Notes under the pieces: model-generated
What the model saw: the letters and a program-made list of their open reading frames with translations, nothing else
Database searches by the model: none
What the model was told of the DNA's origin: nothing
Assembly (NCBI GenBank): GCA_036012755.1
Contig: DASCPX010000016.1
Location: forward strand, 96,001-160,000
Direction of reading: 5' to 3'
DNA length: 64,000 nt
Source of the DNA: Myxococcota bacterium
GTDB lineage: Bacteria; Myxococcota_A; UBA796; CAJQPC01
Made by a program: the position numbers and the translations under genes
Part shown: piece after piece, positions 1 through 64,000 of the stretch
How positions within the stretch are numbered: the first letter of the stretch is position 1
How the letters are laid out: each line of letters begins with the position of its first letter

Positions 1-1414
<1,414 letters not shown>

Positions 1415-1435
1415 TCACGAAAAGTCACCTGTTCC

Positions 1436-2527
1436 CTAACAGGTGACAGTGCCCTCCTCCACCTCGTACGCGCGGACCTCGACAGTTGTTCCAGCGCGCA
1501 CCACGTCTGGCTCCGTGGTCGTCACGAAGCACTGCAGATCCAACTCTTCGAGGAGCTGAACCAGGCGTCCGGTGCGGAGGCGATCCAGCTCGCTCGAGAG
1601 ATCGTCGAGCAAGAACAGCGGGCGAGCTCCACGGGCCCTGGCAGCCAGCAGCTCGGCGAGCTTCAGCGCGAGCACCAGGCTGCGGGTCTGCCCTTGGCTG
1701 GCGAAGGCGCGCGCCGGCTTGTCGTCGAGGCACAGCTCGAGGTCATCCCGCTGGGGCCCGACGAGGTTGGCGCCCCTCTCGATGGAGCTCGCCCTCGTGC
1801 GCTCGAGGGCAGCGAGGTAGGCACCGGCGAGCTCCTCGTGGCCATCGACCTCTGGGAGGCAGCTGCGGTAGGACATGGTGGCCTCTCCGCGGCCGGAGAT
1901 GCGCGCGTGCAGCTCGGTGAAAGGCCCGGCGAGCTCAGAGAGCAGGCGGCGACGGCGTGCCACGAGGCGAGCACCAGCGGCGGCGAGCTGCGTGTCGAAG
2001 ACGGCGAGCTGATCTCGATCGACCGGGAATCGCCGAAGCAGGGCCGCGCGCTGATCCAGCAGGCGCTTGTGGATCTGGGCGATCTCGAGGAAGGTCGCCG
2101 AGGCCGTGAAGGCAGCCCGATCGACGAAGGCGCGCCGGAGCTCCGGAGCCCCACGGACCAGCGCGACATCCTCTGGAGCGAAGAGGACTGCCCTGATGCC
2201 CTCGAAGTACTCGCGGAGCTTGCTCGGGGGCTTGCCGTCGATGAAGCCACGCTTGGAGCTCGGCTGGACCTCGAGCACCAGCTCACGGACGAGGTGGCCG
2301 TCGTCGATGCGACCGCGCACCCAGGCGCGACCGCAGCCGAAGCGGATGAGCTCGCGGTTTCGGCGGGTACGAAAGCTCTTCAAGGTCGCCAGGGCGTAGA
2401 CGGCCTCGAGCAGGTTGGTCTTGCCCTGGGCGTTGGCGCCATGGAGAACGACGAAGCTCGCGTCGCAGTCCAGCTCGGCGGTGGCGATGTTGCGCCAGTC
2501 CGCCAGCTGGAGCGACGAGAGCCTCAA
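1436..2527 (-). CDS. recF: DNA replication/repair protein RecF
   Basis: GANAQGKTNLLEA Walker A, GPQRDDL, ASQGQ, LLDDLSSELD; canonical position. Confidence 0.97.
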   Translation of the reverse strand: MRLSSLQLADWRNIATAELDCDASFVVLHGANAQGKTNLLEAVYALATLKSFRTRRNRELIRFGCGRAWVRGRIDDGHLVRELVLEVQPSSKRGFIDGKPPSKLREYFEGIRAVLFAPEDVALVRGAPELRRAFVDRAAFTASATFLEIAQIHKRLLDQRAALLRRFPVDRDQLAVFDTQLAAAGARLVARRRRLLSELAGPFTELHARISGRGEATMSYRSCLPEVDGHEELAGAYLAALERTRASSIERGANLVGPQRDDLELCLDDKPARAFASQGQTRSLVLALKLAELLAARARGARPLFLLDDLSSELDRLRTGRLVQLLEELDLQCFVTTTEPDVVRAGTTVEVRAYEVEEGTVTC

Positions 2528-3645
2528 TCCAGACGCATCGGCATGACGATGAGCAGGGAGTCGTCGCTTTCCGGCTGGCGGATCAGCGCCGGAGAGAGGG
2601 CGTCGCCGAGCTCGATGATGACGCGATCGCCCTCGACGGCCTGCAGCACTTCCTGGAAGTACCGGATGTTGAAGCCGATGTCGACGGCGTCGCCCTCCAT
2701 CTCGATGGGGATCTGCTCGCGGGCCTCGCCGAGGTCGCTGTGGCTCGCAGTGACCGTGACCGCCCCGTCGCCGAAAGCGAAGCGCACCGGACGACCGCGG
2801 TCCTGGGCGAGCACCGCGACCCGCTTCAAGGCAGCGTTCAAGGCGTCCTTGTGGGCGAAGGCCCGACGCTGGTAGCTGGTCGGCACGACCTGGCGGTAGT
2901 CCGGAAACTCCCCGTCGATCAGGCGGAAGTAGAAGCGAGCGCTGGAGGTGGTCACCAGGGCAGCGCTCTCGCCGAAGGAGATCTCCACCAGCTCCTCGTC
3001 GTTGCCGCAGAGCTTCTTCATCTCACCCAGCGCCTTGCGAGGGACCAGCATGCGCTCCGGCATGCCGAACTCGCCCTCGAAGGAGCACTGGGCAAAGGAC
3101 AGTCGGTGGCCGTCGGTCGCGACCAGGCGCAACAGGCGGTCTCCGTCGTTGCCGTCGACGACCTCGAGATGGCCGCCGTTGATGCCCCAGCGGTTGTCGT
3201 CCTGGCAGACCACGAAGCCCACCTGCTCGATGAGCCAGCGCAGCGTACCGCCCTGGATCTTGATGGAGGAGCGTCCGTCGAAGTCCGGCAGCGCGGGGAA
3301 GTCGGCGGCCGGAAGGCCCACCACCTTGTACCAGGCCGAGCCGCTGGTCACCTGCAGGCGCATCTGCGCCCCGAGCTCGAGGTGCGCGGTGTCGTCCGGA
3401 AGGACCTTTGCGATCTGGAACAGCGACTGGGCGTCGACAGTGACCTCGCCCGGCGCCACGACGTTGGCGGGGAAGTCTCCGATGAAGGCCAGCTCGGTGT
3501 CGGTGGCCGTGAGGCGCAAGCGATCCTCTGCAGCCTCCAGCAGTACGTGCGAGAGGATGGGGTTCGGGGTGTTGCGCCGCTCGACGATTCCCTGCACCCG
3601 GCCGAGGCCCGAGAGGAAGGCGTTGCGATCGATGTACAGCTCCAT
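2524..3645 (-). CDS. dnaN: DNA polymerase III beta sliding clamp
   Basis: LTATDTE, VATDGHRL, LIDGEFPDY, C-terminal VMPMRL. Confidence 0.97.
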   Translation of the reverse strand: MELYIDRNAFLSGLGRVQGIVERRNTPNPILSHVLLEAAEDRLRLTATDTELAFIGDFPANVVAPGEVTVDAQSLFQIAKVLPDDTAHLELGAQMRLQVTSGSAWYKVVGLPAADFPALPDFDGRSSIKIQGGTLRWLIEQVGFVVCQDDNRWGINGGHLEVVDGNDGDRLLRLVATDGHRLSFAQCSFEGEFGMPERMLVPRKALGEMKKLCGNDEELVEISFGESAALVTTSSARFYFRLIDGEFPDYRQVVPTSYQRRAFAHKDALNAALKRVAVLAQDRGRPVRFAFGDGAVTVTASHSDLGEAREQIPIEMEGDAVDIGFNIRYFQEVLQAVEGDRVIIELGDALSPALIRQPESDDSLLIVMPMRLD

Positions 3646-3915
3646 GGTGGGCTGGCTCCGCTGCGAAGAAGAAGAAGAGAAGTAGATCTAGTGATCGATC
3701 ATCATCATCATGATCGAGCTCTGTGGATGCTGGGGATAACCTCACAAAGACCCGAGATCATGGCCAAGTCGAAGGGGGCAACAGTGGCGTGATCCAGTGG
3801 ACGAGCTTGTTGGTGGATCGTGGACTTCCACGTCGTGCGCCGTGAGCGCCTGGTTGTCCCCATTCGTCCACAAGCTGTGCCCAACGCTGTTCCACGATCG
3901 ATCACAGGCTTGTCC
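3646..3915. other. Probable replication origin oriC
   Basis: dnaA-dnaN intergenic gap. DnaA-box-like 9-mers TGTGGATGC (3722-3730), TGGGGATAA (3731-3739), TTGTCCCCA (3854-3862), TCGTCCACA (3864-3872). AT-richer GAA/CAT/GAT triplet run at 3665-3715. Confidence 0.8.
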
Positions 3916-5241
3916 TCAGGTCCCGAGGTTCCGCTCGAGAGCCTCGACGTGGTTGCGAATGTCCGGATCCTTCTCGACCAGCTTCGCGACCTTCTTGCAG
4001 GCATGCTGGACGGTCGAGTGGTCCCTCCCGCCGAAGGAACGACCCAGGTCGGGGAAGGACAGCCCGGTGTGCTTCCGCGCCAGGTACATGGCGATCTGGC
4101 GCGGCCGGACGATGCCCTTGAGCTTGCGTCTCCCGACGAGGTCCGCGACCTTGATGTTGAAGAAGCGGGCGACCGCCTTCTTGATGTGGTCGGGGGTCAG
4201 GACCTGGGGATCCTCGGCCAAGAGGTTGCCGAGGTTGCGCCGGGTGAACTCCAGCGACAGCGGCTCGTCGTAGAAGCGCTCCAGCGCCGCCAGGCGGTTC
4301 AAGGCGCCCTCGAGCTCGCGCACGTTTCCCTGGACGCGCGAGCTGATCCAGAGAGCGACCTCGTCGTCGAGCTCGAGGCCGACCTCTTCGGCCTTGGAGT
4401 GGAGGATGGCGATCATGGTCTCGACATCCGGTGGCTGGATGTCTGCGAGCAGACCGCCCTCGAAGCGGGTCCGCAGCCGCGGCGCGAGCTTGTCGATGTC
4501 TCGTGGGAGCACATCGGCGGTGAGAATGATCTGCTTGCCTGCGTTCTTCAGGGCCTCGAAGGTGTGGAAGAACTCCTCCTGAGAGCGGTCCCGGCCCGAG
4601 AGGAACTGGATGTCGTCGATGATGACCACGTCGGCCTGCTGGCGGTACCGCTCCCGGAACTCCTCCATGCGCTTGAAGCGGAGACCGCCGATCATGTCGT
4701 TCACGAAGTCTTCTGCGGTCGTGTAGATGACGCCGACGTTGGGGTCTCGCTCCTGCATGCGGTTGCCGATGGCCTGGACCAGGTGGGTCTTGCCGGTGCC
4801 CGTGTGGCCGAAGACGAACAGCGGGTTGTAGTTCTGGCCGGGGAAGTCCGCGACGGCGAGGGCGGCGGCGTTGGCGAACTTGTTGCACGTCCCGACGACA
4901 TAGCTCTCGAAGGTCTTGTCCACGTTGAGGCTGTGGGAGCGCCGAGGCCGGGCCTCGCTTCGAGGTGTCGGGTCCCCAGGGTCCAGGGCGCCAGCCGCCT
5001 CGTTCTCCACGCTGAACTCGACCCGGATCGGATGCCCGACGGCCTTGGCGAGCTCCTCCAGGAAGACCTGCTGGTAGTTGTCCCGGACCCAGTCCGAGTA
5101 GTAGCGGTTCGGCACCTCGAGAGAGACCAGATCCCCCCTCAGGGTGAGCATGCGGATGGGCTTGATCCAGATCTCGTAGTTCTGGACGCCGATGCGCTCT
5201 TCAATGCGCTGCTGCACATCCTTCCAGATCGCTGTCGACAA
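3916..5241 (-). CDS. dnaA: Chromosomal replication initiator DnaA
   Basis: YNPLFVFGHTGTGKTHL, IDDIQFL, QEEFFHTF, GGRDHSTV. Start placed at TTG 5241 (GGGAG upstream) rather than the ORF-track start at 5493. Confidence 0.97.
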   Translation of the reverse strand: MSTAIWKDVQQRIEERIGVQNYEIWIKPIRMLTLRGDLVSLEVPNRYYSDWVRDNYQQVFLEELAKAVGHPIRVEFSVENEAAGALDPGDPTPRSEARPRRSHSLNVDKTFESYVVGTCNKFANAAALAVADFPGQNYNPLFVFGHTGTGKTHLVQAIGNRMQERDPNVGVIYTTAEDFVNDMIGGLRFKRMEEFRERYRQQADVVIIDDIQFLSGRDRSQEEFFHTFEALKNAGKQIILTADVLPRDIDKLAPRLRTRFEGGLLADIQPPDVETMIAILHSKAEEVGLELDDEVALWISSRVQGNVRELEGALNRLAALERFYDEPLSLEFTRRNLGNLLAEDPQVLTPDHIKKAVARFFNIKVADLVGRRKLKGIVRPRQIAMYLARKHTGLSFPDLGRSFGGRDHSTVQHACKKVAKLVEKDPDIRNHVEALERNLGT

Positions 5242-5492
5242 CGCACCACTCCCAAACGAGCAACGCTCTCGCGGCGCCGCCGACCAACAACCCGCCATTG
5301 ATGGCGGAGCTACGGATGCTATCGGAGAGCGCTCGGGAGCACAAGGCGATCGCCGACAATGGAGAAGTCCGCGATCTTTCCTCGCTATTCCAGCATCTTG
5401 GCGGGGCGTGAGGGGATCGTCCGATCGATTTGCGACAAGCTCGCTGAGGCGATAGACAGGCGGGCTGTCACTTCTTCGATTCGAGGCTTCCA

Positions 5493-5648
5493 ATGAAGCG
5501 CACGTACCAGCCCAGCAACATCAAGCGGAAGCGCTCCCACGGCTTCCGCGCTCGCATGTCCACCCCGGGCGGTCGCAAGATCATCGCGCGTCGTCGCGCA
5601 AAGGGCCGCAAGCTGCTCGTTCCCACCGTCCGCACCAAGCGCAGCTGA
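5493..5648 (+). CDS. rpmH: 50S ribosomal protein L34
   Basis: Own translation [42 protein letters not shown]...; below the ORF-track length cutoff. Confidence 0.97.
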
Positions 5649-6016
5649 AGCCCGGTGAGTCCTCCGCTGGCTTCGGCTTCCCGAAGTCCGCACGCCTCCT
5701 TCTTTCCCATGACTTCCGCCGTGTACAGGGAAGGGGACGGCGAATCCGCACCCGCCATCTGCTGGTGCTCTACACGCCGGGCCGACGCGAGGAGTCTCGT
5801 TGGGGGCTGGTAGTCAGCAAGAAGGTAGGAAAAGCCGTGACCCGCAACCAGGTGAAGCGTTGGCTTCGCGAGTCCATCCGCCACCGGCGGAGGGAGCTTG
5901 TCGGTGCCTGGGATCTGGCTGTGATCGCCTCGCCTCGAGCGGCGGACTCCACCTTTTCTGTCCTGGACGAAGAGATCGCAGAGGTCGTGAAGACCCTGTC
6001 CCAGAGGGCGGGATGA
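5645..6016 (+). CDS. rnpA: Ribonuclease P protein component (start codon uncertain, CTG at 5645 proposed)
   Basis: [17 protein letters not shown]...[25 protein letters not shown]; position after rpmH. Confidence 0.9.
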
Positions 6017-6249
6017 GTCGGTTGTTGACCGAACTCCTCGTCCTTCCGATCCGCGCCTGGCAGCTGTTGGTCTCCAGCTGGATGCCGCCTGTCTGTCGCT
6101 TCGAGCCCAGCTGCAGTCGCTACGGCATCGAAGCCCTCCGCGTTCACGGCCCCCTGCGAGGCCTCTGGCTCGGTGGCCGCCGCATCCTCCGCTGCAATCC
6201 CTTCTGCGAGGGTGGCTTCGACCCCGTCCCGCCCATCGAGCTGGACTGA
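6013..6249 (+). CDS. yidD: Membrane protein insertion efficiency factor YidD
   Basis: CRFEPSCSRY...RILRCNPF..GGFDPVP; ATG 6013 overlaps the rnpA stop. Confidence 0.95.
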   Translation: MSRLLTELLVLPIRAWQLLVSSWMPPVCRFEPSCSRYGIEALRVHGPLRGLWLGGRRILRCNPFCEGGFDPVPPIELD

Positions 6250-7955
6250 TGGCCATCAACCGCAAGAAGGACAAGGGCCAGGAGCAGCGCACCATCTTCG
6301 CGATGCTGCTGTGCATGGGGCTGTTCTTCGGGTGGTCCTACTTCTTCGGTCCGGAGCCTCCTCCTCCTGCGGAGATCCCGGCGGAGGTCCCGGCGGAGGT
6401 CCCGGCAGCGAACGGGACGGCGACGGTCGAGGCACCGGTCGCGGCGCCCGTCGTCGAGATCCCGGAGCGCCAGGTCGACTTCGTCACGGACGAGGTCAGC
6501 GCCAAGCTCTCGTCCCACGGCGGCAGCCTGCGCAGCATCCTCCTGCCGAACCACGAGGCGGCCTACGAGCCTACCCCCATCTGGGTCTGGGTCTGGGACA
6601 AGATCACCGGCGACGCAGACGATTCCTGGTCCGCATATGGGGACGACCCCGGCACCGAGGAGGTGGTCCACCCCGACGGGATCCTCCTGGCTGCGGGCTC
6701 CGGCTCTGGCTTCGCCGAGTCCGACTACCTGCTGTCCGAGACCAAGGAAGGCTGGACCGCCACCGCGACGACCTCTCAGGGCGTCCGGGTGACCAAGACC
6801 TGGCGCTACACGGACGACCCGAACGTCCTCGAGGCCAGCGTCGAGTTCGTGAACGACAGCGGCGTGCGCTTCGAGGGCCCCCTCTGGATCGGCAGCTGGG
6901 ATCGCTTCTCCGGCGGCGACGGCATGATGGCCCGCTACACGAACTTCGGCCGCCCCTTCAGCCTCGTCGACGGAGACTTCGAGCAGCTGGACTCGCTGGA
7001 GGACATCGACGAGGACGGCGCTGAGCACTTCGAGGGCGAGGTCGGCTGGCTCGGTCTCGGCGACCGCTACTTCCTCGCCGTGCTCGTCCCGGACCGGACC
7101 GACTGGGGTTCCTTCCGCTTCGACAAGGGCGTGGACTCGGGCACCTACGGGGCCTTCGTCGTCAACGACGGCGTCGTTCTGGAGCCCGGCGCCGGGGAGC
7201 GTCTCGATTTCCAGGTCTACCTCGGTCCGAGGGACCTGGTGACCCTGGACGATCTCGGCCACGACCTCGATCTGGCTGTCGACTTCGGCTTCTTCGGCTT
7301 CTTCGCCAAGATCCTGCTCTGGCTGCTGCACCTCGTCTACGGGGTCCTGGGCAGCTGGGGCTTCTCGATCATCGTGCTGACCCTGCTGATGAAGGCCGCC
7401 TTCTGGCCCCTGACCCGGAAGTCCTTCGAGTCCGGCCAGAAGATGAAGGCCCTGCAGCCGCAGATCGAGGAGCTCAAGAAGAAGTACGGCGACGACGCCC
7501 AGCGAATGGGCCAGGAGCAGATGAAGCTCTTCAAGGACAACGGGGTCAACCCGATGTCCGGCTGCCTCCCCATGCTGCTCCAGATGCCCGTCTGGATCGC
7601 CCTGTACTCCGCCCTGCTCTACAGCGCCGACCTCTACCACGCCGAGTTCTTCTACCTGAAGGACCTCTCGGTGATGGACCCCTACGCGGTCCTTCCGCTG
7701 ATCGTCGGCGTCATGATGCTCCTCCAGCAGAAGCTCACCCCGATGAGCCCCAGCATGGATCCGATGCAGCAGAAGATGATGCGGCTGATGCCCTTCATGT
7801 TCGTGGCCATCTATTTCATCTTTCCGGCGGGCCTCGCGTTGTACGCGACGGTCAACACCAGCCTGTCCATCCTCCAGATGTGGCTGATCCGCCGAAAGCT
7901 CGCCAACACCGACAACAACCACACGGGGCCGAAAAAGGCGCTTGCAGCCAAGTAG
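6249..7955 (+). CDS. yidC: Membrane protein insertase YidC
   Basis: N-terminal TM, periplasmic domain, WGFSIIVLT, NPMSGCLPMLLQMPVWIALY, FPAGLALY. Confidence 0.97.
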   Translation: MAINRKKDKGQEQRTIFAMLLCMGLFFGWSYFFGPEPPPPAEIPAEVPAEVPAANGTATVEAPVAAPVVEIPERQVDFVTDEVSAKLSSHGGSLRSILLPNHEAAYEPTPIWVWVWDKITGDADDSWSAYGDDPGTEEVVHPDGILLAAGSGSGFAESDYLLSETKEGWTATATTSQGVRVTKTWRYTDDPNVLEASVEFVNDSGVRFEGPLWIGSWDRFSGGDGMMARYTNFGRPFSLVDGDFEQLDSLEDIDEDGAEHFEGEVGWLGLGDRYFLAVLVPDRTDWGSFRFDKGVDSGTYGAFVVNDGVVLEPGAGERLDFQVYLGPRDLVTLDDLGHDLDLAVDFGFFGFFAKILLWLLHLVYGVLGSWGFSIIVLTLLMKAAFWPLTRKSFESGQKMKALQPQIEELKKKYGDDAQRMGQEQMKLFKDNGVNPMSGCLPMLLQMPVWIALYSALLYSADLYHAEFFYLKDLSVMDPYAVLPLIVGVMMLLQQKLTPMSPSMDPMQQKMMRLMPFMFVAIYFIFPAGLALYATVNTSLSILQMWLIRRKLANTDNNHTGPKKALAAK

Positions 7956-7970
7956 GACCAAGGACAGAAC

Positions 7971-8951
7971 ATGAGTTTGAACGAAGCCGCGCCCGAGGGC
8001 GCAACCACCATCTCCGCCGAGGGCGAGGACATCAAGACGGCCCTGGCCGCAGCTGCCACCGAGCTCGGCGTCGACGCCGGGGGCCTCCGCTACGAGGTCG
8101 ACAAGAGCTGGTTCCGCAACGAGAACGGTTCCGTCGTTCCACGCGACACCGTGAAGGTCATCGTCTGGCAGCGCGACGCCTCCGAGGTCGCGGTCATCGG
8201 CGACACGAGCAAGTGGATGACCGAGCTCTTGAAGCACCTCGAGATCGACGGGCAGGTCAACGTCGCCCTGGCCGACGCCGCCGTCGCCGTTCGCATCCGT
8301 TGCGACAAGGCGGGCCGGCTCGTCGGGCGACGCGGCCGCACCCTGCAGGCTGTCGAGCATCTGCTCGCCCAGTCCGTCGGCGCGGACCACCCGGACGCGA
8401 GGTTCCGCATCGACGTCGCAGACACCCGCAAGCGAGAGGACCGTGACGAGCGCGGCGGCCGCCGAGATCGTGGTGAGCGCCGGGACCGCGGTGACCGCGG
8501 TGAGCGCCGAGATCGTGGTGACCGCGGTGAGCGCCGGGATCGCGGTGACCGCCGGGATCGCGGTGAGCGCCGGGATCGCGGTGAGCGCCGGGATCGCGGT
8601 GACCGCGGTGACCGTCGGGACAAGCAGGACGACGCCCGCAACCAGCGTCGGCTCGAGGACCTCGCCAAGAAGATCGCCAAGCGCGTCGCGAAGTCCGGCG
8701 AGTCCGAGGTCGTCCGCAAGGAGCTCAACAGCTTCGACCGCCGGATCGTGCACGTGACCATCGCCGAGGTCGATGGCGTCGGGACCCGGAGCATCGGCGA
8801 CGGTAACCACAAGCAGATCGAGATCTACCCCCTGAACGAGTTCACCGACGACGACACCTCGACCGACGAGGTCACGGACGTCGAGGAAAGCGTCGAGGAA
8901 AGCGTCGAGGAAAGCGTCGAGGCATCCGAGGGGACCGAAGCGTCCGCGTGA
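7971..8951 (+). CDS. jag: Jag/KhpB (EloR) RNA-binding protein, KH + R3H domains
   Basis: GRLVGRRGRTLQA (KH), LNSFDRRIVH (R3H), TRSIGDG; canonical synteny. Confidence 0.9.
   Translation: MSLNEAAPEGATTISAEGEDIKTALAAAATELGVDAGGLRYEVDKSWFRNENGSVVPRDTVKVIVWQRDASEVAVIGDTSKWMTELLKHLEIDGQVNVALADAAVAVRIRCDKAGRLVGRRGRTLQAVEHLLAQSVGADHPDARFRIDVADTRKREDRDERGGRRDRGERRDRGDRGERRDRGDRGERRDRGDRRDRGERRDRGERRDRGDRGDRRDKQDDARNQRRLEDLAKKIAKRVAKSGESEVVRKELNSFDRRIVHVTIAEVDGVGTRSIGDGNHKQIEIYPLNEFTDDDTSTDEVTDVEESVEESVEESVEASEGTEASA
8455..8620 (+). repeat. Coding tandem repeat encoding (RRDRGE/DRGD)n inside jag
   Basis: Repeated 9/18/27-bp units such as CGCCGGGATCGCGGTGAG. Boundaries approximate. Confidence 0.9.
8879..8922 (+). 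repeat. 12-bp tandem repeat CGTCGAGGAAAG x3 plus a partial copy (VEES) in the jag tail
   Basis: Exact copies at 8879, 8891 and 8903; partial copy at 8915. Confidence 0.9.
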
Positions 8952-8967
8952 ACGGGCTGGAGAGCTC

Positions 8968-10275
8968 GTGAGAATCGTCGCCTGCGCGACCCCATGGGGG
9001 CGCGCGGCGATCGCCGTCGTGCGCCTCAGCGGCGAAGACATCGATGTCCTCGCCAGGCGCTTCGTGCGCCCGGGCGGCGGCTGGCCCCCACCTCGGCGGG
9101 CCCGGCTCGCCGAGCTCTTCGACGCGGACGGGGTCTTCGACGAGGGCCTGCTCACGTGGATGCCAGGGCCTCACAGCTACACGGGCGAGGACTGCCTCGA
9201 GCTGAGCTGTCACGGCAACCCGCTGTCGGTGGAGCGCCTGTTGGCCGCGGCGGTCTCCGCGGGCGCGCGCATCGCCGAGCCGGGGGAGTTCACCCGGCGG
9301 GCCTTCTTGAACGGTCGGCTCGATCTCACCCGCGCAGAGGCCGTGCTCCAGGCCATCGAGGCCCGCTCGGCCCGGGGGCTAGAGGTCGCGCGAGCGGGGC
9401 AGCTCGGAGAGATCCTGGCCTTGTCCGAGTCGCTCCGGCAGGGTCTCGTGGATGCCCTCGCCGAGCTCGAGGCCAGGATCGACCACCCGGCAGAGGACCT
9501 CGTCTACGAGCAGGACGCCGTGCTTCGGGCTCGACTCGCGTCGATCGGGGATCGCGCGCGCGCCGCTGCCGCCACCTTTCGCGCCGGAGTCGTCCTGGTC
9601 GAGGGCGCGACAGTGGCCCTGGTGGGGCCGGTCAATGGGGGCAAGTCCTCGCTGTTCAACGCCCTGGGTGGCTCGACGCGAGCGCTGGTCAGTCCGACGC
9701 CGGGCACCACCCGGGACGTCATCGAGCGCCCCGTCATCCTCTGCGGCGTCGCGGTCACGCTGCTCGACACCGCCGGCCAGCGCCCGGCCAGGGGTCTCGA
9801 GGCAGAGGGCATCGCGCTGGGCCGGGCCCTGGTGGAGCACGCTGATCTCTTCGTCGTCGTCGTTCCTGCTCACGAGCCCGAGGCGGCCGCGGAGGTGCTC
9901 CGTTGGTCCGAAGGGCGCCACCGCCTCATCGTTCACAACCACGCGGATCGGGCGCCGGTGCTCGAGGGGCTCTCCACCGTCGCTTCCGAGGGCCTGGGGG
10001 TCGACGCCCTCGGCGAGGCCATCGCGCACTGTCTCCTCGGTGAGGAGCCCGGTGGCGCCGGGGTCGTCATCGCTTCGCAGCGTCAGCGGGATCGCTTGTT
10101 GGAGGTCAGCGAGGCAGTCGAGCGCTGCCTGGCCGCGATGGCCTCTGATGCGGGGGAAGCCATCGCCGCCCAGGAATTGTATGGTGCCTTGGAGCGGCTC
10201 GACGCGCTGACTGGCCGTGACGGCCGCGAGGCGGTGCTGGAGGCCCTCTTCTCCCGCTTCTGCATCGGAAAGTAG
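8968..10275 (+). CDS. mnmE: tRNA modification GTPase MnmE
   Basis: PHSYTGED, HG, GEFTRRAFLNGRLDL, GTTRD, DTAG, C-terminal FSRFCIGK. Confidence 0.96.
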   Translation: MRIVACATPWGRAAIAVVRLSGEDIDVLARRFVRPGGGWPPPRRARLAELFDADGVFDEGLLTWMPGPHSYTGEDCLELSCHGNPLSVERLLAAAVSAGARIAEPGEFTRRAFLNGRLDLTRAEAVLQAIEARSARGLEVARAGQLGEILALSESLRQGLVDALAELEARIDHPAEDLVYEQDAVLRARLASIGDRARAAAATFRAGVVLVEGATVALVGPVNGGKSSLFNALGGSTRALVSPTPGTTRDVIERPVILCGVAVTLLDTAGQRPARGLEAEGIALGRALVEHADLFVVVVPAHEPEAAAEVLRWSEGRHRLIVHNHADRAPVLEGLSTVASEGLGVDALGEAIAHCLLGEEPGGAGVVIASQRQRDRLLEVSEAVERCLAAMASDAGEAIAAQELYGALERLDALTGRDGREAVLEALFSRFCIGK

Positions 10276-10285
10276 GATCTCCAGC

Positions 10286-11218
10286 ATGCGCACGCTCTTC
10301 GTGATGGACCCGCTCGATCGGATCGACATCGCCGGCGACTCGACCTACGTGCTGATGCTCGAGAGCGTCCGTCGCGGCTTTCCGATCGCGATGTGCACGG
10401 TGGACACCCTCAGCGTGCGGGACAACCAGCCGTGGGCGGTGACGACGCCGGTGCACGTCACCGACGCGCCCCCGTACTTCCACCCTGGGGAAGCTCGGGG
10501 GGAGCCGCTGTCGGCCTACGACTGCGTGTGGATGCGCAAGGACCCGCCCTTCGACATGGACTACGTCTTCGCGACCTACCTGCTCGACCTCGCGGACTGC
10601 CTCGTCCTGAACGACCCGCGCACCATCAAGCTCGCCCAGGAGAAGCTCTACGCGCTCCAGTGGCCGGAGCTGTGCCCGCCGACCTTGGTCACCAACCGCC
10701 TGGCGGACGTGAGGGCCTTCGCCGCCGAGCATGACCGGGTCGTGCTGAAGCCCTGGGACGGCAACGGCGGTCGCGGCATCGTGATCACCCAGGAGGGTGA
10801 CCGGAACCTGGGCGCGCTCGTGGAGCTGTTGACGGACGAGGGCGGGAGCTACTGCATCGCCCAGCGCTACCTGCCCGCGATCGAGACAGGGGGGGACAAG
10901 CGCATCTTGCTCGTCGAGGGCGAGCTCCGCGGGTGGTTCGCGCGCATCCCGGGCAAGGACGATCACCGTGGGAACATGCACGTCGGAGCGAGTGTCATCA
11001 GCTACGAGCTGCCAGCACGGGACCGGGAGATCTGCGAGGCGCTGGCGCCCCGCCTGAAGGCCGAGGGCCTCGTCTTCGTAGGGATCGATGTGATCGGCGA
11101 ACACCTGACCGAGATCAACGTGACCAGCCCTACTGGCTTGCGAGAGGTGCAGGCTCTGCAGGGCCGTGATCTCGGAGCCGAGCTCATCGACGCGGCTCTG
11201 TCCCGGAGGTCGACGTGA
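10286..11218 (+). CDS. gshB: Glutathione synthetase
   Basis: FVMDP, MRKDPPFD, GDKRI, RGNMHVG, GIDVIG..LTEINVTSPTG. Confidence 0.95.
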   Translation: MRTLFVMDPLDRIDIAGDSTYVLMLESVRRGFPIAMCTVDTLSVRDNQPWAVTTPVHVTDAPPYFHPGEARGEPLSAYDCVWMRKDPPFDMDYVFATYLLDLADCLVLNDPRTIKLAQEKLYALQWPELCPPTLVTNRLADVRAFAAEHDRVVLKPWDGNGGRGIVITQEGDRNLGALVELLTDEGGSYCIAQRYLPAIETGGDKRILLVEGELRGWFARIPGKDDHRGNMHVGASVISYELPARDREICEALAPRLKAEGLVFVGIDVIGEHLTEINVTSPTGLREVQALQGRDLGAELIDAALSRRST

Positions 11219-12426
11219 TCCTGCTGTTTGCCACCCTGGCCCTCGCCGACGACGAGCCAGCGGTCGAAGCGAGCGAGACGATCACCGGCGACGCCGAGCG
11301 CCCGGAGCTCGGAGAGGTCGAGGAGCGTGCCTCTGAGGTCGACCTGGTGGAGGCCGAGGGCGAGTGGAACGCCCGAGTGGTCTACGGGGCGCGAGCCCTG
11401 TCGCTCGAAGAGGACTTCGTCGGGCAGGTTCAGCGAGGCTGCGAGCTCATCTTCGAGCGGCAGTACGGGACCGCGAAGAAGCACTGGAAGCAGATGGGCA
11501 AGGACTGGCCAGACCGCGGCATCGAGCACGCCGGGCACGTGTTGGTCTACCAGGCGCTGATGATGGAGAACTTCGACTTCGCCTGGGAGAAGTCCTACAA
11601 GAAGTCCAACGACGCAGCCATGGCCGAGCTCGAGCTGGCGATCGACGAGCCGGGCCGTGAAGGCTGGGACCACTTCCTCGCGGCGGCGATGCTGGGGGTG
11701 GAGGCGATCCACCTCATGCGCAAGGAGGACTACCTCCCCGCCATCTGGCGAGGCCTCGAGGCGGTCGAGCACGTCGACGTCGTGCGCCAGGTGGCACCGG
11801 ACTTCAAGGACGTGCTGCTCGGCGATGGCCTCTACAAGTACTGGCGGTCGGTGGTCACCATGTCCTACAAGGCGCTCCCGGACTTCGGCGACGAGCGCGC
11901 CGACGGCATCGCCGACATGGTGCAGGCGGAGAAGGAGGCCGTCTTCCTCGGGCCAGGCGCGACCCTGGCGCTGGCCTTCACCTGGATCGAGGAGCGCAAG
12001 ATGGACAAGGCGCTGTCCTCGACCTTGAAGAACCACCGAGCCTACCCGGACAACGTGGTCAACAACCTCGTGCTGTCCCGGGTCTACCTCTTCCAGAAGC
12101 GGTACAAGGACTCCAAGAAGATCCTCGACGAGGTGGTGGCCGATGCCCCCGAGAACGAGCGGGTCCACTACTACCTGGCGACGGTGAACCAGAAGCTGAA
12201 GGACTACTCGGCGGCCGAGGAGGAGATCGACCTCTACCTCAGCTTCGACTTGCTGCCCTACTACGAGGCCCAGGCCTATCACCGCAAGGGCGAGCTCTAC
12301 TTCCGCCGAAAGGACTACGCGACCGCGGAGGCGTGGTTCAAGAAGGCCGTGAAGACCGACGGCTACAAGCCCGCCAAGAGGCGCCTCGAGAAGCTCAAGA
12401 AGATGAGGAAGGACGGCGAGTACTGA
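11215..12426 (+). CDS. Exported tetratricopeptide-repeat protein
   Basis: Short signal peptide; C-terminal TPR-like helices (AQAYHRKGELYF...AEAWFKKAV). Confidence 0.75.
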   Translation: MILLFATLALADDEPAVEASETITGDAERPELGEVEERASEVDLVEAEGEWNARVVYGARALSLEEDFVGQVQRGCELIFERQYGTAKKHWKQMGKDWPDRGIEHAGHVLVYQALMMENFDFAWEKSYKKSNDAAMAELELAIDEPGREGWDHFLAAAMLGVEAIHLMRKEDYLPAIWRGLEAVEHVDVVRQVAPDFKDVLLGDGLYKYWRSVVTMSYKALPDFGDERADGIADMVQAEKEAVFLGPGATLALAFTWIEERKMDKALSSTLKNHRAYPDNVVNNLVLSRVYLFQKRYKDSKKILDEVVADAPENERVHYYLATVNQKLKDYSAAEEEIDLYLSFDLLPYYEAQAYHRKGELYFRRKDYATAEAWFKKAVKTDGYKPAKRRLEKLKKMRKDGEY

Positions 12427-12443
12427 CGTCGCCCAGAGTATTT

Positions 12444-12477
12444 CGGGGGCCGACTCCCTCTCGAGAGCCGACCCCCG
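12444..12477 (-). terminator. GC-rich hairpin between convergent genes (possible terminator or 3' stabiliser)
   Basis: Minus-strand 15-bp stem with three G-U pairs and a GAGA loop; no U-tract. Confidence 0.45.
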
Positions 12478-12569
12478 GGTGGGGTCTCCGCTGCGGGCCC
12501 AGGCACAGGGACATCGCTGCGGGGAGGGGGGCGGCCGTCACCCCGCGCCTCCAATTCGAAGTGGGAAGA

Positions 12570-13409
12570 TCAGTCTGGGATGAACAGCTCCATTCCGACC
12601 TGAAGTGCGTTGGAGCCGTGGAGGAGGTCCTCGTTGGCGTCGCGGATCTGCTCCCAGCGGTTGCTGGTTCCGTAGACCTTCTGCGACACGACGCTGAGGT
12701 TGTCTCCCTTGGACACGACGTAGATGCGGGGAACTGCGGGCTCGACGGCGACCGGGGCCTCTGCTGGCTCGGGGGCTACCTCTACGACCGGTGCGATCAC
12801 CTCGGCGGGCGGCTCTTCTGCGGTGGAGACCTCGGCCGGGTCGTCCCCCACGAGCACGCTGCCGAGCAGCGCCAGGATGCAGACGACACCGACCACGGAG
12901 GTCGCGCTCATCCACAGGCGCGCCTTGTCGGTCAGCTCGCGAACGCTGCGCTCGAGGCGGGTGTTCTCCGCCCGGAGTCGGCGGGCCTCGTCGCGCAGGG
13001 TGTGGAGCTCGCCGCGGGTAGCGGCCATGACCTTGTCGTCGCGGGACGACCGGGAGCTCGCGTCCCTGGAAGCCGCGACGGACTCGCGCAGGCCAGGAGG
13101 CAGGCGCACGCCGCAAGCGCTGGTCGCGTCCAGCTGGGCGATGGCGTCCTGCCAGCGCTTCTGGGCTACGAACACCTTGGCGAGGAGCAGGTGCGCCTGG
13201 CCGTCGTGGGGGTCGAGACACAGCAGCATGCGCAGGCGGTCCCGGGCCTTGTTGAGCTGGCCACCGCGGGCGAGCTCCACAGCTTCGTCGAAGAGGTCGG
13301 CGGTCGCATCGACCCCGCGATCTTCGAGGACTTCTGCGATTCTGCGAGCACCTCCGGCACCGTGGCCGCGGGGGTCCTCGTCGAAGGGGATCGGATCGGG
13401 TGCTGGCAT
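12570..13409 (-). CDS. Membrane-anchored TPR / coiled-coil / LysM protein
   Basis: TPR-like N-terminus, one TM, C-terminal LysM YVVSKGDNLSVVSQKVYG...LQVGMELFIP. Start chosen at ATG 13409. Confidence 0.85.
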   Translation of the reverse strand: MPAPDPIPFDEDPRGHGAGGARRIAEVLEDRGVDATADLFDEAVELARGGQLNKARDRLRMLLCLDPHDGQAHLLLAKVFVAQKRWQDAIAQLDATSACGVRLPPGLRESVAASRDASSRSSRDDKVMAATRGELHTLRDEARRLRAENTRLERSVRELTDKARLWMSATSVVGVVCILALLGSVLVGDDPAEVSTAEEPPAEVIAPVVEVAPEPAEAPVAVEPAVPRIYVVSKGDNLSVVSQKVYGTSNRWEQIRDANEDLLHGSNALQVGMELFIPD

Positions 13410-13542
13410 CTGGGGCGGGGGTGGGCTGGCTAGGAGGGAGGGGGATGCCGGCCCGGGAGGAGATCGAAGAGGACCACGTAAGTGTCGACTCGTCAAGACT
13501 TTTTCTGCGAGCGATCCTTGGAGGTGTCAGATAGACGCGGCC

Positions 13543-15015
13543 ATGGCGCGAGATCGCAAACCGCCTCGATCCGGTCGGCACCCGCCCCACCGGCGCCGAG
13601 AGGACAGCCTCGTCGTGACGCCGAGCTTCTGGAGCCCGCGCGGCGAAGCCGTGTGTCCGGGACAGCGCAAGCCGCTCCTGGTCTGGCAGGGAATCCCCGG
13701 GGACCAGTGTCGGGTCCAGGTCCGCGCTCGCGGCAGCCAGCAGGTCTACACGCACTGGTGCGAGTCTCGCGTCCCGGATCCGCGTCGAGTGGAGCCGGTC
13801 TGCGACCGCTTCCACCCCTGCGGCGGGTGTCCGCTGATGCACGTTGTCCCAGAGGCGCAGCAGGACGCCCGGGTCTGGCTCGTCGCGGCGGCGCTGGAGC
13901 GCGCTGGAATCGGTGACGTCGAGGTGTCCCCGATCAAGCGCAGCCCAGACGGCGAGCTCGGCTTCCGCCACGTCCTGAAGCTCCTCGCCGGACGCTCGGA
14001 TCGCGGGAATCCCCAGCTCGGTGCCCCGGGCCGCTTCACGCGCCGCGTCGTGCCCATCCCCGAGTGCCACGTCGTGCACCCGGACCTGCGCCGCCTGACC
14101 AAGTCCGCCGCCCACCACATGATCGACCTGGACGTGTGGCCCTTCGACGGAGAGCGAGGGCTGCTCCGCTACGTGCAAGCCCGCCGTTCGCGCAAGACCG
14201 GCGAGCTCCTGGTGACGATCGTCGCCCGGTACGAAGCCCGGGTGCTGTCGACCTACGCAGAGGCCATCGCCCATGCCGTCGACAACGTCATCGGCGTGCA
14301 CCTGCACATCAACGAGCGCCAGGACAACGCCATCTTCGAGCGCGACGAGGAGGGCGAGATCCCGACCCGGTGTCTGCTCGGCGAGGGTTTCCTCCTCGAG
14401 TCCCTCGTCGGCGTCGACTACCACGTGGGTCCAGCGGACTTCTTCCAGACCAACCCGAGCGTCGCCGAGGTCCTCTACCGGGACGTCATCGAGGCCGCCT
14501 CCTTCGGTGGGGACGCAGACGGGATCCCCGTGGTCGACCTCTACAGTGGGGTCGGCGGCTTCGCCCTCGCCCTCGCCCCGGAGACCGGCTGGGCCCTGGG
14601 GGTCGAGGCCAACGCCAGCGCCGTCCGTCGGGCTCGCGAGGCAGCCCGCAACGGGCGCGTGCCCGCGGAGTTCGTCCGAGGGCTCGTCGCTGACGTGCTG
14701 CCCGATCTGAGAAAGCGCCTCGAAGATCGGCGGCCGGTCGTCGTCGTCGATCCGGCGCGCCGTGGTCTCGAAGCAGAGGTCGCCGAGGGCATCCTCTCGC
14801 TCCACCCGCGCCGGGTCGTCTACGTCAGCTGTTCCCCGCGCAGCCTCGCCGCGGACCTCGCCGACTTCATGGAGAGGGGGTGGACCGTGTCCACCCTCCA
14901 GCCCTACGACATGTTCCCCCAGACCGCGCACGTGGAGCTCATGGCCGTGCTCGATCCGCCGGACGCCGAGCTGGCCCCCGCCAAGCGGGCTCCCCGCCGG
15001 CGGATCGTCCGCTGA
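13543..15015 (+). CDS. rlmD: 23S rRNA (uracil-C5)-methyltransferase, RlmD/TrmA family
   Basis: C-x5-CGGC Fe-S motif, FFQTN, DLYSGVG, VDPARRGL, YVSCSP, DMFPQTAHVE. Confidence 0.9.
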   Translation: MARDRKPPRSGRHPPHRRREDSLVVTPSFWSPRGEAVCPGQRKPLLVWQGIPGDQCRVQVRARGSQQVYTHWCESRVPDPRRVEPVCDRFHPCGGCPLMHVVPEAQQDARVWLVAAALERAGIGDVEVSPIKRSPDGELGFRHVLKLLAGRSDRGNPQLGAPGRFTRRVVPIPECHVVHPDLRRLTKSAAHHMIDLDVWPFDGERGLLRYVQARRSRKTGELLVTIVARYEARVLSTYAEAIAHAVDNVIGVHLHINERQDNAIFERDEEGEIPTRCLLGEGFLLESLVGVDYHVGPADFFQTNPSVAEVLYRDVIEAASFGGDADGIPVVDLYSGVGGFALALAPETGWALGVEANASAVRRAREAARNGRVPAEFVRGLVADVLPDLRKRLEDRRPVVVVDPARRGLEAEVAEGILSLHPRRVVYVSCSPRSLAADLADFMERGWTVSTLQPYDMFPQTAHVELMAVLDPPDAELAPAKRAPRRRIVR

Positions 15016-15028
15016 TACGCTGCCGGGC

Positions 15029-16537
15029 ATGCTCGGACTGCTCCTCTGCCTGATGAACCCGGCGCTCGCGGAAGATCTGCGCGAGCCGACCCGCGTCTTC
15101 GTCTCCGAGTTCCAGGCCTCCAGCAAGGAAGCCGAGAGCCTGGCGGTGCTGCTGTCGGGCTTCCTCTCTTCCCAGCTGGGGGACCACCCGGATCTCGTCA
15201 GCATCCCCGCGAGCGCCGCCCCCGACTTCGGCGAGTACAGCGCCCGGGTCTACCTCCTGTCCTGCCCTCCCGGCGAGTACCTCGGCTGCGCCTTCGTCGT
15301 CGGCGACCGGGTCGAGGCGCGCTACGCCATCGCCGGCACCGTCGCGACCACGACCAGCGGCAGTGTCGTCCACGTCACCATCATCGACGTCTGGAACTCC
15401 CGCGAGGCCCTGGCCTTCGACGCGGAGCTCGGGCTCGGGGACGACCAGGCCTTCGCAGAGGGCGTCGCCCAGATCCTCGTCGCCGTGATCGAAGGGCGCG
15501 AGGGGCGTCACGACGACATTCGTGAGTTCGACGACCCGGAGCTGGAGGCCCAGGCCCGCGCCGACGCCGAGCTGGCCTCTCGCCAGCTGGCTGCCCTCGC
15601 CGCCGAGATCGGCGACGTCACCACGCTGACCTCTCGTGGTGGTGGTGCCATCGATCGCCCCGAGTACACCCTCGGGGACCTCGAGCTGGAAAGTCGCACG
15701 GACGCCCGGCCAGCCTGGGAGATGCTCGGCATGACCCCGGGCGAGTACATCAAGTACAAGAACTCGGGCCTGACCGTGCTCCAGTGGCGGGATCTCGCGG
15801 CGGGCCGCCGGCACCAGGTCGTCGTGCGCATGGGCGGCCTGGTCTCCCTCGGACCGTGGTCGTCGACCTACGAGGGCTGGTACGCCCAGGACAGCACCAC
15901 CGGCGAGGTCATGGAGGCCAAGGCCTGGCAGGCCCGGTCGGCCAGCTCCGGATCCGGCGGTACGGCCTGGGTGGGCTTCGGCGTGCACCCGCTGCTCGAG
16001 GTGGACCTCGGCCTGGGCGCCGTCTCCGGCCGCTACTACATGCACATCCAGCAGGAGATCGTCGGAGATGAGCCCATCGTGCGCGACGGCGTCGACTTCG
16101 GCGCTCCCAACTTCCTCGTCGGCGCTCGGGTGATCGGAGCTCCCCTGCCGACGCACACGCTGCGTCCCCAGCTCGGCATCGGGGCGCTGTACGTCATCGG
16201 CGAGGGCAACGAGAGGAACCAGATTCCGGCTTCTGCCACGACCCTGCCGAGCTTCGCGGGAAACCACCTCCTGCTCATACAGGTGCTCCCCGGGGCCGAG
16301 GTCAGCTTGTCCGACACGCTCGATCTGTACCTGGTCGTGCCGCTGTCGGCTGTCATCGCCGGCCAACCGCAGAGGACCTGGAGCGGCGAAGCGAAGACCC
16401 CGGGCGCCCTCCAGACCTACCAGGACCCCGCGGCCGCTCCGATCTTCAGCGCCGGGGCCGAAGCCGGCTTCGCGGTTCGGCTCGGTGGCGGTCCGAAGCC
16501 TATGCCCAGGTTCGACGACCTGGACGAGCCCGAATGA
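15029..16537 (+). CDS. Exported hypothetical protein, possible C-terminal beta-barrel
   Basis: Signal peptide MLGLLLCLMNPALA; alternating amphipathic strands in the C-terminal half. Confidence 0.65.
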   Translation: MLGLLLCLMNPALAEDLREPTRVFVSEFQASSKEAESLAVLLSGFLSSQLGDHPDLVSIPASAAPDFGEYSARVYLLSCPPGEYLGCAFVVGDRVEARYAIAGTVATTTSGSVVHVTIIDVWNSREALAFDAELGLGDDQAFAEGVAQILVAVIEGREGRHDDIREFDDPELEAQARADAELASRQLAALAAEIGDVTTLTSRGGGAIDRPEYTLGDLELESRTDARPAWEMLGMTPGEYIKYKNSGLTVLQWRDLAAGRRHQVVVRMGGLVSLGPWSSTYEGWYAQDSTTGEVMEAKAWQARSASSGSGGTAWVGFGVHPLLEVDLGLGAVSGRYYMHIQQEIVGDEPIVRDGVDFGAPNFLVGARVIGAPLPTHTLRPQLGIGALYVIGEGNERNQIPASATTLPSFAGNHLLLIQVLPGAEVSLSDTLDLYLVVPLSAVIAGQPQRTWSGEAKTPGALQTYQDPAAAPIFSAGAEAGFAVRLGGGPKPMPRFDDLDEPE

Positions 16538-17541
16538 ACCGTCGCACGGCTCTGAAAGGGGGCGCGGCCGCCGTCGCCCTGGTCGCGCTCGGGCTCGGAG
16601 GGGCCATCCACTTCAGCCGCAACAAGGGCAGCACGAAGTCGGACATGATCTCTGGCCGCTGGGATCTCGTCGGCGAGGGGCACTGGCTCCTGCCCGGGCT
16701 GCGCGACGCCCAGATGTTCGTGCCCGACCGCCCCCACTCCAAGGCCGAGGCGATGGACGCCGCGCTGAGGGCGAAGATCAAGCGGCTCCGGCGCTTCTCG
16801 GTCAACAGCAACGACTGGCGCATGCGGGGGCTGCGCGAGTGCACGGACGCGCCGGCAGAGGGTGTCTTCCGCATCGCCTGCCTGGGCGACTCGGTGACCT
16901 TCGGTTGGGGGGTCGAGGACCACGAGGCCTGGCCTGCCCTGGTGGAGCAGCGCCTGCGCGATCGCGGCGTGAACGCAGAGGTGCTCAACGTCGGCGTTCC
17001 TGCTCAGCGCGTCGAGGCGATGTGTGCCTGGATCCGCAGCGCGGGCCCGCGGCTCGGTCTGCACGGGGTGGTCATCGCAGAGCGCGTCGAGGGCCAGCGC
17101 CCCGAGCAGTACGCCAAGCTCGTCAGAGACGCGCTGCTCTACATCGCCCCGGCGAAGGCGATGCTGGCGCTCCCCCCCATCTCCCGCTTCGATGCACGCG
17201 GGCGCGAGAGCTACCGCGTCGAGCACCGGCGTCTGCAAGAGAGCATGGGTCGAACCCCGGTGGTCGAGCTGACGGACAGGCTCTGGGCCGCCCAGACCGA
17301 GACCGGCGTCGATCTGAGGGTCGAGGGCGACAGCTTCGTCGTCTTCCGGCGCGACACCGGAGAGGTCCTGCTCGAGGCCCGCCACCAGGGGCCGGACCTG
17401 CCAGCGTCCATCTACGCGCTCTTCGACGAAGACGACTCCGTGAAGGAGCCGCTGTTCTTCGACGAGGGTCACCCGGACGCCGAGGGCTTCCATGTCTTCG
17501 CAGATGGCGTCGTCGAGACCATGGACTCGTGGTTCTCCTGA
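16534..17541 (+). CDS. SGNH/GDSL hydrolase family protein
   Basis: RIACLGDSVTFGWGV, VLNVGVP, DEGHP; RR-containing N-terminus (possible Tat signal). Confidence 0.85.
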   Translation: MNRRTALKGGAAAVALVALGLGGAIHFSRNKGSTKSDMISGRWDLVGEGHWLLPGLRDAQMFVPDRPHSKAEAMDAALRAKIKRLRRFSVNSNDWRMRGLRECTDAPAEGVFRIACLGDSVTFGWGVEDHEAWPALVEQRLRDRGVNAEVLNVGVPAQRVEAMCAWIRSAGPRLGLHGVVIAERVEGQRPEQYAKLVRDALLYIAPAKAMLALPPISRFDARGRESYRVEHRRLQESMGRTPVVELTDRLWAAQTETGVDLRVEGDSFVVFRRDTGEVLLEARHQGPDLPASIYALFDEDDSVKEPLFFDEGHPDAEGFHVFADGVVETMDSWFS

Positions 17542-18236
17542 TCGCAGCGGGCACGGCCACCCTCGGCGACGGTCGCGCACCCGACAGCCCCACCCGAGAG
17601 GTCGAGCTCGAGGCCTACCGGATCGACCAGACGGAGGTCAGCATCGCCGCCTTCGAGGCCTGGGTCGAAGAGGGCTACGCGACGCGGGCTCACTGGAGCG
17701 ACGCGGGCTGGGAATGGGCCCAGGCCCATCCGCAGGGGGCTGGGCCCGAGCTCCGAGCTGGCGACCGGAGCGGCGAGCACCCCGTGGTTGCCGTCACCTT
17801 CTGGGAGGCCGAGGCCTTCTGTGCGGCCGGAAGCGGTCGGCTCCCCACCGAGGCCGAGTGGGAGCACGCCGCCTGCGCGCACGGCTCTCGCTACGCCTGG
17901 GGTGACTCGGTGGAGGCCGCCGCCGTCTGGTACGCCGGCGACAAGTACGGCCACGTCGCCAGCATCGCGACGGCACCGGTCTCAGAGCAGGACCCGACGC
18001 TCGCGAGCCCGGCGGGGCTCTTGCACACAGCTGGCAACGTGTGGGAGTGGACCGCGTCCAGCTACCACCGGGATCCGAGCTTCGAGCAACAGACCCCTTG
18101 GCGCGTCGTGCGCGGGGGGAGCTTCGCGAACCTGCCCAGCTACTGCACCTGCACCCACCGGGAACCTCGTGTTCCGGAGGACGCGATGATGACGACGGGC
18201 TTCCGCTGCGCCTACGCGGCGGACCAGGCTGGCTAG
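17529..18236 (+). CDS. FGE-sulfatase (SUMF1/EgtB/PvdO) domain protein
   Basis: TEVS, HPVVAVTFWEAEAFC, RLPTEAEWEHAA, GNVWEW, RGGSF, GFRCA. Confidence 0.9.
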   Translation: MVLLIAAGTATLGDGRAPDSPTREVELEAYRIDQTEVSIAAFEAWVEEGYATRAHWSDAGWEWAQAHPQGAGPELRAGDRSGEHPVVAVTFWEAEAFCAAGSGRLPTEAEWEHAACAHGSRYAWGDSVEAAAVWYAGDKYGHVASIATAPVSEQDPTLASPAGLLHTAGNVWEWTASSYHRDPSFEQQTPWRVVRGGSFANLPSYCTCTHREPRVPEDAMMTTGFRCAYAADQAG

Positions 18237-18445
18237 TTGAGATCCTCGGGGGCGCCGAAGATCGCAGGGAAGAGCTCCTGCAGCAGTCGATCGGGCACGT
18301 CCTTTTCCGGGATCAGGACCTCGTCGAGGGTTCCGGCGAGGTAGCGCTCGCGCAGGTCGTCGACGTAGGCGCTGCGATCGTCAGAAGCAGGAACGGCCGG
18401 GCGCTGGGAGGCGCTCGGTTCGATGAGACGGAGGTTGCGGTTCAT
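18233..18445 (-). CDS. Small protein, FlgM-like anti-sigma-28 candidate
   Basis: DRSAYVDDLRERYLAGTL...VPDRLL resembles the FlgM C-terminal pattern; directly downstream of the sigma-28 gene. Confidence 0.55.
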   Translation of the reverse strand: MNRNLRLIEPSASQRPAVPASDDRSAYVDDLRERYLAGTLDEVLIPEKDVPDRLLQELFPAIFGAPEDLN

Positions 18446-18495
18446 CAGGAGACCCTCGACACAGCCTCCGAGGGACCATCCTCGACCGCTGTTTC

Positions 18496-19230
18496 CTAAT
18501 GAACGGTCCGGGCCAGGCGGAACTTGAGTCTTTTGATCCCGGCGCTGCGAAGCTGGCAGGCGCGGGACTCGGTGACACCGAGGACCTGGCCGATCTCCTT
18601 GAGGGTCAACTCGTGGAGGTAGTAGAGCGCGACGGCTGTGCGCTCCTTCTTGGGGAGGTTGTGCACCGCCTGGATGACCTGGGCCTTGAGCTCGTCCTTG
18701 CTCCAGGTGCTGAGGAAGTCCTCGTCGTTGCTCTCGACCCGGTCGACCAGCGGGGTGTGGTTCTCGTCGTCGATCGGGGCGTCGAGGCTGACCAGCTTGC
18801 GGATGCGGGCGTCACCGGTGAGGTTCTCGTAGGCCTTCATGCTCAGCTCGAGTTCCTTCGCCATCTCCTCACGCGTCGGGGCCCGGTCCAGCGCCCGAAG
18901 GAGCTTGCCGCGCGCGGCCTCGATGCGGTTGACCTTGCGGCGGACGCTGCGCGGGACCCAGTCGGCCTCGCGGAGGGCGTCGACGATGGCGCCGCGGATG
19001 CGAATCTCGGCGTAGGCCTTGAAGGGCACGTTGCGGCTGGGGTCGAAGCGATCGACCGCGTCGATGAGACCGAGCGCGCCGACGTTGACCAGCTCGTCGA
19101 GGTCCACGCTGGCGGGGAAGCGACGGATCATGCGGGAAGCGATGGTCCGAACCAGCGGGTAGTGCGCGAGGATGAGCTCTTCGCGGTTTGTCGAGGAAGT
19201 CGGGGTCGAAAGCGCGGTGGCTGCGGGCAT
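18496..19230 (-). CDS. fliA: RNA polymerase sigma factor, FliA/WhiG (sigma-28) family
   Basis: GLIDAVDRFDP, YAEIRIRGAIVDALR..DWVPRSVR, ELTLKEIGQVLGVTESRACQL. ATG 19230 has a GGAGAG RBS. Confidence 0.92.
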   Translation of the reverse strand: MPAATALSTPTSSTNREELILAHYPLVRTIASRMIRRFPASVDLDELVNVGALGLIDAVDRFDPSRNVPFKAYAEIRIRGAIVDALREADWVPRSVRRKVNRIEAARGKLLRALDRAPTREEMAKELELSMKAYENLTGDARIRKLVSLDAPIDDENHTPLVDRVESNDEDFLSTWSKDELKAQVIQAVHNLPKKERTAVALYYLHELTLKEIGQVLGVTESRACQLRSAGIKRLKFRLARTVH

Positions 19231-19264
19231 GGTCTCTCCGAACCGGGGTCTCGCCGGAGGACAA

Positions 19265-19280
19265 AGCAAGGCCTGTGCCA
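19265..19280 (-). promoter_or_regulatory. Sigma-54 (-24/-12) promoter upstream of the sigma-28 gene
   Basis: Minus strand TGGCAC-AGGCC-TTGCT, an exact match to TGGCAC-N5-TTGCW. Confidence 0.85.
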
Positions 19281-19297
19281 GATCGTTCACAACGGAA

Positions 19298-19310
19298 TTT
19301 CAGCTACTTG
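19298..19310. promoter_or_regulatory. Possible IHF site
   Basis: TTTCAGCTACTTG, one mismatch to WATCARNNNNTTR, just upstream of the sigma-54 promoter. Confidence 0.5.
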
Positions 19311-19433
19311 AGCCGGAATACCAGGGGATACGATTCTATACAGTGAATAGGAATGCACCCCCCTGATGCGGATCCCAGGCCTATCCACCCCCCTTCGTTC
19401 CAGGGATCGGAATCTCGGCGGTGAAGCGTTAGG

Positions 19434-21833
19434 GTGCGCCCCGTGAGTGGCAGCCCCCGGACCGTCTTCGGCCACCTCGCGGCCTTCGTGCTGCGGCACA
19501 ACCGAGCCGTGGCGATCGTCGTGGCGCTGCTCACCATCGCGAGCCTCGGCGTCGCCAGCACGCTCGAGGTCGACTCGAACCTGCTGTCGCTGATGCCGGA
19601 CGACGAGCCAGCGATCGCGGCGCTGCAAGAGCTCGAGGAGAAGGAGGGCGGCGTCAACCTGGTGAGCGTGGCCGTCACCGGGGAGCCAGAGGACACCGGT
19701 CCCTTCATGGCCGAGCTGGCGCAGACGCTCTCCGGGAGCGAGCTCGTCGACTACGCGCTCTACGACGTGGACGACGAGCTGGCCTGGCGCCTCGGCGTCA
19801 TCAACATGGAGATCGGGGCCCTCGAGGAGATCCGCGACCGCCTCAAGGGCGCCCTCGCGCTCGGCCCGGCCATCCAGAACCCCTTCATCGCGGGCCGGCT
19901 GTTGGACCTCGGCCCCCTCACCGAGCAGCTGAGCCAGGCGGACGCCCGCCGTGGAGTGATGTCCGCTGGCGCGGCGGGGGACGATGGACCAGCGGACATC
20001 GAGCGGCTCATCATCCGGCCGGCCGGTGCGGCTCGAGACCTCCCCTTCGCGCGCGCGCTGATGGCGGAGATCTACGGGACCATCGAGGCCATGGACCCAG
20101 AGGCTCGCGGCGTCGTCGTCGAGTGGGTCGGCGGCGCCTACCGCTCGAACGTCGAGGACTACGAAGGCATCCGAGCGGACATGCGGTGGACCGCCGCGGC
20201 CGCCTTCCTGCTCGTGCTGACGCTGCTGGCCTTCGCCCTGCGCGACGTGCGCGCGCTCTTCCTGCTGTTCCTCCCGCTGCTCGTGGGCACCGCCTGGTCC
20301 TTCGGCTTCGCTGGCCTGACCCTCGGGGTCCTCAACACCTTCACGGCGGTCTTCGGCGCCGTCCTCGTTGGCATGGGCATCGACTTCGCGATCCACCTCT
20401 ATACGCGCTACCGCGAGGAGCGGATGTCGGCTCCGGACCTGGAGGCGGCGCTGATCCGGGCTTGGGACGCGGCCGGCCCCCCCTGCACGGCGGCAGCGGT
20501 GACCTCTGCGGGTGGCTTCTGCGCGCTCTTGTTCGCCGACTTCCAGGGCTTCTCCCAGATGGGGCTCTTGTTGGCCTTCGGCGTCATGGCCTGTCTGGTG
20601 TCCGTGCTCGTCTTGATGCCGATCCTCGTGAAGTGGCGGGAAAAGGACTTCCGGCCCTGGCACCGCCGCGAGCTGCAGCTGCGCACGAAGCGGCCACCGA
20701 CCTATCGCCTGGCGCCGGTCGCCTTCCTGCTCTTGAGCCTCGTGACGGTGGTCGCGGTGTTCCTGCTCGGTCGGATCCAGTTCGAGTACGACCTGTCCGA
20801 GCTGCGCCGAGACGGCAGCTCCTATGCCGAGCTCACCGAGCTGGAGCGTGAGCTGACCCGCCTGTCGCTGGCCCCCACCGTCGCCAGCTACCCCGACGCC
20901 GACAGCCTCCTGCAGGCCCACGTCGCGATCGGCGAGTCCATCGATGACGGCTCCCTGTTGACCGTCGACCGCCGCGTCTCCCTCCACTCGGTCATCCCCA
21001 GCGATCAGGACGTCAAGCTCGGCGTCGTCGCTGAGATCAAGGAGTTCAGCGGGCACGAGAACTACGAGCTGTTGCCCGAGTCGATCCGGAACAACCTCGG
21101 GGTGCTCCAGACCGTGCCGCTGCAACCCGTGACCACCGCCGACCTCCCGCGAGGCCTGCAGCACGTCACCGGCGCCTCCTCTGGCGAGCACCGCCTGCTG
21201 CTCTTCCCCGGGGGCAACGTCTACGACCTCCGCTTCGTCGAGCAGATGAAGGCCGAGCTCGAAGCCCTGATGCCGAATGTGTCCCTGGCGGGCGAGTTCC
21301 TCGGGCTCGGCGCCCTGGCCTCCGTCATCAAGCGAGACGCGCCCATCGTGGGCATCGGAGCGCTGGTGCTGGTGATGATCGGCACCCTCCTGGATCTCCG
21401 CAAGCCCTCGCGTGCCTTCGGTGCCATGGCGCTGCTCCTCGCCGGGATGGTCTGGGCCGGCGCCGCCGTGGGCCTCGCGCGCGTGAAGCTGTCCATAGTG
21501 AACATCGTGGGCATTCCCATCCTCCTCGGCATCGGCGTGGACGTGGTCATCCACCTCTTGCATCGCCTCGAGGAGGAGGGCCCCGGTCGCGTGCTGAAGG
21601 CCCTGTCGACGACCGGATGGGCCTCTGGCCTGTCCGCGGCCACCACCGTCCTGTCCTTCGCCTCGCTCGCCCTGGCTACCAACCGCGGCATCCAGAGCCT
21701 CGGCATGCTCGTCCTGGTCGGCCTCACCACGGTCACCATCGCGGCATTCCTCTTCGTGCCCACCGGCTGGATGACCGTGTGGAAGATCGCTGGCGACGCC
21801 CCCGCTGATCCACCTCGCGACAGAGAGCGGTAG
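19434..21833 (+). CDS. MMPL/RND family lipid transporter
   Basis: Two membrane halves with GMGIDFAIHL and GIGVDVVIHL. Confidence 0.9.
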   Translation: MRPVSGSPRTVFGHLAAFVLRHNRAVAIVVALLTIASLGVASTLEVDSNLLSLMPDDEPAIAALQELEEKEGGVNLVSVAVTGEPEDTGPFMAELAQTLSGSELVDYALYDVDDELAWRLGVINMEIGALEEIRDRLKGALALGPAIQNPFIAGRLLDLGPLTEQLSQADARRGVMSAGAAGDDGPADIERLIIRPAGAARDLPFARALMAEIYGTIEAMDPEARGVVVEWVGGAYRSNVEDYEGIRADMRWTAAAAFLLVLTLLAFALRDVRALFLLFLPLLVGTAWSFGFAGLTLGVLNTFTAVFGAVLVGMGIDFAIHLYTRYREERMSAPDLEAALIRAWDAAGPPCTAAAVTSAGGFCALLFADFQGFSQMGLLLAFGVMACLVSVLVLMPILVKWREKDFRPWHRRELQLRTKRPPTYRLAPVAFLLLSLVTVVAVFLLGRIQFEYDLSELRRDGSSYAELTELERELTRLSLAPTVASYPDADSLLQAHVAIGESIDDGSLLTVDRRVSLHSVIPSDQDVKLGVVAEIKEFSGHENYELLPESIRNNLGVLQTVPLQPVTTADLPRGLQHVTGASSGEHRLLLFPGGNVYDLRFVEQMKAELEALMPNVSLAGEFLGLGALASVIKRDAPIVGIGALVLVMIGTLLDLRKPSRAFGAMALLLAGMVWAGAAVGLARVKLSIVNIVGIPILLGIGVDVVIHLLHRLEEEGPGRVLKALSTTGWASGLSAATTVLSFASLALATNRGIQSLGMLVLVGLTTVTIAAFLFVPTGWMTVWKIAGDAPADPPRDRER

Positions 21834-21842
21834 GCTCGATTC

Positions 21843-22589
21843 GTGATTCGGGCCGATCCCCGCAACCTCCGCGCGCAGGAGCTCTTGAAGAGCCTCGACG
21901 GGCGCTTGCCGCCGCTACCAGAGGACCTCGTCCTCGTCCTGGGCGGCGACGGCCACATGCTCGCGGTCATCCACGCCCTCGGTGTAGGCAAGACCTACCT
22001 CGGCTTGAACTGCGGGCGGATCGGCTTCCTGCTCAACGACCCCCCGGAGCTCGAGGTGCTGCTCGAGGTGCTCGGCCAGCGCCGGTGGATGACCCGCGAG
22101 GTCTCCCGGCTCAAGCTCGAGGGACACACGGTCGAGGGGAAGAAGGTCTTCGACCGGGCGCTGAACGACATCTACCTCGAGCGCATGACAGGCCAGACGG
22201 CCCACCTCGAGCTCAGCGTCGACGGCAAGCTCCTCGTCAAGCGCATGGTCTGTGACGGCGTCATCGTCTCCACGGCCCTGGGCTCGACCGCCTACGCGCT
22301 GGCCGCGGGCGGCGCCGCGTGCCACTTCGGCCTGCGATGCATCCAGCTCACCCCCATCGCCCCGCACAAGCCTCGCCTGCCCAGCATCGTGCTGCCGGAC
22401 GACGCCGTCATCGAGGTGGGCGTCCGCTACCCGGACCTGCGGCCGGTCCGTGCGGTCAGCGACGGTCGCGATCACAACGACATCAGCTCGGTGCGCATCT
22501 CGAAGACCCGCGGCCGCGTGCGCCTGGCCTTTCTCGAGGGGCACCACCCGACCACGGCGCTCGTGCGGAAGCTGGTGGAGGTAGGCTGA
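21843..22589 (+). CDS. nadK: NAD(+) kinase
   Basis: LGGDG, NCGRIGFLLN, ALND, DGVIVSTALGSTAYALAAGG. Confidence 0.88.
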   Translation: MIRADPRNLRAQELLKSLDGRLPPLPEDLVLVLGGDGHMLAVIHALGVGKTYLGLNCGRIGFLLNDPPELEVLLEVLGQRRWMTREVSRLKLEGHTVEGKKVFDRALNDIYLERMTGQTAHLELSVDGKLLVKRMVCDGVIVSTALGSTAYALAAGGAACHFGLRCIQLTPIAPHKPRLPSIVLPDDAVIEVGVRYPDLRPVRAVSDGRDHNDISSVRISKTRGRVRLAFLEGHHPTTALVRKLVEVG

Positions 22590-22593
22590 GCAG

Positions 22594-23223
22594 ATGAGAC
22601 TCCGCGCCACGCTGTTGTTGTTCGCTGCGCTCTGTATCGGCTGCTCGATCTTCTAGGGCACCCCGGACTCCGGCTTCGTGGAGTCGGTCCCCGACTCGGG
22701 CGACAGCAGCACCGGCGACCTCTTCGTGCACTGCGGCTCCCTCACGATCGAGCCTGGCGCCGTGGTCCGTGTGGAGGAGGGCGCCGGCTTCGTCATCGGG
22801 GCCGACGACTACGAGGCCAGCCTGCTGGCCGAGGGCACAGTGGACAGCCCGATCCGCTTCCACAACGGCAAGACGCTGTCCTTCGGCAAGAACGGCGCCG
22901 CCGGCCTCGTCGCCCAGGGCACGGAGGCCGCGCCGATCACCTTCACCTCCCAGGAGTCGAACGCCGCGGGCGCCTGGGACGGCGTCATCTTCTACGGCAA
23001 CGTCGAGGACGAGCAGGTCATCCTCGAGCACGTGGTCGTCGAGAACGGAGGCGCTGGCGCCCTGGACGGAGCCCTGCACTTCAAGGACGCCGGAGGCTCG
23101 CTCGACAACGTCGAGATCACCAACTCGGAGACCTGGGGTCTCTACATCGAGGGGGACAGCAGCCCCACGCTGGGTGAGATCACCGGCGAGGGCAACGCCG
23201 AGGGGCTGATCTACCAGGAGTAG
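22594..23223 (+). pseudogene. Lipoprotein with beta-helix-like repeats, interrupted by an in-frame TAG at 22654-22656
   Basis: MRLRATLLLFAALCIGCSIF*GTPDSG... is in frame with ORF 22678..23223 (AEGTVDSPIRF / AQGTEAAPITFT repeats). Confidence 0.65.
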
Positions 23224-23236
23224 GTAGACTCCCCGC

Positions 23237-24085
23237 GTGAAGCTGCTCCGCGCGCACGGGCTAGGCAACGACTACCTGGTCCTCTGGTCCGAGGGCCCGG
23301 TCGAGGCCCCCTCGCGCGAGTTCGTCCGTGCCCTGTGCGACCGCCACACCGGTGTCGGCTCCGACGGGCTGGTGGTGCAAGCCGAGCGCGGAGGAGGCGA
23401 CTACGGGCTCCGCATCTTCAACCCCGACGGCAGCGAGGCCGAGAAGTCCGGAAACGGCATCCGCATCTTCGCCCGCTACCTGCACGTCCACCACGGCGCC
23501 CCGCCCGCCTTCACGCTGTCGACCCTCGGCGGTCTCGTGCCATGCCACGTCAGCGGCGACGATGTCACGGCGGACATGGGCACCGCCTCGTTTCGGCCGG
23601 CGGACATCCCCTGCCTCCTGGAGGTCGACGAGGCCATCGAGCAGCCCCTGGCCAGCGCCGGAGAGAACTTCGTCTTCACGGGGGTCGGGATCGGAAACCC
23701 ACACTGCGTCATCTTCCGCGAAGAGGCGCTGCTCGACGCCACCCGCTGGCGACGCTGGGGGCCGCTCTTGGAGGCCCACCCGCTGTTTCCGAACCGCACC
23801 AACGTCCAGTTCGCGAGGGTCCGCGGTCCCCGAAAGGTCGAGATCCGGATCTGGGAGCGAGGCGCTGGGGCGACCTCTGCCAGCGGCTCCTCCAGCTGTG
23901 CGGTGGCGGCTGCCGCCGTGCGGACCGGGCGCTGCGAGCCTGGCTTCGTCGCCGTCCACATGCCCGGAGGCGTCCTCGACGTCATCGTCGGCGAGGACCT
24001 CAGCCTGCGCCTGCGGGGACCGGTAGAGGAGATAGGCCTCTTCGAGCTGTCCGAGGCCTGGCTCTCCGCTCGTCAGGGCACGTAG
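23237..24085 (+). CDS. dapF: Diaminopimelate epimerase
   Basis: HGLGNDY, NPDGSEAEKSGNGIR, GNPHCV, NVQF, WERGAGATSASGSSSCA (Ser at both usual catalytic Cys positions). Confidence 0.9.
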   Translation: MKLLRAHGLGNDYLVLWSEGPVEAPSREFVRALCDRHTGVGSDGLVVQAERGGGDYGLRIFNPDGSEAEKSGNGIRIFARYLHVHHGAPPAFTLSTLGGLVPCHVSGDDVTADMGTASFRPADIPCLLEVDEAIEQPLASAGENFVFTGVGIGNPHCVIFREEALLDATRWRRWGPLLEAHPLFPNRTNVQFARVRGPRKVEIRIWERGAGATSASGSSSCAVAAAAVRTGRCEPGFVAVHMPGGVLDVIVGEDLSLRLRGPVEEIGLFELSEAWLSARQGT

Positions 24086-24558
24086 GTCAGGGGCCCGATC
24101 CGCTGCAGGAGGAAGTAGCTCGGGGTGGGCACACCGAAGAGGTCCGATCGGCCGAGGAGCCAGGTGAGCCCTCGCTCCTCCAAGGCCACCAGCGGATCGA
24201 CCATCGCGCCGTAGACGAGCTCCAGGCGGCCCTGTCCCTCGCGCACCCTGTAGTGGCCGAAGGTCAGGGGGAGCTCGCGCTTCATGATCGGCCGGACCTC
24301 GCCACGGAGCCCTGTCTGCTCCAGGCGCACGTTCCAGCCACGCAGCTCGGCTCCGTCGCGATGGAAGGTCTTCTCGAAGGTCTTCCAGAACAGGCGGTCG
24401 AAGAGCGCGGGCAGGCCCAGGGAGATGCCCCGATAGCGGCTGTCGTCCAGCTCACACGGGTCGATGGCGTGGCCCCCATCGAGCGCCTCGCGGAGCTCGC
24501 GGCCGCCCATGGCCAGGAAGCTCTCGATCACGGTGGGTGTCAGCATTGGTAAGACCAA
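24073..24558 (-). CDS. Hypothetical protein (start uncertain)
   Basis: Protein-like composition; fills the gap between dapF and the radical SAM gene. Confidence 0.65.
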   Translation of the reverse strand: MVLPMLTPTVIESFLAMGGRELREALDGGHAIDPCELDDSRYRGISLGLPALFDRLFWKTFEKTFHRDGAELRGWNVRLEQTGLRGEVRPIMKRELPLTFGHYRVREGQGRLELVYGAMVDPLVALEERGLTWLLGRSDLFGVPTPSYFLLQRIGPLTYVP

Positions 24559-24659
24559 TAGGCTGATTGCGCGCGAGGAGCAAGCGGGTGAGTTGACGGC
24601 GTGCCCCGGGCTCGCAAGGATCCCGCCACCAATCGCCTAGGCCCCTGGAGGCTGCCCCC

Positions 24660-26066
24660 ATGCGGCTCATGCTCGTGCGCGCGCCCGCCAAGCACACAGT
24701 CGAGAGCGAGGTCCCGGACGCGGTCTCGGCCGAGAACCAGAGCTACCCGCCCCTGGCGCTGTTGTCCCTGGCGACGCACATCGCCCACAACACTGCTCAC
24801 GAGGTCTGCATCCTCGACGCCCAGCTGGAGAACCTCGACTACGAAGAGGTGCAGGCGCGCATGGCCGAGTGGAAGCCCGACGTCGTCGGGGTCACGGTCT
24901 ACACGGTCGGTCTCGTCGACTGTCATCGCACGGTCGAGGTCGCCCGCAGGGTCTCCAGCGTGAAGCACGTCGTGCTCGGCGGTCCACACATCAACGACTT
25001 CCCGATGGAGTCGGTCGGCCTCGCCGGCGTGGACGCGGTCGTCAAGGGAGAGGGACAGCGACCGCTGGAGCTGTTGCTCGACTGCTGGGCCAGCGGCGGG
25101 ATCGCGAAGGGCATCCCCGGCGTGGTCGCCCATCCAGAGGACGAGGTGCCGGAGTCGGACACCTACTTCTCGAACGACCTGGACGACTACCCGGTCCTCG
25201 ACCTCGAGCTCATCGAGTTCGAGAAGTACTACGACGTCATGGGTCAGGGCGGCGTGTTCACGACGCTGATCACCTCTCGCGGATGCCCCTACCGCTGCAC
25301 CTTCTGCAACACCCCGAGGCATCGCTACCGCGTGATGACCCCCGGGCGGGTCTGCGACGAGCTCGAGAGCGCGCTGGCGAAGGGCATCTCAGAGGTCTAC
25401 TTCGTCGACGACACCTTCAACATCACGAACAAGCGGGTCTCGGAGCTCTGCGACGAGATCATCCGCCGGGGGCTCGACTTCGTCTGGACGGTGCGCTTCC
25501 GCGTGAAGGGCATGAACCGCGAGCTGCTCACCAAGATGAAGGCAGCGGGCTGCCAGCGCATCCAGTTCGGCGTCGAGCAGGGCACAGAGGAGGGGCTGTT
25601 GGTCCTGCGAAAGGACGTCACGGTCGCCGAGATCCACAACGCCTTCTCGCTGTGTCGCGAGGTCGGCATCAACACCGTCGCCTACTTCATGATCGGCACC
25701 CCCGTCGAGCGCCGGCGCGAAGACGTGATGCAGACAATCCAGTACGCGATCGACCTCGACCCCGACTTCGTGATGTTCAACATCCTCACGCCCTTTCCGG
25801 GCACGCGGATCTTCGACCAGGGCATGGAGTCCGGGGTGCTGGACATCGAGCCCTGGAAGTCCTTCATGGCCAACCCGGACGAGGGCTTCAAGGCCCAGGT
25901 CTGGGAGGAGCACTTCACCGGGGCCGAGCTCCGCGAGATGCTCGACACCGCCTACAAGCGCTTCTACTGGCGGCCCAAGTTCGTGGTGCGCAACCTCACG
26001 CAGATCAGGAACCCGCTCGACTTCATGCGCAAGGCCAAGGCGGGGGTCCGGCTGCTGACCGGTTGA
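24660..26066 (+). CDS. Cobalamin-dependent radical SAM enzyme
   Basis: PPLALL, GGPH, GEG B12-binding domain; TSRGCPYRCTFC; FVDDTF. Confidence 0.93.
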   Translation: MRLMLVRAPAKHTVESEVPDAVSAENQSYPPLALLSLATHIAHNTAHEVCILDAQLENLDYEEVQARMAEWKPDVVGVTVYTVGLVDCHRTVEVARRVSSVKHVVLGGPHINDFPMESVGLAGVDAVVKGEGQRPLELLLDCWASGGIAKGIPGVVAHPEDEVPESDTYFSNDLDDYPVLDLELIEFEKYYDVMGQGGVFTTLITSRGCPYRCTFCNTPRHRYRVMTPGRVCDELESALAKGISEVYFVDDTFNITNKRVSELCDEIIRRGLDFVWTVRFRVKGMNRELLTKMKAAGCQRIQFGVEQGTEEGLLVLRKDVTVAEIHNAFSLCREVGINTVAYFMIGTPVERRREDVMQTIQYAIDLDPDFVMFNILTPFPGTRIFDQGMESGVLDIEPWKSFMANPDEGFKAQVWEEHFTGAELREMLDTAYKRFYWRPKFVVRNLTQIRNPLDFMRKAKAGVRLLTG

Positions 26067-26088
26067 GACCGCGGAGTAGGCTCCGGGG

Positions 26089-27861
26089 GTGAAGCGCATC
26101 CTCCTCGCGACCGCGGCCTTCGTCAGCCTCCTGCCTTGCCTGCAGCCTTCGGTGGCGGTCTACGTCGACAACGCGCCGCATCTCGTCGAGGTCGCGGCGA
26201 TGGCGGACGCCTGGCCGGCTGTGGTGTCGTGGACCGATCGGGCCAACTCGGGCATGGTCGTCGGCCAGCTCAACGCTCCGCTGGCCTGGTGGCCGCTGGC
26301 GGGTGCGGTCCGGGCGGGCCTCCCGCTGGTGCCCCTGTACGTGGCCTGCGTCTTTCTCTCCAACCTGGTCTTCGCCTTCGGGGCCTACAGGTTGGGGAGG
26401 CGCCTCGTCGGCGAGGACGCTGGCTGGCTCGCCGCGGTGCTGCTGACGACCAGCGCCTTCGACCTCTACGGCATCGCAGGGGCCGCCGGGGGCATGTGGC
26501 CTTTCCGCCTGTCATGCGGGCTGTTGATGTACGGCATCGGCGCCCGCTGGCGCTCCGGGCTGTGGCTCGCGGCGGTGATGCTGCTCCACACCTTCACGGC
26601 GGTCGCGGCGGTGCTGGTGACCCTGGTCCTGGCGGCGCGAGAACCCAGGCGCCTGCTGCACCTCGGGCTGGCGCTGCTGCTCTCGGCCCTGTGGTGGGGA
26701 CCGCTGTTGGATCCCTCCCTGCGCGGGTTTTCGGGCTTCTGGGAGATGGGCCCGCTGGACACGCTGTTGGTCATGTTCTTCCCCGCCGAGGTGTTGCCCT
26801 GGCGGCTCCTCGGCGAGGTCTCTCCGGTGGGCGGTGCTCCCGGCCTGGCCTTCCTCGTCGTGGCCGGGCTCGGTGCCGCCATGGCCCTGTTCCGTCGGCG
26901 CCTGGAGGACCGCGTCCTGGCCCTGCAACTCGGGGGGGTCGTCGCGGTGTTCGTGGTCGGTGGGGCCGTGCTCTACCCGCTCTTCGAGTTTTCGCTGTTG
27001 GGCCCGAACCCCTGGCGCCACTACCTCTGGGTGCGCGTGGCCCTGGCGCTGGCGGCGGGGGTGGGGCTCTCGGTCCTTCCCCTGCGGGCTCAGGGTCTGC
27101 TCGTGGTCGGGCTGGCCATCCTCGCGGCCTGGGCTGGGGGCCGCGAGCTCCAGATGAGCCCGGGGCTGCTCGACGACCTGGAGGCGACCTGGGAGCTGGC
27201 GCCAGATGGTCGCGTCTACCACGAAGACAGCCTCTTCAAGCCCGGCGCCCCCACGGACCTGACCCGAGGACACGCCGGGGCCCTGCTCGGCACCACGCGC
27301 GAGGTCCTCGGCAGCTGGTACACCGTGTCTTCGGTCCCGACGGTCGGTCCCAGCGCCAGCGAGGCCGGCGCCATCTTGGGCCAGGTCGCCCAACAGCTCG
27401 ATCTGCAGCAGCTCCACCGCAGCCTGCGCACCTACGGGGCGAGCTCGCTGATCTCTGTCTCGGGGTTGCAGCTCTCTGAAGGCGGCTACTTCGAGGACCT
27501 CGGCGGCCACGGCCCCTTCCGCGCCTGGCGGGTGGTCGGCGAGGACCAGCCGATCCTCGGCAGTCGAGACGGGGAGGTCAGCCTGGTCTCGACCCGGCCC
27601 ACCGAGGTCGTGGCGCGGGTACCGGAGGGTCCCTTCCGCCTGCGCAAGAGCTGGCATCCCTGGTGGAGCGCCACCCTGGACGGGGAGCCCGTCGAGCTGA
27701 AAGCTGGCCTCTCGGGTCTCGTCGAGGCCACCGCGCCGAGGGCCGGACAGCTCGTGATCTCCTGGTCGAACTCGGGCGCTGTCTGGGCCTGGGTGAGCCT
27801 CCTGGGGCTGGTCCTGGCGGGAGCCCTGGAGTGGCCTCGTCGGCGCAGCAGTCCGTCCTGA
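26089..27861 (+). CDS. Polytopic membrane protein, GT-C / YfhO-like
   Basis: Many TM segments, D..PH early loop, C-terminal SWHPWWSATLDG before a final TM. Confidence 0.6.
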   Translation: MKRILLATAAFVSLLPCLQPSVAVYVDNAPHLVEVAAMADAWPAVVSWTDRANSGMVVGQLNAPLAWWPLAGAVRAGLPLVPLYVACVFLSNLVFAFGAYRLGRRLVGEDAGWLAAVLLTTSAFDLYGIAGAAGGMWPFRLSCGLLMYGIGARWRSGLWLAAVMLLHTFTAVAAVLVTLVLAAREPRRLLHLGLALLLSALWWGPLLDPSLRGFSGFWEMGPLDTLLVMFFPAEVLPWRLLGEVSPVGGAPGLAFLVVAGLGAAMALFRRRLEDRVLALQLGGVVAVFVVGGAVLYPLFEFSLLGPNPWRHYLWVRVALALAAGVGLSVLPLRAQGLLVVGLAILAAWAGGRELQMSPGLLDDLEATWELAPDGRVYHEDSLFKPGAPTDLTRGHAGALLGTTREVLGSWYTVSSVPTVGPSASEAGAILGQVAQQLDLQQLHRSLRTYGASSLISVSGLQLSEGGYFEDLGGHGPFRAWRVVGEDQPILGSRDGEVSLVSTRPTEVVARVPEGPFRLRKSWHPWWSATLDGEPVELKAGLSGLVEATAPRAGQLVISWSNSGAVWAWVSLLGLVLAGALEWPRRRSSPS

Positions 27862-27943
27862 CGTGGGCATGACATGTTCGCCTGGCCTGCGTCGCAAGCG
27901 ATCGGAATCGCGCACGTTCTGCGCTCCGCCGTCTTAGATACCC

Positions 27944-29584
27944 TTGGATGCCTCCGCTGGGGGTTCTCTGCCTGGGAGCTGGAAGTTGGCCGAACACGAG
28001 AACGCACCGCACCTGTCCGCGGACAACCCGCCCCAGGGTGCCAATGGGCGCTTCCACGTGGCCCTGATCACCATCTACAGCGTCGAGAACGCAGGCATCC
28101 GCTACATCTCCGCGGCGCTGCAGCGCATCGGGGTGGAGACCACGATCATCTTCCTGCGGGACTGGGTGAACAACCGCCTGGAGATGCCCTCCGAGAAGGA
28201 GTTCTCCATCCTCATGGACACGCTCCATGACAAGAAGCCCGACCTCATCGGGATCGGCTTCATGTCCTCGCTGTTGCCCATGGCCAAGGAGCTGACCAGG
28301 CGTCTGGAGCGGGTCTTCCCCTCGACCCCACAGATCTGGGGAGGCATCCACCCCACCAGCGTGCCCGAGCAGTGCATCGAGTACGTCGACTACCTCTGCC
28401 TGGGCGAAGGCGAGGTCGCCATCTGTGACCTCGTGCGCGCCATGTCCGACGGCGAGCCCACCGACGACATCCCCAACATCTGGAAGCGGGACGCCGACGG
28501 CACGGTGCACGAGAACAAGCCGCGCCCGCTCATCCAGGACCTCGACTGGCTGCCCTACCCGGACACCGCCGACGAGAACAAGGTCTACATCGAGAAGGGC
28601 AAGGTCTCCATCGAGGAGCCCTGGAAGCGCGGGGCCGAGTACCGCATCTACTTCTCGCGTGGCTGTCCCTACAACTGCAGCTACTGCTACGTCAGCATCC
28701 TGCGCGACGTCTACGACGAGAAGGGACGCAAGTTCTACCGGGCGCGATCCGTCGAGCACATCCTCGGCGAGCTCGAGCACATGCAGAGGACCTTCCCGAA
28801 GATCGCCCGGATCAAGGTCGACGACGACACCAGCTTCGCCTTCGGGCAGGACTGGATGGACGAGTTCCTCGAGAAGTACCCCGGTCGCATCGGTGTGCCC
28901 TTCGAGTGCCTGCTCATCCCCCCGATGCTGCGCAAGGACATGCTCTACAAGCTCAAGGACGCAGGGCTCATCCGCGTCCAGACGGGCATCGAGAGCGGCT
29001 CGAGCAAGGAGTCCAAGGAGCTCCACAACCGCTCCCCGGGCAACCAGGCGATCATGAACTTCGCGGAGTTCAACAAGGATCTCCAGATGGACATCGTCTA
29101 CGACATCATCGTGGACAACCCCCACGCGACAGAGGAGATGAAGCTCGAGACCGCCGAGTTCCTGCTCGAGCTGCCGCTGCCCTACAGCATCTTCTTCTAC
29201 AGCCTCAACTACTTCCCGGGCACCGCCCTCACCAAGCAGGGGCTGGCCGACGGCACGTTGGATCCCAACCTCGTCGAGGGCAACAACAACAAGGCCTGGT
29301 ACCAGTTCCGCGTGTCGATGGACTGGCCTCGCAGCGACGAAGACAGGTTCTACCTGGCGATCTTCTGCCTCGCGTCGAAGTCCTTCGTGCCGCGCAGCTT
29401 CATCCGCCGGCTCATCGACAACCGCGAGCACTGGAAGCAGAACGTCGAGCCGGTCTTCTACCTGGCCTGGGCCGCGAACTACGTGCGCATGTTCAAGGTG
29501 GCCTTCGACTACTTCAAGCGCGGCGAGCTGACCTGGTTCAAGGTCCGGCAGTACGGCGACATCCGCAAGCTGATCAGCCAGTAG
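27944..29584 (+). CDS. Cobalamin-dependent radical SAM enzyme (start uncertain)
   Basis: WGGIHPT, GEGE, FSRGCPYNCSYC, GIESGS, YFPGT. Confidence 0.92.
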   Translation: MDASAGGSLPGSWKLAEHENAPHLSADNPPQGANGRFHVALITIYSVENAGIRYISAALQRIGVETTIIFLRDWVNNRLEMPSEKEFSILMDTLHDKKPDLIGIGFMSSLLPMAKELTRRLERVFPSTPQIWGGIHPTSVPEQCIEYVDYLCLGEGEVAICDLVRAMSDGEPTDDIPNIWKRDADGTVHENKPRPLIQDLDWLPYPDTADENKVYIEKGKVSIEEPWKRGAEYRIYFSRGCPYNCSYCYVSILRDVYDEKGRKFYRARSVEHILGELEHMQRTFPKIARIKVDDDTSFAFGQDWMDEFLEKYPGRIGVPFECLLIPPMLRKDMLYKLKDAGLIRVQTGIESGSSKESKELHNRSPGNQAIMNFAEFNKDLQMDIVYDIIVDNPHATEEMKLETAEFLLELPLPYSIFFYSLNYFPGTALTKQGLADGTLDPNLVEGNNNKAWYQFRVSMDWPRSDEDRFYLAIFCLASKSFVPRSFIRRLIDNREHWKQNVEPVFYLAWAANYVRMFKVAFDYFKRGELTWFKVRQYGDIRKLISQ

Positions 29585-29586
29585 CC

Positions 29587-29817
29587 ATGGGACTCCGAGA
29601 CCTCGCCCGCAGAGTGAAGAACGCAGTGAAGGACCGGGTCCGCGACACGGGCATGCCCTCGAGCCCCCCGGATCCGCGCACGCCCCCCAAGGTGGACCCC
29701 AAGCCTCCGGCCCCGGCAGAGCCGAAGGGCACGGACGGCGGCACGGACGAGCCCTGGTACTTGCAGGGCGACATCGACGCCTACGGCTGGGAGAACACCG
29801 ACGCCGCCGACGATTGA
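29587..29817 (+). CDS. Small hypothetical protein (76 aa)
   Basis: ATG 2 nt after the radical SAM stop; basic N-terminus, Pro-rich linker, acidic Trp/Tyr tail. Confidence 0.65.
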   Translation: MGLRDLARRVKNAVKDRVRDTGMPSSPPDPRTPPKVDPKPPAPAEPKGTDGGTDEPWYLQGDIDAYGWENTDAADD

Positions 29818-29852
29818 GGCTCTCTCTCTCGGTTCGACTTGGAGGTCCCTGA

Positions 29853-30752
29853 GTGGACCGGTTGATCTGGCGACTCGAGGCTCGTCCCTTGGACTTCGAG
29901 AAGATCGTGCGCAAGGACGGCTACCTCGAGCTCTCCGGGCCCCTGGGATGCTGCTCGGTCTTCGTTCCGAGTGGAGCCTTCGACACCGGCATGCCGGTTC
30001 GGCTCCGGGTGCTGGGCTCTCCGCTCAGCACGCTCACGTACACGCTGTCCGACGCTGGCATGTTCCACGGCGTGAAGGCGTGGCTCGGCCCCTCGGACGT
30101 CGAGGTCGGCGAGGCACGCTTCGATGGGAGGTTCGAGCTCCACGGTCCAGACGCCGACGGCCTGGTGGCGTTGTTCGGTCCCGCTGGGCGCGAGGCGGCC
30201 TGTGAGCTGGGCGCCGGTGTAGACCTTCGCGCGGATCACACCCTGCTCGATGCCCGCTGGATCGTGACGGACGCCGGCTACGCGGTGGACCACATCCAGG
30301 CCTTCCTGGCCTTTCGAGCGGCGCTGTCCGTCGAACGCTGGCCCGAACTCCAAAGCCTGGGGTTCGAGCGCGAAGGCCTCGGACAGTGGACCCGCGGCCC
30401 GCTCCAGGTCGCGATCCTAGGACGACCACCTCGACTGGTGCTCGAACTCGCCGGCACCTTCCCCCTCCTCTGCGCGGGCCGTGACGCTCTGCCACCGGCC
30501 GCGGCCTTCGAGACCCACAACCCCGTCGTCGACCAGCTGGTCCGCGTGGGCGGCAATCCCGACACCGTCCGCCCCCTGCTCGCGGACGAGGACTTCCTCG
30601 CGGCGCTGCTCGAGCTGGTTCACGGCCACCCGGGCTCGTCTCTGACTCCAGCCAGGATCCGCCTGGTCGTTCCGGGCGTGCCCGATGAGGCCCCGACTGA
30701 TCTTCTCGAGCGCATCGAAGACTTCGCGCGCCGTCTGCGGGCGGGGTCCTGA
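29853..30752 (+). CDS. Hypothetical protein (NPVxD...LLExVH domain family)
   Basis: GGAGG RBS; shares a motif with 53263..53943 and 56262..57221. Confidence 0.75.
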   Translation: MDRLIWRLEARPLDFEKIVRKDGYLELSGPLGCCSVFVPSGAFDTGMPVRLRVLGSPLSTLTYTLSDAGMFHGVKAWLGPSDVEVGEARFDGRFELHGPDADGLVALFGPAGREAACELGAGVDLRADHTLLDARWIVTDAGYAVDHIQAFLAFRAALSVERWPELQSLGFEREGLGQWTRGPLQVAILGRPPRLVLELAGTFPLLCAGRDALPPAAAFETHNPVVDQLVRVGGNPDTVRPLLADEDFLAALLELVHGHPGSSLTPARIRLVVPGVPDEAPTDLLERIEDFARRLRAGS

Positions 30753-30768
30753 GGAGTACCCTCTCCCC

Positions 30769-32127
30769 ATGTTGCTGGTCCTCCTGAGCTGCACCAGAGA
30801 GGCTGGCGAGCTCCAGCGCTGCAGCATCGACGCCCCTGAGTCGACGACGCTGCGGGTGGACGGCACGGAGCTCATCGACGAGCACGACCGGGTCGTCCAG
30901 CTCCGGGGGGTCAACGCCGGTGGACGCAGCAAGTTCGCGCCCTACGCGCCCTTCGAGTTCGAGGACTACGACGAGGAGCTCGGCCCCTACCTCGACCGGG
31001 CCGCCAGCTGGGGTATCGACGTCTTGCGCGTGCCCTTTTCGTGGGAAGCCGTCGAGCCAGCCCAGGGCGTGATCGACGAGGCCTTCCTGTCCCGCTACGA
31101 CGCCCTGCTCGACGGCGCCTGGGACCGCGGAATGTGGACCATCGTCGACTTCCACCAGGACATCTACGCAGAGGTCTTCTGCGGAGACGGCTTCCCCGCG
31201 TGGACCGTGGACACCGATCGGGAGCCCCACCACGACTGCTCGGACTGGGGCTCGAGCTACTTCCTCGACGACGACGTGCAGGCCGCGTTCACCGACTTCT
31301 GGGCCGACGAAAACGGGACCCAGGAGGCCTACGGCGCGATGTGGGAGGCCATGGCCGCCCGACACGCGGATCGTCCCGGGGTGCTCGGCTACGAGCTGAT
31401 CAACGAGCCCCACGAGGGGGAGGCCTCCGACTGGGACACAGAGGTCCTGCCGGCCTTCTACAGCGAACACGCGGCCCGGCTGCAGGCCATCGACGACGAC
31501 GCCATCGTGTTCTTCGACGTCGGCGGCCTCGACGGCATCTCGGTGAGCACCGACCTGGAGCTGCCCGAGGGGGACAACCTCGTCTTCGCCCCCCACTACT
31601 ACAACCCCCAGGTCTACCTGGGCGGCTCGCTGGAGATCGACGTGCCCGCCGAGATCGCTGGCTGGCACGACCAGGGGGTCGACTGGGACGTGCCGGTGCT
31701 GGTCGGCGAGTTCGGCGTGCAGCCCTCTCGCGAGGGCGCCGCGGAGTACGTGGCCCGGCACTTCCAGGCCTTCGACGAGCTCGACCTGCACGGCACGGTC
31801 TGGGAATACAGCACGGCGGAGGAGCTCTGGAACGAAGAGGACTTCTCCCTGGTCGAGGCCGACGGCACCGAGCGTGAGACCGTCGTGAGCGTGATGCGGC
31901 CCTATGCCAAGGCGCTGGCCGGAGAGCTGGTCGAGCAGTCCTGGTCCGGGGGGACGTTCACGCTTCGATACACCGCGGAGCCAGGCGGCATCAGCGAGAT
32001 CGTGGTGCCGAGCCGACTCGCCGAGGACCCCGCGCTCCAAGGCTCCGGCGCCTGCGCCCGGCGCAGCGGTGACGCGCTCTACCTGAAGGCCGAGGCCGGC
32101 GACGTGGAGCTTCGGATCGAGCTCTGA
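30769..32127 (+). CDS. GH5 glycoside hydrolase, endoglycoceramidase-like lipoprotein
   Basis: LRGVN, DFHQD, GDGFPAW, YELINEP, FAPHYY, VGEFG, RPYAKALAG. Confidence 0.88.
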   Translation: MLLVLLSCTREAGELQRCSIDAPESTTLRVDGTELIDEHDRVVQLRGVNAGGRSKFAPYAPFEFEDYDEELGPYLDRAASWGIDVLRVPFSWEAVEPAQGVIDEAFLSRYDALLDGAWDRGMWTIVDFHQDIYAEVFCGDGFPAWTVDTDREPHHDCSDWGSSYFLDDDVQAAFTDFWADENGTQEAYGAMWEAMAARHADRPGVLGYELINEPHEGEASDWDTEVLPAFYSEHAARLQAIDDDAIVFFDVGGLDGISVSTDLELPEGDNLVFAPHYYNPQVYLGGSLEIDVPAEIAGWHDQGVDWDVPVLVGEFGVQPSREGAAEYVARHFQAFDELDLHGTVWEYSTAEELWNEEDFSLVEADGTERETVVSVMRPYAKALAGELVEQSWSGGTFTLRYTAEPGGISEIVVPSRLAEDPALQGSGACARRSGDALYLKAEAGDVELRIEL

Positions 32128-32155
32128 GACGCGGGGTCCACCGCTGTCCCCCCTC

Positions 32156-32944
32156 TCAGCGGCCGGTCCAGACCGGGTCCCGCTTCTGGAGGAAGGCCAT
32201 CAGCCCCTCGCGGGCGTCCTCGGTCTGCAGGCACTTCATCAGCATCTGCTGCAGGTAGGGCAGGGCCTCCGCGAGCGACTTGTCACCCTGGGCGTGGAAT
32301 GCCTCCAGCCCCAGGCGCATCACGGCGGGCGGCAGCCGGGACAGCTGCGCGGCGACCTCGGCGACCCTCGCGTCGAGCTGATCCGCAGGCACCGCCTCGT
32401 TGATCAGACCGATCTCTGCGGCTGTCTGCGCGCTGATCTTCTCTCCGAGCAGGATCAGCTCCAGCCCCTTCCGGCGCGGCACGTTTCGGAAGATGCTGGC
32501 CATGATCATCATCGGGAACAGCCCGCGCTTGATCTCGGGGGTGCCGAAGCGAGCCGTGTCCTCTGCGATGGCGAAGTGGCATCCGCAGACCAGCCCGAGT
32601 CCGCCCGCCAGTGCATAGCGCTGGATGCGCGCGATCACCGGCTTGTCGATGGCCGCGAAGGCGAGGTTCAGCTCGACGAAGCCTCCGCGCCAGGGCAGGC
32701 TGGATTCGCCTCCGCCGCCACCGGACATCTGGGACAGATCGCCGCCGGAGCAGAAGGCGCCGCCAGCACCGGTCAGCACGACCACGCGCACCTCGGGGTC
32801 GCCGCCCGCGGTCTCCAGCCCGACGATGAGCTCGTTGACCAGTGACGCAGACAGCGCGTTGCGCTTCTTCGGACGGTTCAACGTGAGCGTGCAGACGTGG
32901 TCCTCGACCACATACAGCAGGTCCGTGAAGGGGGGCACGCTCAT
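32156..32944 (-). CDS. Enoyl-CoA hydratase/isomerase family protein
   Basis: LNRPKKRNAL, AFCSGGDL, FGTPEIKRG, EDAREGLMAFLQKR. Confidence 0.93.
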   Translation of the reverse strand: MSVPPFTDLLYVVEDHVCTLTLNRPKKRNALSASLVNELIVGLETAGGDPEVRVVVLTGAGGAFCSGGDLSQMSGGGGGESSLPWRGGFVELNLAFAAIDKPVIARIQRYALAGGLGLVCGCHFAIAEDTARFGTPEIKRGLFPMMIMASIFRNVPRRKGLELILLGEKISAQTAAEIGLINEAVPADQLDARVAEVAAQLSRLPPAVMRLGLEAFHAQGDKSLAEALPYLQQMLMKCLQTEDAREGLMAFLQKRDPVWTGR

Positions 32945-33654
32945 TTGGGCAGCGGCGCGGCTTCGATGAGCTCGCGGATGAGCTTGCGACGGATCGCCAT
33001 CATCAATGGGGTGACGCGCTCGATGCCGCGCTCGGCCAGGGCCAGGAGCTCCTCTGGATCCTGGCCGGTCGCCTGGGTCTGGAGGAAGACGCCGACCTCC
33101 TTGTGGAGCAGCTCTCTCATGGCCTCGAGGTAGATGACGATGTGCTCGGGCTGGAAGCCATGAGCCTCGTCGAAGCCTGCCTCCGTCAGCCGGGCGAGAG
33201 CATCCACGACGGCGACATCCGTGGGTCGGTATCGCCCGCCGTGGGCGCTGATGACGCCGATGTCCTCGAAGCTCCTCAGGGCCTTGGCGTCGAAGCCCGT
33301 GCGCTCCGAGAGCTGCCTCAGGGTGATCGCGTCCCGGCTCGCGTCCGGGTTCAGCGGCGAGGCCTCCGCTCGGGCCGCCTCCAGCTCCAGCTGATCTCGC
33401 AGACGCTGGATGCCCTCGTGGTCCTCTGCCCCCGCCAGGACCGCCTTCACGTCGGCGAGGGGCCGCCGCGTGTGGGCTTGGAGCCCCTTGATCAACAAGA
33501 CCCGGTCGACACAGCTCGGGTCGTAGAGCGCCATGTTCCGCGAGGTCTTCACGGGCTCTGGCAACAGGCCCTCGCGGACGTAGTGGTGGACCGTCGCTCG
33601 GGTCACCCCCGTGCGCTTGACCAGCTCGCCGATCTTGATGCCTTCCGAGTTCAT
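32941..33654 (-). CDS. MerR-family transcriptional regulator (two HTH-like segments)
   Basis: IKIGELVKRTGVTRATVHHYVREGLLP...Y; second segment TLRQLSERTG...GVI. Confidence 0.9.
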   Translation of the reverse strand: MNSEGIKIGELVKRTGVTRATVHHYVREGLLPEPVKTSRNMALYDPSCVDRVLLIKGLQAHTRRPLADVKAVLAGAEDHEGIQRLRDQLELEAARAEASPLNPDASRDAITLRQLSERTGFDAKALRSFEDIGVISAHGGRYRPTDVAVVDALARLTEAGFDEAHGFQPEHIVIYLEAMRELLHKEVGVFLQTQATGQDPEELLALAERGIERVTPLMMAIRRKLIRELIEAAPLPK

Positions 33655-33688
33655 GCTCTGTTCCGGTTGTGCACGGCGCTCCCCGTGC

Positions 33689-33715
33689 AAGGTGTTGGGT
33701 GTCACCCTACACTTT
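33689..33715. promoter_or_regulatory. 27-bp palindromic operator, copy 1
   Basis: AAGGTGTTGGGTG-T-CACCCTACACTTT, between the divergent MerR and FadL-like genes. Confidence 0.8.
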
Positions 33716-33784
33716 TCTGGTTCACGGGGCCGAGTACTCGGCCCTCGGGGCCCTGCAGGCATTGGTATCGCTACACTCGCCGTC

Positions 33785-34987
33785 GTGCTGTGCTTCCTGC
33801 TGTCGCTGCCCGCCTCCGCCTCCGAGCCCTGGGATCTCACAGGCAGCTCGCTGCGGGATCAGGCGATGGCTGGAGCCGGGGCCGCCGGGTCGGTACCGGG
33901 ATCGGCGATCCCCATCGATCCGGCAGGCGTGACCTCGGTCGATGGCGAGCTCCTCCAGGTGAGCTGGCACCGCACCGCACCGGATGTGCGACTCGATCGC
34001 GAGGGTCTGTTGACCGAGTCGATCGACGCGGTGGACCTGTCGATCGCGGCCGGGGCTCCCCTGCGCTCGCTGCGGATTGGCGGAGGCTTCGACCTCTACC
34101 TGCCCCTGCCGATGGCGGTGGACACGGTCGTCCATGTCGACCAGACCAGCGCCCAGGCGCCGATGCTGGAGGACGCCTGGGACTTCATGGCCTTCGACGC
34201 CGCTGGCGGGATCGGCTGGGGACCGGTGGACGTGGCTCTGGGGGCCGCGGTGGGCATGGACCTGCTCGCCGACACCACCGCGGTCGTCGAGGACATCTCC
34301 GGTGGCGAGGCCACCGACGAGGGGCTCGAGCTCCAGGAGGGCATCGACGTCACCCTGGATCGCCAGATCGTCTGGCAGATCGCGCCCATGGTCGGCGCAC
34401 ACCTGCGGCACGACGACCTCGACGCCTACCTGTCCTGGCGTGGGCCGCTGGGAATGCGCAGCTACGGGGACAATGACCTCGAGTTCAACGTCAACTTCTT
34501 CGGCATCACCCTCGACCCGGTCGACCTCGAGCTGGACTACCTCTCCGGCTGGTCGCCGGCCCGGCTCGCCGGCGGTGTGAGCTGGGACTTCGGGCGGGTC
34601 AGGCCGGAGCTGGGCGCTCGCTACATGTGGTCCTCGGCCTGGCGCGACTCGCAGAACCAGGAGCCCGAGACGCCCTTTGTTGACGTCCTGCAGCTGGCTG
34701 GGGGTGTCGAGGGCGATCTGTGGAAGGGCCTGGTGCTGCGAGCTGGCTACGCGCGGCATCCTTCGCCGGTCCCCGATCAGGTCGGAGACTCCCGCATCGC
34801 CGACGCCGACCGCAACCTCTTCGCCGGAGGGCTGGCCTGGAGCAGCGAGGGTCTCCCTCGGGAGGGTGACGCCAGCGAGCTCGCCCTGTCCGTCCAGTAC
34901 CACCGGCTCTCGGAGCGTCCGGTCGCGGACAGCCGCATCTCCGGACGGATCTGGGTCGTCTCCGCCGGCGTGGCCACGGAGTTCTGA
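33785..34987 (+). CDS. FadL/OmpP1-like outer-membrane lipid transporter
   Basis: Signal peptide, QAMAGAG...DPAG N-terminal motif, LRAGY...SPVPDQ, terminal Phe. Start GTG 33785 inferred. Confidence 0.75.
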   Translation: MLCFLLSLPASASEPWDLTGSSLRDQAMAGAGAAGSVPGSAIPIDPAGVTSVDGELLQVSWHRTAPDVRLDREGLLTESIDAVDLSIAAGAPLRSLRIGGGFDLYLPLPMAVDTVVHVDQTSAQAPMLEDAWDFMAFDAAGGIGWGPVDVALGAAVGMDLLADTTAVVEDISGGEATDEGLELQEGIDVTLDRQIVWQIAPMVGAHLRHDDLDAYLSWRGPLGMRSYGDNDLEFNVNFFGITLDPVDLELDYLSGWSPARLAGGVSWDFGRVRPELGARYMWSSAWRDSQNQEPETPFVDVLQLAGGVEGDLWKGLVLRAGYARHPSPVPDQVGDSRIADADRNLFAGGLAWSSEGLPREGDASELALSVQYHRLSERPVADSRISGRIWVVSAGVATEF

Positions 34988-36081
34988 TGCTCTGGATCTC
35001 GACCGCTGCGGCTGGAGTCCTCGCCACCTACGGCGGCGCCGCGGTGCCGGGGAACGCCGGGGTGGCAGCGCCCAGCACCCTCTCATCCTGGTCCAACCCC
35101 GCTGCGATGCGCTCCGAGAAGGCGGGAGGTTCCGCCGAGTACCTGCTGGGCCGGTCCAGCTTCACGCTGGACGGGCAGGAGCTGTCGCCCTCCTACGACA
35201 CCGACGGGCTGCTCATCGGGGTGGTGGTCAACGGCTACTGGCTGCGGCTGCCGAGGACCCACGCGGGCCTGTCCGTCTTCATGCCCCGCAAGGGGCCCTT
35301 CAGTTGGTACGAGGTGCCCCCCGAAGACGAGACCGCCCCGGCCACGCCCCACGTGCCGCGCTTCGAGTCGGAGCTCGACCGCCTGGACATCGCCGGCGCG
35401 GTGAGCGCGGACCTGGTGCGAGAGCGCCTCGCTGTCGGCCTCGGCTTCGACGTCTCGGCAGAGGTCGAGACCTACACCTTCGTCGAGGTCGAGGACGCCG
35501 ATGTGCCCGAGGAAGCCGGAAAGGGCCAGGCGGTGACGATCTCCCCGACCTTCCACCCCTACCTCGGGCTGTGGGGCTCGGTGGGGCCGCTGCAGCTGGG
35601 CCTGGTCGGGCGGACCGAGCGCAAGATGCACGACTTCGGCGCCACCTATGTCGACGTGCAGGGGCTGGAGGTGCTCTACAGGCACGACTTCATTCGGCAC
35701 TACGCGCCGCCGTCGGTCACCCTCGGCGGAGCGGTCTCCATCGGCGATGGGCTGTCGGTGCGGGCAGAGGGCTCCTGGGAGCGCTGGTCCGGAGCGGTCG
35801 ACCCATACGGTGAGCCGCTCGGCTGGGCTGACACGGTCACGGGCCGGGCCGGGCTCGAGTGGACGAGGCAGCGGCTCTGGGCCTCTGGCGGCTACGGCTT
35901 CGATCCGGGCAACGCTCCCAGTGGCCTGATGCTCGACGGGAGCTCCCATGCGGCCACGCTCGGTGCGGGCTGGCGGTTCGACCGGGTCTCGGTCCAAGCG
36001 GGACTGCGGGGGCGTGTGTTCCCTGACGACGGGGGCTTCTCCGGACGCTTCCTCGCAGGTTCGCTGGGCATCGGCTGGTGA
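34987..36081 (+). CDS. Second FadL/OmpP1-like outer-membrane beta-barrel
   Basis: GNAGVA...WSNPAAM, amphipathic strands, terminal Trp; TGATG overlap with the upstream gene. Confidence 0.7.
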   Translation: MLWISTAAAGVLATYGGAAVPGNAGVAAPSTLSSWSNPAAMRSEKAGGSAEYLLGRSSFTLDGQELSPSYDTDGLLIGVVVNGYWLRLPRTHAGLSVFMPRKGPFSWYEVPPEDETAPATPHVPRFESELDRLDIAGAVSADLVRERLAVGLGFDVSAEVETYTFVEVEDADVPEEAGKGQAVTISPTFHPYLGLWGSVGPLQLGLVGRTERKMHDFGATYVDVQGLEVLYRHDFIRHYAPPSVTLGGAVSIGDGLSVRAEGSWERWSGAVDPYGEPLGWADTVTGRAGLEWTRQRLWASGGYGFDPGNAPSGLMLDGSSHAATLGAGWRFDRVSVQAGLRGRVFPDDGGFSGRFLAGSLGIGW

Positions 36082-36102
36082 GGGGTTGAGGGCCGGGCAC
36101 CA

Positions 36103-36129
36103 AAAGTATAAGGTGCCACCTGATACTTC
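36103..36129. promoter_or_regulatory. 27-bp palindromic operator, copy 2
   Basis: AAAGTATAAGGTG-C-CACCTGATACTTC. Confidence 0.85.
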
Positions 36130-36143
36130 ATACGGAGCGCAGC

Positions 36144-37340
36144 ATGGCCCTCGACTTCGAGCTGAGCGAAGAGCACCTCGCCGTCCAGGAGGCGATGCGG
36201 AACTGCCTCGAGCCTTTCTCCGGCCGGCGCGAGGAGCTCACCCGGATGGTCCTGAAGGAGAAGCGCTTCCCGGAGGAGCTGTGGCAGGCGATCTGCGCCA
36301 CGGGGCTCCTGGGGACGGTGATCCCAGAGGAGTACGGCGGCAACGGCATGGGCCTGCTCTCCATGGTGCTCGGCGTCGAGGAGCTGGCCAGGCACGGCTT
36401 CGGGAACGCCCTGTTGATACTCACGGCGATGGACGCCTGCTGCATCCTCCGGGGCGGCAGCGAGGAGATGAAGCGACGCTACCTGCCGAAGATGGCCACC
36501 GGCGAGCTGAAGTTCGGCTTCGCGATCACCGAGCCCAACGCTGGCTCGAACGCCTTCCGGCTCGAGACCCTGGCTCGCCAGGAGGGCGATGAGTACGTCA
36601 TCAACGGGGAGAAGGTCTTCATCACCGGGGCGGACGTAGCCGACCGCATCCTGCTGATCTGCCGCACGACCTCGCGCAAGCGCATCGACGAGCTCGGCAT
36701 GCCAAAGGCCTTCGGGCTGGCGCTCTTCGTCATCGATCCGAAGGCCCCTGGCATCACCCTGTCGCCGATCCCCACTCGCGGTATCGAGGGCATGACCCAG
36801 TTCACGGTCCACATGGAGGACGTGCGGGTGCCGGCGAGCGAGCTGGTCGGGGACAAGGACATGGGCGGCATGGTGATGTTCAACTCGCTGAACCCGGAGC
36901 GCATCCTCGCCGCGGCAGCGGCCTGCGGCATCACCAGCAAGTGCATCGACCAGGCGGTGAGCTACGCCAAGGAGCGCAAGGTCTTCAAGGACCGACCCAT
37001 CGGCGCCTACCAGGCGATGAGTCACCCCCTGGCGAAATCGCGCATCGACCTCGACGCTGTCCGCCTGCTCACCTACCGGGCGGCCTGGGCCTTCGACCAG
37101 GACATGCACCCCGGGCGGGTCGGGACATACGCCAACATGGCCAAGTACGCGGCCTCCGAGATGGCGATCGCCGCGGTCGACCGAGCCATACAGGTCCACG
37201 GCGGCTACGGCTTCTCCGAGGAGTACGGGCTCATCTACTACTACGAGACGGTGCGCCTGTTGAGGACGGCGCCGATCACCTCTGAGCTGATCCTCAACTT
37301 CATCGCCGAGCACGAGCTGGGCTTGCCGCGGAGCTATTGA
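36144..37340 (+). CDS. Acyl-CoA dehydrogenase
   Basis: IPEEYGG, FAITEPNAGS, NGEKVFIT, AIQVHGGYGF. Confidence 0.95.
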   Translation: MALDFELSEEHLAVQEAMRNCLEPFSGRREELTRMVLKEKRFPEELWQAICATGLLGTVIPEEYGGNGMGLLSMVLGVEELARHGFGNALLILTAMDACCILRGGSEEMKRRYLPKMATGELKFGFAITEPNAGSNAFRLETLARQEGDEYVINGEKVFITGADVADRILLICRTTSRKRIDELGMPKAFGLALFVIDPKAPGITLSPIPTRGIEGMTQFTVHMEDVRVPASELVGDKDMGGMVMFNSLNPERILAAAAACGITSKCIDQAVSYAKERKVFKDRPIGAYQAMSHPLAKSRIDLDAVRLLTYRAAWAFDQDMHPGRVGTYANMAKYAASEMAIAAVDRAIQVHGGYGFSEEYGLIYYYETVRLLRTAPITSELILNFIAEHELGLPRSY

Positions 37341-38407
37341 TCCGCGGCCTGCGGCGCGCTCCCAGGCGGCAGCCAGCGCATCTGTCGGTACCAGTCGACG
37401 GTCGGGCCGAAGGCAGCGCCCAGGTCCGGGTAGCGGTAGCGGAAGCCCAGCGCCTTGAGGCGGCTGTTGTCGTAGCTGTGGTCCTGGATGATGTAGTCGA
37501 TCCAGTCGACGTCGAGCCTCGGTGAGAGCGCCGGGACCAGGTCGAGCTCCCGCACGATCTTCCCCCAGACGCCGACGAGCTTGGGGTTCAGGCGATCGAG
37601 GTACCAGCGCGCCATCGGCTTGATGAGCCCGAAGAGGCTCGCGACGAACCAGGGCAGGCCCCAGTCCAGCACCCTCACCCCCACCGCCCCGCAGATCAGG
37701 CGCATGAGCTCGCCGGTCTGGATCGGGTTGTCGTCGGCGACGTTGAAGGCCCCGGTCCCGGCGGGGTTCTCTACCAGGAACAGGGCCGCGCAGGCGACGT
37801 CCTCGACGTGGACGTGGTGACCGACAGGGCCTCCAGCCGCAAAGGGCAGGGCCTGTCGTCCCAGGTGGCTGCGCAGGGCGAACATCGCCAGGGCCGGCGC
37901 GAACCCGTAGCGCCCCCCCGGGCCGTAGATGAGGGTGGGTCGGATCGCGGCCCAGCTCAGGCCCGCTGTCTCGCAGATCTCGCGGGTGGCCTCCTCGCCC
38001 TCCCACTTCGAGCGGTCGTAGGCGTGGGCGGGTCTCTTGTCGCCTCCCTCGGGAACCTGCGCGGTGCCGCGGCCATAGACCGAGGTCGAGCTGACCATGA
38101 CAAAGCGCTCCACGCCCTCTTCGGCGGCGCATCTCGCCACGGTCGCGGCCCCCTCGACGTTCACCGCGCGCAGGGCCTGCTCGCTGCAGGAGAGGTCGAA
38201 GATGCCCGCGGCGTGCACCACGACCACGACCCCTTCCATCGCTGTACGCACGGTCTCCGGCCGCGTCACGTCGAGCTCGACGGCTTCGGCAGCGCCCTGG
38301 GTCGAAGGCGGGACGAGGTCGGCGGCCCGCACCCTGTGACCCGCCTCCACGAAGACACGAGTGAGCGTGGTACCCAGGAAGCCGCCCGCGCCGGTGATCA
38401 GGATCAT
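37334..38407 (-). CDS. Extended SDR, NAD-dependent epimerase/dehydratase (3-beta-HSD-like)
   Basis: ILITGAGGFLG, VNVEG, SSTSVYG, YDRSK, RPTLIYGPG. Confidence 0.9.
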   Translation of the reverse strand: MILITGAGGFLGTTLTRVFVEAGHRVRAADLVPPSTQGAAEAVELDVTRPETVRTAMEGVVVVVHAAGIFDLSCSEQALRAVNVEGAATVARCAAEEGVERFVMVSSTSVYGRGTAQVPEGGDKRPAHAYDRSKWEGEEATREICETAGLSWAAIRPTLIYGPGGRYGFAPALAMFALRSHLGRQALPFAAGGPVGHHVHVEDVACAALFLVENPAGTGAFNVADDNPIQTGELMRLICGAVGVRVLDWGLPWFVASLFGLIKPMARWYLDRLNPKLVGVWGKIVRELDLVPALSPRLDVDWIDYIIQDHSYDNSRLKALGFRYRYPDLGAAFGPTVDWYRQMRWLPPGSAPQAADQ

Positions 38408-38417
38408 TGTGCGTCTA

Positions 38418-38444
38418 AAAGTATTAGGTGTCACGTAACACTTC
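38418..38444. promoter_or_regulatory. 27-bp palindromic operator, copy 3
   Basis: AAAGTATTAGGTG-T-CACGTAACACTTC, between divergent genes. Confidence 0.85.
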
Positions 38445-38459
38445 AAGTGCGGAGTCCCC

Positions 38460-39935
38460 ATGGAGATCGAGTGCATCGCACCAGCCACCGGCGAGGTCAT
38501 CGAGACCCTCGTCACCGACACGCCAGAGGACGTGCTGTCCGCGGTCGCCCGCGCCCGCTCTGCCCAGCCCGCCTGGGCTGCCCTCGGCGTCCGCGAGCGG
38601 GCCAGGGTCCTGCAGCGCTTTCGGCGGCTGCTGGTGGAGCGCGGCGAGGAGCTGGCGCAGGCGCTGTCTTTGGAGTGCGGCAAGCCCCGGCTCGAGGCCT
38701 ACATGGCCGAGGTCTTCACGCTGGTCGACCTCGTCGACTACTTCTGCAAGCGGGCAGAGGGCATCCTCGCGGACAAGGAGATCCCACTCCACCTGATGGT
38801 CCAGCGGACCAGCACGCTGCACTACCACCCGCGCGGGGTCGTCGGGATCATCTCCCCCTGGAACTTCCCGCTGGTCATCCCCTTCGGCGACGCCGTCATG
38901 GCGCTGTTGGCTGGAAACGCCGTGGTGCTGAAGCCCTCTGAGGTCACCCCGCTGATCGCCAGGACCGGACGGGAGCTCCTGGTCGAGGCGGGGGTGCCAG
39001 AGGACCTCGTCGGCCTGGTCATCGGCCGCGGGGACATCGGCGCCGCGCTCTGCCGCGCGGACATCGACAAGATGGTCTTCACAGGCAGCGTCGCCACCGG
39101 GAGGAAGGTCGCGGTCGCCTGCGCGCAGAAGCTGATCCCCTGCTCGCTGGAGCTCGGCGGCAAGGCCCCGGCGGTGGTGCTCCCGGACGCGAACATCGAG
39201 CGCACCGCGCGAGCGCTGGTCTACGGCGCCTTCGTCAACAGCGGCCAGGCCTGCGTCAGCGTCGAGAGGGTCTATGCCCACCGCGACATCCACGACCGTC
39301 TCGTGGCTCGCGTGGTCGAGCTGACCAGGAAGCTGCGCCAGGGCGACCCGCAGGACGGAAAGGTCGACGTCGGGGCCATCATCCACGCTCCCCAGGCGGA
39401 GATCGCAGAGGCCCAGGTCGCAGACGCCACCGCGGGGGGCGCCACGGTCGCTGTCGGAGGTCACCGCCTCGAGGGGCCCGGCCAGTTCTTCGAGCCCACG
39501 GTGCTGACCGGGGTGCGGCAACAGATGAAGGTGATGCGCGAGGAGACCTTCGGCCCGCTGTTGCCGATCTGCTCGGTGGACTCGGTGGAGCAGGCCATCG
39601 AGCTGGCCAACGACACGCACCTGGGGCTGATGGCCTATGTCTTCTCCGGGAGCTCGAGGAAGGGGGACGCGGTCGCCCGGAGGCTCGTCGCCGGCACCGT
39701 GATGGTGAACGACGTGCTGAACACCTACGCCATGCCGGAGACCCCGTGGGCAGGCCTCAAGCAGAGCGGGCTGGGCCGCGTCCACAGCGACGACGGCCTG
39801 CGCGACATGTGCCAGACGCGCCACCTGAACGTCCCCTGGCTGCCGGCGCTCTCTCGCGAGCCGTGGTGGTACCCCTACAGCGAGCGCACCTACCGCTGGA
39901 TGCGGCGCCTGATCGGGCTCCTCTACCGTTGGTGA
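38460..39935 (+). CDS. Aldehyde dehydrogenase
   Basis: ISPWNFP, LKPSE, FTGS, LELGGK, NSGQAC, EETFGP. Confidence 0.95.
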   Translation: MEIECIAPATGEVIETLVTDTPEDVLSAVARARSAQPAWAALGVRERARVLQRFRRLLVERGEELAQALSLECGKPRLEAYMAEVFTLVDLVDYFCKRAEGILADKEIPLHLMVQRTSTLHYHPRGVVGIISPWNFPLVIPFGDAVMALLAGNAVVLKPSEVTPLIARTGRELLVEAGVPEDLVGLVIGRGDIGAALCRADIDKMVFTGSVATGRKVAVACAQKLIPCSLELGGKAPAVVLPDANIERTARALVYGAFVNSGQACVSVERVYAHRDIHDRLVARVVELTRKLRQGDPQDGKVDVGAIIHAPQAEIAEAQVADATAGGATVAVGGHRLEGPGQFFEPTVLTGVRQQMKVMREETFGPLLPICSVDSVEQAIELANDTHLGLMAYVFSGSSRKGDAVARRLVAGTVMVNDVLNTYAMPETPWAGLKQSGLGRVHSDDGLRDMCQTRHLNVPWLPALSREPWWYPYSERTYRWMRRLIGLLYRW

Positions 39936-39943
39936 GATATTGC

Positions 39944-39970
39944 AGAGTGTAAGGTGTCACCTTACACTTT
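39944..39970. promoter_or_regulatory. 27-bp palindromic operator, copy 4, overlapping a sigma-70-like promoter
   Basis: AGAGTGTAAGGTG-T-CACCTTACACTTT (perfect 11-bp arms); TTGCAG-N17-TACACT at 39940-39968. Confidence 0.9.
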
Positions 39971-39992
39971 TCATGCAACCAAGGAGTCCCCC

Positions 39993-40328
39993 GTGGAGAT
40001 CACCATTCGCGACATCTTCCAGGCCATGCCCGACCGCTTCAACGCAGAAGCAGCGGAGGGCTGGACCTCCGACATCCAGTTCCACTTCAGCGGCGACGGC
40101 GGCGACGAGGACTGGTGTCTGCGCGTCGCCGATCAGACCTGCACGGTCATCGAGGGCACGGTGGACACGCCGAGCGCGACCATTCGCACCAGCTCCGGCA
40201 CCTGGATCGGCATGATCACTGGCGACGTCGACCCGATGGTCGCCTTTGCCGGGGGTCTGCTGAAGATCGAGGGCAACATCGGCGACGTCATGCGCCTCCA
40301 GAGCCCCGTCCTCTTCCGCCGCGTCTAG
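39993..40328 (+). CDS. SCP2 sterol/lipid-binding domain protein
   Basis: IQFHFSG...W...DPMVAFAGGLLKIEGNIG; AAGGAG RBS. Confidence 0.88.
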   Translation: MEITIRDIFQAMPDRFNAEAAEGWTSDIQFHFSGDGGDEDWCLRVADQTCTVIEGTVDTPSATIRTSSGTWIGMITGDVDPMVAFAGGLLKIEGNIGDVMRLQSPVLFRRV

Positions 40329-40331
40329 CCT

Positions 40332-42347
40332 GTGGGCCTCCTCGACGGGCGGGTCGCCGTGATCACCGGTGCCGGCGGGGGCCTGGGGCGCGCCTACGCC
40401 CTGCTCTTCGCCGCAGAGGGTGCCCGGGTGGTCGTCAACGACCTCGGCGGGGACCGGCACGGCAGCGGCACCGACAGCTCCGCGGCAGACCGCGTCGTCG
40501 ATGAGATCCGCGCCGCTGGTGGCGAGGCCGTCGCCGATCACCACAGCGTGGTCGGCGAGGGCGCCGAGATCATCGCCACCGCCCTGCACGAGTACCGCAC
40601 CCTGGACATCCTGGTGAACAACGCCGGGATCCTGCGGGACAAGTCCCTCGTCAAGATGACAGAGGCCATGTGGGACGCAGTGATCGCGGTCCACCTCCGC
40701 GGCACCTTCGAGTGCACCCAGGCCGCAGCGAAGGTCATGCGCGAGCTCCGCTACGGCCGCGTCTTGAACACCAGCTCGCTCTCGGGGCTGATCGGCAACT
40801 TCGGGCAGTCCAACTACGGCGCGGCCAAGGCGGGCGTCGCGGGCTTCACCCGGGTCGTCGCCAAGGAGCTCGCCAGCCGGGGCATCACGGTCAACGCCAT
40901 CGCCCCGATGGCCAAGACGCGGATGACCGAGGAGCTCGACATGGTGCCCTCCTCGATCCGACCGGAGCACATCGCCCCGGTGGCGCTGTGGCTGTGCTCG
41001 GACCTGGCCAGCGAGGTGACCGGGCGGGTCTTCGGCGCGCACGGCGCCCAGGTCTTCGAGTACCGCATGGTGCCCACCCGCGGCGTGACCACGGAGGGCA
41101 CGTGGACCGCCCGAGAGCTGGCCTCGCGCCTCTCGGAGATCGAGGCCCTCGACGGCCTCGAGGTGCCCGAAGAGCCCATCGAGACCACGCGGCGTCCATC
41201 AGAGGCCGCGCGCGCGATCTTCGAGAAGATGCCGGCGGCCTTCGTGCCGGAGAGAGCGGAGGGCTTCTCGGCGGTCATCCACTTCGCCATCGGCTCGGAC
41301 GTCGTCCACACCTTGACCATCGGTGATGGGGTGTGCTCGGGCGCCGAGGGGGCGGTGGGCGAGCCGGACTGCACGCTCACCTACGACAGCGAGCAGGTCT
41401 TCCTCGACACCTCCAGCGGCAAGCTCGACCGGCAAAAGGCCTTCATCGAGGGCCTGGTCCGAGCGGACGACCTCCAGATCCTGATGCGCTTCGCCCAGGT
41501 CCTGGACCCCCGCCGCGCGCGGGGTGAGCGCATCAGGGCCGGCGTGAACCGGGACTGCATCGGCCGCCGCGTCGAGGCCGACCACCGCTTCACCCGCGAG
41601 GAGATGATCGCCTACGCCGAGGCCACCTCTGACCCGAACCCCGGGATCCGATCTGGGGAGCGCGCCCCGCCGCTGGTGTCGGTGCTCCCGTTGATCCGGC
41701 TCGCCGGGATGATCGTGCTCGACCCGGAGCTCGGCGCCGACGTGCTGCGGCTGGTGCACGGCGAGCAGGACCTGCGCTTCCACGCGCCGGTTCCCTCCGG
41801 AGTACCGCTGAAGGTCGACGGGGTGCTCGCGCAGGTGGAGACCAAGGACTCGGGAGAGCTGCTGCGCATCGAGCAGACCCTGGTGGGGCCCGAGGGGCTC
41901 CTGGTCTCTGCGGTGACCAGCTTCTTCATCCGGGCGGCGACCCGCTCCGGCGCGAAGCGGACGAGGCCCCCGGAGCGGGTCGATGCGCCGGCGTTCTCGC
42001 GGACCGTCGATGTCGCCGCCGACCAGTCCCTTCGATACGCCGCAGCGAGCGGAGACCAGAATCCGATCCACACGGACGACGCCACCGCGCGGGCCGCCGG
42101 TCACCCGGGGATGATCCTCCACGGGCTGTGCACCATGGCCTTCGCTGGCCAGGCGGTCGTCGAGGAGCACCTCGGCGGCGACGTCTCGCGCCTGCGCCGG
42201 CTGAAGGTCCGCTTCGACGCGCCTGTGCTGCCGGGACAGCGCCTCACCACCCGGGGCTGGTCGGGTGATGGTGGGGTCGAGTTCACCGTGACCAACGAGG
42301 GCGGCCAGTCGGTGATCACCAAGGGCATCGCGGAGGTCGAGCCATGA
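40332..42347 (+). CDS. Multifunctional SDR dehydrogenase - SCP2 - MaoC (hydratase-2) fusion
   Basis: TGAGGGLG, VVNDLGG, NNAGILRD, GNFGQSNYGAAK; central SCP2; VHGEQ and YAAASGDQNPIH...ILHGLCT. Confidence 0.92.
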   Translation: MGLLDGRVAVITGAGGGLGRAYALLFAAEGARVVVNDLGGDRHGSGTDSSAADRVVDEIRAAGGEAVADHHSVVGEGAEIIATALHEYRTLDILVNNAGILRDKSLVKMTEAMWDAVIAVHLRGTFECTQAAAKVMRELRYGRVLNTSSLSGLIGNFGQSNYGAAKAGVAGFTRVVAKELASRGITVNAIAPMAKTRMTEELDMVPSSIRPEHIAPVALWLCSDLASEVTGRVFGAHGAQVFEYRMVPTRGVTTEGTWTARELASRLSEIEALDGLEVPEEPIETTRRPSEAARAIFEKMPAAFVPERAEGFSAVIHFAIGSDVVHTLTIGDGVCSGAEGAVGEPDCTLTYDSEQVFLDTSSGKLDRQKAFIEGLVRADDLQILMRFAQVLDPRRARGERIRAGVNRDCIGRRVEADHRFTREEMIAYAEATSDPNPGIRSGERAPPLVSVLPLIRLAGMIVLDPELGADVLRLVHGEQDLRFHAPVPSGVPLKVDGVLAQVETKDSGELLRIEQTLVGPEGLLVSAVTSFFIRAATRSGAKRTRPPERVDAPAFSRTVDVAADQSLRYAAASGDQNPIHTDDATARAAGHPGMILHGLCTMAFAGQAVVEEHLGGDVSRLRRLKVRFDAPVLPGQRLTTRGWSGDGGVEFTVTNEGGQSVITKGIAEVEP

Positions 42348-43885
42348 GCATGCGAGAGAAGGTCAGCGAACTCCACGCCCGGCGCGAGAAGATCCGGGAG
42401 ATGGGGGGGGAGAAGCGGGTCGCCCGCCAGCACGACAAGGGCAAGCTCACGGCGCGCGAGCGCATCGACAAGCTGCTCGATCCGGACACCTTCCTGGAGC
42501 TGGGCATCCTGGGCAGCGAGTACGAGCGGCCCCACCTGCCAGCGGACGGTGTGATCACCGGCATCGGTGACATCGACGGCCGCAAGGTCTGCGTCGCCGC
42601 CTACGACTTCACGGTGCGAGGCGGCTCGATCGGCCTGGTGAGCGAGCGCAAGGTCACGCGGCTGCGGGAGATCGCCTTGCGTGACCGCATCCCGATGGTC
42701 TGGCTGGTGGACTCCGCTGGAGCGCGCCTGGACCCCCGGCCAGAGAACATCGAGAAGATCCCGATGTTCGCCGACAGCGGCTACCTCTTCCGCGAGCAGG
42801 TCGTGATGAGCGGGGTCGTGCCGCAGGTCTCGGCGATGGTCGGCCCCGGCTACGCGGGCACGGCCTACATCCCCGGGCTGGCCGACTTCGTGCCCATGGT
42901 GAAGGGCCACAGCGCGATGGCCCTGGCCGGACCGGCGCTGGTCGAGGCCGCCGTCGGCGAGGCGATCTCCGAGGAGGAGCTCGGCGGCTCCGAGCTCCAC
43001 AACCGCCACTCCGGCGTGGCGGACCAGGAGGTGGACAGCGACGAGGACTGCCTGGAGATGGTGCGGGAGTACCTCTCCTTCTTCCCCTCGAGCTGCGAGG
43101 ACAAGCCGCCACGCCGCGAGGGCGCGCCCGGGCGTGGGCTCATCGACGACGCCATCCTGGACGTGCTGCCCGACGACACTCGCTTCACCTACGACATGCG
43201 CAAGCTCGTCCCGATGATCCTCGACGACGGCCTCCTCGAGATGAAGCCGCTCTTCGCTCGCTCGCTGGTGACCGGTCTTGGACGCATCGCCGGCTTCCCG
43301 ATCGGGGTCGTCGCGAACAACCCGAAGTACCTCGGCGGCGTCCTGGACTCCCAGTCCAGCTACAAGGCCGCGCGCTTCGTCAGCCTCTGCGACGCCTTCA
43401 ACATCCCCCTGTTGTTCCTGGTGGACGTGCCGGGCTTCGTGGTCGGCTCCCACGCAGAGAAGAGCGGCATCATCAACGCCGGCTCGCGCATGCTCTTCGA
43501 GGTCGCCCGGGCCACGGTGCCCAAGTTCACGGTGGTCATCCGGAAGGGCTACGGCGCCGGCTACTACGTGATGAACGGCCGCGCCTTCGAGCCAGACCTC
43601 ATCGTCGCCTGGCCGACGGCCGAGATCTCGGTCATGGGCGCGGAGGGCATGCTCGGTATCTCGGGCAACAAACTCCTCCAGCACGCCCCGGATCCAGAGG
43701 CCATGAAGGCCCAGATGATCGAAGCCATCAAGGGCTACATCACGCCCTACCAGGTCGCCCGCCGCGGCCTCGTCGACGACGTCATCGATCCCCGTGAGAC
43801 TCGGAACGTCTTGATCACGGGCCTGGAGATGACCCGCAACAAGCACGTCGAGCGCCCGGCCCGGAGGCACCTCGTCACGCCCTGA
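42344..43885 (+). CDS. Acyl-CoA carboxylase carboxyltransferase (beta) subunit
   Basis: GKLTARERI, DFTVRGGS, DSAGAR, DVPGF, VDDVIDPRETR. Confidence 0.93.
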   Translation: MSMREKVSELHARREKIREMGGEKRVARQHDKGKLTARERIDKLLDPDTFLELGILGSEYERPHLPADGVITGIGDIDGRKVCVAAYDFTVRGGSIGLVSERKVTRLREIALRDRIPMVWLVDSAGARLDPRPENIEKIPMFADSGYLFREQVVMSGVVPQVSAMVGPGYAGTAYIPGLADFVPMVKGHSAMALAGPALVEAAVGEAISEEELGGSELHNRHSGVADQEVDSDEDCLEMVREYLSFFPSSCEDKPPRREGAPGRGLIDDAILDVLPDDTRFTYDMRKLVPMILDDGLLEMKPLFARSLVTGLGRIAGFPIGVVANNPKYLGGVLDSQSSYKAARFVSLCDAFNIPLLFLVDVPGFVVGSHAEKSGIINAGSRMLFEVARATVPKFTVVIRKGYGAGYYVMNGRAFEPDLIVAWPTAEISVMGAEGMLGISGNKLLQHAPDPEAMKAQMIEAIKGYITPYQVARRGLVDDVIDPRETRNVLITGLEMTRNKHVERPARRHLVTP

Positions 43886-43894
43886 GGCGCCCCC

Positions 43895-45094
43895 CTACTT
43901 CGCGGCCTTCGCGGCCCGCAGCGAGGGATAGCCGAAGAGCCTTCGGGCGAGCACGATGCGCTGGATCTCGCCGGTGCCTTCGAAGATGTCGAAGACCTTC
44001 ACGTCCCGGAAGCACTTCTCGATCAGCCGGTCCTGGACACCGGCGAGCCCGGTGACGTCCATGGCCGCCTCGCACGCGAACAGGCCAGCCGGTGGGGCAT
44101 GGACCTTCGCCATCGAGGCCTCCAGCGTGTTGGTCTCGCGGTGGTCCATCTTCCAGGCGGCGCGCCAGCAGAGCAGCCGCGCGGCGTCGAGGCGACGGCG
44201 TGCCTCTGCCAGCCTCTGCAGGGCCAGGACCTCTGCGGTCGCCGTCGGGCGTGAGCCGAAGGCTGCGGCGGCGATCTCCACCGCTCGCTCCCAGGCACAA
44301 CGTCCGATGCCCACCGCCATCGCCGCGACCATCGGCCGCGACAGGTCGAAGGTCGCCATCGCTGTCTTGAAGCCCGACTTCGAGTCGCCGCCGAGCATGT
44401 TGGCGGCCGGCACGCGGCAGTTGTCCAGGAAGAGCGAAGCGGTCTCAGAGGCCGTCAGCCCCATCTTCTTCTCGATGCGGCCCACCCCGAAGCCGGGGGT
44501 CGACTTCTCTACGACGAAGGCACGCTGGCCCGCCCTCCCGAGGGAGGGATCCACCGTGGCGAAGACGATCACCCAGGCGGCCCGGGCTCCGTTCGTGATG
44601 AACATCTTGTCGCCGTCGAGGACGTAGTGATCGCCCTCTCTCCGCGCCGTCGTCCCGATGCGCGCCACGTCGCTTCCCGCGCCCGACTCGGTCGTCGCGT
44701 AGGCTCCCCATGCGGGTCTCTCCGGGTCCGAGAAGGGCTCGTCCAGGAACCTCTTCTTCTGCTCCGGTGTGCCCAGGATGCGCAGCGGCGGTCCGCCCAG
44801 TCCGGGGCCCGGCAGGGACATCATCACGCCCTGGTCCCAGTAGGCGAGCTCCTCGGCCACGATGATCGCGGCTCGACCCACCCGCGAGGGACCGTCGCCC
44901 GAGCCCTTGCCGGTTCCACGAAGGCCGAATCGCAGGCCGGTACGGTTGAAGGCGACGAAGACCGGGTGGTCTTCTGGCAGGGGCTCGCCGAGGGCCTCCG
45001 CCTCCAGCCCGGCGGGCCGGAGGAGGGACTTGCCGACATGTCGCATCATCAGCAGGACGTTGGTGAATCCGGTGTCCAGGGTGGCGTCGATCAT
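43895..45094 (-). CDS. Acyl-CoA dehydrogenase (FadE23-like)
   Basis: ATTESGAGSD, GDKMFITNG, KKMGLTASET, DIFEGTGEIQR. Confidence 0.92.
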   Translation of the reverse strand: MIDATLDTGFTNVLLMMRHVGKSLLRPAGLEAEALGEPLPEDHPVFVAFNRTGLRFGLRGTGKGSGDGPSRVGRAAIIVAEELAYWDQGVMMSLPGPGLGGPPLRILGTPEQKKRFLDEPFSDPERPAWGAYATTESGAGSDVARIGTTARREGDHYVLDGDKMFITNGARAAWVIVFATVDPSLGRAGQRAFVVEKSTPGFGVGRIEKKMGLTASETASLFLDNCRVPAANMLGGDSKSGFKTAMATFDLSRPMVAAMAVGIGRCAWERAVEIAAAAFGSRPTATAEVLALQRLAEARRRLDAARLLCWRAAWKMDHRETNTLEASMAKVHAPPAGLFACEAAMDVTGLAGVQDRLIEKCFRDVKVFDIFEGTGEIQRIVLARRLFGYPSLRAAKAAK

Positions 45095-46026
45095 GGGGCC
45101 AGCTCCAGGGCGCTCGGGAGGTTCAAGAGGCCATCGACAGCGTCGGTCTCCGCGGCCAAGGAGCCGCCGAAGAGGGCGCCGATCGCCCGGATGTCGCGCA
45201 TGCGCTTCTCGACCCGGTGGTCGGTCAGGTAGCCGTGGCCGCCCAACACCTGCACCGCGCAGTCGGCCGCGCTGGCGGCGGCGCTGTGGGCGTAGACGAC
45301 CGCGTTGGCCAGGAGCGCCTCGTTCGCATGGCCGCAGACCGATCCCACCAGGAGTTCCGCCGCGTCGAGCTCGGTTGCGCAGTCCGCCAGCTTGAAGGCC
45401 AGGCCCTGGTGGTGGGCGATGGGTCTGCCGAAGGCGACTCGCTCTTGGGCGTACTCCACGGCTGCCCCGTAGGCGTCTCGCGCGGCGCCGAGCATCAGGG
45501 CTGCCGCGAAGACCCGCAGGATCCGCTCGATGTCCGTCGCCTCGATGGCCTGGACCGGGTCGTCCAGCGACACCGAGATGCCCCCACAGGCCCGGAGCCC
45601 GCAGGGCCTCGTCACGGCCTCCCAGCGCGGGTCCTCCACGATCCAGACGCGCTGCCCGACGATCGCGAGCCAGTCCAGCCGCCGGCGAGGCAGCCATGCC
45701 AGCTCGCCGGTGACTCGGCCATCCGAGATCGAGAGGCCTTCTTCCACCACGATCGCGCCGAGGCCCGGGCGCTCGAGCCCCGGCCACCGACCGAGTCCCA
45801 GGGGCGCGGAGGGGTCGGCCTCGGCCAGCTTCGCCCAGATCGACATGCGCGTCCCCAGCGGGAGCTCCTCGAGGTCCGCGAAGCCCAGCTCCTCGTACTG
45901 CGCGCACAGCTCGGCCGGGTAGCCGCTGTCCTCGTGTTCCCGCTCCTGCTCGCGCAGCACGGCGCCGAAGCGCGAGGCGGCGTCGAGGAACATCTGCTCC
46001 TCTTCGGTGAGGGTGAAGTCGATCAC
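45091..46026 (-). CDS. Short, divergent acyl-CoA dehydrogenase-like subunit (FadE24-like partner)
   Basis: IDFTLTEEEQM, ERVAFGRPIAHHQGLAF, VQVLGGHGYLTDHRVEKRMRD; ATGA overlap with the downstream gene. Confidence 0.88.
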   Translation of the reverse strand: MIDFTLTEEEQMFLDAASRFGAVLREQEREHEDSGYPAELCAQYEELGFADLEELPLGTRMSIWAKLAEADPSAPLGLGRWPGLERPGLGAIVVEEGLSISDGRVTGELAWLPRRRLDWLAIVGQRVWIVEDPRWEAVTRPCGLRACGGISVSLDDPVQAIEATDIERILRVFAAALMLGAARDAYGAAVEYAQERVAFGRPIAHHQGLAFKLADCATELDAAELLVGSVCGHANEALLANAVVYAHSAAASAADCAVQVLGGHGYLTDHRVEKRMRDIRAIGALFGGSLAAETDAVDGLLNLPSALELAP

Positions 46027-46041
46027 TCCTGGCTCCTGTGT

Positions 46042-46068
46042 TAAGTACGAGGTGTCACCTGATACTTT
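46042..46068. promoter_or_regulatory. 27-bp palindromic operator, copy 5
   Basis: TAAGTACGAGGTG-T-CACCTGATACTTT, between divergent genes. Confidence 0.85.
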
Positions 46069-46086
46069 AGCAAGGCCGGAGTACTC

Positions 46087-47241
46087 GTGCACATCTCGAT
46101 CAGCGGTGTCGGAGCGGTCCCCGTGACCCGCGAGCTGTCCCGTCCGATCCCGGATCTCTGCGCCCAGGTGGCGCGCGAGGCGATGGCCGACGCGGGGCTG
46201 GGCCGAGACGACATCGACGGGCTGTTCGTCACCCCCGCCGCCATGTCCGGTGAGCCCTGGCTGATGTGGGCCGCCAACCTCTCCGAGTTCCTGGGCATCC
46301 CCACCCGCCACCTCGGGCTCTACGAAAACGGTGGCGCCAGCTCGATGCTCGCCCTGCGGAGCGCCATGGACGCCGTCGCCAGCGGGCGCATCGACCACGC
46401 CCTGGTCATCGCCTCGGACACCCGCCCGGACTTCGACTCCAGTCGCTACGAGGCCTTCCTGCGGGTGGTCACTCAGCAAGCCACTGCGCTCTATGGGCCC
46501 TTCCACGCGATCATGGGCCTGGGCACGCCGATCCCCATCTACGCCATGAGCGCCCAGCGCTACCAGCACGAGTACGGCGCCACGGACGAGGACCTCGCCC
46601 GGGTCTCGGTGCGCCTCCGCGGCCACGCCTCCGAGCATCCGCTGGCTCAGTTCCGCAAGCCCATCACCGTCGAAGAGGTCCTCTCCAGTCGCCTCCTGTC
46701 CCCGCCCATTCGCCTGCTGCAGGCCGCCGGGATCTCCAGCGGGGCCTGCGCGGTGGTCGTGAGCCGCGGCCAGGGCGTGCCCATCACCGGCTACGGCGAG
46801 TACCACGACCCCAGCCACTTCATCCCTCGAGACGCGCCCCTGACCCGCTTCGTGTCCGTCGTCGAGGCTGCGAGCGAGGCATTCTCCCAAGCCGGGCGCC
46901 GGCCCGAGCAGGTCGACGTCGCGGAGATCTACGGGGTCTTCGCCGCCACCGAGCTCATGCTCTACGAGGACCTCGGCTTCTGCGAAAAAGGAGAAGGCGC
47001 CGCGTTCGCCAACGGCGGTCACACGACCTGGGGCGGCGATCTGGTCGTCAATCCCACCGGAGGTCGCATCAGCTTCGGGCATCCGGCCGGCGCCACGCCG
47101 ATCTACGAGCTGATCGAGGTCGTCCGCCAGCTCCGAGGCGATGCCCCTGGCCGGCAGGTCCCGGGCGCCCGGGTCGGCCTCGTGCACGCCGAACACGGCA
47201 TGATGAACGGCTCCGTCGTCATGCTGTTGGAGGCTGCGTGA
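46087..47241 (+). CDS. SCP-x-type thiolase-fold protein lacking the nucleophilic Cys
   Basis: ENGGASS, AEIYGVF, EDLGFCEKGEG, NPTGG..SFGHPAGAT. Confidence 0.88.
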   Translation: MHISISGVGAVPVTRELSRPIPDLCAQVAREAMADAGLGRDDIDGLFVTPAAMSGEPWLMWAANLSEFLGIPTRHLGLYENGGASSMLALRSAMDAVASGRIDHALVIASDTRPDFDSSRYEAFLRVVTQQATALYGPFHAIMGLGTPIPIYAMSAQRYQHEYGATDEDLARVSVRLRGHASEHPLAQFRKPITVEEVLSSRLLSPPIRLLQAAGISSGACAVVVSRGQGVPITGYGEYHDPSHFIPRDAPLTRFVSVVEAASEAFSQAGRRPEQVDVAEIYGVFAATELMLYEDLGFCEKGEGAAFANGGHTTWGGDLVVNPTGGRISFGHPAGATPIYELIEVVRQLRGDAPGRQVPGARVGLVHAEHGMMNGSVVMLLEAA

Positions 47242-47648
47242 ACCTGCTCGACGAGTTCAGCGCCCGGTCGCTGTCGCACTTCGGCAACGAGGGCTTCGTG
47301 GAGTTCAGCCGACGCCTGCGCGAGGACGGCCAGGTCTGCTGCACCCGCTGCACGGCCTGCGACAGCCGCGTCTTCCCCCCGCGCAGCCACTGCCCGGACT
47401 GTCTCGGCGAGGAGCTCGGGTGGGAGCCCTTCCCCACCGGCGGCACCATCCACGCCTTCACCACCCAGGCCCGGGCCCTGCGCTTCGCCGCCCCGGCGGT
47501 GATCGGCGTCGTCGACGTGCCAGGCCTGGGCAAGGTCCTCGCCCCCATCGCCGGGAGGATGGAGGAGCTCTCCATCGGGCAGCGGGTCGAGCCAGAGGTC
47601 ATCGAGGCCGCAGAGGGCATCGCCTACTTCCGCTTCGTGGCCACCTGA
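47238..47648 (+). CDS. DUF35 Zn-ribbon/OB-fold protein
   Basis: CTAC...FPPRSHCPDC, GTIHAFT, LSIGQRV; GTGA overlap with the thiolase gene. Confidence 0.9.
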   Translation: MNLLDEFSARSLSHFGNEGFVEFSRRLREDGQVCCTRCTACDSRVFPPRSHCPDCLGEELGWEPFPTGGTIHAFTTQARALRFAAPAVIGVVDVPGLGKVLAPIAGRMEELSIGQRVEPEVIEAAEGIAYFRFVAT

Positions 47649-49414
47649 TGCTCGCGGGCAGCTGCAGCACCGTCGTCGAGCTCTTCCGCAGGCGGGTGGA
47701 GGCCTCCGGGAAGCACCCGATGTACCGCGTCAAGCGAGGCGGATCCTGGGAGGTCACGACCTGGCGCCAGTTCGGCGACCGGGCCGAGGCCATCGCCGCC
47801 GCGCTGCACGAGTGGGGCCTGCGGCGTGGCGACTCGGTGGCGATCATGGGGGACACCAACCCGGGCTGGGTCGAGGCCGACATGGCCTCGTTGCTCCTGG
47901 GCGCGCGGGTGGTCGGCGTCTACCAGAACCTCCTCCTCGACCAGGTCCAGTACCTCCTCGAGGACGCCGGCTGCCGCCTCGTCTTCGTGCAGGGACGACA
48001 GGCCCTGGAGCTCGTCTCGCCGCTGCTTCAGACGGTCGAGACGCTGGAGGGGGTGATCGCCTGGGGCACCGAGCACGAGACCACCCTCGACGGACTCGCC
48101 TCCCGGGCCCTCGACCCGGCGCCGGTCCGAGAGGCCCAGGCGACCCTGCAGCCCGAAGACGACGTGCTGGTGGTCTACACCAGCGGCACCACCGGCCAGC
48201 CCAAGGGCGTGCCGCTCAACAGCCGGAACATCCTGGCCATGTTGTTCGCGGGCGAGAGCCTCGTCGACCACGTCGGGCCAGCGGACATCACCCTGTCCTT
48301 CCTGCCGATGGCGCACGTCGCCGAGCACGTCCCCGGCTTCTTCGGCCGCATGAACCTGGGGCTCCAGACCGCCTACGCCACCAACTACGACACCGTCCTC
48401 GACGAGCTGCAGGAGATCCGCCCCACCATCTTCGGCGGCGTGCCGCGCATCTTCGAGAAGATGTACGGGCGCATCCACGAGCGGGTGGCCCGGGCCTCGC
48501 CCAGGCGCCAGCGGCTGTTCGTCTGGGCCAAGGCGCTGGCGGTGCGAAAGGCCCGCGAAGAGATGTCGCTGCTGGACTGGCTGCTCTACCCGGTGGCGGA
48601 TGTGCTGGTCTATCGCCGCCTCAGGGCTGTCTTCGGCGGCCGCGTGAGGGGCTTCCTCACCGGATCGGCGCCCATCAACATCGAGATCCTGGAGTTCTTC
48701 TACGGCGTCGGAATGGTCATCATCGAGTGCTACGGCATGTCCGAGTGCAGCGCCATCAGCTTCTCCAACAGCGCCGAGGATCTCCGGCTGGGCACGGTCG
48801 GCAGGGCCCTGCCGGGGGTCGAGTGCCGCATCGCCTCCGACGGCGAGATCTGGCTCCGCGGCCCGGCTGTCTTCGCCGGCTACCTCAACCAGCCAGGGGC
48901 TGCCCGCTTCGACGAGGAGGGCTGGTTCCCCACCGGAGACATCGGAGACCTCGACGCCGACGGCTACCTGCGCATCACCGACCGCAAGAAGAACCTGATC
49001 AAGACCGCTGGCGGCAAGTACGTGGCCCCCGCTCGACTGGAGGCGCTCATCAAGGAGGAGCCCCTGGTCAGCCAGGTCTACGTGCACGGCGACCGGCGGC
49101 CCTATGTCGTCGCGCTGGTCACCCTGGACGAGCGAGAGACCGGCAGGGTGGCAGAGGAGCTCGGCCTGAGCGAGGCAGAGCTGCCCGAGTCCCCAGAGGT
49201 CCTTCGCCGCATCTCGGTCGCCGTCGAGCGCGCCAACGCACGCCTCGCCCGCTTCGAGCAGCTGAAGGCACACGCGGTGCTGCCCCGGGACTTCAGCCTC
49301 GAGGAGGGCACGGTCACGCCGACCTTGAAGATCAAGCGTCGGGTCGTGGCCGAGCGCTACGCAGACGAGATCGAGGCGCTCTACCTCAGGGGTCGAGGCA
49401 GCGCTCCCGGCTGA
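47648..49414 (+). CDS. Long-chain fatty acid-CoA ligase
   Basis: YTSGTTGQPKG, SFLPMAH, YGMSE, TGDIG, ITDRKKNLIKTAGGK, TPTLKIKR. Confidence 0.95.
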   Translation: MLAGSCSTVVELFRRRVEASGKHPMYRVKRGGSWEVTTWRQFGDRAEAIAAALHEWGLRRGDSVAIMGDTNPGWVEADMASLLLGARVVGVYQNLLLDQVQYLLEDAGCRLVFVQGRQALELVSPLLQTVETLEGVIAWGTEHETTLDGLASRALDPAPVREAQATLQPEDDVLVVYTSGTTGQPKGVPLNSRNILAMLFAGESLVDHVGPADITLSFLPMAHVAEHVPGFFGRMNLGLQTAYATNYDTVLDELQEIRPTIFGGVPRIFEKMYGRIHERVARASPRRQRLFVWAKALAVRKAREEMSLLDWLLYPVADVLVYRRLRAVFGGRVRGFLTGSAPINIEILEFFYGVGMVIIECYGMSECSAISFSNSAEDLRLGTVGRALPGVECRIASDGEIWLRGPAVFAGYLNQPGAARFDEEGWFPTGDIGDLDADGYLRITDRKKNLIKTAGGKYVAPARLEALIKEEPLVSQVYVHGDRRPYVVALVTLDERETGRVAEELGLSEAELPESPEVLRRISVAVERANARLARFEQLKAHAVLPRDFSLEEGTVTPTLKIKRRVVAERYADEIEALYLRGRGSAPG

Positions 49415-50204
49415 CCACCGCGATCAGCTGGAAGCGGAAGGTGCGCGCGCGGTCGTAGGTGCCGGTCAACGACAGGCAGGCCTCGTCGAAGGAGATCGTG
49501 CGGATGTGGCGGAAGCCCGCCGCGTGAACCATCGGCACCGGGTCGCTGCAGCCGAAGCGGAAGGGCTCGCCCAGGCCCTCGACGAGATCGGAGAGCCCCT
49601 CCTGGACGTCGCCCTGGACCAGCCTCTGGTTGACGAGGTCGAAGTGGAGCACGCTCTCGGGATGGAGCCCCTCGGCGACCCTCGACAGGGTGGCCTCGAC
49701 GGCGGCGCGAGTCAGGTAGGGCACGACCCCCTCCCAGACGATCGCCGCGGGAGCGTGAAGATCGAGCCCCTCGTCGGCGAGGCGCTCCACGAAGTCGTCC
49801 TGCTCGAAGTCGCAGCCGACGTAGGTCGCGACCTCCAAGGGGTAGTCGAGCTCGCCCAGTCGCCTGAGCTTCAGGGCCTGGGTCTCCGGGTGATCGACCT
49901 CGAAGAAGCGCACACCCGGGCTCGCCAGGCGCTGGGCTCGGGTGTCCAGTCCGGCGCCGAGGATCACGACCTGCTGCATCCCGGAGCGGACCAGGCTCCG
50001 GACGTAGCCATCGAGCGTGGCTGTGCGCACGGCGATCCACAGCTCCCCGTGGGGGAAGACCGCGTCGTGCATGCGGGCGTACTCCAGCCCGGCTTCACCT
50101 GCGAGGTCCGCCGCCCAGGGGTCGCTGCAGACCTGGCCACGAGCGCTCGCCCGGCCACGGTATGCGGCCACCAGGAGCGCTGTACGGCTTCCGCCCTCGA
50201 TCAT
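49386..50204 (-). CDS. SAM-dependent methyltransferase, LCM-like family
   Basis: QVVILGAGLDTRA, FFEVDHP, WEGVVPYL. Confidence 0.9.
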   Translation of the reverse strand: MIEGGSRTALLVAAYRGRASARGQVCSDPWAADLAGEAGLEYARMHDAVFPHGELWIAVRTATLDGYVRSLVRSGMQQVVILGAGLDTRAQRLASPGVRFFEVDHPETQALKLRRLGELDYPLEVATYVGCDFEQDDFVERLADEGLDLHAPAAIVWEGVVPYLTRAAVEATLSRVAEGLHPESVLHFDLVNQRLVQGDVQEGLSDLVEGLGEPFRFGCSDPVPMVHAAGFRHIRTISFDEACLSLTGTYDRARTFRFQLIAVVSRERCLDP

Positions 50205-50419
50205 CCGTCATCCTTGGCCCGGCAGTGTACCCAGACCCCCTGCATCGCCACGTTGCAGGCCATGTCCCCCCGGTCACAGGCCTCGAGGACCCAGGCCTGC
50301 ATGCGAAAGGGGTCGCTGGGCACGCCCTCGCAGAAGCCAGGGGTGGAGCGGGCGGCATCCAGGCAGGTCGGGACCCAGATCTGGTGGTACAGCACCTCGT
50401 CCATGTTGAAGGCCATCAT
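50201..50419 (-). CDS. Small Cys-containing hypothetical protein
   Basis: Fills the co-directional gap; ATGA overlap with the methyltransferase; 5 Cys in 72 aa. Confidence 0.45.
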   Translation of the reverse strand: MMAFNMDEVLYHQIWVPTCLDAARSTPGFCEGVPSDPFRMQAWVLEACDRGDMACNVAMQGVWVHCRAKDDG

Positions 50420-50438
50420 CGAGGGTGTTCGACATCCC

Positions 50439-51473
50439 CTAGAGGTCCGCCAGGAACTCGCGGACCTCGGCGAAGGCCGCCCCGCGTCCGAAGTGCAGCA
50501 TGTGGCCACCGGGGAACCAGTGGATTCGTGGCCGGCCCCAGTGCTGCCACAGGAGCTCCACGTGATCGGGGCGGGTCACGCGGTCACCGCTGCCGGCGAT
50601 GATCATCCGGCGGTCCCGGGGGACCAGCGGCTGGAGACGCAGCGGCGAGTGGACGGCGTACAGGTCGCGCAGGGTGTCCACCGTGACGCCGCGCTCCTCT
50701 GCGGCCCGGCGCTGGGGGTTCCTCTCTCCGAGCTCCCACATCAGGTCGGCAAGCGACACCATCGGGACCATCGGGATCACGAAGGACAGCCTCGGCTCGA
50801 CGCTGGCCAGCAGCGCCGCCACGTAGCCGCCCAGGCTCTGCCCCATGACGCCGACGGGCCCCTCGATCGTCTTGATGAGGCCTCGCAGATCCCAGATCGC
50901 CTGACCGAAGGTCTCGTTCGTCCTGCGGGGGCTGGTCCCGGGGAAGAGCTGGCCGCCGTAGAGGGAGCCCTTGGGGGTGCGCGGGCCGTGGAAGGGCAGG
51001 ATGAAGATGAAGACGTCCAGGCCGCTGCGGTAGAGCTCGCGGAGCTGGAAGGCCTCGCGGGTGAACAGGAAGCTGCCGGTGGCCCAGCTGTGGACCAGGA
51101 TCACCGTGCCCCGACAGCCCCGCGGGTGGCGGAAGTGCTCCGCGTGGCAGGTGGTGTTGGCCTCCCAGCTGTCGAAGCGCGCCTGGTAGTCCGGATCGCG
51201 GGTGCGGTAGTTCGAGGGCCAGCGCAAGCGCTCGATGCGCCTCTCCAGCGGGCGGGTCCTGCGCTCGATCCTGGGGGCCGGCGGCTCGACGAAGAAGGAC
51301 TCCCGCTGCCAGCGCGGCGAGGTGTAGAAGTCGAAGCTCAGGGCCTGTCGGGCCTGGCGCGACTCGTCGTTGGGGTTGCCGCCCAGCATCCACATCAGCT
51401 CCAGCGCTGGGACGAGGGATCGGTCGATGCTGGCGCTCCAGGCGCTCGACATCCGGCGGGCGATGACGGACAC
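50439..51473 (-). CDS. Alpha/beta hydrolase
   Basis: LPFHGPR, GQSLGG nucleophile elbow, DRVT, FPGGH. Confidence 0.88.
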   Translation of the reverse strand: MSVIARRMSSAWSASIDRSLVPALELMWMLGGNPNDESRQARQALSFDFYTSPRWQRESFFVEPPAPRIERRTRPLERRIERLRWPSNYRTRDPDYQARFDSWEANTTCHAEHFRHPRGCRGTVILVHSWATGSFLFTREAFQLRELYRSGLDVFIFILPFHGPRTPKGSLYGGQLFPGTSPRRTNETFGQAIWDLRGLIKTIEGPVGVMGQSLGGYVAALLASVEPRLSFVIPMVPMVSLADLMWELGERNPQRRAAEERGVTVDTLRDLYAVHSPLRLQPLVPRDRRMIIAGSGDRVTRPDHVELLWQHWGRPRIHWFPGGHMLHFGRGAAFAEVREFLADL

Positions 51474-51493
51474 GAACGAAGGATACTGCAGCG

Positions 51494-52822
51494 GTGAACC
51501 TGTTTCTCGCCCTGTCGTGCACCTACGAGCCTCCTGGCGGTGGGCGCCAGGCCGTGTGCAGTCCCTCGGCCGCGTTCGATGGCGACCTCGGGCGGAGGAT
51601 GGGCCTCAGCAGCCACCTCGAGTGGGGCGAGGCCAGCGAGGCGCGAGACTTCGAGCTGGCCGGGTGGGAGGACCTGGGGGTCGGCGTCGTGCGGCGGGAC
51701 CTGACCTGGTCGGTGCTGGAGCCGGCCCGAGGACAGTGGGACTTCGCCCCCGCCGATCGCGCGGTGGAGGCCATGGAGTCTGCCGGGGTAGAGCCGCTGG
51801 GGCTCCTGGACTACGGCAACAGCTGGGCCAGCGAAGACGGCGAGGGCATGGGGCCTCCCGATGATCTCGCCGACTTCGGCGCCTACGCCACGGCTGTGGC
51901 CCAGCGCTACGAGGGGCGCATCCACAGCTACGAGGTCTGGAACGAGCCCAACGCGGGCCTGGCCTTCTGGAAGCCGGAGGAGGACCCGGCGGCCTACGGG
52001 GCGCTGCTCGTGGTGGCCGCGGACGCCATCCACGCGGTCGACCCAGAGGCCGAGGTCATCTTCGCCGGCGTCTTCCACCCCGACCTGGGACTGAACACGC
52101 CGGGCGAGGAGTTCATCGCTGCGGTGCACGAGGCGGTACCGGACTTCGCCGAGCACATCGACGCCATGGCCTTCCACCCCTACCGCTACCCCTTCACCGC
52201 GCCAGAGGACGACGAGTTCCAGCGCACCCTCGAGCAGGAGCTGTGCGATCTCCGGGACTTGAACGCCGAGGTCGGTGCCGGAGAGATGCCGCTGCACATC
52301 ACCGAGCTCGGCTGGCACACCGCCATCGATGCCCTGACTCGAGGCGCGACCCAAGAGCAACAGGCCAGCTACCTGGTGCGCAGCTCCGTGATCGCCTTCG
52401 CCCACGGCGTCGAGTCATTCCACTGGTACACCTTCCGCGACTCCGGGGACGACGACGCCAACCAGGAGCACGCCTTCGGGCTCTACGGCTGGGACGAGGA
52501 CCCCACCACGGCGCCCGAGCCCGAAGCCAAGGCGGCAGCGGTCGCCTACACGGTGCTCGTGCGGATGCTCGGCGGCCACGACACGGTCGTCGACCTCGCC
52601 GAGCTCCTCGGGACAGAGGCCCACGTCTACGAGCTCTCCGGCGGCGCTGGTCGCACCCTGGTCTTCTGGGACCCCTCCGGCGAGACCGAGGTGCTCGTGC
52701 CGGGGCGAGGCACCGCCTCGCTGATCTCGATGCTCGGCGAGGAGTCCGAGCTCCGCGCTCGAGGCGGCGCCTTCACGGTCCAGGCTGGCAACTCTCCGAG
52801 CTACCTGGAGCTCCCGGAGTAG
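51494..52822 (+). CDS. Clan GH-A glycoside hydrolase lipoprotein (GH5/GH39-like)
   Basis: YEVWNEPN, AFHPY, ITELGW, WYTFRD, FGL. Confidence 0.85.
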   Translation: MNLFLALSCTYEPPGGGRQAVCSPSAAFDGDLGRRMGLSSHLEWGEASEARDFELAGWEDLGVGVVRRDLTWSVLEPARGQWDFAPADRAVEAMESAGVEPLGLLDYGNSWASEDGEGMGPPDDLADFGAYATAVAQRYEGRIHSYEVWNEPNAGLAFWKPEEDPAAYGALLVVAADAIHAVDPEAEVIFAGVFHPDLGLNTPGEEFIAAVHEAVPDFAEHIDAMAFHPYRYPFTAPEDDEFQRTLEQELCDLRDLNAEVGAGEMPLHITELGWHTAIDALTRGATQEQQASYLVRSSVIAFAHGVESFHWYTFRDSGDDDANQEHAFGLYGWDEDPTTAPEPEAKAAAVAYTVLVRMLGGHDTVVDLAELLGTEAHVYELSGGAGRTLVFWDPSGETEVLVPGRGTASLISMLGEESELRARGGAFTVQAGNSPSYLELPE

Positions 52823-52829
52823 CGGCCGC

Positions 52830-53216
52830 CTACTCCAGGAAGAACTCCGACACCTCGGGCGTCTTCAGGTGACGCCAGCTCGCCCACCCGAGTCCACCGA
52901 AGAGCGCCGCGGCGAGGACCGCGCCCCCGAACTCCTGGGTGATGAGCGCCCCGAGCACGGTCGGCAGGCCGTAGAGGGCCCACCAGCCGAGGATGAGGCG
53001 ACGTGCCCAGGGGTGGCGCTGGCGGATCGTCATGATGATGGCGCCGTGGTAGGCGGCGATGAGCAGGCAGAAGACAAAGCCCACGATCCCGACAGCGACT
53101 TCGCCCTGGCCGATGGCCAAGAGCAGGACCAGGCCGAGCAACAGCGCGACTCCGCCCAGCGCCCAGGCGGTGAAGTAGGCGAAGAAGATCAGGGTCGGGG
53201 TCTCGGTGCGGGACAT
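52830..53216 (-). CDS. Small 4-TM membrane protein
   Basis: Four hydrophobic segments; WARR...PEVSEFF pattern. Confidence 0.75.
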   Translation of the reverse strand: MSRTETPTLIFFAYFTAWALGGVALLLGLVLLLAIGQGEVAVGIVGFVFCLLIAAYHGAIIMTIRQRHPWARRLILGWWALYGLPTVLGALITQEFGGAVLAAALFGGLGWASWRHLKTPEVSEFFLE

Positions 53217-53262
53217 CTGGCTTCCTCGAATAGCCCGCCTCTGGGCGCGAGTCTATGCGACG

Positions 53263-54451
53263 TCACTGCAGGCGACGCAGGGCCGAGGCCAGCTCGAGTG
53301 CTCGCCCGAGGGCGGCGGCGAGCTCGCCGAGTCCCTCAGCTCTCAGTGTGACGCCTTCGTCGTCCACAGAGGACGCCGGGTGGCGGTGGACGACCTCCAG
53401 CAGCGGGCCGACGAAGTCCTCGTCGTCGAAGAGGGCGACAGCTCCTGGCTCTCCGCCCACCGCGATCAGGCTGTCGAGGACGGGGTTGTGGAGGTCGATC
53501 GGCTCTTGGACGTTGCCCGAGCGGTCCGCGTGGACCACCTGAAGGTCGAAGGGTGGGTCGATGCGGACCTTCACACAGGTCTCCCGGCTGCCGAGGCGAC
53601 TCACCCGGACGGCGAAGCCATCGATCTCACCGGAGAGCTCGTCTTCGTGGACCTCGAGGCCCAGATCCTCGGCCGCGTCGACCCAGATGTGCGGCAGCGG
53701 TCGCTCCTCTCCGCTCTTGCTGCCGCGTATGGCGAGCTCGTCGTCATCGTCGTCGTCATCGGCCAGGTACTTGCCGAGAGCTCGGATGAGGACGAACCCC
53801 AGGGTCAACAGCGCCACTGCGACCGAGCCGATCTTCCACCAGGCGAGGCGCTCGACGGTCGGACCGGGGTCGCCGTGTCGCCAGTCGAAGTCGAGGCGCT
53901 CGGCGAGGTCCTCAGCCGTAATCGCCGTGGTGGGTCCGTCCATGTGGCGGACCCCCCCCCAGTTCGTTCCAGTAGAGCACCGGTTCACCGGGCTCGGTCG
54001 GTGCGGGGAGGTCGGTCACGAGCACCCCAGGCGTGCTCCTGTCGGTGACGCTTCCCTGGACCGGCGCCCCCGAGAGCCGGGGGCTCCAGATCTGTTTTCG
54101 TTCATAGGGCAACGAGTTGCGGATCGGAAAGCAGGTCGGATCCTGCGACGGGTATCGAAGCAGGGCGAGCTCTTCGTCCCTCCGGACCACCTGTGCCTCC
54201 ACCCGGTTGCCGTCGGTGAACCACAGCTCCACGCTGTCGTCGTCGACGAGCAGCTCCGCGGCGGCGAGGGCGAAGCCCGCGGGACTTATGACCAGGGCCT
54301 GACCGCCCCGCTCCAGTCCGGGCATGGCGGCGTGGACGTTGTCGAGCTCGTAGATGCTGGTGTGGATCTCGCCCGTGCAGTGTTGGACCGTGAGCAGGCC
54401 CTCCTCCGGATTCGCACAGGCCAGGGACAACAGCAGCATCGAGCCCGTCAT
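53263..54451 (-). pseudogene. Lipoprotein with degenerate trypsin/HtrA-like domain + TM + NPVxD domain, frameshifted at a G9 tract (53952-53960)
   Basis: ORFs 53912..54451 and 53263..53988 overlap across the tract; removing one G fuses them (...YWNELGGVRHMDGPTTAIT...). Confidence 0.65.
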
Positions 54452-54508
54452 GCTACTCGGCCATCCCCACGTCGTAGGATCCGCAGGATCAGGCTCGAGG
54501 TGGATTAA

Positions 54509-54841
54509 ATGGCCTACGTCGTAGGCGAACCCTGCGTCAACTGCAAGTACGGCGACTGCGTGGACGCCTGCCCTGTCGACTGCTTCTACCAGGACGACAG
54601 GATGCTCTACATCAACCCGGCCGAGTGCATCGACTGCGACGCCTGCAAGCCGGAGTGCCCGGTCGAGGCCATCTTCCCGGCCTCCGAGGAGCCCCCCTAC
54701 GACCAGACGGGGTGTACGCACGTCGCGGCCTACTACGTCTGGCTCGGCGAGAGCTTCGACTACTCCGAGCACCGGCGCGTGACCTCCAAGGAAGAGGTCC
54801 ACAACGGCTCGGACTGGGACGAGAGCATCGCGATCAAGTAG
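54509..54841 (+). CDS. Dicluster ferredoxin (FdxA-like)
   Basis: [18 protein letters not shown]...[17 protein letters not shown]. Confidence 0.93.
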
Positions 54842-54865
54842 TCTGGAGAGTCGAGGGAGCGACAA

Positions 54866-56233
54866 ATGCAGAAGCGGAGCGCCTGGATGAGTGTGGTGGT
54901 GGGCTTGCTCGTGTCCACGACGGCATGGGCCCAGCAGCGCCCTGGAAAGATCGTCGTCGACTCCGGCAGCGCCAAGGGCGAGATCGTGCTCGACGGCTTC
55001 CCGACGGGGATCATGGCGCCGACCACCCTGGAGTCCGTGCCCCCCGGCGAGCACGTGATCGAGGTCGAGTACGGCTGCATGTTCGCCACCGGCACCGCGC
55101 AGGTGCGGACGGAGGAGACCGTCACCGCCCACATGACGGTCGAGAACCGCGGCGGCACCGGGACGATCCGCGTCCGGGGCCTCCCGCGTGGCGCCGAGGT
55201 CTACATCGACAACGCCCCCAGCGACGCGCTGGGGCTGGAGGACGGCTCAGAGGTCAAGTGCGGCGCCCGGCGGGTCCGCGTCGAGAGCCCCGGCTTCGAG
55301 GCGTGGGAGGACCTCGTCGTCGTGACAAGCGGGAAGTGGTCCACGGTCGAGCCGGAGCTCGTCCAGGCCGAGATCGTCGAGGAGCCGCGGTACGTCGAGC
55401 GCGAGGTCCCACGCTACGAGGAGCCCGAGTACGACGACCTCTCCGATCTGGACGCCGAGTACGACATGGACGATCCCATCGACGCGGCGCGCCGCGCCGA
55501 GGAGGAGCGTCGCAGGCAGGCCGAAGAAGAAACCCGCCGCGCGCAGGAAGAGGCCCGTCGGCGCGCCGAAGAGGAGCGCATGGCGCGCTTTGGCGACATC
55601 GACAGTCTCGACGAGCCGGTGGTAGAGGAGAGCGGTCGCCGAGGTCGGGATCGCGACGATGAGGACGCCCGTGACGAGCTCGACGAGCTGGACGGGTTCG
55701 GGGACGAAGAGGAATACGAGGACGAGTACGAAGACGAGTACGAAGACGAGTACGACGACGAATACGACGAGGTCGACGACTACGACCGCTACGGCGACCT
55801 CGACGAGGAGCCCAGCGGACGAAGGGGCCGGTCGGAAAAACCCGACGACCGGCTGGATGCCAGCTCTCGGAACAGCAAGCAGAGCGAGGGGAAGCCCTTC
55901 CCCGTCCGCGGGGCTGGTGTGGTCGGAGGCGTCGCCGTCGCCGGCGCGGGGGTCGGGCTCGTCGCCGTGGGCACTTCTCGCCTCAACGCGTACCAGCCGT
56001 CCTACGACGTCCTCGTCGGGAACGACCCCCTCTCGCCGGAGGCCATCAACATCAACAACACCCAGCTCAAGCCAGCGAGGCAGATTCGCGGCCTGGGCTT
56101 CGGTCTAACTGGTGTCGGGGTCGCGGCGGGTGTCGTCAGCTACTTCCTGATCCCGCCCGCGTGGAACACGCAGCTCGTGGTGGCGCCCGAGAAGGATGGC
56201 GGTGGCATCGCGGTCCTGACAGTGGAGTTCTGA
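54866..56233 (+). CDS. PEGA-domain exported protein with acidic low-complexity linker
   Basis: Signal peptide, two PEGA-like repeats, (EDEY)n tract, Gly-rich hydrophobic C-terminus. Confidence 0.82.
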   Translation: MQKRSAWMSVVVGLLVSTTAWAQQRPGKIVVDSGSAKGEIVLDGFPTGIMAPTTLESVPPGEHVIEVEYGCMFATGTAQVRTEETVTAHMTVENRGGTGTIRVRGLPRGAEVYIDNAPSDALGLEDGSEVKCGARRVRVESPGFEAWEDLVVVTSGKWSTVEPELVQAEIVEEPRYVEREVPRYEEPEYDDLSDLDAEYDMDDPIDAARRAEEERRRQAEEETRRAQEEARRRAEEERMARFGDIDSLDEPVVEESGRRGRDRDDEDARDELDELDGFGDEEEYEDEYEDEYEDEYDDEYDEVDDYDRYGDLDEEPSGRRGRSEKPDDRLDASSRNSKQSEGKPFPVRGAGVVGGVAVAGAGVGLVAVGTSRLNAYQPSYDVLVGNDPLSPEAININNTQLKPARQIRGLGFGLTGVGVAAGVVSYFLIPPAWNTQLVVAPEKDGGGIAVLTVEF

Positions 56234-56261
56234 GCCCCTGGACCCACTGAGCGCGGCTGTC

Positions 56262-57221
56262 ATGGCGGTGGCCTTCGTGGCGGTGGCCGCGGGCTTCGTC
56301 ATCCGCAAGCGCCAGAGCGATGCCTTCGAGCGGGTGATCAAGTGGCTCAAGGGCAGCCGGCAGGTCGTCATGGCCCGCCGGGTCGGTCCCCAGACCGTCG
56401 AGTTCGAGCTCGAAGAGGGTGTCGGGGACATCACCCTGCGCACCTACGCTGGCGCCCGCGGAGACGGGCTGCGCCTGGCGATCACGGTGCCGCTGTCGCG
56501 GGAGCTCTCGGAGATGGTGCTCACGCCGAGGGGCCTCGTCGGCAACAGCGACGGCGTCCTCACCGGAGACTCCACCTTCGACGGCAAGTGGCTCCTGATG
56601 TCCGGGCGTCCGGACGCGGCGCGGCTGACCTTCGGGCCCTCGGCGCGCTCTGTGCTGAAGGGGGCCAAGCTGACCAGGATCGAGATCGGCGGCCGGAGGC
56701 TGGTGCTGAGCCAGGACGATGGAGTGCCCAGCGTGCCCCTGATGGTGTCCGCCTTCCGGCTGGCCCGCGCGCTCACCGGGGGCACCTGGCGGCGCATCGC
56801 AGAGGACCTCGGGCTCACCATGGAGGGCGAGTCCCTCGCCGGAGTGATCGAGGGCTACGAGACCCGGATCCGGCTCTGGGGCGGCAAGACACGTGTGGTC
56901 GTGGCGGTCGCCGGACACGGCCTGACGGCGATCCACAAGGCGCACGCCAACTTCCGGGGGGTGACGCTGGGGAACCCGGTCCTCGACGGCCTGTTGGCTC
57001 TGAACGGCGATCCGGCGCTCCTGAAGGAGCTGCTCGAAGACGAGGAGCTCATCGGCCCCCTGCTCGAGGTCGTCCACGGCCACCCCGGTTCGGTGGTCAG
57101 CCCCAGCGGTGTCACCCTCGAGGTCCCCGGAGTAGCGGGCGAGGAGCTCCGCGGACTAGTGGCACAGGCCCTCTGCCTCGCTCGAGCCCTGAGTCCGGAC
57201 CAGGGCCCCCCAGTGAGTTGA
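56262..57221 (+). CDS. Membrane-anchored hypothetical protein (NPVxD...PLLEVVH domain family)
   Basis: N-terminal hydrophobic stretch; motif shared with two other genes in the window. Confidence 0.75.
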   Translation: MAVAFVAVAAGFVIRKRQSDAFERVIKWLKGSRQVVMARRVGPQTVEFELEEGVGDITLRTYAGARGDGLRLAITVPLSRELSEMVLTPRGLVGNSDGVLTGDSTFDGKWLLMSGRPDAARLTFGPSARSVLKGAKLTRIEIGGRRLVLSQDDGVPSVPLMVSAFRLARALTGGTWRRIAEDLGLTMEGESLAGVIEGYETRIRLWGGKTRVVVAVAGHGLTAIHKAHANFRGVTLGNPVLDGLLALNGDPALLKELLEDEELIGPLLEVVHGHPGSVVSPSGVTLEVPGVAGEELRGLVAQALCLARALSPDQGPPVS

Positions 57222-57252
57222 AGTCCTCGCCCGTTGGTCCGATGAGTGGGGC

Positions 57253-58017
57253 ATGGAAGGGATCTTCGATCTCGTGGGCTTCGCCTCGCGGAGGATCGGC
57301 CACGCGCTGCTGCTCTCCGGCGTGGGCTGGGATGTGCGCATCAAGTCCAAGCGACACCTGCATTTTCGCTGCGCCCGGGGGGCGGGAGGGATCAGCCTGC
57401 GCGTGCCCGGACAGGTGCTGGTCAAGCTCCCGCTGGGAGTCCCGGTGCCGGGAGCCAAGGCCTTCCGCGACGGCGACGGCTTCTTCGCCGTAGATCCCCA
57501 CGATGTCTTCTCGGGGCCCGCGATCACCCGCTGTCTGCACCAGGCAGGCGTGAGGCGGGTCGAGACCCGCGGCGACCACCTCGAGCTCTCCTTCGACGAC
57601 CACTCCGACTGGCGGGTCACGAGCGCTGCCCTGGCCGCGGTCCTGCGACTCTCGGACGCCATCGTCTACGCGCGCTTCGGCGCGCCAGTGTTCAGGCTGG
57701 GCCTGGCCCTCGGCCGCCACGAGGCCTTCGGCGTGATCGCTGGCCGGGCGGTGCGGCTGCGCTTCGCACACAGCGGGGCCGACCTCTTCGTCCACGCCCG
57801 TGGCAGGGAGTTCCACGCCCTGGCAGGCGATCCGGCGGAGTCCTCCTTCGTGCTCGGCGCCCTGAGGCGACTGGGCGCGCACATCGCCCCGGACGGGGTC
57901 CACTCACAGACTCCGCCCCTGTCTCCAGAGGCCCTCCTCGAGCGGGTCGAGGCCCTCGTCCTCGCCGCAGAGGTCCTCGACGACCGAGTCGCGGCGAGGC
58001 TGCGCCGAGCCAGCTGA
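57253..58017 (+). CDS. Hypothetical protein
   Basis: Fills the co-directional gap; protein-like composition. Confidence 0.6.
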   Translation: MEGIFDLVGFASRRIGHALLLSGVGWDVRIKSKRHLHFRCARGAGGISLRVPGQVLVKLPLGVPVPGAKAFRDGDGFFAVDPHDVFSGPAITRCLHQAGVRRVETRGDHLELSFDDHSDWRVTSAALAAVLRLSDAIVYARFGAPVFRLGLALGRHEAFGVIAGRAVRLRFAHSGADLFVHARGREFHALAGDPAESSFVLGALRRLGAHIAPDGVHSQTPPLSPEALLERVEALVLAAEVLDDRVAARLRRAS

Positions 58018-58055
58018 GGGCGGGGGCGGGGGTTATTCCCGCTCCGAGGTGACCG

Positions 58056-60182
58056 ATGCTGATCGCGCTTTGCGCCCTGTTGTCCGACGACGTCCGTGCC
58101 GACGAGGGCATGTGGCTGCCCGAGCAGCTCCCCGACATGGGCGAGGAGCTCGCCGGCATGGGCCTGGAGCTCTCTGCCGAGCAGCTCGCCGACACCAGCC
58201 AGGCGCCGCTGGGGGCCATCGTGAGCTTCGGCGAGTACTGCTCGGCGAGCTTCATCTCTGCCGATGGGCTCATCGGCACCAACCACCACTGCGTCACGGG
58301 GCTGCTCCAGTTCAACTCGGACGCCGAGCACGACTACGGCACCGACGGCTACCTCGCCGAGACCCGCTCGGACGAGCTCTCCGGAGGCCCCACGGCTCGG
58401 GCCTACGTGGTCGACGACATCACGGACGTCACGGAGTCGGTGAAGGCCAAGGTCCGCCGCTGGACCAAGGACAAGAAGCGCTACGAGCTGGTCGAAGAGG
58501 CCAAGAAAACCCTCGTGGCCGAGTGCGAGGAGACCCCGAACCACCGCTGCCTCGTCGCCGAGTACTACGGCGGTCGACAGTACCGGCTCATCTCGCGGCT
58601 GGAGATCAAGGACGTGCGAGTCGTCTACGCTCCGCCCGACTCGGTCGGGAACTACGGGGACGAGATCGACAACTGGATGTGGCCGCGCCACGCGGGCGAC
58701 TTCTCCCTGGTGCGGGCATACGTCGCCCCGGATGGCTCCAGCGCCGAGTACAGCGAGGACAACATCCCCTACTCCCCGCCTCACCACCTCCAGATCGACG
58801 CCACCGGCGGGGCTGACGGGGAGTTCGTGATGGCCGCCGGATACCCCGGCCGCACCTACCGCTACCGGACCGCGCGCTCGATGGCGTTCTCGGCCGAGAC
58901 CGCCTACCCCCACGGTGTCCAGATGGCGGACGACATCCTCGCCATCCTCCACGCCGAGTCCGCCAAGGACCCGGAGGGTGCCGCGCGGCTCAAGGCCCCC
59001 ATCGGCTGGATCTCCAACGGCCGCAAGTACCGCCAGGGCAACCTGGACAACTTCCAGGGCTCCGGCGTCGTCGAGCGCAAGAACAAGCAGTGGGCCGAGC
59101 TCGTCGCGTGGGTCGAGGCGGATCCGGTCGACACGAAGATCTATGGCCCGGTGCTGGGGGAGATGGAGGCCATCCAGATCGAGGACGAGGCGCTCTACGA
59201 GCAGGAGGTCACCCTCGGCTACATGATGTGGCTCGCCAGCCAGCTCGACGCGGCCCACACGGCCTACCGGTGGTCCATCGAGCGGGACAAGTCCGATCTG
59301 GAGCGCGACAGCGGCTACCAGGATCGCGACCGCGAGCAGACGGAGCAGTGGTTCGCAGAGGCGCAGGAGACCACCTGGATCCCGGCGGATCGCGTCCTGC
59401 TCGGCCACTTCCTGGGCCGCATGCAGGCCCTCCCAGAGGACAAGCATCCCGAGGCGCTGGATGCCTGGCTCGAAGAGATGGGTGGCGTCGAGGCGGCCCT
59501 GGAGATCCTCTACGCAGAGGGCAACCTCCTCACCGCAGACCAGATGGCTGCGCGCCTCGATCTCGGCGCCGCCGAGCACCGGGCGGACGAAAACCCGTGG
59601 ATGCAGCTCGCCATCGCGTTGGAAGACGGCTTCCTCGCGCCGAAGCGGGAGCTCGACGAGACGCGCCAGGGTGCCTGGCTTCGCCTCATGCCGCTGTACA
59701 TGGAGGCTCTGCGCCAGAGCCGGGAGCAGGTCTACCCGGACGCCAACAACACCCTGCGCCTGACCGTCGGCCACGTGAAGGGCTACCGGCCGGCCGACGC
59801 GGTGATCTACGAGCCGAACACGACGCTCTCGGGCATGGTCGCCAAGCGTGGTGACTGGCCCTTCGACGCCCCCGAGCGCCTCGTCGAAGCGGCCGCTGAC
59901 GTCGAGGACAGCCGCTGGTACGACGCGGAGCTCGGGGACGTGCCTGTCTGCTTCCTGAGCACCCTGGACTCGACCGGCGGCAACTCGGGCTCGGCCACGC
60001 TCAACGCACAGGGGCAGCTCGTCGGCTTCCTCTTCGACGGCAACTACGAGTCCATGAGCGCCGACTGGCTCTTCGACGACGCCGTGACCCGCTCGATCCA
60101 CGTCGACATCCGCTACGTGCTCTGGATCCTCGAGACCGAAGGCGCCACGCACATCCTCGATGAGCTGGACATCTCCGAGTGA
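58056..60182 (+). CDS. S46 family dipeptidyl peptidase
   Basis: DEGMW, CSASFIS..GL..TNHHC, DNWMWPRHAGDF, YPDANNTLR, TGGNSGS, FDGN. Confidence 0.95.
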   Translation: MLIALCALLSDDVRADEGMWLPEQLPDMGEELAGMGLELSAEQLADTSQAPLGAIVSFGEYCSASFISADGLIGTNHHCVTGLLQFNSDAEHDYGTDGYLAETRSDELSGGPTARAYVVDDITDVTESVKAKVRRWTKDKKRYELVEEAKKTLVAECEETPNHRCLVAEYYGGRQYRLISRLEIKDVRVVYAPPDSVGNYGDEIDNWMWPRHAGDFSLVRAYVAPDGSSAEYSEDNIPYSPPHHLQIDATGGADGEFVMAAGYPGRTYRYRTARSMAFSAETAYPHGVQMADDILAILHAESAKDPEGAARLKAPIGWISNGRKYRQGNLDNFQGSGVVERKNKQWAELVAWVEADPVDTKIYGPVLGEMEAIQIEDEALYEQEVTLGYMMWLASQLDAAHTAYRWSIERDKSDLERDSGYQDRDREQTEQWFAEAQETTWIPADRVLLGHFLGRMQALPEDKHPEALDAWLEEMGGVEAALEILYAEGNLLTADQMAARLDLGAAEHRADENPWMQLAIALEDGFLAPKRELDETRQGAWLRLMPLYMEALRQSREQVYPDANNTLRLTVGHVKGYRPADAVIYEPNTTLSGMVAKRGDWPFDAPERLVEAAADVEDSRWYDAELGDVPVCFLSTLDSTGGNSGSATLNAQGQLVGFLFDGNYESMSADWLFDDAVTRSIHVDIRYVLWILETEGATHILDELDISE

Positions 60183-60256
60183 TCCCGGTCCTCGCGCTCG
60201 CCCTTGGAGAGCCGCTGGTCCTGAGCCAGGTCACCCTCGGACCGCCGAAACGCTAG

Positions 60257-61078
60257 GTGTACCGCCTCCTGGTCCTGGACCTCGACGGCACGATCCTCGA
60301 CAGGGAGGGTCGGCTCGCCGACAGGGACGTCGCCGCCGCTCACGCCCTTCGGGATCGTGGGATCGGCGTCACTCTCTGCACGGGCCGCCTCTTCACCGGC
60401 ACCCAGTGGGTCGCGCAGGAGCTCGGCGTGCGGGGCTCGGTGGGGGTGGCCAACGGCAGCGAGCTCATCGACGCCGACAGCGGCGAGACCCGCCACGGCG
60501 TCTACGTCGATCGGGACGCCCGGATGCTGGCCCGGGAGCTGTTGGAGGCATCGTCCCTGACGCCCTTGTTGTTCTCCTCGCGCACCATCCACCTGGGGCG
60601 GGCATCGCAGTGGCGGGCGCCCTACCTCAGCGTCTGGACCCCTCGAATCCAGCTCCACGACGAGCTGCTCGAGGCCTCGGCCTGGGATGACGAGGACATC
60701 GTCGCCGTCAGCGCCGTCGGAGAGGCTGCGGCCATCGAGGACCTTCGTCGCCGACTCCACCGGGAACTCCCCGGCGAGCACATCAGCTTCTGCTTCGGCA
60801 CCTCTGGAGGCGAGAGCTTCCTGGAGCTTCGGCGCGGTGGCGAGGACAAGGGCACCGCGCTGGTTCGCCTGGCCTCCGAGCGCGCCCTCGGCCCGGAAGA
60901 GACCGTGGCCGTCGGGGACTGGCTCAACGACCTCCCGATGTTCGAGCGCGCCGGCCGCTGTTTCGCCATGGGCCAGAGCACCCCAGAGGTGAAGGCCGCC
61001 GCCGGCGAGGAGCTCGAAGCCGAGCACAGCGGGGCCATCGCCGAGGTCGCCGAGCGCGTCTGGGGGATCCGCGCCTGA
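60257..61078 (+). CDS. Cof-type HAD hydrolase
   Basis: DLDGT, CTGR, NG, DKG, AVGDWLNDLPMF. Confidence 0.9.
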   Translation: MYRLLVLDLDGTILDREGRLADRDVAAAHALRDRGIGVTLCTGRLFTGTQWVAQELGVRGSVGVANGSELIDADSGETRHGVYVDRDARMLARELLEASSLTPLLFSSRTIHLGRASQWRAPYLSVWTPRIQLHDELLEASAWDDEDIVAVSAVGEAAAIEDLRRRLHRELPGEHISFCFGTSGGESFLELRRGGEDKGTALVRLASERALGPEETVAVGDWLNDLPMFERAGRCFAMGQSTPEVKAAAGEELEAEHSGAIAEVAERVWGIRA

Positions 61079-61126
61079 GGGTTCGGGGCGCTGCCCACCA
61101 GCCTCGATGGCTGATACTCGGGGTTC

Positions 61127-61627
61127 ATGCCCCCCAAGAAGAAGAAGCGAAGCCGAGCAGAGGCGCTGGTCGTGCTGTTGTTCTGCGCGCCGATCGCGTT
61201 GTTCGCCGGGCGCGAGACCGCCAGCTACGCCGACGCGCTGTTCTGGCGGGCGGGCATGCTGCCCTCTCACGACATCGTCGAGGCCGAGGTCGTCCACAAG
61301 GAGCGGATCACCCGGCGAGCGAGCCGTCCGGAGCAGCTCCTGCTGACCTGGGCCTGGGTCGATGAGGAGGGCGAGCACCAGGACCTCCAGCCCGTGGCGG
61401 CGAGCACCTATGACCGCACGGACATCGGCGACTCCATCACCGTCCTCGTCGACGAGGGGGGCCAGAGCATCATCTCGGGCTGGAAGGACAACGGCGAGCG
61501 GCTCTTCTACGACGCCGCCATCACCGGGGTGCTCGGGCTGCTCACGCTGGTCTTCGGGCTCGCCGGACTGGGGGGCATCAAGCGGCTCTTCAGCGGTAGA
61601 GCTCCACCCAGTCGCGGAGGTAGCTAG
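61127..61627 (+). CDS. Two-TM membrane protein (DUF3592-like)
   Basis: TM - small beta domain (GDSITVLVD) - TM. Confidence 0.65.
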   Translation: MPPKKKKRSRAEALVVLLFCAPIALFAGRETASYADALFWRAGMLPSHDIVEAEVVHKERITRRASRPEQLLLTWAWVDEEGEHQDLQPVAASTYDRTDIGDSITVLVDEGGQSIISGWKDNGERLFYDAAITGVLGLLTLVFGLAGLGGIKRLFSGRAPPSRGGS

Positions 61628-62813
61628 GCCGCGCCTCGATCCAGTTGCGCATGCACTGGAGCTCGTTTTCGCGCTGGAGCTCGCTGTACCAGCTCCGCGT
61701 GTCCTGGGAGGAGAGCTCGTCGATGAGCACCAGGCGCTCCTCCATCGTGGCGACGAGGTCGGCCTCTTCCATGCGATCGGCGTGGTCCAGCAGGCCATCG
61801 AAGATGAGGTCCCTACACTCGACGTCGCTCCAGCAGCGGCTCGTGAGGTAGCCGTTGGAGTGATCGGCCGGGTTCGTGCCCAGCTCGCCGCAGTGGGGGG
61901 AGGCGGACCAGGGGTACCAGCCGAAGGCCAGGTCGGTGCTCCACGGGGTCCAGTGGAAGCGCCCGGTCGAGGGCACGTGGTGGACCCGGTAGTTGTTGAT
62001 GTTCCAGCCGTAGTTGTCGTAGTGCGCGATGGCCATCTCGGCTGTGATCTGGCGGATGAACTCGTCCCAGTCGACGAGCTCTGCCGTGGCCTCCTTGAAG
62101 TCCGTCGCCGTGGCGGCCTCGCAGAGCTCGAACAGCGCCAGGGTGTCGCCCTCGGTGTCGGTCTCCCAGCAGTCGCAGCCGGCGTCGGCGAGATCGCAGC
62201 CGTAGTTGAAGGAGCCGGCCTCCCAGGTGCCGCCGTCGCCGTCGTCGAACCAGCGGTCGTTGAAGACGCGGTTCTGCTTCTCGAGCAGAAGGTAGATGCC
62301 GTAGTCCTCGCCGTTGATGGAGAGGTGGGCATAGGCCGAGCGCGACGCCGGCACCTGCACCGTGCGGAAGTAGAGGTAGGCGAGGTGCTCGTGCAGGTTG
62401 CTCGGGTCGTAGGTCATGTTGTGGACGTAGACCGACGACAGCCCGTCCCAGTGCTGGGTCTCGACGTAGCGGTTGAAGTCCAGGATCAGCGAGGGCTTGT
62501 CGTCGATCGTGCGGTACTGGGTGTGGCCCTTCAGCCGCGCGCCGATGTCGATCTCCTCTCCGTCGTCCAGGAGCAGCTGCACCTCTGTGTAGGTCGTCGG
62601 GTTGTACTGCAGCGAGGTCCAGGCGTAGTCGCCGATCTCCAGGTGGATCGTGTGCACGTAGCTGTCGTCGAAGGTGACCTCGCCGTCGGTCCCCGGGTCG
62701 ACGCCGCCGACCTCCTCGAGTCCCGTGTCGGGCACGTACTCCTCGCCGGGCACCACGAAGACCCCGGTGGAGCCGAGGGGGACGGAGGCGGTGCAGGCGA
62801 AGAGCAGGAGCAA
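61590..62813 (-). CDS. CotH kinase family lipoprotein
   Basis: GARLKG, KPSL, HDNY-like HYDNY...NNY, PWSTDLAFG. Start TTG 62813 inferred. Confidence 0.88.
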   Translation of the reverse strand: MLLLFACTASVPLGSTGVFVVPGEEYVPDTGLEEVGGVDPGTDGEVTFDDSYVHTIHLEIGDYAWTSLQYNPTTYTEVQLLLDDGEEIDIGARLKGHTQYRTIDDKPSLILDFNRYVETQHWDGLSSVYVHNMTYDPSNLHEHLAYLYFRTVQVPASRSAYAHLSINGEDYGIYLLLEKQNRVFNDRWFDDGDGGTWEAGSFNYGCDLADAGCDCWETDTEGDTLALFELCEAATATDFKEATAELVDWDEFIRQITAEMAIAHYDNYGWNINNYRVHHVPSTGRFHWTPWSTDLAFGWYPWSASPHCGELGTNPADHSNGYLTSRCWSDVECRDLIFDGLLDHADRMEEADLVATMEERLVLIDELSSQDTRSWYSELQRENELQCMRNWIEARPSYLRDWVELYR

Positions 62814-62830
62814 GGACACAGGGTAGCCTC

Positions 62831-63730
62831 TCAGGGGCCGCTGACCGTGCCTTGTCCACCCGCGAAGCCGAACCAGCCCGGGAAGCTGTAGTAGTCGGCG
62901 GTGCCTCCGGGGGTGCCGCCGCTCCCGCCGGCTGCGGCGATGCGCAGGACCACCTCGCCGTCGACGGTCCACGAGGACAGGGTGCCCAGCTGTGTCTCTC
63001 CAGAGCTGATCAGCGAGACGTAGTCGGGGTTCTCGTTGTTCCAGCCCCACAGCGCCGTGGTGCTCGGCGAGCCCGAGGCGTTGTTCAGGCCCCTGATGAA
63101 GGGGATCGCCACCAGGTGGTTGAAGCTGCCGCCGCTGCAGCGGACATCCCAGGCCTCCATCGAGAACTCGCCGCTGGAGTAGGTCGTCTGGTTCCTCAGG
63201 GCGTTGGAGCCCCCGAGGAAGGCCGTGAAGTGCTCCGTGTCCGCCGAGATGGTCATCGCGTCCCGGTCGAAGACGTGGGTGTTCGCCGTGTGGTCGTCGT
63301 CCTCGTCGATGAACTCCACGACGTACCAGGCAGCGTCGGTGGTGTCGTAGTAGCCGAGCAGCACGTCCTCGTCTTCGTCCACGGTCCCGGTGACGGGGAG
63401 CGTGACGGTGACGGGCTCGGAGAAGGTCGTGTCGTCCGGGCCGAAGTCCCAGGCTGCGGTGACGACGTCGTCCGCTGGGAGCTCGACCTCGCCGTCCTCG
63501 AGCTGCCGGATCGTGATCTCGACGTCCGCATCGAGGGCTCCGGCGGGCACGGTCACCGAGGCGCCACCAGGGTGCTCGATGGTGCCGCCGTCAGGCCCGA
63601 TGACCTCTGTGACCTCGCCCTCCGGGTCACTGTCGTCGGTCTGGGAATCGTCGGTCTGGACCTCGGAGTCGTCGGTCGGCGCGACCGGATCGTCCGGATC
63701 CCCGTTGCAGGACAGGAGGAGCAGCAGCAT
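62831..63730 (-). CDS. Lipoprotein with ZU5-like domain
   Basis: MLLLLLSC; IGPDGGTI...VTVPAGAL...FGP...FSEPVTVTLP...HFT. Confidence 0.78.
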   Translation of the reverse strand: MLLLLLSCNGDPDDPVAPTDDSEVQTDDSQTDDSDPEGEVTEVIGPDGGTIEHPGGASVTVPAGALDADVEITIRQLEDGEVELPADDVVTAAWDFGPDDTTFSEPVTVTLPVTGTVDEDEDVLLGYYDTTDAAWYVVEFIDEDDDHTANTHVFDRDAMTISADTEHFTAFLGGSNALRNQTTYSSGEFSMEAWDVRCSGGSFNHLVAIPFIRGLNNASGSPSTTALWGWNNENPDYVSLISSGETQLGTLSSWTVDGEVVLRIAAAGGSGGTPGGTADYYSFPGWFGFAGGQGTVSGP

Positions 63731-63767
63731 GGCCGGAGGCTACTCCTTCAGACTCCAGCTGGCGCGG

Positions 63768-64000
63768 TCAGAGCGGCGCTATCTCCTCGGAGATGCGCGA
63801 GAGGGCGACGGCTCGGATCTGCGCGCTCAGGCCGTGGCTGTCCTCGCCGGCGTGGACGATGACCAGCTCGTCGAGCTCCAGGTCCTCGATCGCGCGAGCC
63901 ATCGAGCGGGTTCGGCGGGGAGCGTCCGTGAGCTTGAACTCGAAGCCGACTCGACGCGGGGCACGCTGGACCAGCAGGTCGAGCTCGGCGCCGTCATGGG
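63768..64000 (-). CDS. C-terminus of an ATP-binding protein with DUF4143 nuclease-like domain (partial)
   Basis: Own translation HDGAELDLLV...GFEFKLTDAPRRTRSM...DLELDELVIVHAG...APL*. Confidence 0.8.
   Translation of the reverse strand, partial: HDGAELDLLVQRAPRRVGFEFKLTDAPRRTRSMARAIEDLELDELVIVHAGEDSHGLSAQIRAVALSRISEEIAPL

Follow-up and report, generated by a model that had tools for sequence, protein, structure and literature searches.

Very short, uncharged lipoprotein-type and signal peptidase I-type leaders encoded within one order of Myxococcota

Introduction

Bacterial lipoprotein signals of the Escherichia coli Lpp type, which serve the Sec pathway and signal peptidase II (SPase II), are N-terminal and combine a basic n-region, a hydrophobic core and a lipobox in which a small residue precedes an invariant Cys. 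Under rules of the PROSITE style this Cys lies between residues 15 and 35. Among substrates of signal peptidase I (SPase I), a useful reference is the S46 peptidase DAP BII, with structures for the full-length (PDB 4y06) and mature (3woj) chains. The positive charge of a leader can be compensated for by its hydrophobic stretch, according to the title of Hikita and Mizushima (J Biol Chem 1992, 267:12375), cited in PMC5427057. A literature search for leaders as short and uncharged as those reported here found no published description.

The DNA analysed here, referred to as the window, is a stretch of 64,000 nt from a Myxococcota bacterium (UBA796; CAJQPC01), positions 96,001-160,000 of the forward strand of contig DASCPX010000016.1 (assembly GCA_036012755.1). 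The host is an uncultured marine myxobacterium whose kin are abundant marine and freshwater bacteria. An initial annotation of the window had proposed that this lineage exports and lipidates proteins through leaders of 6-8 residues, and that this implies unusual recognition by SRP, Sec, Lgt and LspA.

Results

Ten N-termini in the window

The annotation had listed ten N-terminal peptides, and every string is present at the coordinates it was given. Five have a lipobox, and none of the five carries Lys or Arg before the Cys. On the reverse strand, a ZU5-domain lipoprotein-type gene (62831-63730) starts at an ATG with an AAGGAG Shine-Dalgarno sequence and encodes the leader MLLLLLS followed by Cys8 (63707..63730). 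The fourth codon upstream is TAG, as had been claimed, leaving three open codons between, and the exact 299-aa form is found among public gene calls. A CotH-family lipoprotein-type gene on the same strand (61590-62819; CotH match 9e-32) encodes (MS)LLLLFA followed by Cys (62793..62819). Its start at 62813 is TTG, and the alternative GTG two codons upstream (62819) gives MSLLLLFAC, which is still uncharged; in a same-genus orthologue TAA lies three codons upstream of GTG-GTG-ILLIAC, which limits the leader there to eight residues or fewer. The third reverse-strand gene, a trypsin-like lipoprotein-type gene identified by family match (53912-54451), encodes (MTGS)MLLLSLA followed by Cys (54416..54451), with an ATG at 54439 and an alternative ATG four codons upstream (MTGSMLLLSLAC) that also leaves the leader uncharged. 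This gene is split by a frameshift in the assembly, and public calls hold forms of 175, 179 and 395 aa, the last of which joins the next open reading frame.

The two remaining lipobox genes are on the forward strand. A glycoside-hydrolase-like gene with weak GH42/GH10 matches (51494-52822) has the leader MNLFLALS and Cys9 (51494..51520), starting at a GTG with an AAGGA Shine-Dalgarno sequence and nine open codons upstream that include no canonical start. The GH5 cellulase-family lipoprotein-type gene (30769-32127; PF00150, 2.7e-29) encodes MLLVLLS followed by Cys8 (30769..30792) from an ATG. An alternative ATG lies 28 codons upstream; we rejected the longer form, against which stop-bounded orthologues argue, and public calls hold only the 452-aa form. 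The orthologous leaders MLLGFLGC, (V)LFLLLAGC and MIVLLLAC have stops 7, 2 and 14 codons upstream respectively and contain no Lys or Arg.

The other five N-termini have no lipobox, and all are on the forward strand. Peptidase S46 (58056-60182; match 8.7e-202) has a 15-residue SPase I-type leader, MLIALCALLSDDVRA (58056..58100), beginning at an ATG with a GAGGTGA Shine-Dalgarno sequence and a single open codon between it and an upstream TGA. A TPR-repeat protein (11215-12426) has the 11-residue leader MILLFATLALA (11215..11247), from a GTG that overlaps the preceding gene's stop codon, with a GGAGG Shine-Dalgarno sequence and 15 open codons upstream that include no canonical start. A 502-aa protein without known family (15029-16537) begins at an ATG with the 14-residue leader MLGLLLCLMNPALA (15029..15070); the sole upstream alternative is a GTG 89 codons away within the preceding gene, and the exact form occurs in public calls on 13 contigs. 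In the FadL-like outer-membrane protein (33785-34987; Toluene_X, 1.5e-7) the possible 12-residue leader MLCFLLSLPASA (33785..33820) depends on an insecure GTG start with seven canonical starts upstream, one of which gives a classical 44-residue leader, and a search for homologues that might settle the start of this protein found none. Finally, a 364-aa protein (34987-36081) begins MLWISTAAA (34987..35013) at an ATG that overlaps an upstream stop, with 39 open codons upstream and no canonical start among them; it matches no family and is only a putative, unproven export substrate.

Classical leaders coexist with the short ones, both in the genome and in the window. A PEGA-domain protein (5.4e-13) has the classical leader MQKRSAWMSVVVGLLVSTTAWA (54866..54931, forward strand), while a protein without family has the classical-type N-terminus MKRILLATAAFVSLLPCLQPSVAV (26089..26160, forward strand) with three open codons upstream.

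Scale and composition of the short leaders

The annotation had suggested the genome-wide distribution of the first Cys as a check, and the short position proved to be general. Lipobox N-termini total 967, and in 710 of these, out of 5942 gene calls (approximately one gene in eight), the Cys lies at residue 12 or earlier, outside the range of residues 15-35; the most common position is residue 8 (232 genes). The same short pattern follows an internal Met in only 39 of 30893 cases, a 95-fold enrichment at N-termini, and the DNA pattern ATGNNNNNNCTNCTNGCNTGY occurs 42 times vs once for a codon-reversed control. Among forced-start genes, short uncharged lipobox leaders number 204 vs 48 classical ones.

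In the 710 short leaders the position before the Cys (-1) is Ala in 488, Gly in 130 and Ser in 92, and position -3 is Leu in 448. Position -2 is Leu in 453, a departure from Ala/Ser in sequences that otherwise agree with the lipobox [LVI][ASTVI][GAS]C and its invariant Cys. Leu at -2 was found in 463/752 short leaders vs 53/219 classical leaders of the same genome, an excess which indicates that core and lipobox are fused. Residue 2 is bulky (Leu, Ile, Phe, Val or Trp) in 539/710, and the residues following the Cys are linker-like. Lys or Arg precedes the Cys in only 6/710, a scarcity that is partly forced, as the lipobox filter bars charged residues at 5-7 positions before the Cys and so in part imposes the absence of charge where the Cys lies at residue 8 or earlier. 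This charge rule does not affect the histogram of Cys positions or the alignments of S46 and GH5. Counts of leaders without a lipobox are upper bounds, since some hydrophobic N-termini are the starts of cytoplasmic domains, such as the FGE-sulfatase at 17529 and Rossmann-type starts.

Position of the start codons

The short leaders could be an artefact of mis-assigned starts, the true leaders being longer, classical and reached through upstream or non-canonical codons or by read-through of stops. An upstream canonical start is present in 306/708 short-leader genes, the GTG upstream of 33785 would restore a classical leader, and one GH5 orthologue (L051) has a hydrophobic run that reaches upstream of its only canonical start. 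The other 402/708 genes have no upstream canonical start, and 128/708 have three or fewer open codons upstream. The upstream in-frame stops are TAG (101), TGA (72) and TAA (26), and as all three types occur there and all three terminate genes, the stops are not recoded. A longer leader via a canonical start is ruled out for five of the ten window examples, two of which have stops one and three codons upstream, and the starts at 11215, 34987, 51494 and 58056 are indeed the first available in frame when ATG, GTG and TTG are considered. Orthologues are stop-bounded too: in the same genus stops lie one and three codons upstream, and similarity at the nucleotide level breaks off at the starts. Coding potential sets in within six codons of each cited start, and public, independent gene calls contain the same short forms. 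Shine-Dalgarno matches of at least 4 bases precede 398/710 short-leader genes vs 3010/5942 of all genes, equal to the genome average. The same gene caller finds classical leaders in two control genomes. For stop-bounded genes mis-assignment is largely refuted, and as a general explanation we consider it extremely improbable.

Exported families with short leaders

The 58056 gene allows the end of a short leader to be compared with solved structures. Its leader ends where the mature DAP BII chains start, at aligned residue D16; h- and c-regions and a V-R-A site lie before this point, and the n-region is absent. A same-genus orthologue has the 11-residue leader MLILLSSLASA|DEGMW, preceded by the same TGA, and the start region is reproduced without indels in contigs from other studies. 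Within the order, S46 homologues have uncharged leaders at 25/30 loci, while outside the order Arg is present in 4/4. Short leaders are also found on a CXXCH cytochrome-like protein, GH5 and the FadL-like protein, and on a FlgI-like N-terminus assigned by eye.

These families bear on whether the short N-termini are export signals at all, or instead uncleaved membrane stubs or the beginnings of cytoplasmic proteins with an unlipidated Cys. To our knowledge a core of 5-7 residues is shorter than in any leader known to function, and below the lengths that work in model studies; several of the ten window proteins also have no known family. Against this, the recognisable families (S46, whose mature end aligns with that of solved chains, GH5, the FadL-like barrel, CXXCH and FlgI-like proteins) act outside the cytoplasm. 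The three positions before the Cys obey lipobox rules, and in the SPase I-type S46 leaders a small-x-small site abuts the conserved mature sequence at 25/30 loci. We judge this alternative to be very unlikely.

Taken from the sequences, the evidence supports the prediction that the lineage has hundreds of genes for exported-type and lipoprotein-type proteins whose SPase II-type leaders (6-8 residues) or SPase I-type leaders (11-15 residues) lack a basic n-region. The original proposal thus holds as regards the leaders, which are encoded and often stop-bounded; their export and lipidation are predicted, and the example at 33785 is insecure.

Distribution among relatives

The identical pipeline was run on 400 kb each of this genome, a relative from the same order (G147) and a genome from outside the order (G230). 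Lipobox leaders were short in 50 and classical in 10 of 61 cases in this genome, short in 8 and classical in 27 of 43 in G147, and short in 2 and classical in 22 of 25 in G230. The median Cys position falls from approximately 21 outside the order to 15 in the same-order relative and, within the 400 kb taken from this genome, to 9. The trait is confined to part of one Myxococcota order.

Export machinery

The genome encodes one SecY, SRP, three SPase I, two LspA, five Lgt and Lnt (one above cut-off), together with two deformylases. Both LspA contain GNxxDR and FNxAD segments with two Asp, which we take to be the catalytic motifs. Multiple Lgt copies occur throughout the phylum and are not linked to the trait. 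The initial annotation had pointed to secY, ffh, lgt and lspA as places to look for lineage-specific changes; the machinery looks ordinary and is in canonical form, and the one change in the SecY pore ring is order-wide. At this position, I187 in E. coli numbering, SecY has Ala or Ser in 50/50 genomes of the order vs Ile in 6/6 Myxococcota outside it, and E110Q, T168S/A and A79V are also order-specific.

These substitutions, and the closeness of I187 to pore and plug positions that are sites of prlA signal suppressors, thought to ease channel opening in the account drawn on here from PMC2171872, could mean that ordinary machinery is insufficient and that short leaders need a translocon adapted in this lineage, or a further factor. 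However, the I187 substitution marks a single clade and hence one evolutionary event, and that part of PMC2171872 does not list I187 as a prlA position. G147 has Ser at this site with mostly classical leaders, as does genus g4 with Arg-containing S46 leaders, and among unrelated bacteria Thr is found in 17/80 SecY and Ala in one. The single SecY must also handle the classical leaders. Such a requirement is therefore unlikely. As the change is also found in a relative with mostly classical leaders, it can be at most permissive, and I187 to Ala/Ser, E110Q, T168S/A and A79V are candidates for this role. A search for changes in the machinery restricted to genomes in which the trait is strongest found none. 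The unusual recognition by SRP, Sec, Lgt and LspA that had been thought to follow from the short leaders is thus not borne out, given canonical machinery, an order-wide SecY change and coexisting classical leaders.

Discussion

The explanation we favour, and consider probable on the sequence evidence, is that these are genuine, very short Sec-type signals translated from the called starts and processed by ordinary SecYEG, Lgt/LspA/Lnt and LepB. Translation from the called ATG or GTG would give a nascent chain of Met and a Leu-rich core of approximately 5-7 residues. In lipoproteins this core would merge with the lipobox (consensus L-L-A-C, Cys mostly at residue 8), while in SPase I substrates it would be followed by a short c-region ending small-x-small, for a total of 11-15 residues. 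Export would take place through the single, ordinary SecYEG channel, with processing by Lgt, LspA and Lnt for lipoproteins or LepB for the others, the same enzymes that would serve the minority of classical leaders. The sole positive charge may be the alpha-amino group of a retained Met1, as the bulky residue 2 and two deformylases suggest, and the high Leu content could compensate for the absent n-region. A leader shorter than the bilayer might sit in the SecY lateral gate or the periplasmic leaflet, near the active sites of Lgt and LspA.

A more speculative reading, which we find doubtful, is that the signal has been reduced to a stub that cannot span the membrane, in which Met and 5-6 Leu-rich residues run directly into the lipobox, enabled by the order-wide prl-like SecY (I187 to Ala/Ser, E110Q, A79V, T168S/A). 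If so, both a basic n-region and a bilayer-spanning h-region would be dispensable for Sec targeting, Lgt transfer and LspA cleavage.

If the leaders work as read, Sec and lipoprotein signals would have a natural lower limit far below the textbook form (less than half the length, and uncharged), and a positive n-region and membrane-spanning core would be dispensable across a proteome. Most of the envelope proteome would escape annotation rules that demand a basic residue and a Cys no earlier than residue 15; here this concerns approximately 750 of approximately 1060 lipobox-type N-termini. The gradient of Cys position across relatives could be used to test which features the translocon, Lgt and LspA recognise, and the leaders could be used in engineering as minimal secretion and lipid-anchor tags.

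Comparison with known systems

The short lipobox leaders resemble Lpp-type signals in their N-terminal position, hydrophobic core, invariant lipobox Cys and small residue at -1, with Lgt, LspA and Lnt all encoded; they differ in the absent n-region and in a Cys mostly at residue 8. The S46 protein is of the same family as DAP BII and shares its mature N-terminus, xEGMW, preceded by a small-x-small site, but has a leader of 15 residues (11 in the same-genus orthologue) vs 24. Unlike a canonical SPase I leader, its core begins at residue 2 with no preceding Lys or Arg. As in the leaders of Hikita and Mizushima, as far as the title of that work indicates, a basic n-region is not absolutely required given a strong core. 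Those were engineered E. coli leaders in which a longer core compensates, whereas here the leaders are natural and proteome-wide and the core is shorter. The SecY of this order recalls prlA alleles in that a pore-ring residue, the I187 equivalent, is replaced by a small one, near the prlA sites I191, I278 and I408 given in the portion of PMC2171872 used here. In contrast to prlA mutants, the Ala or Ser at I187 is natural and order-wide, and the site is also substituted in a relative that has classical leaders; Thr is found there in unrelated bacteria.

Leaders of the window

The short, uncharged leaders of this genome are probably real Sec-type leaders served by ordinary machinery, judging from the sequence comparisons set out here. 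By short we mean leaders with Cys at residue 12 or earlier (SPase II type) or of 11–15 residues (SPase I type), while classical leaders carry a basic n-region. All ten peptide strings claimed in the initial annotation were found in place when the sequence was read directly: 54439, 62813 and 63730 on the minus strand, the other seven on the plus strand. Together they account for 10 of the 60 gene calls that overlap the window.

Each of the ten reading frames was walked upstream from its start. The S46 peptidase gene at 58056 has one open codon and then TGA, with a Shine-Dalgarno-like GAGGTGA, and the gene at 63730 (minus strand) has three open codons and then TAG, with AAGGAG. Upstream of 51494 (Shine-Dalgarno-like AAGGA), 11215 (GGAGG) and 34987 there are 9, 15 and 39 open codons respectively, none of them ATG, GTG or TTG; the protein at 34987 has no family match and its export is putative. 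The upstream bounds given earlier for these five genes, namely the TAG at 63730 and no earlier ATG, GTG or TTG at the others, are thus correct. Alternative starts exist for the remaining five. For the GH5 gene at 30769 (Shine-Dalgarno-like GAGGAG) the alternative lies 28 codons upstream, and for 15029 it lies 89 codons upstream, within the preceding gene. The alternatives for the minus-strand genes at 54439 (trypsin-like, four codons upstream) and 62813 (CotH, two codons upstream) would give MTGSMLLLSLAC and MSLLLLFAC, which are uncharged too. The FadL-like gene at 33785 has seven upstream starts and is counted as insecure because one of them gives a classical 44-residue leader.

Classical-type N-termini are found among neighbors in the same window, such as MQKRSAWMSVVVGLLVSTTAWA (54866) and MKRILLATAAF... 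(26089), together with a twin-arginine-like MNRRTALKG at 16534. False positives occur among hydrophobic N-termini, as the start at 17529 warns: MVLLIAAGTATLG (17529–18236, plus strand) resembles a short leader, yet it begins an FGE-sulfatase domain (profile positions 6–254, from residue 3).

Other features of the window were noted in passing. At 53263–54451 (minus strand) related public contigs have one continuous ORF of 395 aa (...NELGGVRHMDGPTT...) where the window has two, the trypsin-like gene of 179 aa and the following ORF of 226 aa. The two are separated by a frameshift within a run of G, which is either genuine or an error of the assembly. At 61590–63730 (minus strand) one public contig fuses the genes at 63730 and 62813 into a 712-aa ORF through an Arg-rich out-of-frame stretch; most public calls for these genes are of 299 and 407 or 409 aa, and a frameshift artefact probably accounts for the fusion. 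A dispersed repeat of about 110–130 bases (68–90% identity) lies at 30515–30644, 53365–53491 and 56973–57092, inside three ORFs of no known family, with more copies on other contigs. N-termini in 1–10275 read by eye as gyrB-, recF-, dnaN- and dnaA-like (minus strand), then yidD-, yidC-, jag- and mnmE-like (plus strand), so that the window would lie at the chromosomal origin region if these readings hold.

Gene calls and control genomes

A codon-usage gene caller was written for the whole 6.73 Mb genome (completeness 95.95%, contamination 1.62%), and in its calls coding potential sets in no more than six codons from each of the ten starts. As a control, identical code was run on 400 kb each of this genome, of G147, a single 9.4 Mb contig from another family of the same order, and of G230, from another family outside the order with a GC content of 58%. 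For G230 the GC3 training threshold was set at 0.65, since 0.8 left just four training ORFs and that run was dropped. This genome gave 352 genes with 61 lipobox N-termini, 50 short and uncharged and 10 classical. G147 gave 318 genes with 43 lipobox N-termini; 8 of these were short, 27 were classical leaders containing Lys or Arg, and the median position of Cys was 15. G230 gave 278 genes with 25 lipobox N-termini, of which 2 were short and 22 classical (median about 21). Leader length therefore declines stepwise from G230 through G147 to this genome. As both controls are mostly classical under the same code, gene-caller bias is ruled out as the source of the short leaders, which are not an artefact of the method.

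Public calls from other pipelines hold the exact short-start forms at 15029, 30769, 34987, 54439/54451, 58056 and 63730, and the long alternative form of 30769 is absent from the public gene calls. Some of these records are of the window's own genome, so the agreement is one of gene callers, not of data sets. In another study, a 43.5 kb contig matches 57801–64000 apart from three substitutions, with no indels; the run behind it is flagged as a possible origin of this DNA. The S46 start is also present, with one substitution, in a contig from yet another study.

Leaders across the genome

Lipobox-like N-termini were found in 967 of the 5942 gene calls. The distribution of the first Cys, a check proposed in the initial annotation, peaks at residue 8 (232 genes), with 103 genes at residue 7, 170 at residue 9, 114 at residue 10 and 59 at residue 11; Cys falls at residue 12 or earlier in 710 genes. 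The same lipobox pattern follows only 39 of 30893 internal Met residues, a 95-fold enrichment at N-termini. Away from contig ends there are 708 short-leader genes, of which 128 have no more than 3 open codons upstream and 242 no more than 12; for 402 there is no canonical start upstream. The stops upstream of short starts are TAG (101), TGA (72) and TAA (26); because all three occur there and all terminate genes, stop-codon recoding is ruled out.

We also defined a forced-start set of 1353 genes, in which the start is the first canonical one with at most 10 open codons upstream. Its lipobox leaders comprise 204 that are short and uncharged, 48 classical, 7 short ones that contain Lys or Arg and 9 long ones that lack both. 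The lipobox filter excludes charged residues at the 5–7 positions before Cys, so for the shortest leaders the lack of charge is in part a product of the filter; the Cys-position histogram and the S46 and GH5 alignments do not depend on it. The consensus runs from Met through a bulky second residue (Leu in 294 and Ile in 142 of 710) to L-L-A-C. Leu occupies position −2 in 463 of 752 short leaders versus 53 of this genome's 219 classical ones, so the lipobox is fused with the hydrophobic core. Recent import of the classical-leader genes is ruled out by a median GC3 of 0.908, against 0.913 for the short-leader genes.

Exported-type families

A family search identifies the product of 58056 as an S46 dipeptidyl peptidase of full length (8.7e-202). 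Compared with DAP BII, for which mature chains have been solved, residue 2 onward of those chains aligns with residue 17 onward of the 58056 protein, and the mature point is preceded by 24 residues in the full-length DAP BII chain versus 15 here. In G419, a genome of the same genus, the S46 orthologue reads TGA-CCG-ATG and then MLILLSSLASA|DEGMW, and the orthologue of the CotH gene has TAA three codons ahead of GTG-GTG-ILLIAC. Nucleotide alignments with G419 break off at the gene starts, 58046 and 62812.

Of 30 S46 loci across the order, 25 carry uncharged leaders 11–19 residues long, with the core from residue 2. Arg is found in the leader at the other five (genus g4 and genomes G067 and G112) and at all four loci outside the order (three genomes of the same class). 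Among GH5 homologues of 30769, Cys lies at residue 9 or earlier, uncharged, in 7 of 25 loci (families f1, f3, f5 and f6), while loci of families f4 and f2 have leaders of 14–18 residues with Arg. One GH5 orthologue, L051 (G292:C10:62545–66870), has a sole canonical start giving MLAC, with the hydrophobic run going on upstream (SALFPLLMLAC), which suggests a non-canonical start codon. A CXXCH cytochrome-like protein and a second protein, whose N-terminus reads by eye as FlgI, also carry short leaders elsewhere in this genome. A search of 12 genomes of the family at 1e-15 found no homologues of the FadL-like gene, and synteny with genus g6, sought for joint start comparison, gave the S46 gene as its sole match.

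Distribution in the phylum

A DNA proxy, ATGNNNNNNCTNCTNGCNTGY, was scanned across 401 genomes of the phylum. It is narrow, requiring ATG, CTN codons, LLAC and Cys at residue 7. This genome gave 42 matches versus 0 for the reversed control, and G014 of the same family 30 versus 2. Family f6 gave 9–23 in seven genomes, 3–8 in four and 0 in one, and nearly everywhere else there were 0–6. The proxy under-reports, as G202 has 6 matches yet a short uncharged S46 leader. The extreme form of the short leader is, by these counts, located in part of one order.

Export machinery

Genome searches found one each of SecY, Ffh and SRP RNA, the last two ruling out loss of SRP, together with three SPase I homologues, one Lnt above the cut-off and two deformylases. 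A tandem lspA-lspA-lgt-lgt cluster lies at G000:C59:99967–102645, with three further Lgt homologues elsewhere. Expansion of Lgt paralogues might be read as an adaptation, as 25 of 25 genomes of the order have 3–5 copies, but this is ruled out by the 1–6 copies in five genomes outside the order.

SecY (L003:1288–2634, equivalent to G000:C80:13379–14728) was aligned to E. coli SecY (5abb_A). Its six pore-ring positions, which we take to be I82, I86, I187, I191, I278 and I408 in E. coli, are I, I, A, I, I and I. The I187 equivalent is Ala in 28 and Ser in 22 of all 50 SecY of the order and Ile in all six other Myxococcota in which the motif was found; further order-specific positions are E110 to Gln, T168 to Ser/Ala, A79 to Val and L171 to Val. 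In the sections of PMC2171872 consulted, I187, I191, I278 and I408 are ring members and the prlA suppressor positions, thought to ease channel opening, are G69, I191, I278, S282 and I408; I187 is absent from the prlA positions named in those sections. A pore change as sufficient cause is weakened by G147 and genus g4, which have Ser at this site yet mostly Arg-containing leaders, and by the variability of the site in 80 unrelated SecY loci (Ile 49, Thr 17, Val 3, Leu 1 and real Ala 2, one of these an 87%-identical relative; seven more apparent Ala are wrong-frame fragments). Both observations point to a SecY state in the order that would be at most permissive for short leaders. The short leaders of the initial annotation stand at the sequence level; the unusual SRP, Sec, Lgt and LspA recognition it drew from them finds no support in the machinery, which looks ordinary.

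Proposed mechanism and comparison with known signals

Met1 would be kept, as residue 2 is bulky, and its deformylated amino group would provide the sole positive charge. The Leu-rich core could then be bound by the SecY lateral gate. Probably too short to span the bilayer, the leader may sit in the periplasmic leaflet, where the active sites of Lgt and LspA could reach it.

The canonical lipoprotein signal, as outlined in part of PMC9360617, has a positive n-region, an h-region and a lipobox reading Leu-Ala/Ser-Gly/Ala-Cys. Within the texts covered by a full-text literature search, no description of such short leaders was found. A longer hydrophobic stretch can reportedly compensate for positive charge, to go by the title of Hikita and Mizushima's 1992 paper. 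The surprising part is that, while a longer stretch compensates there, the hydrophobic stretch here is shorter.
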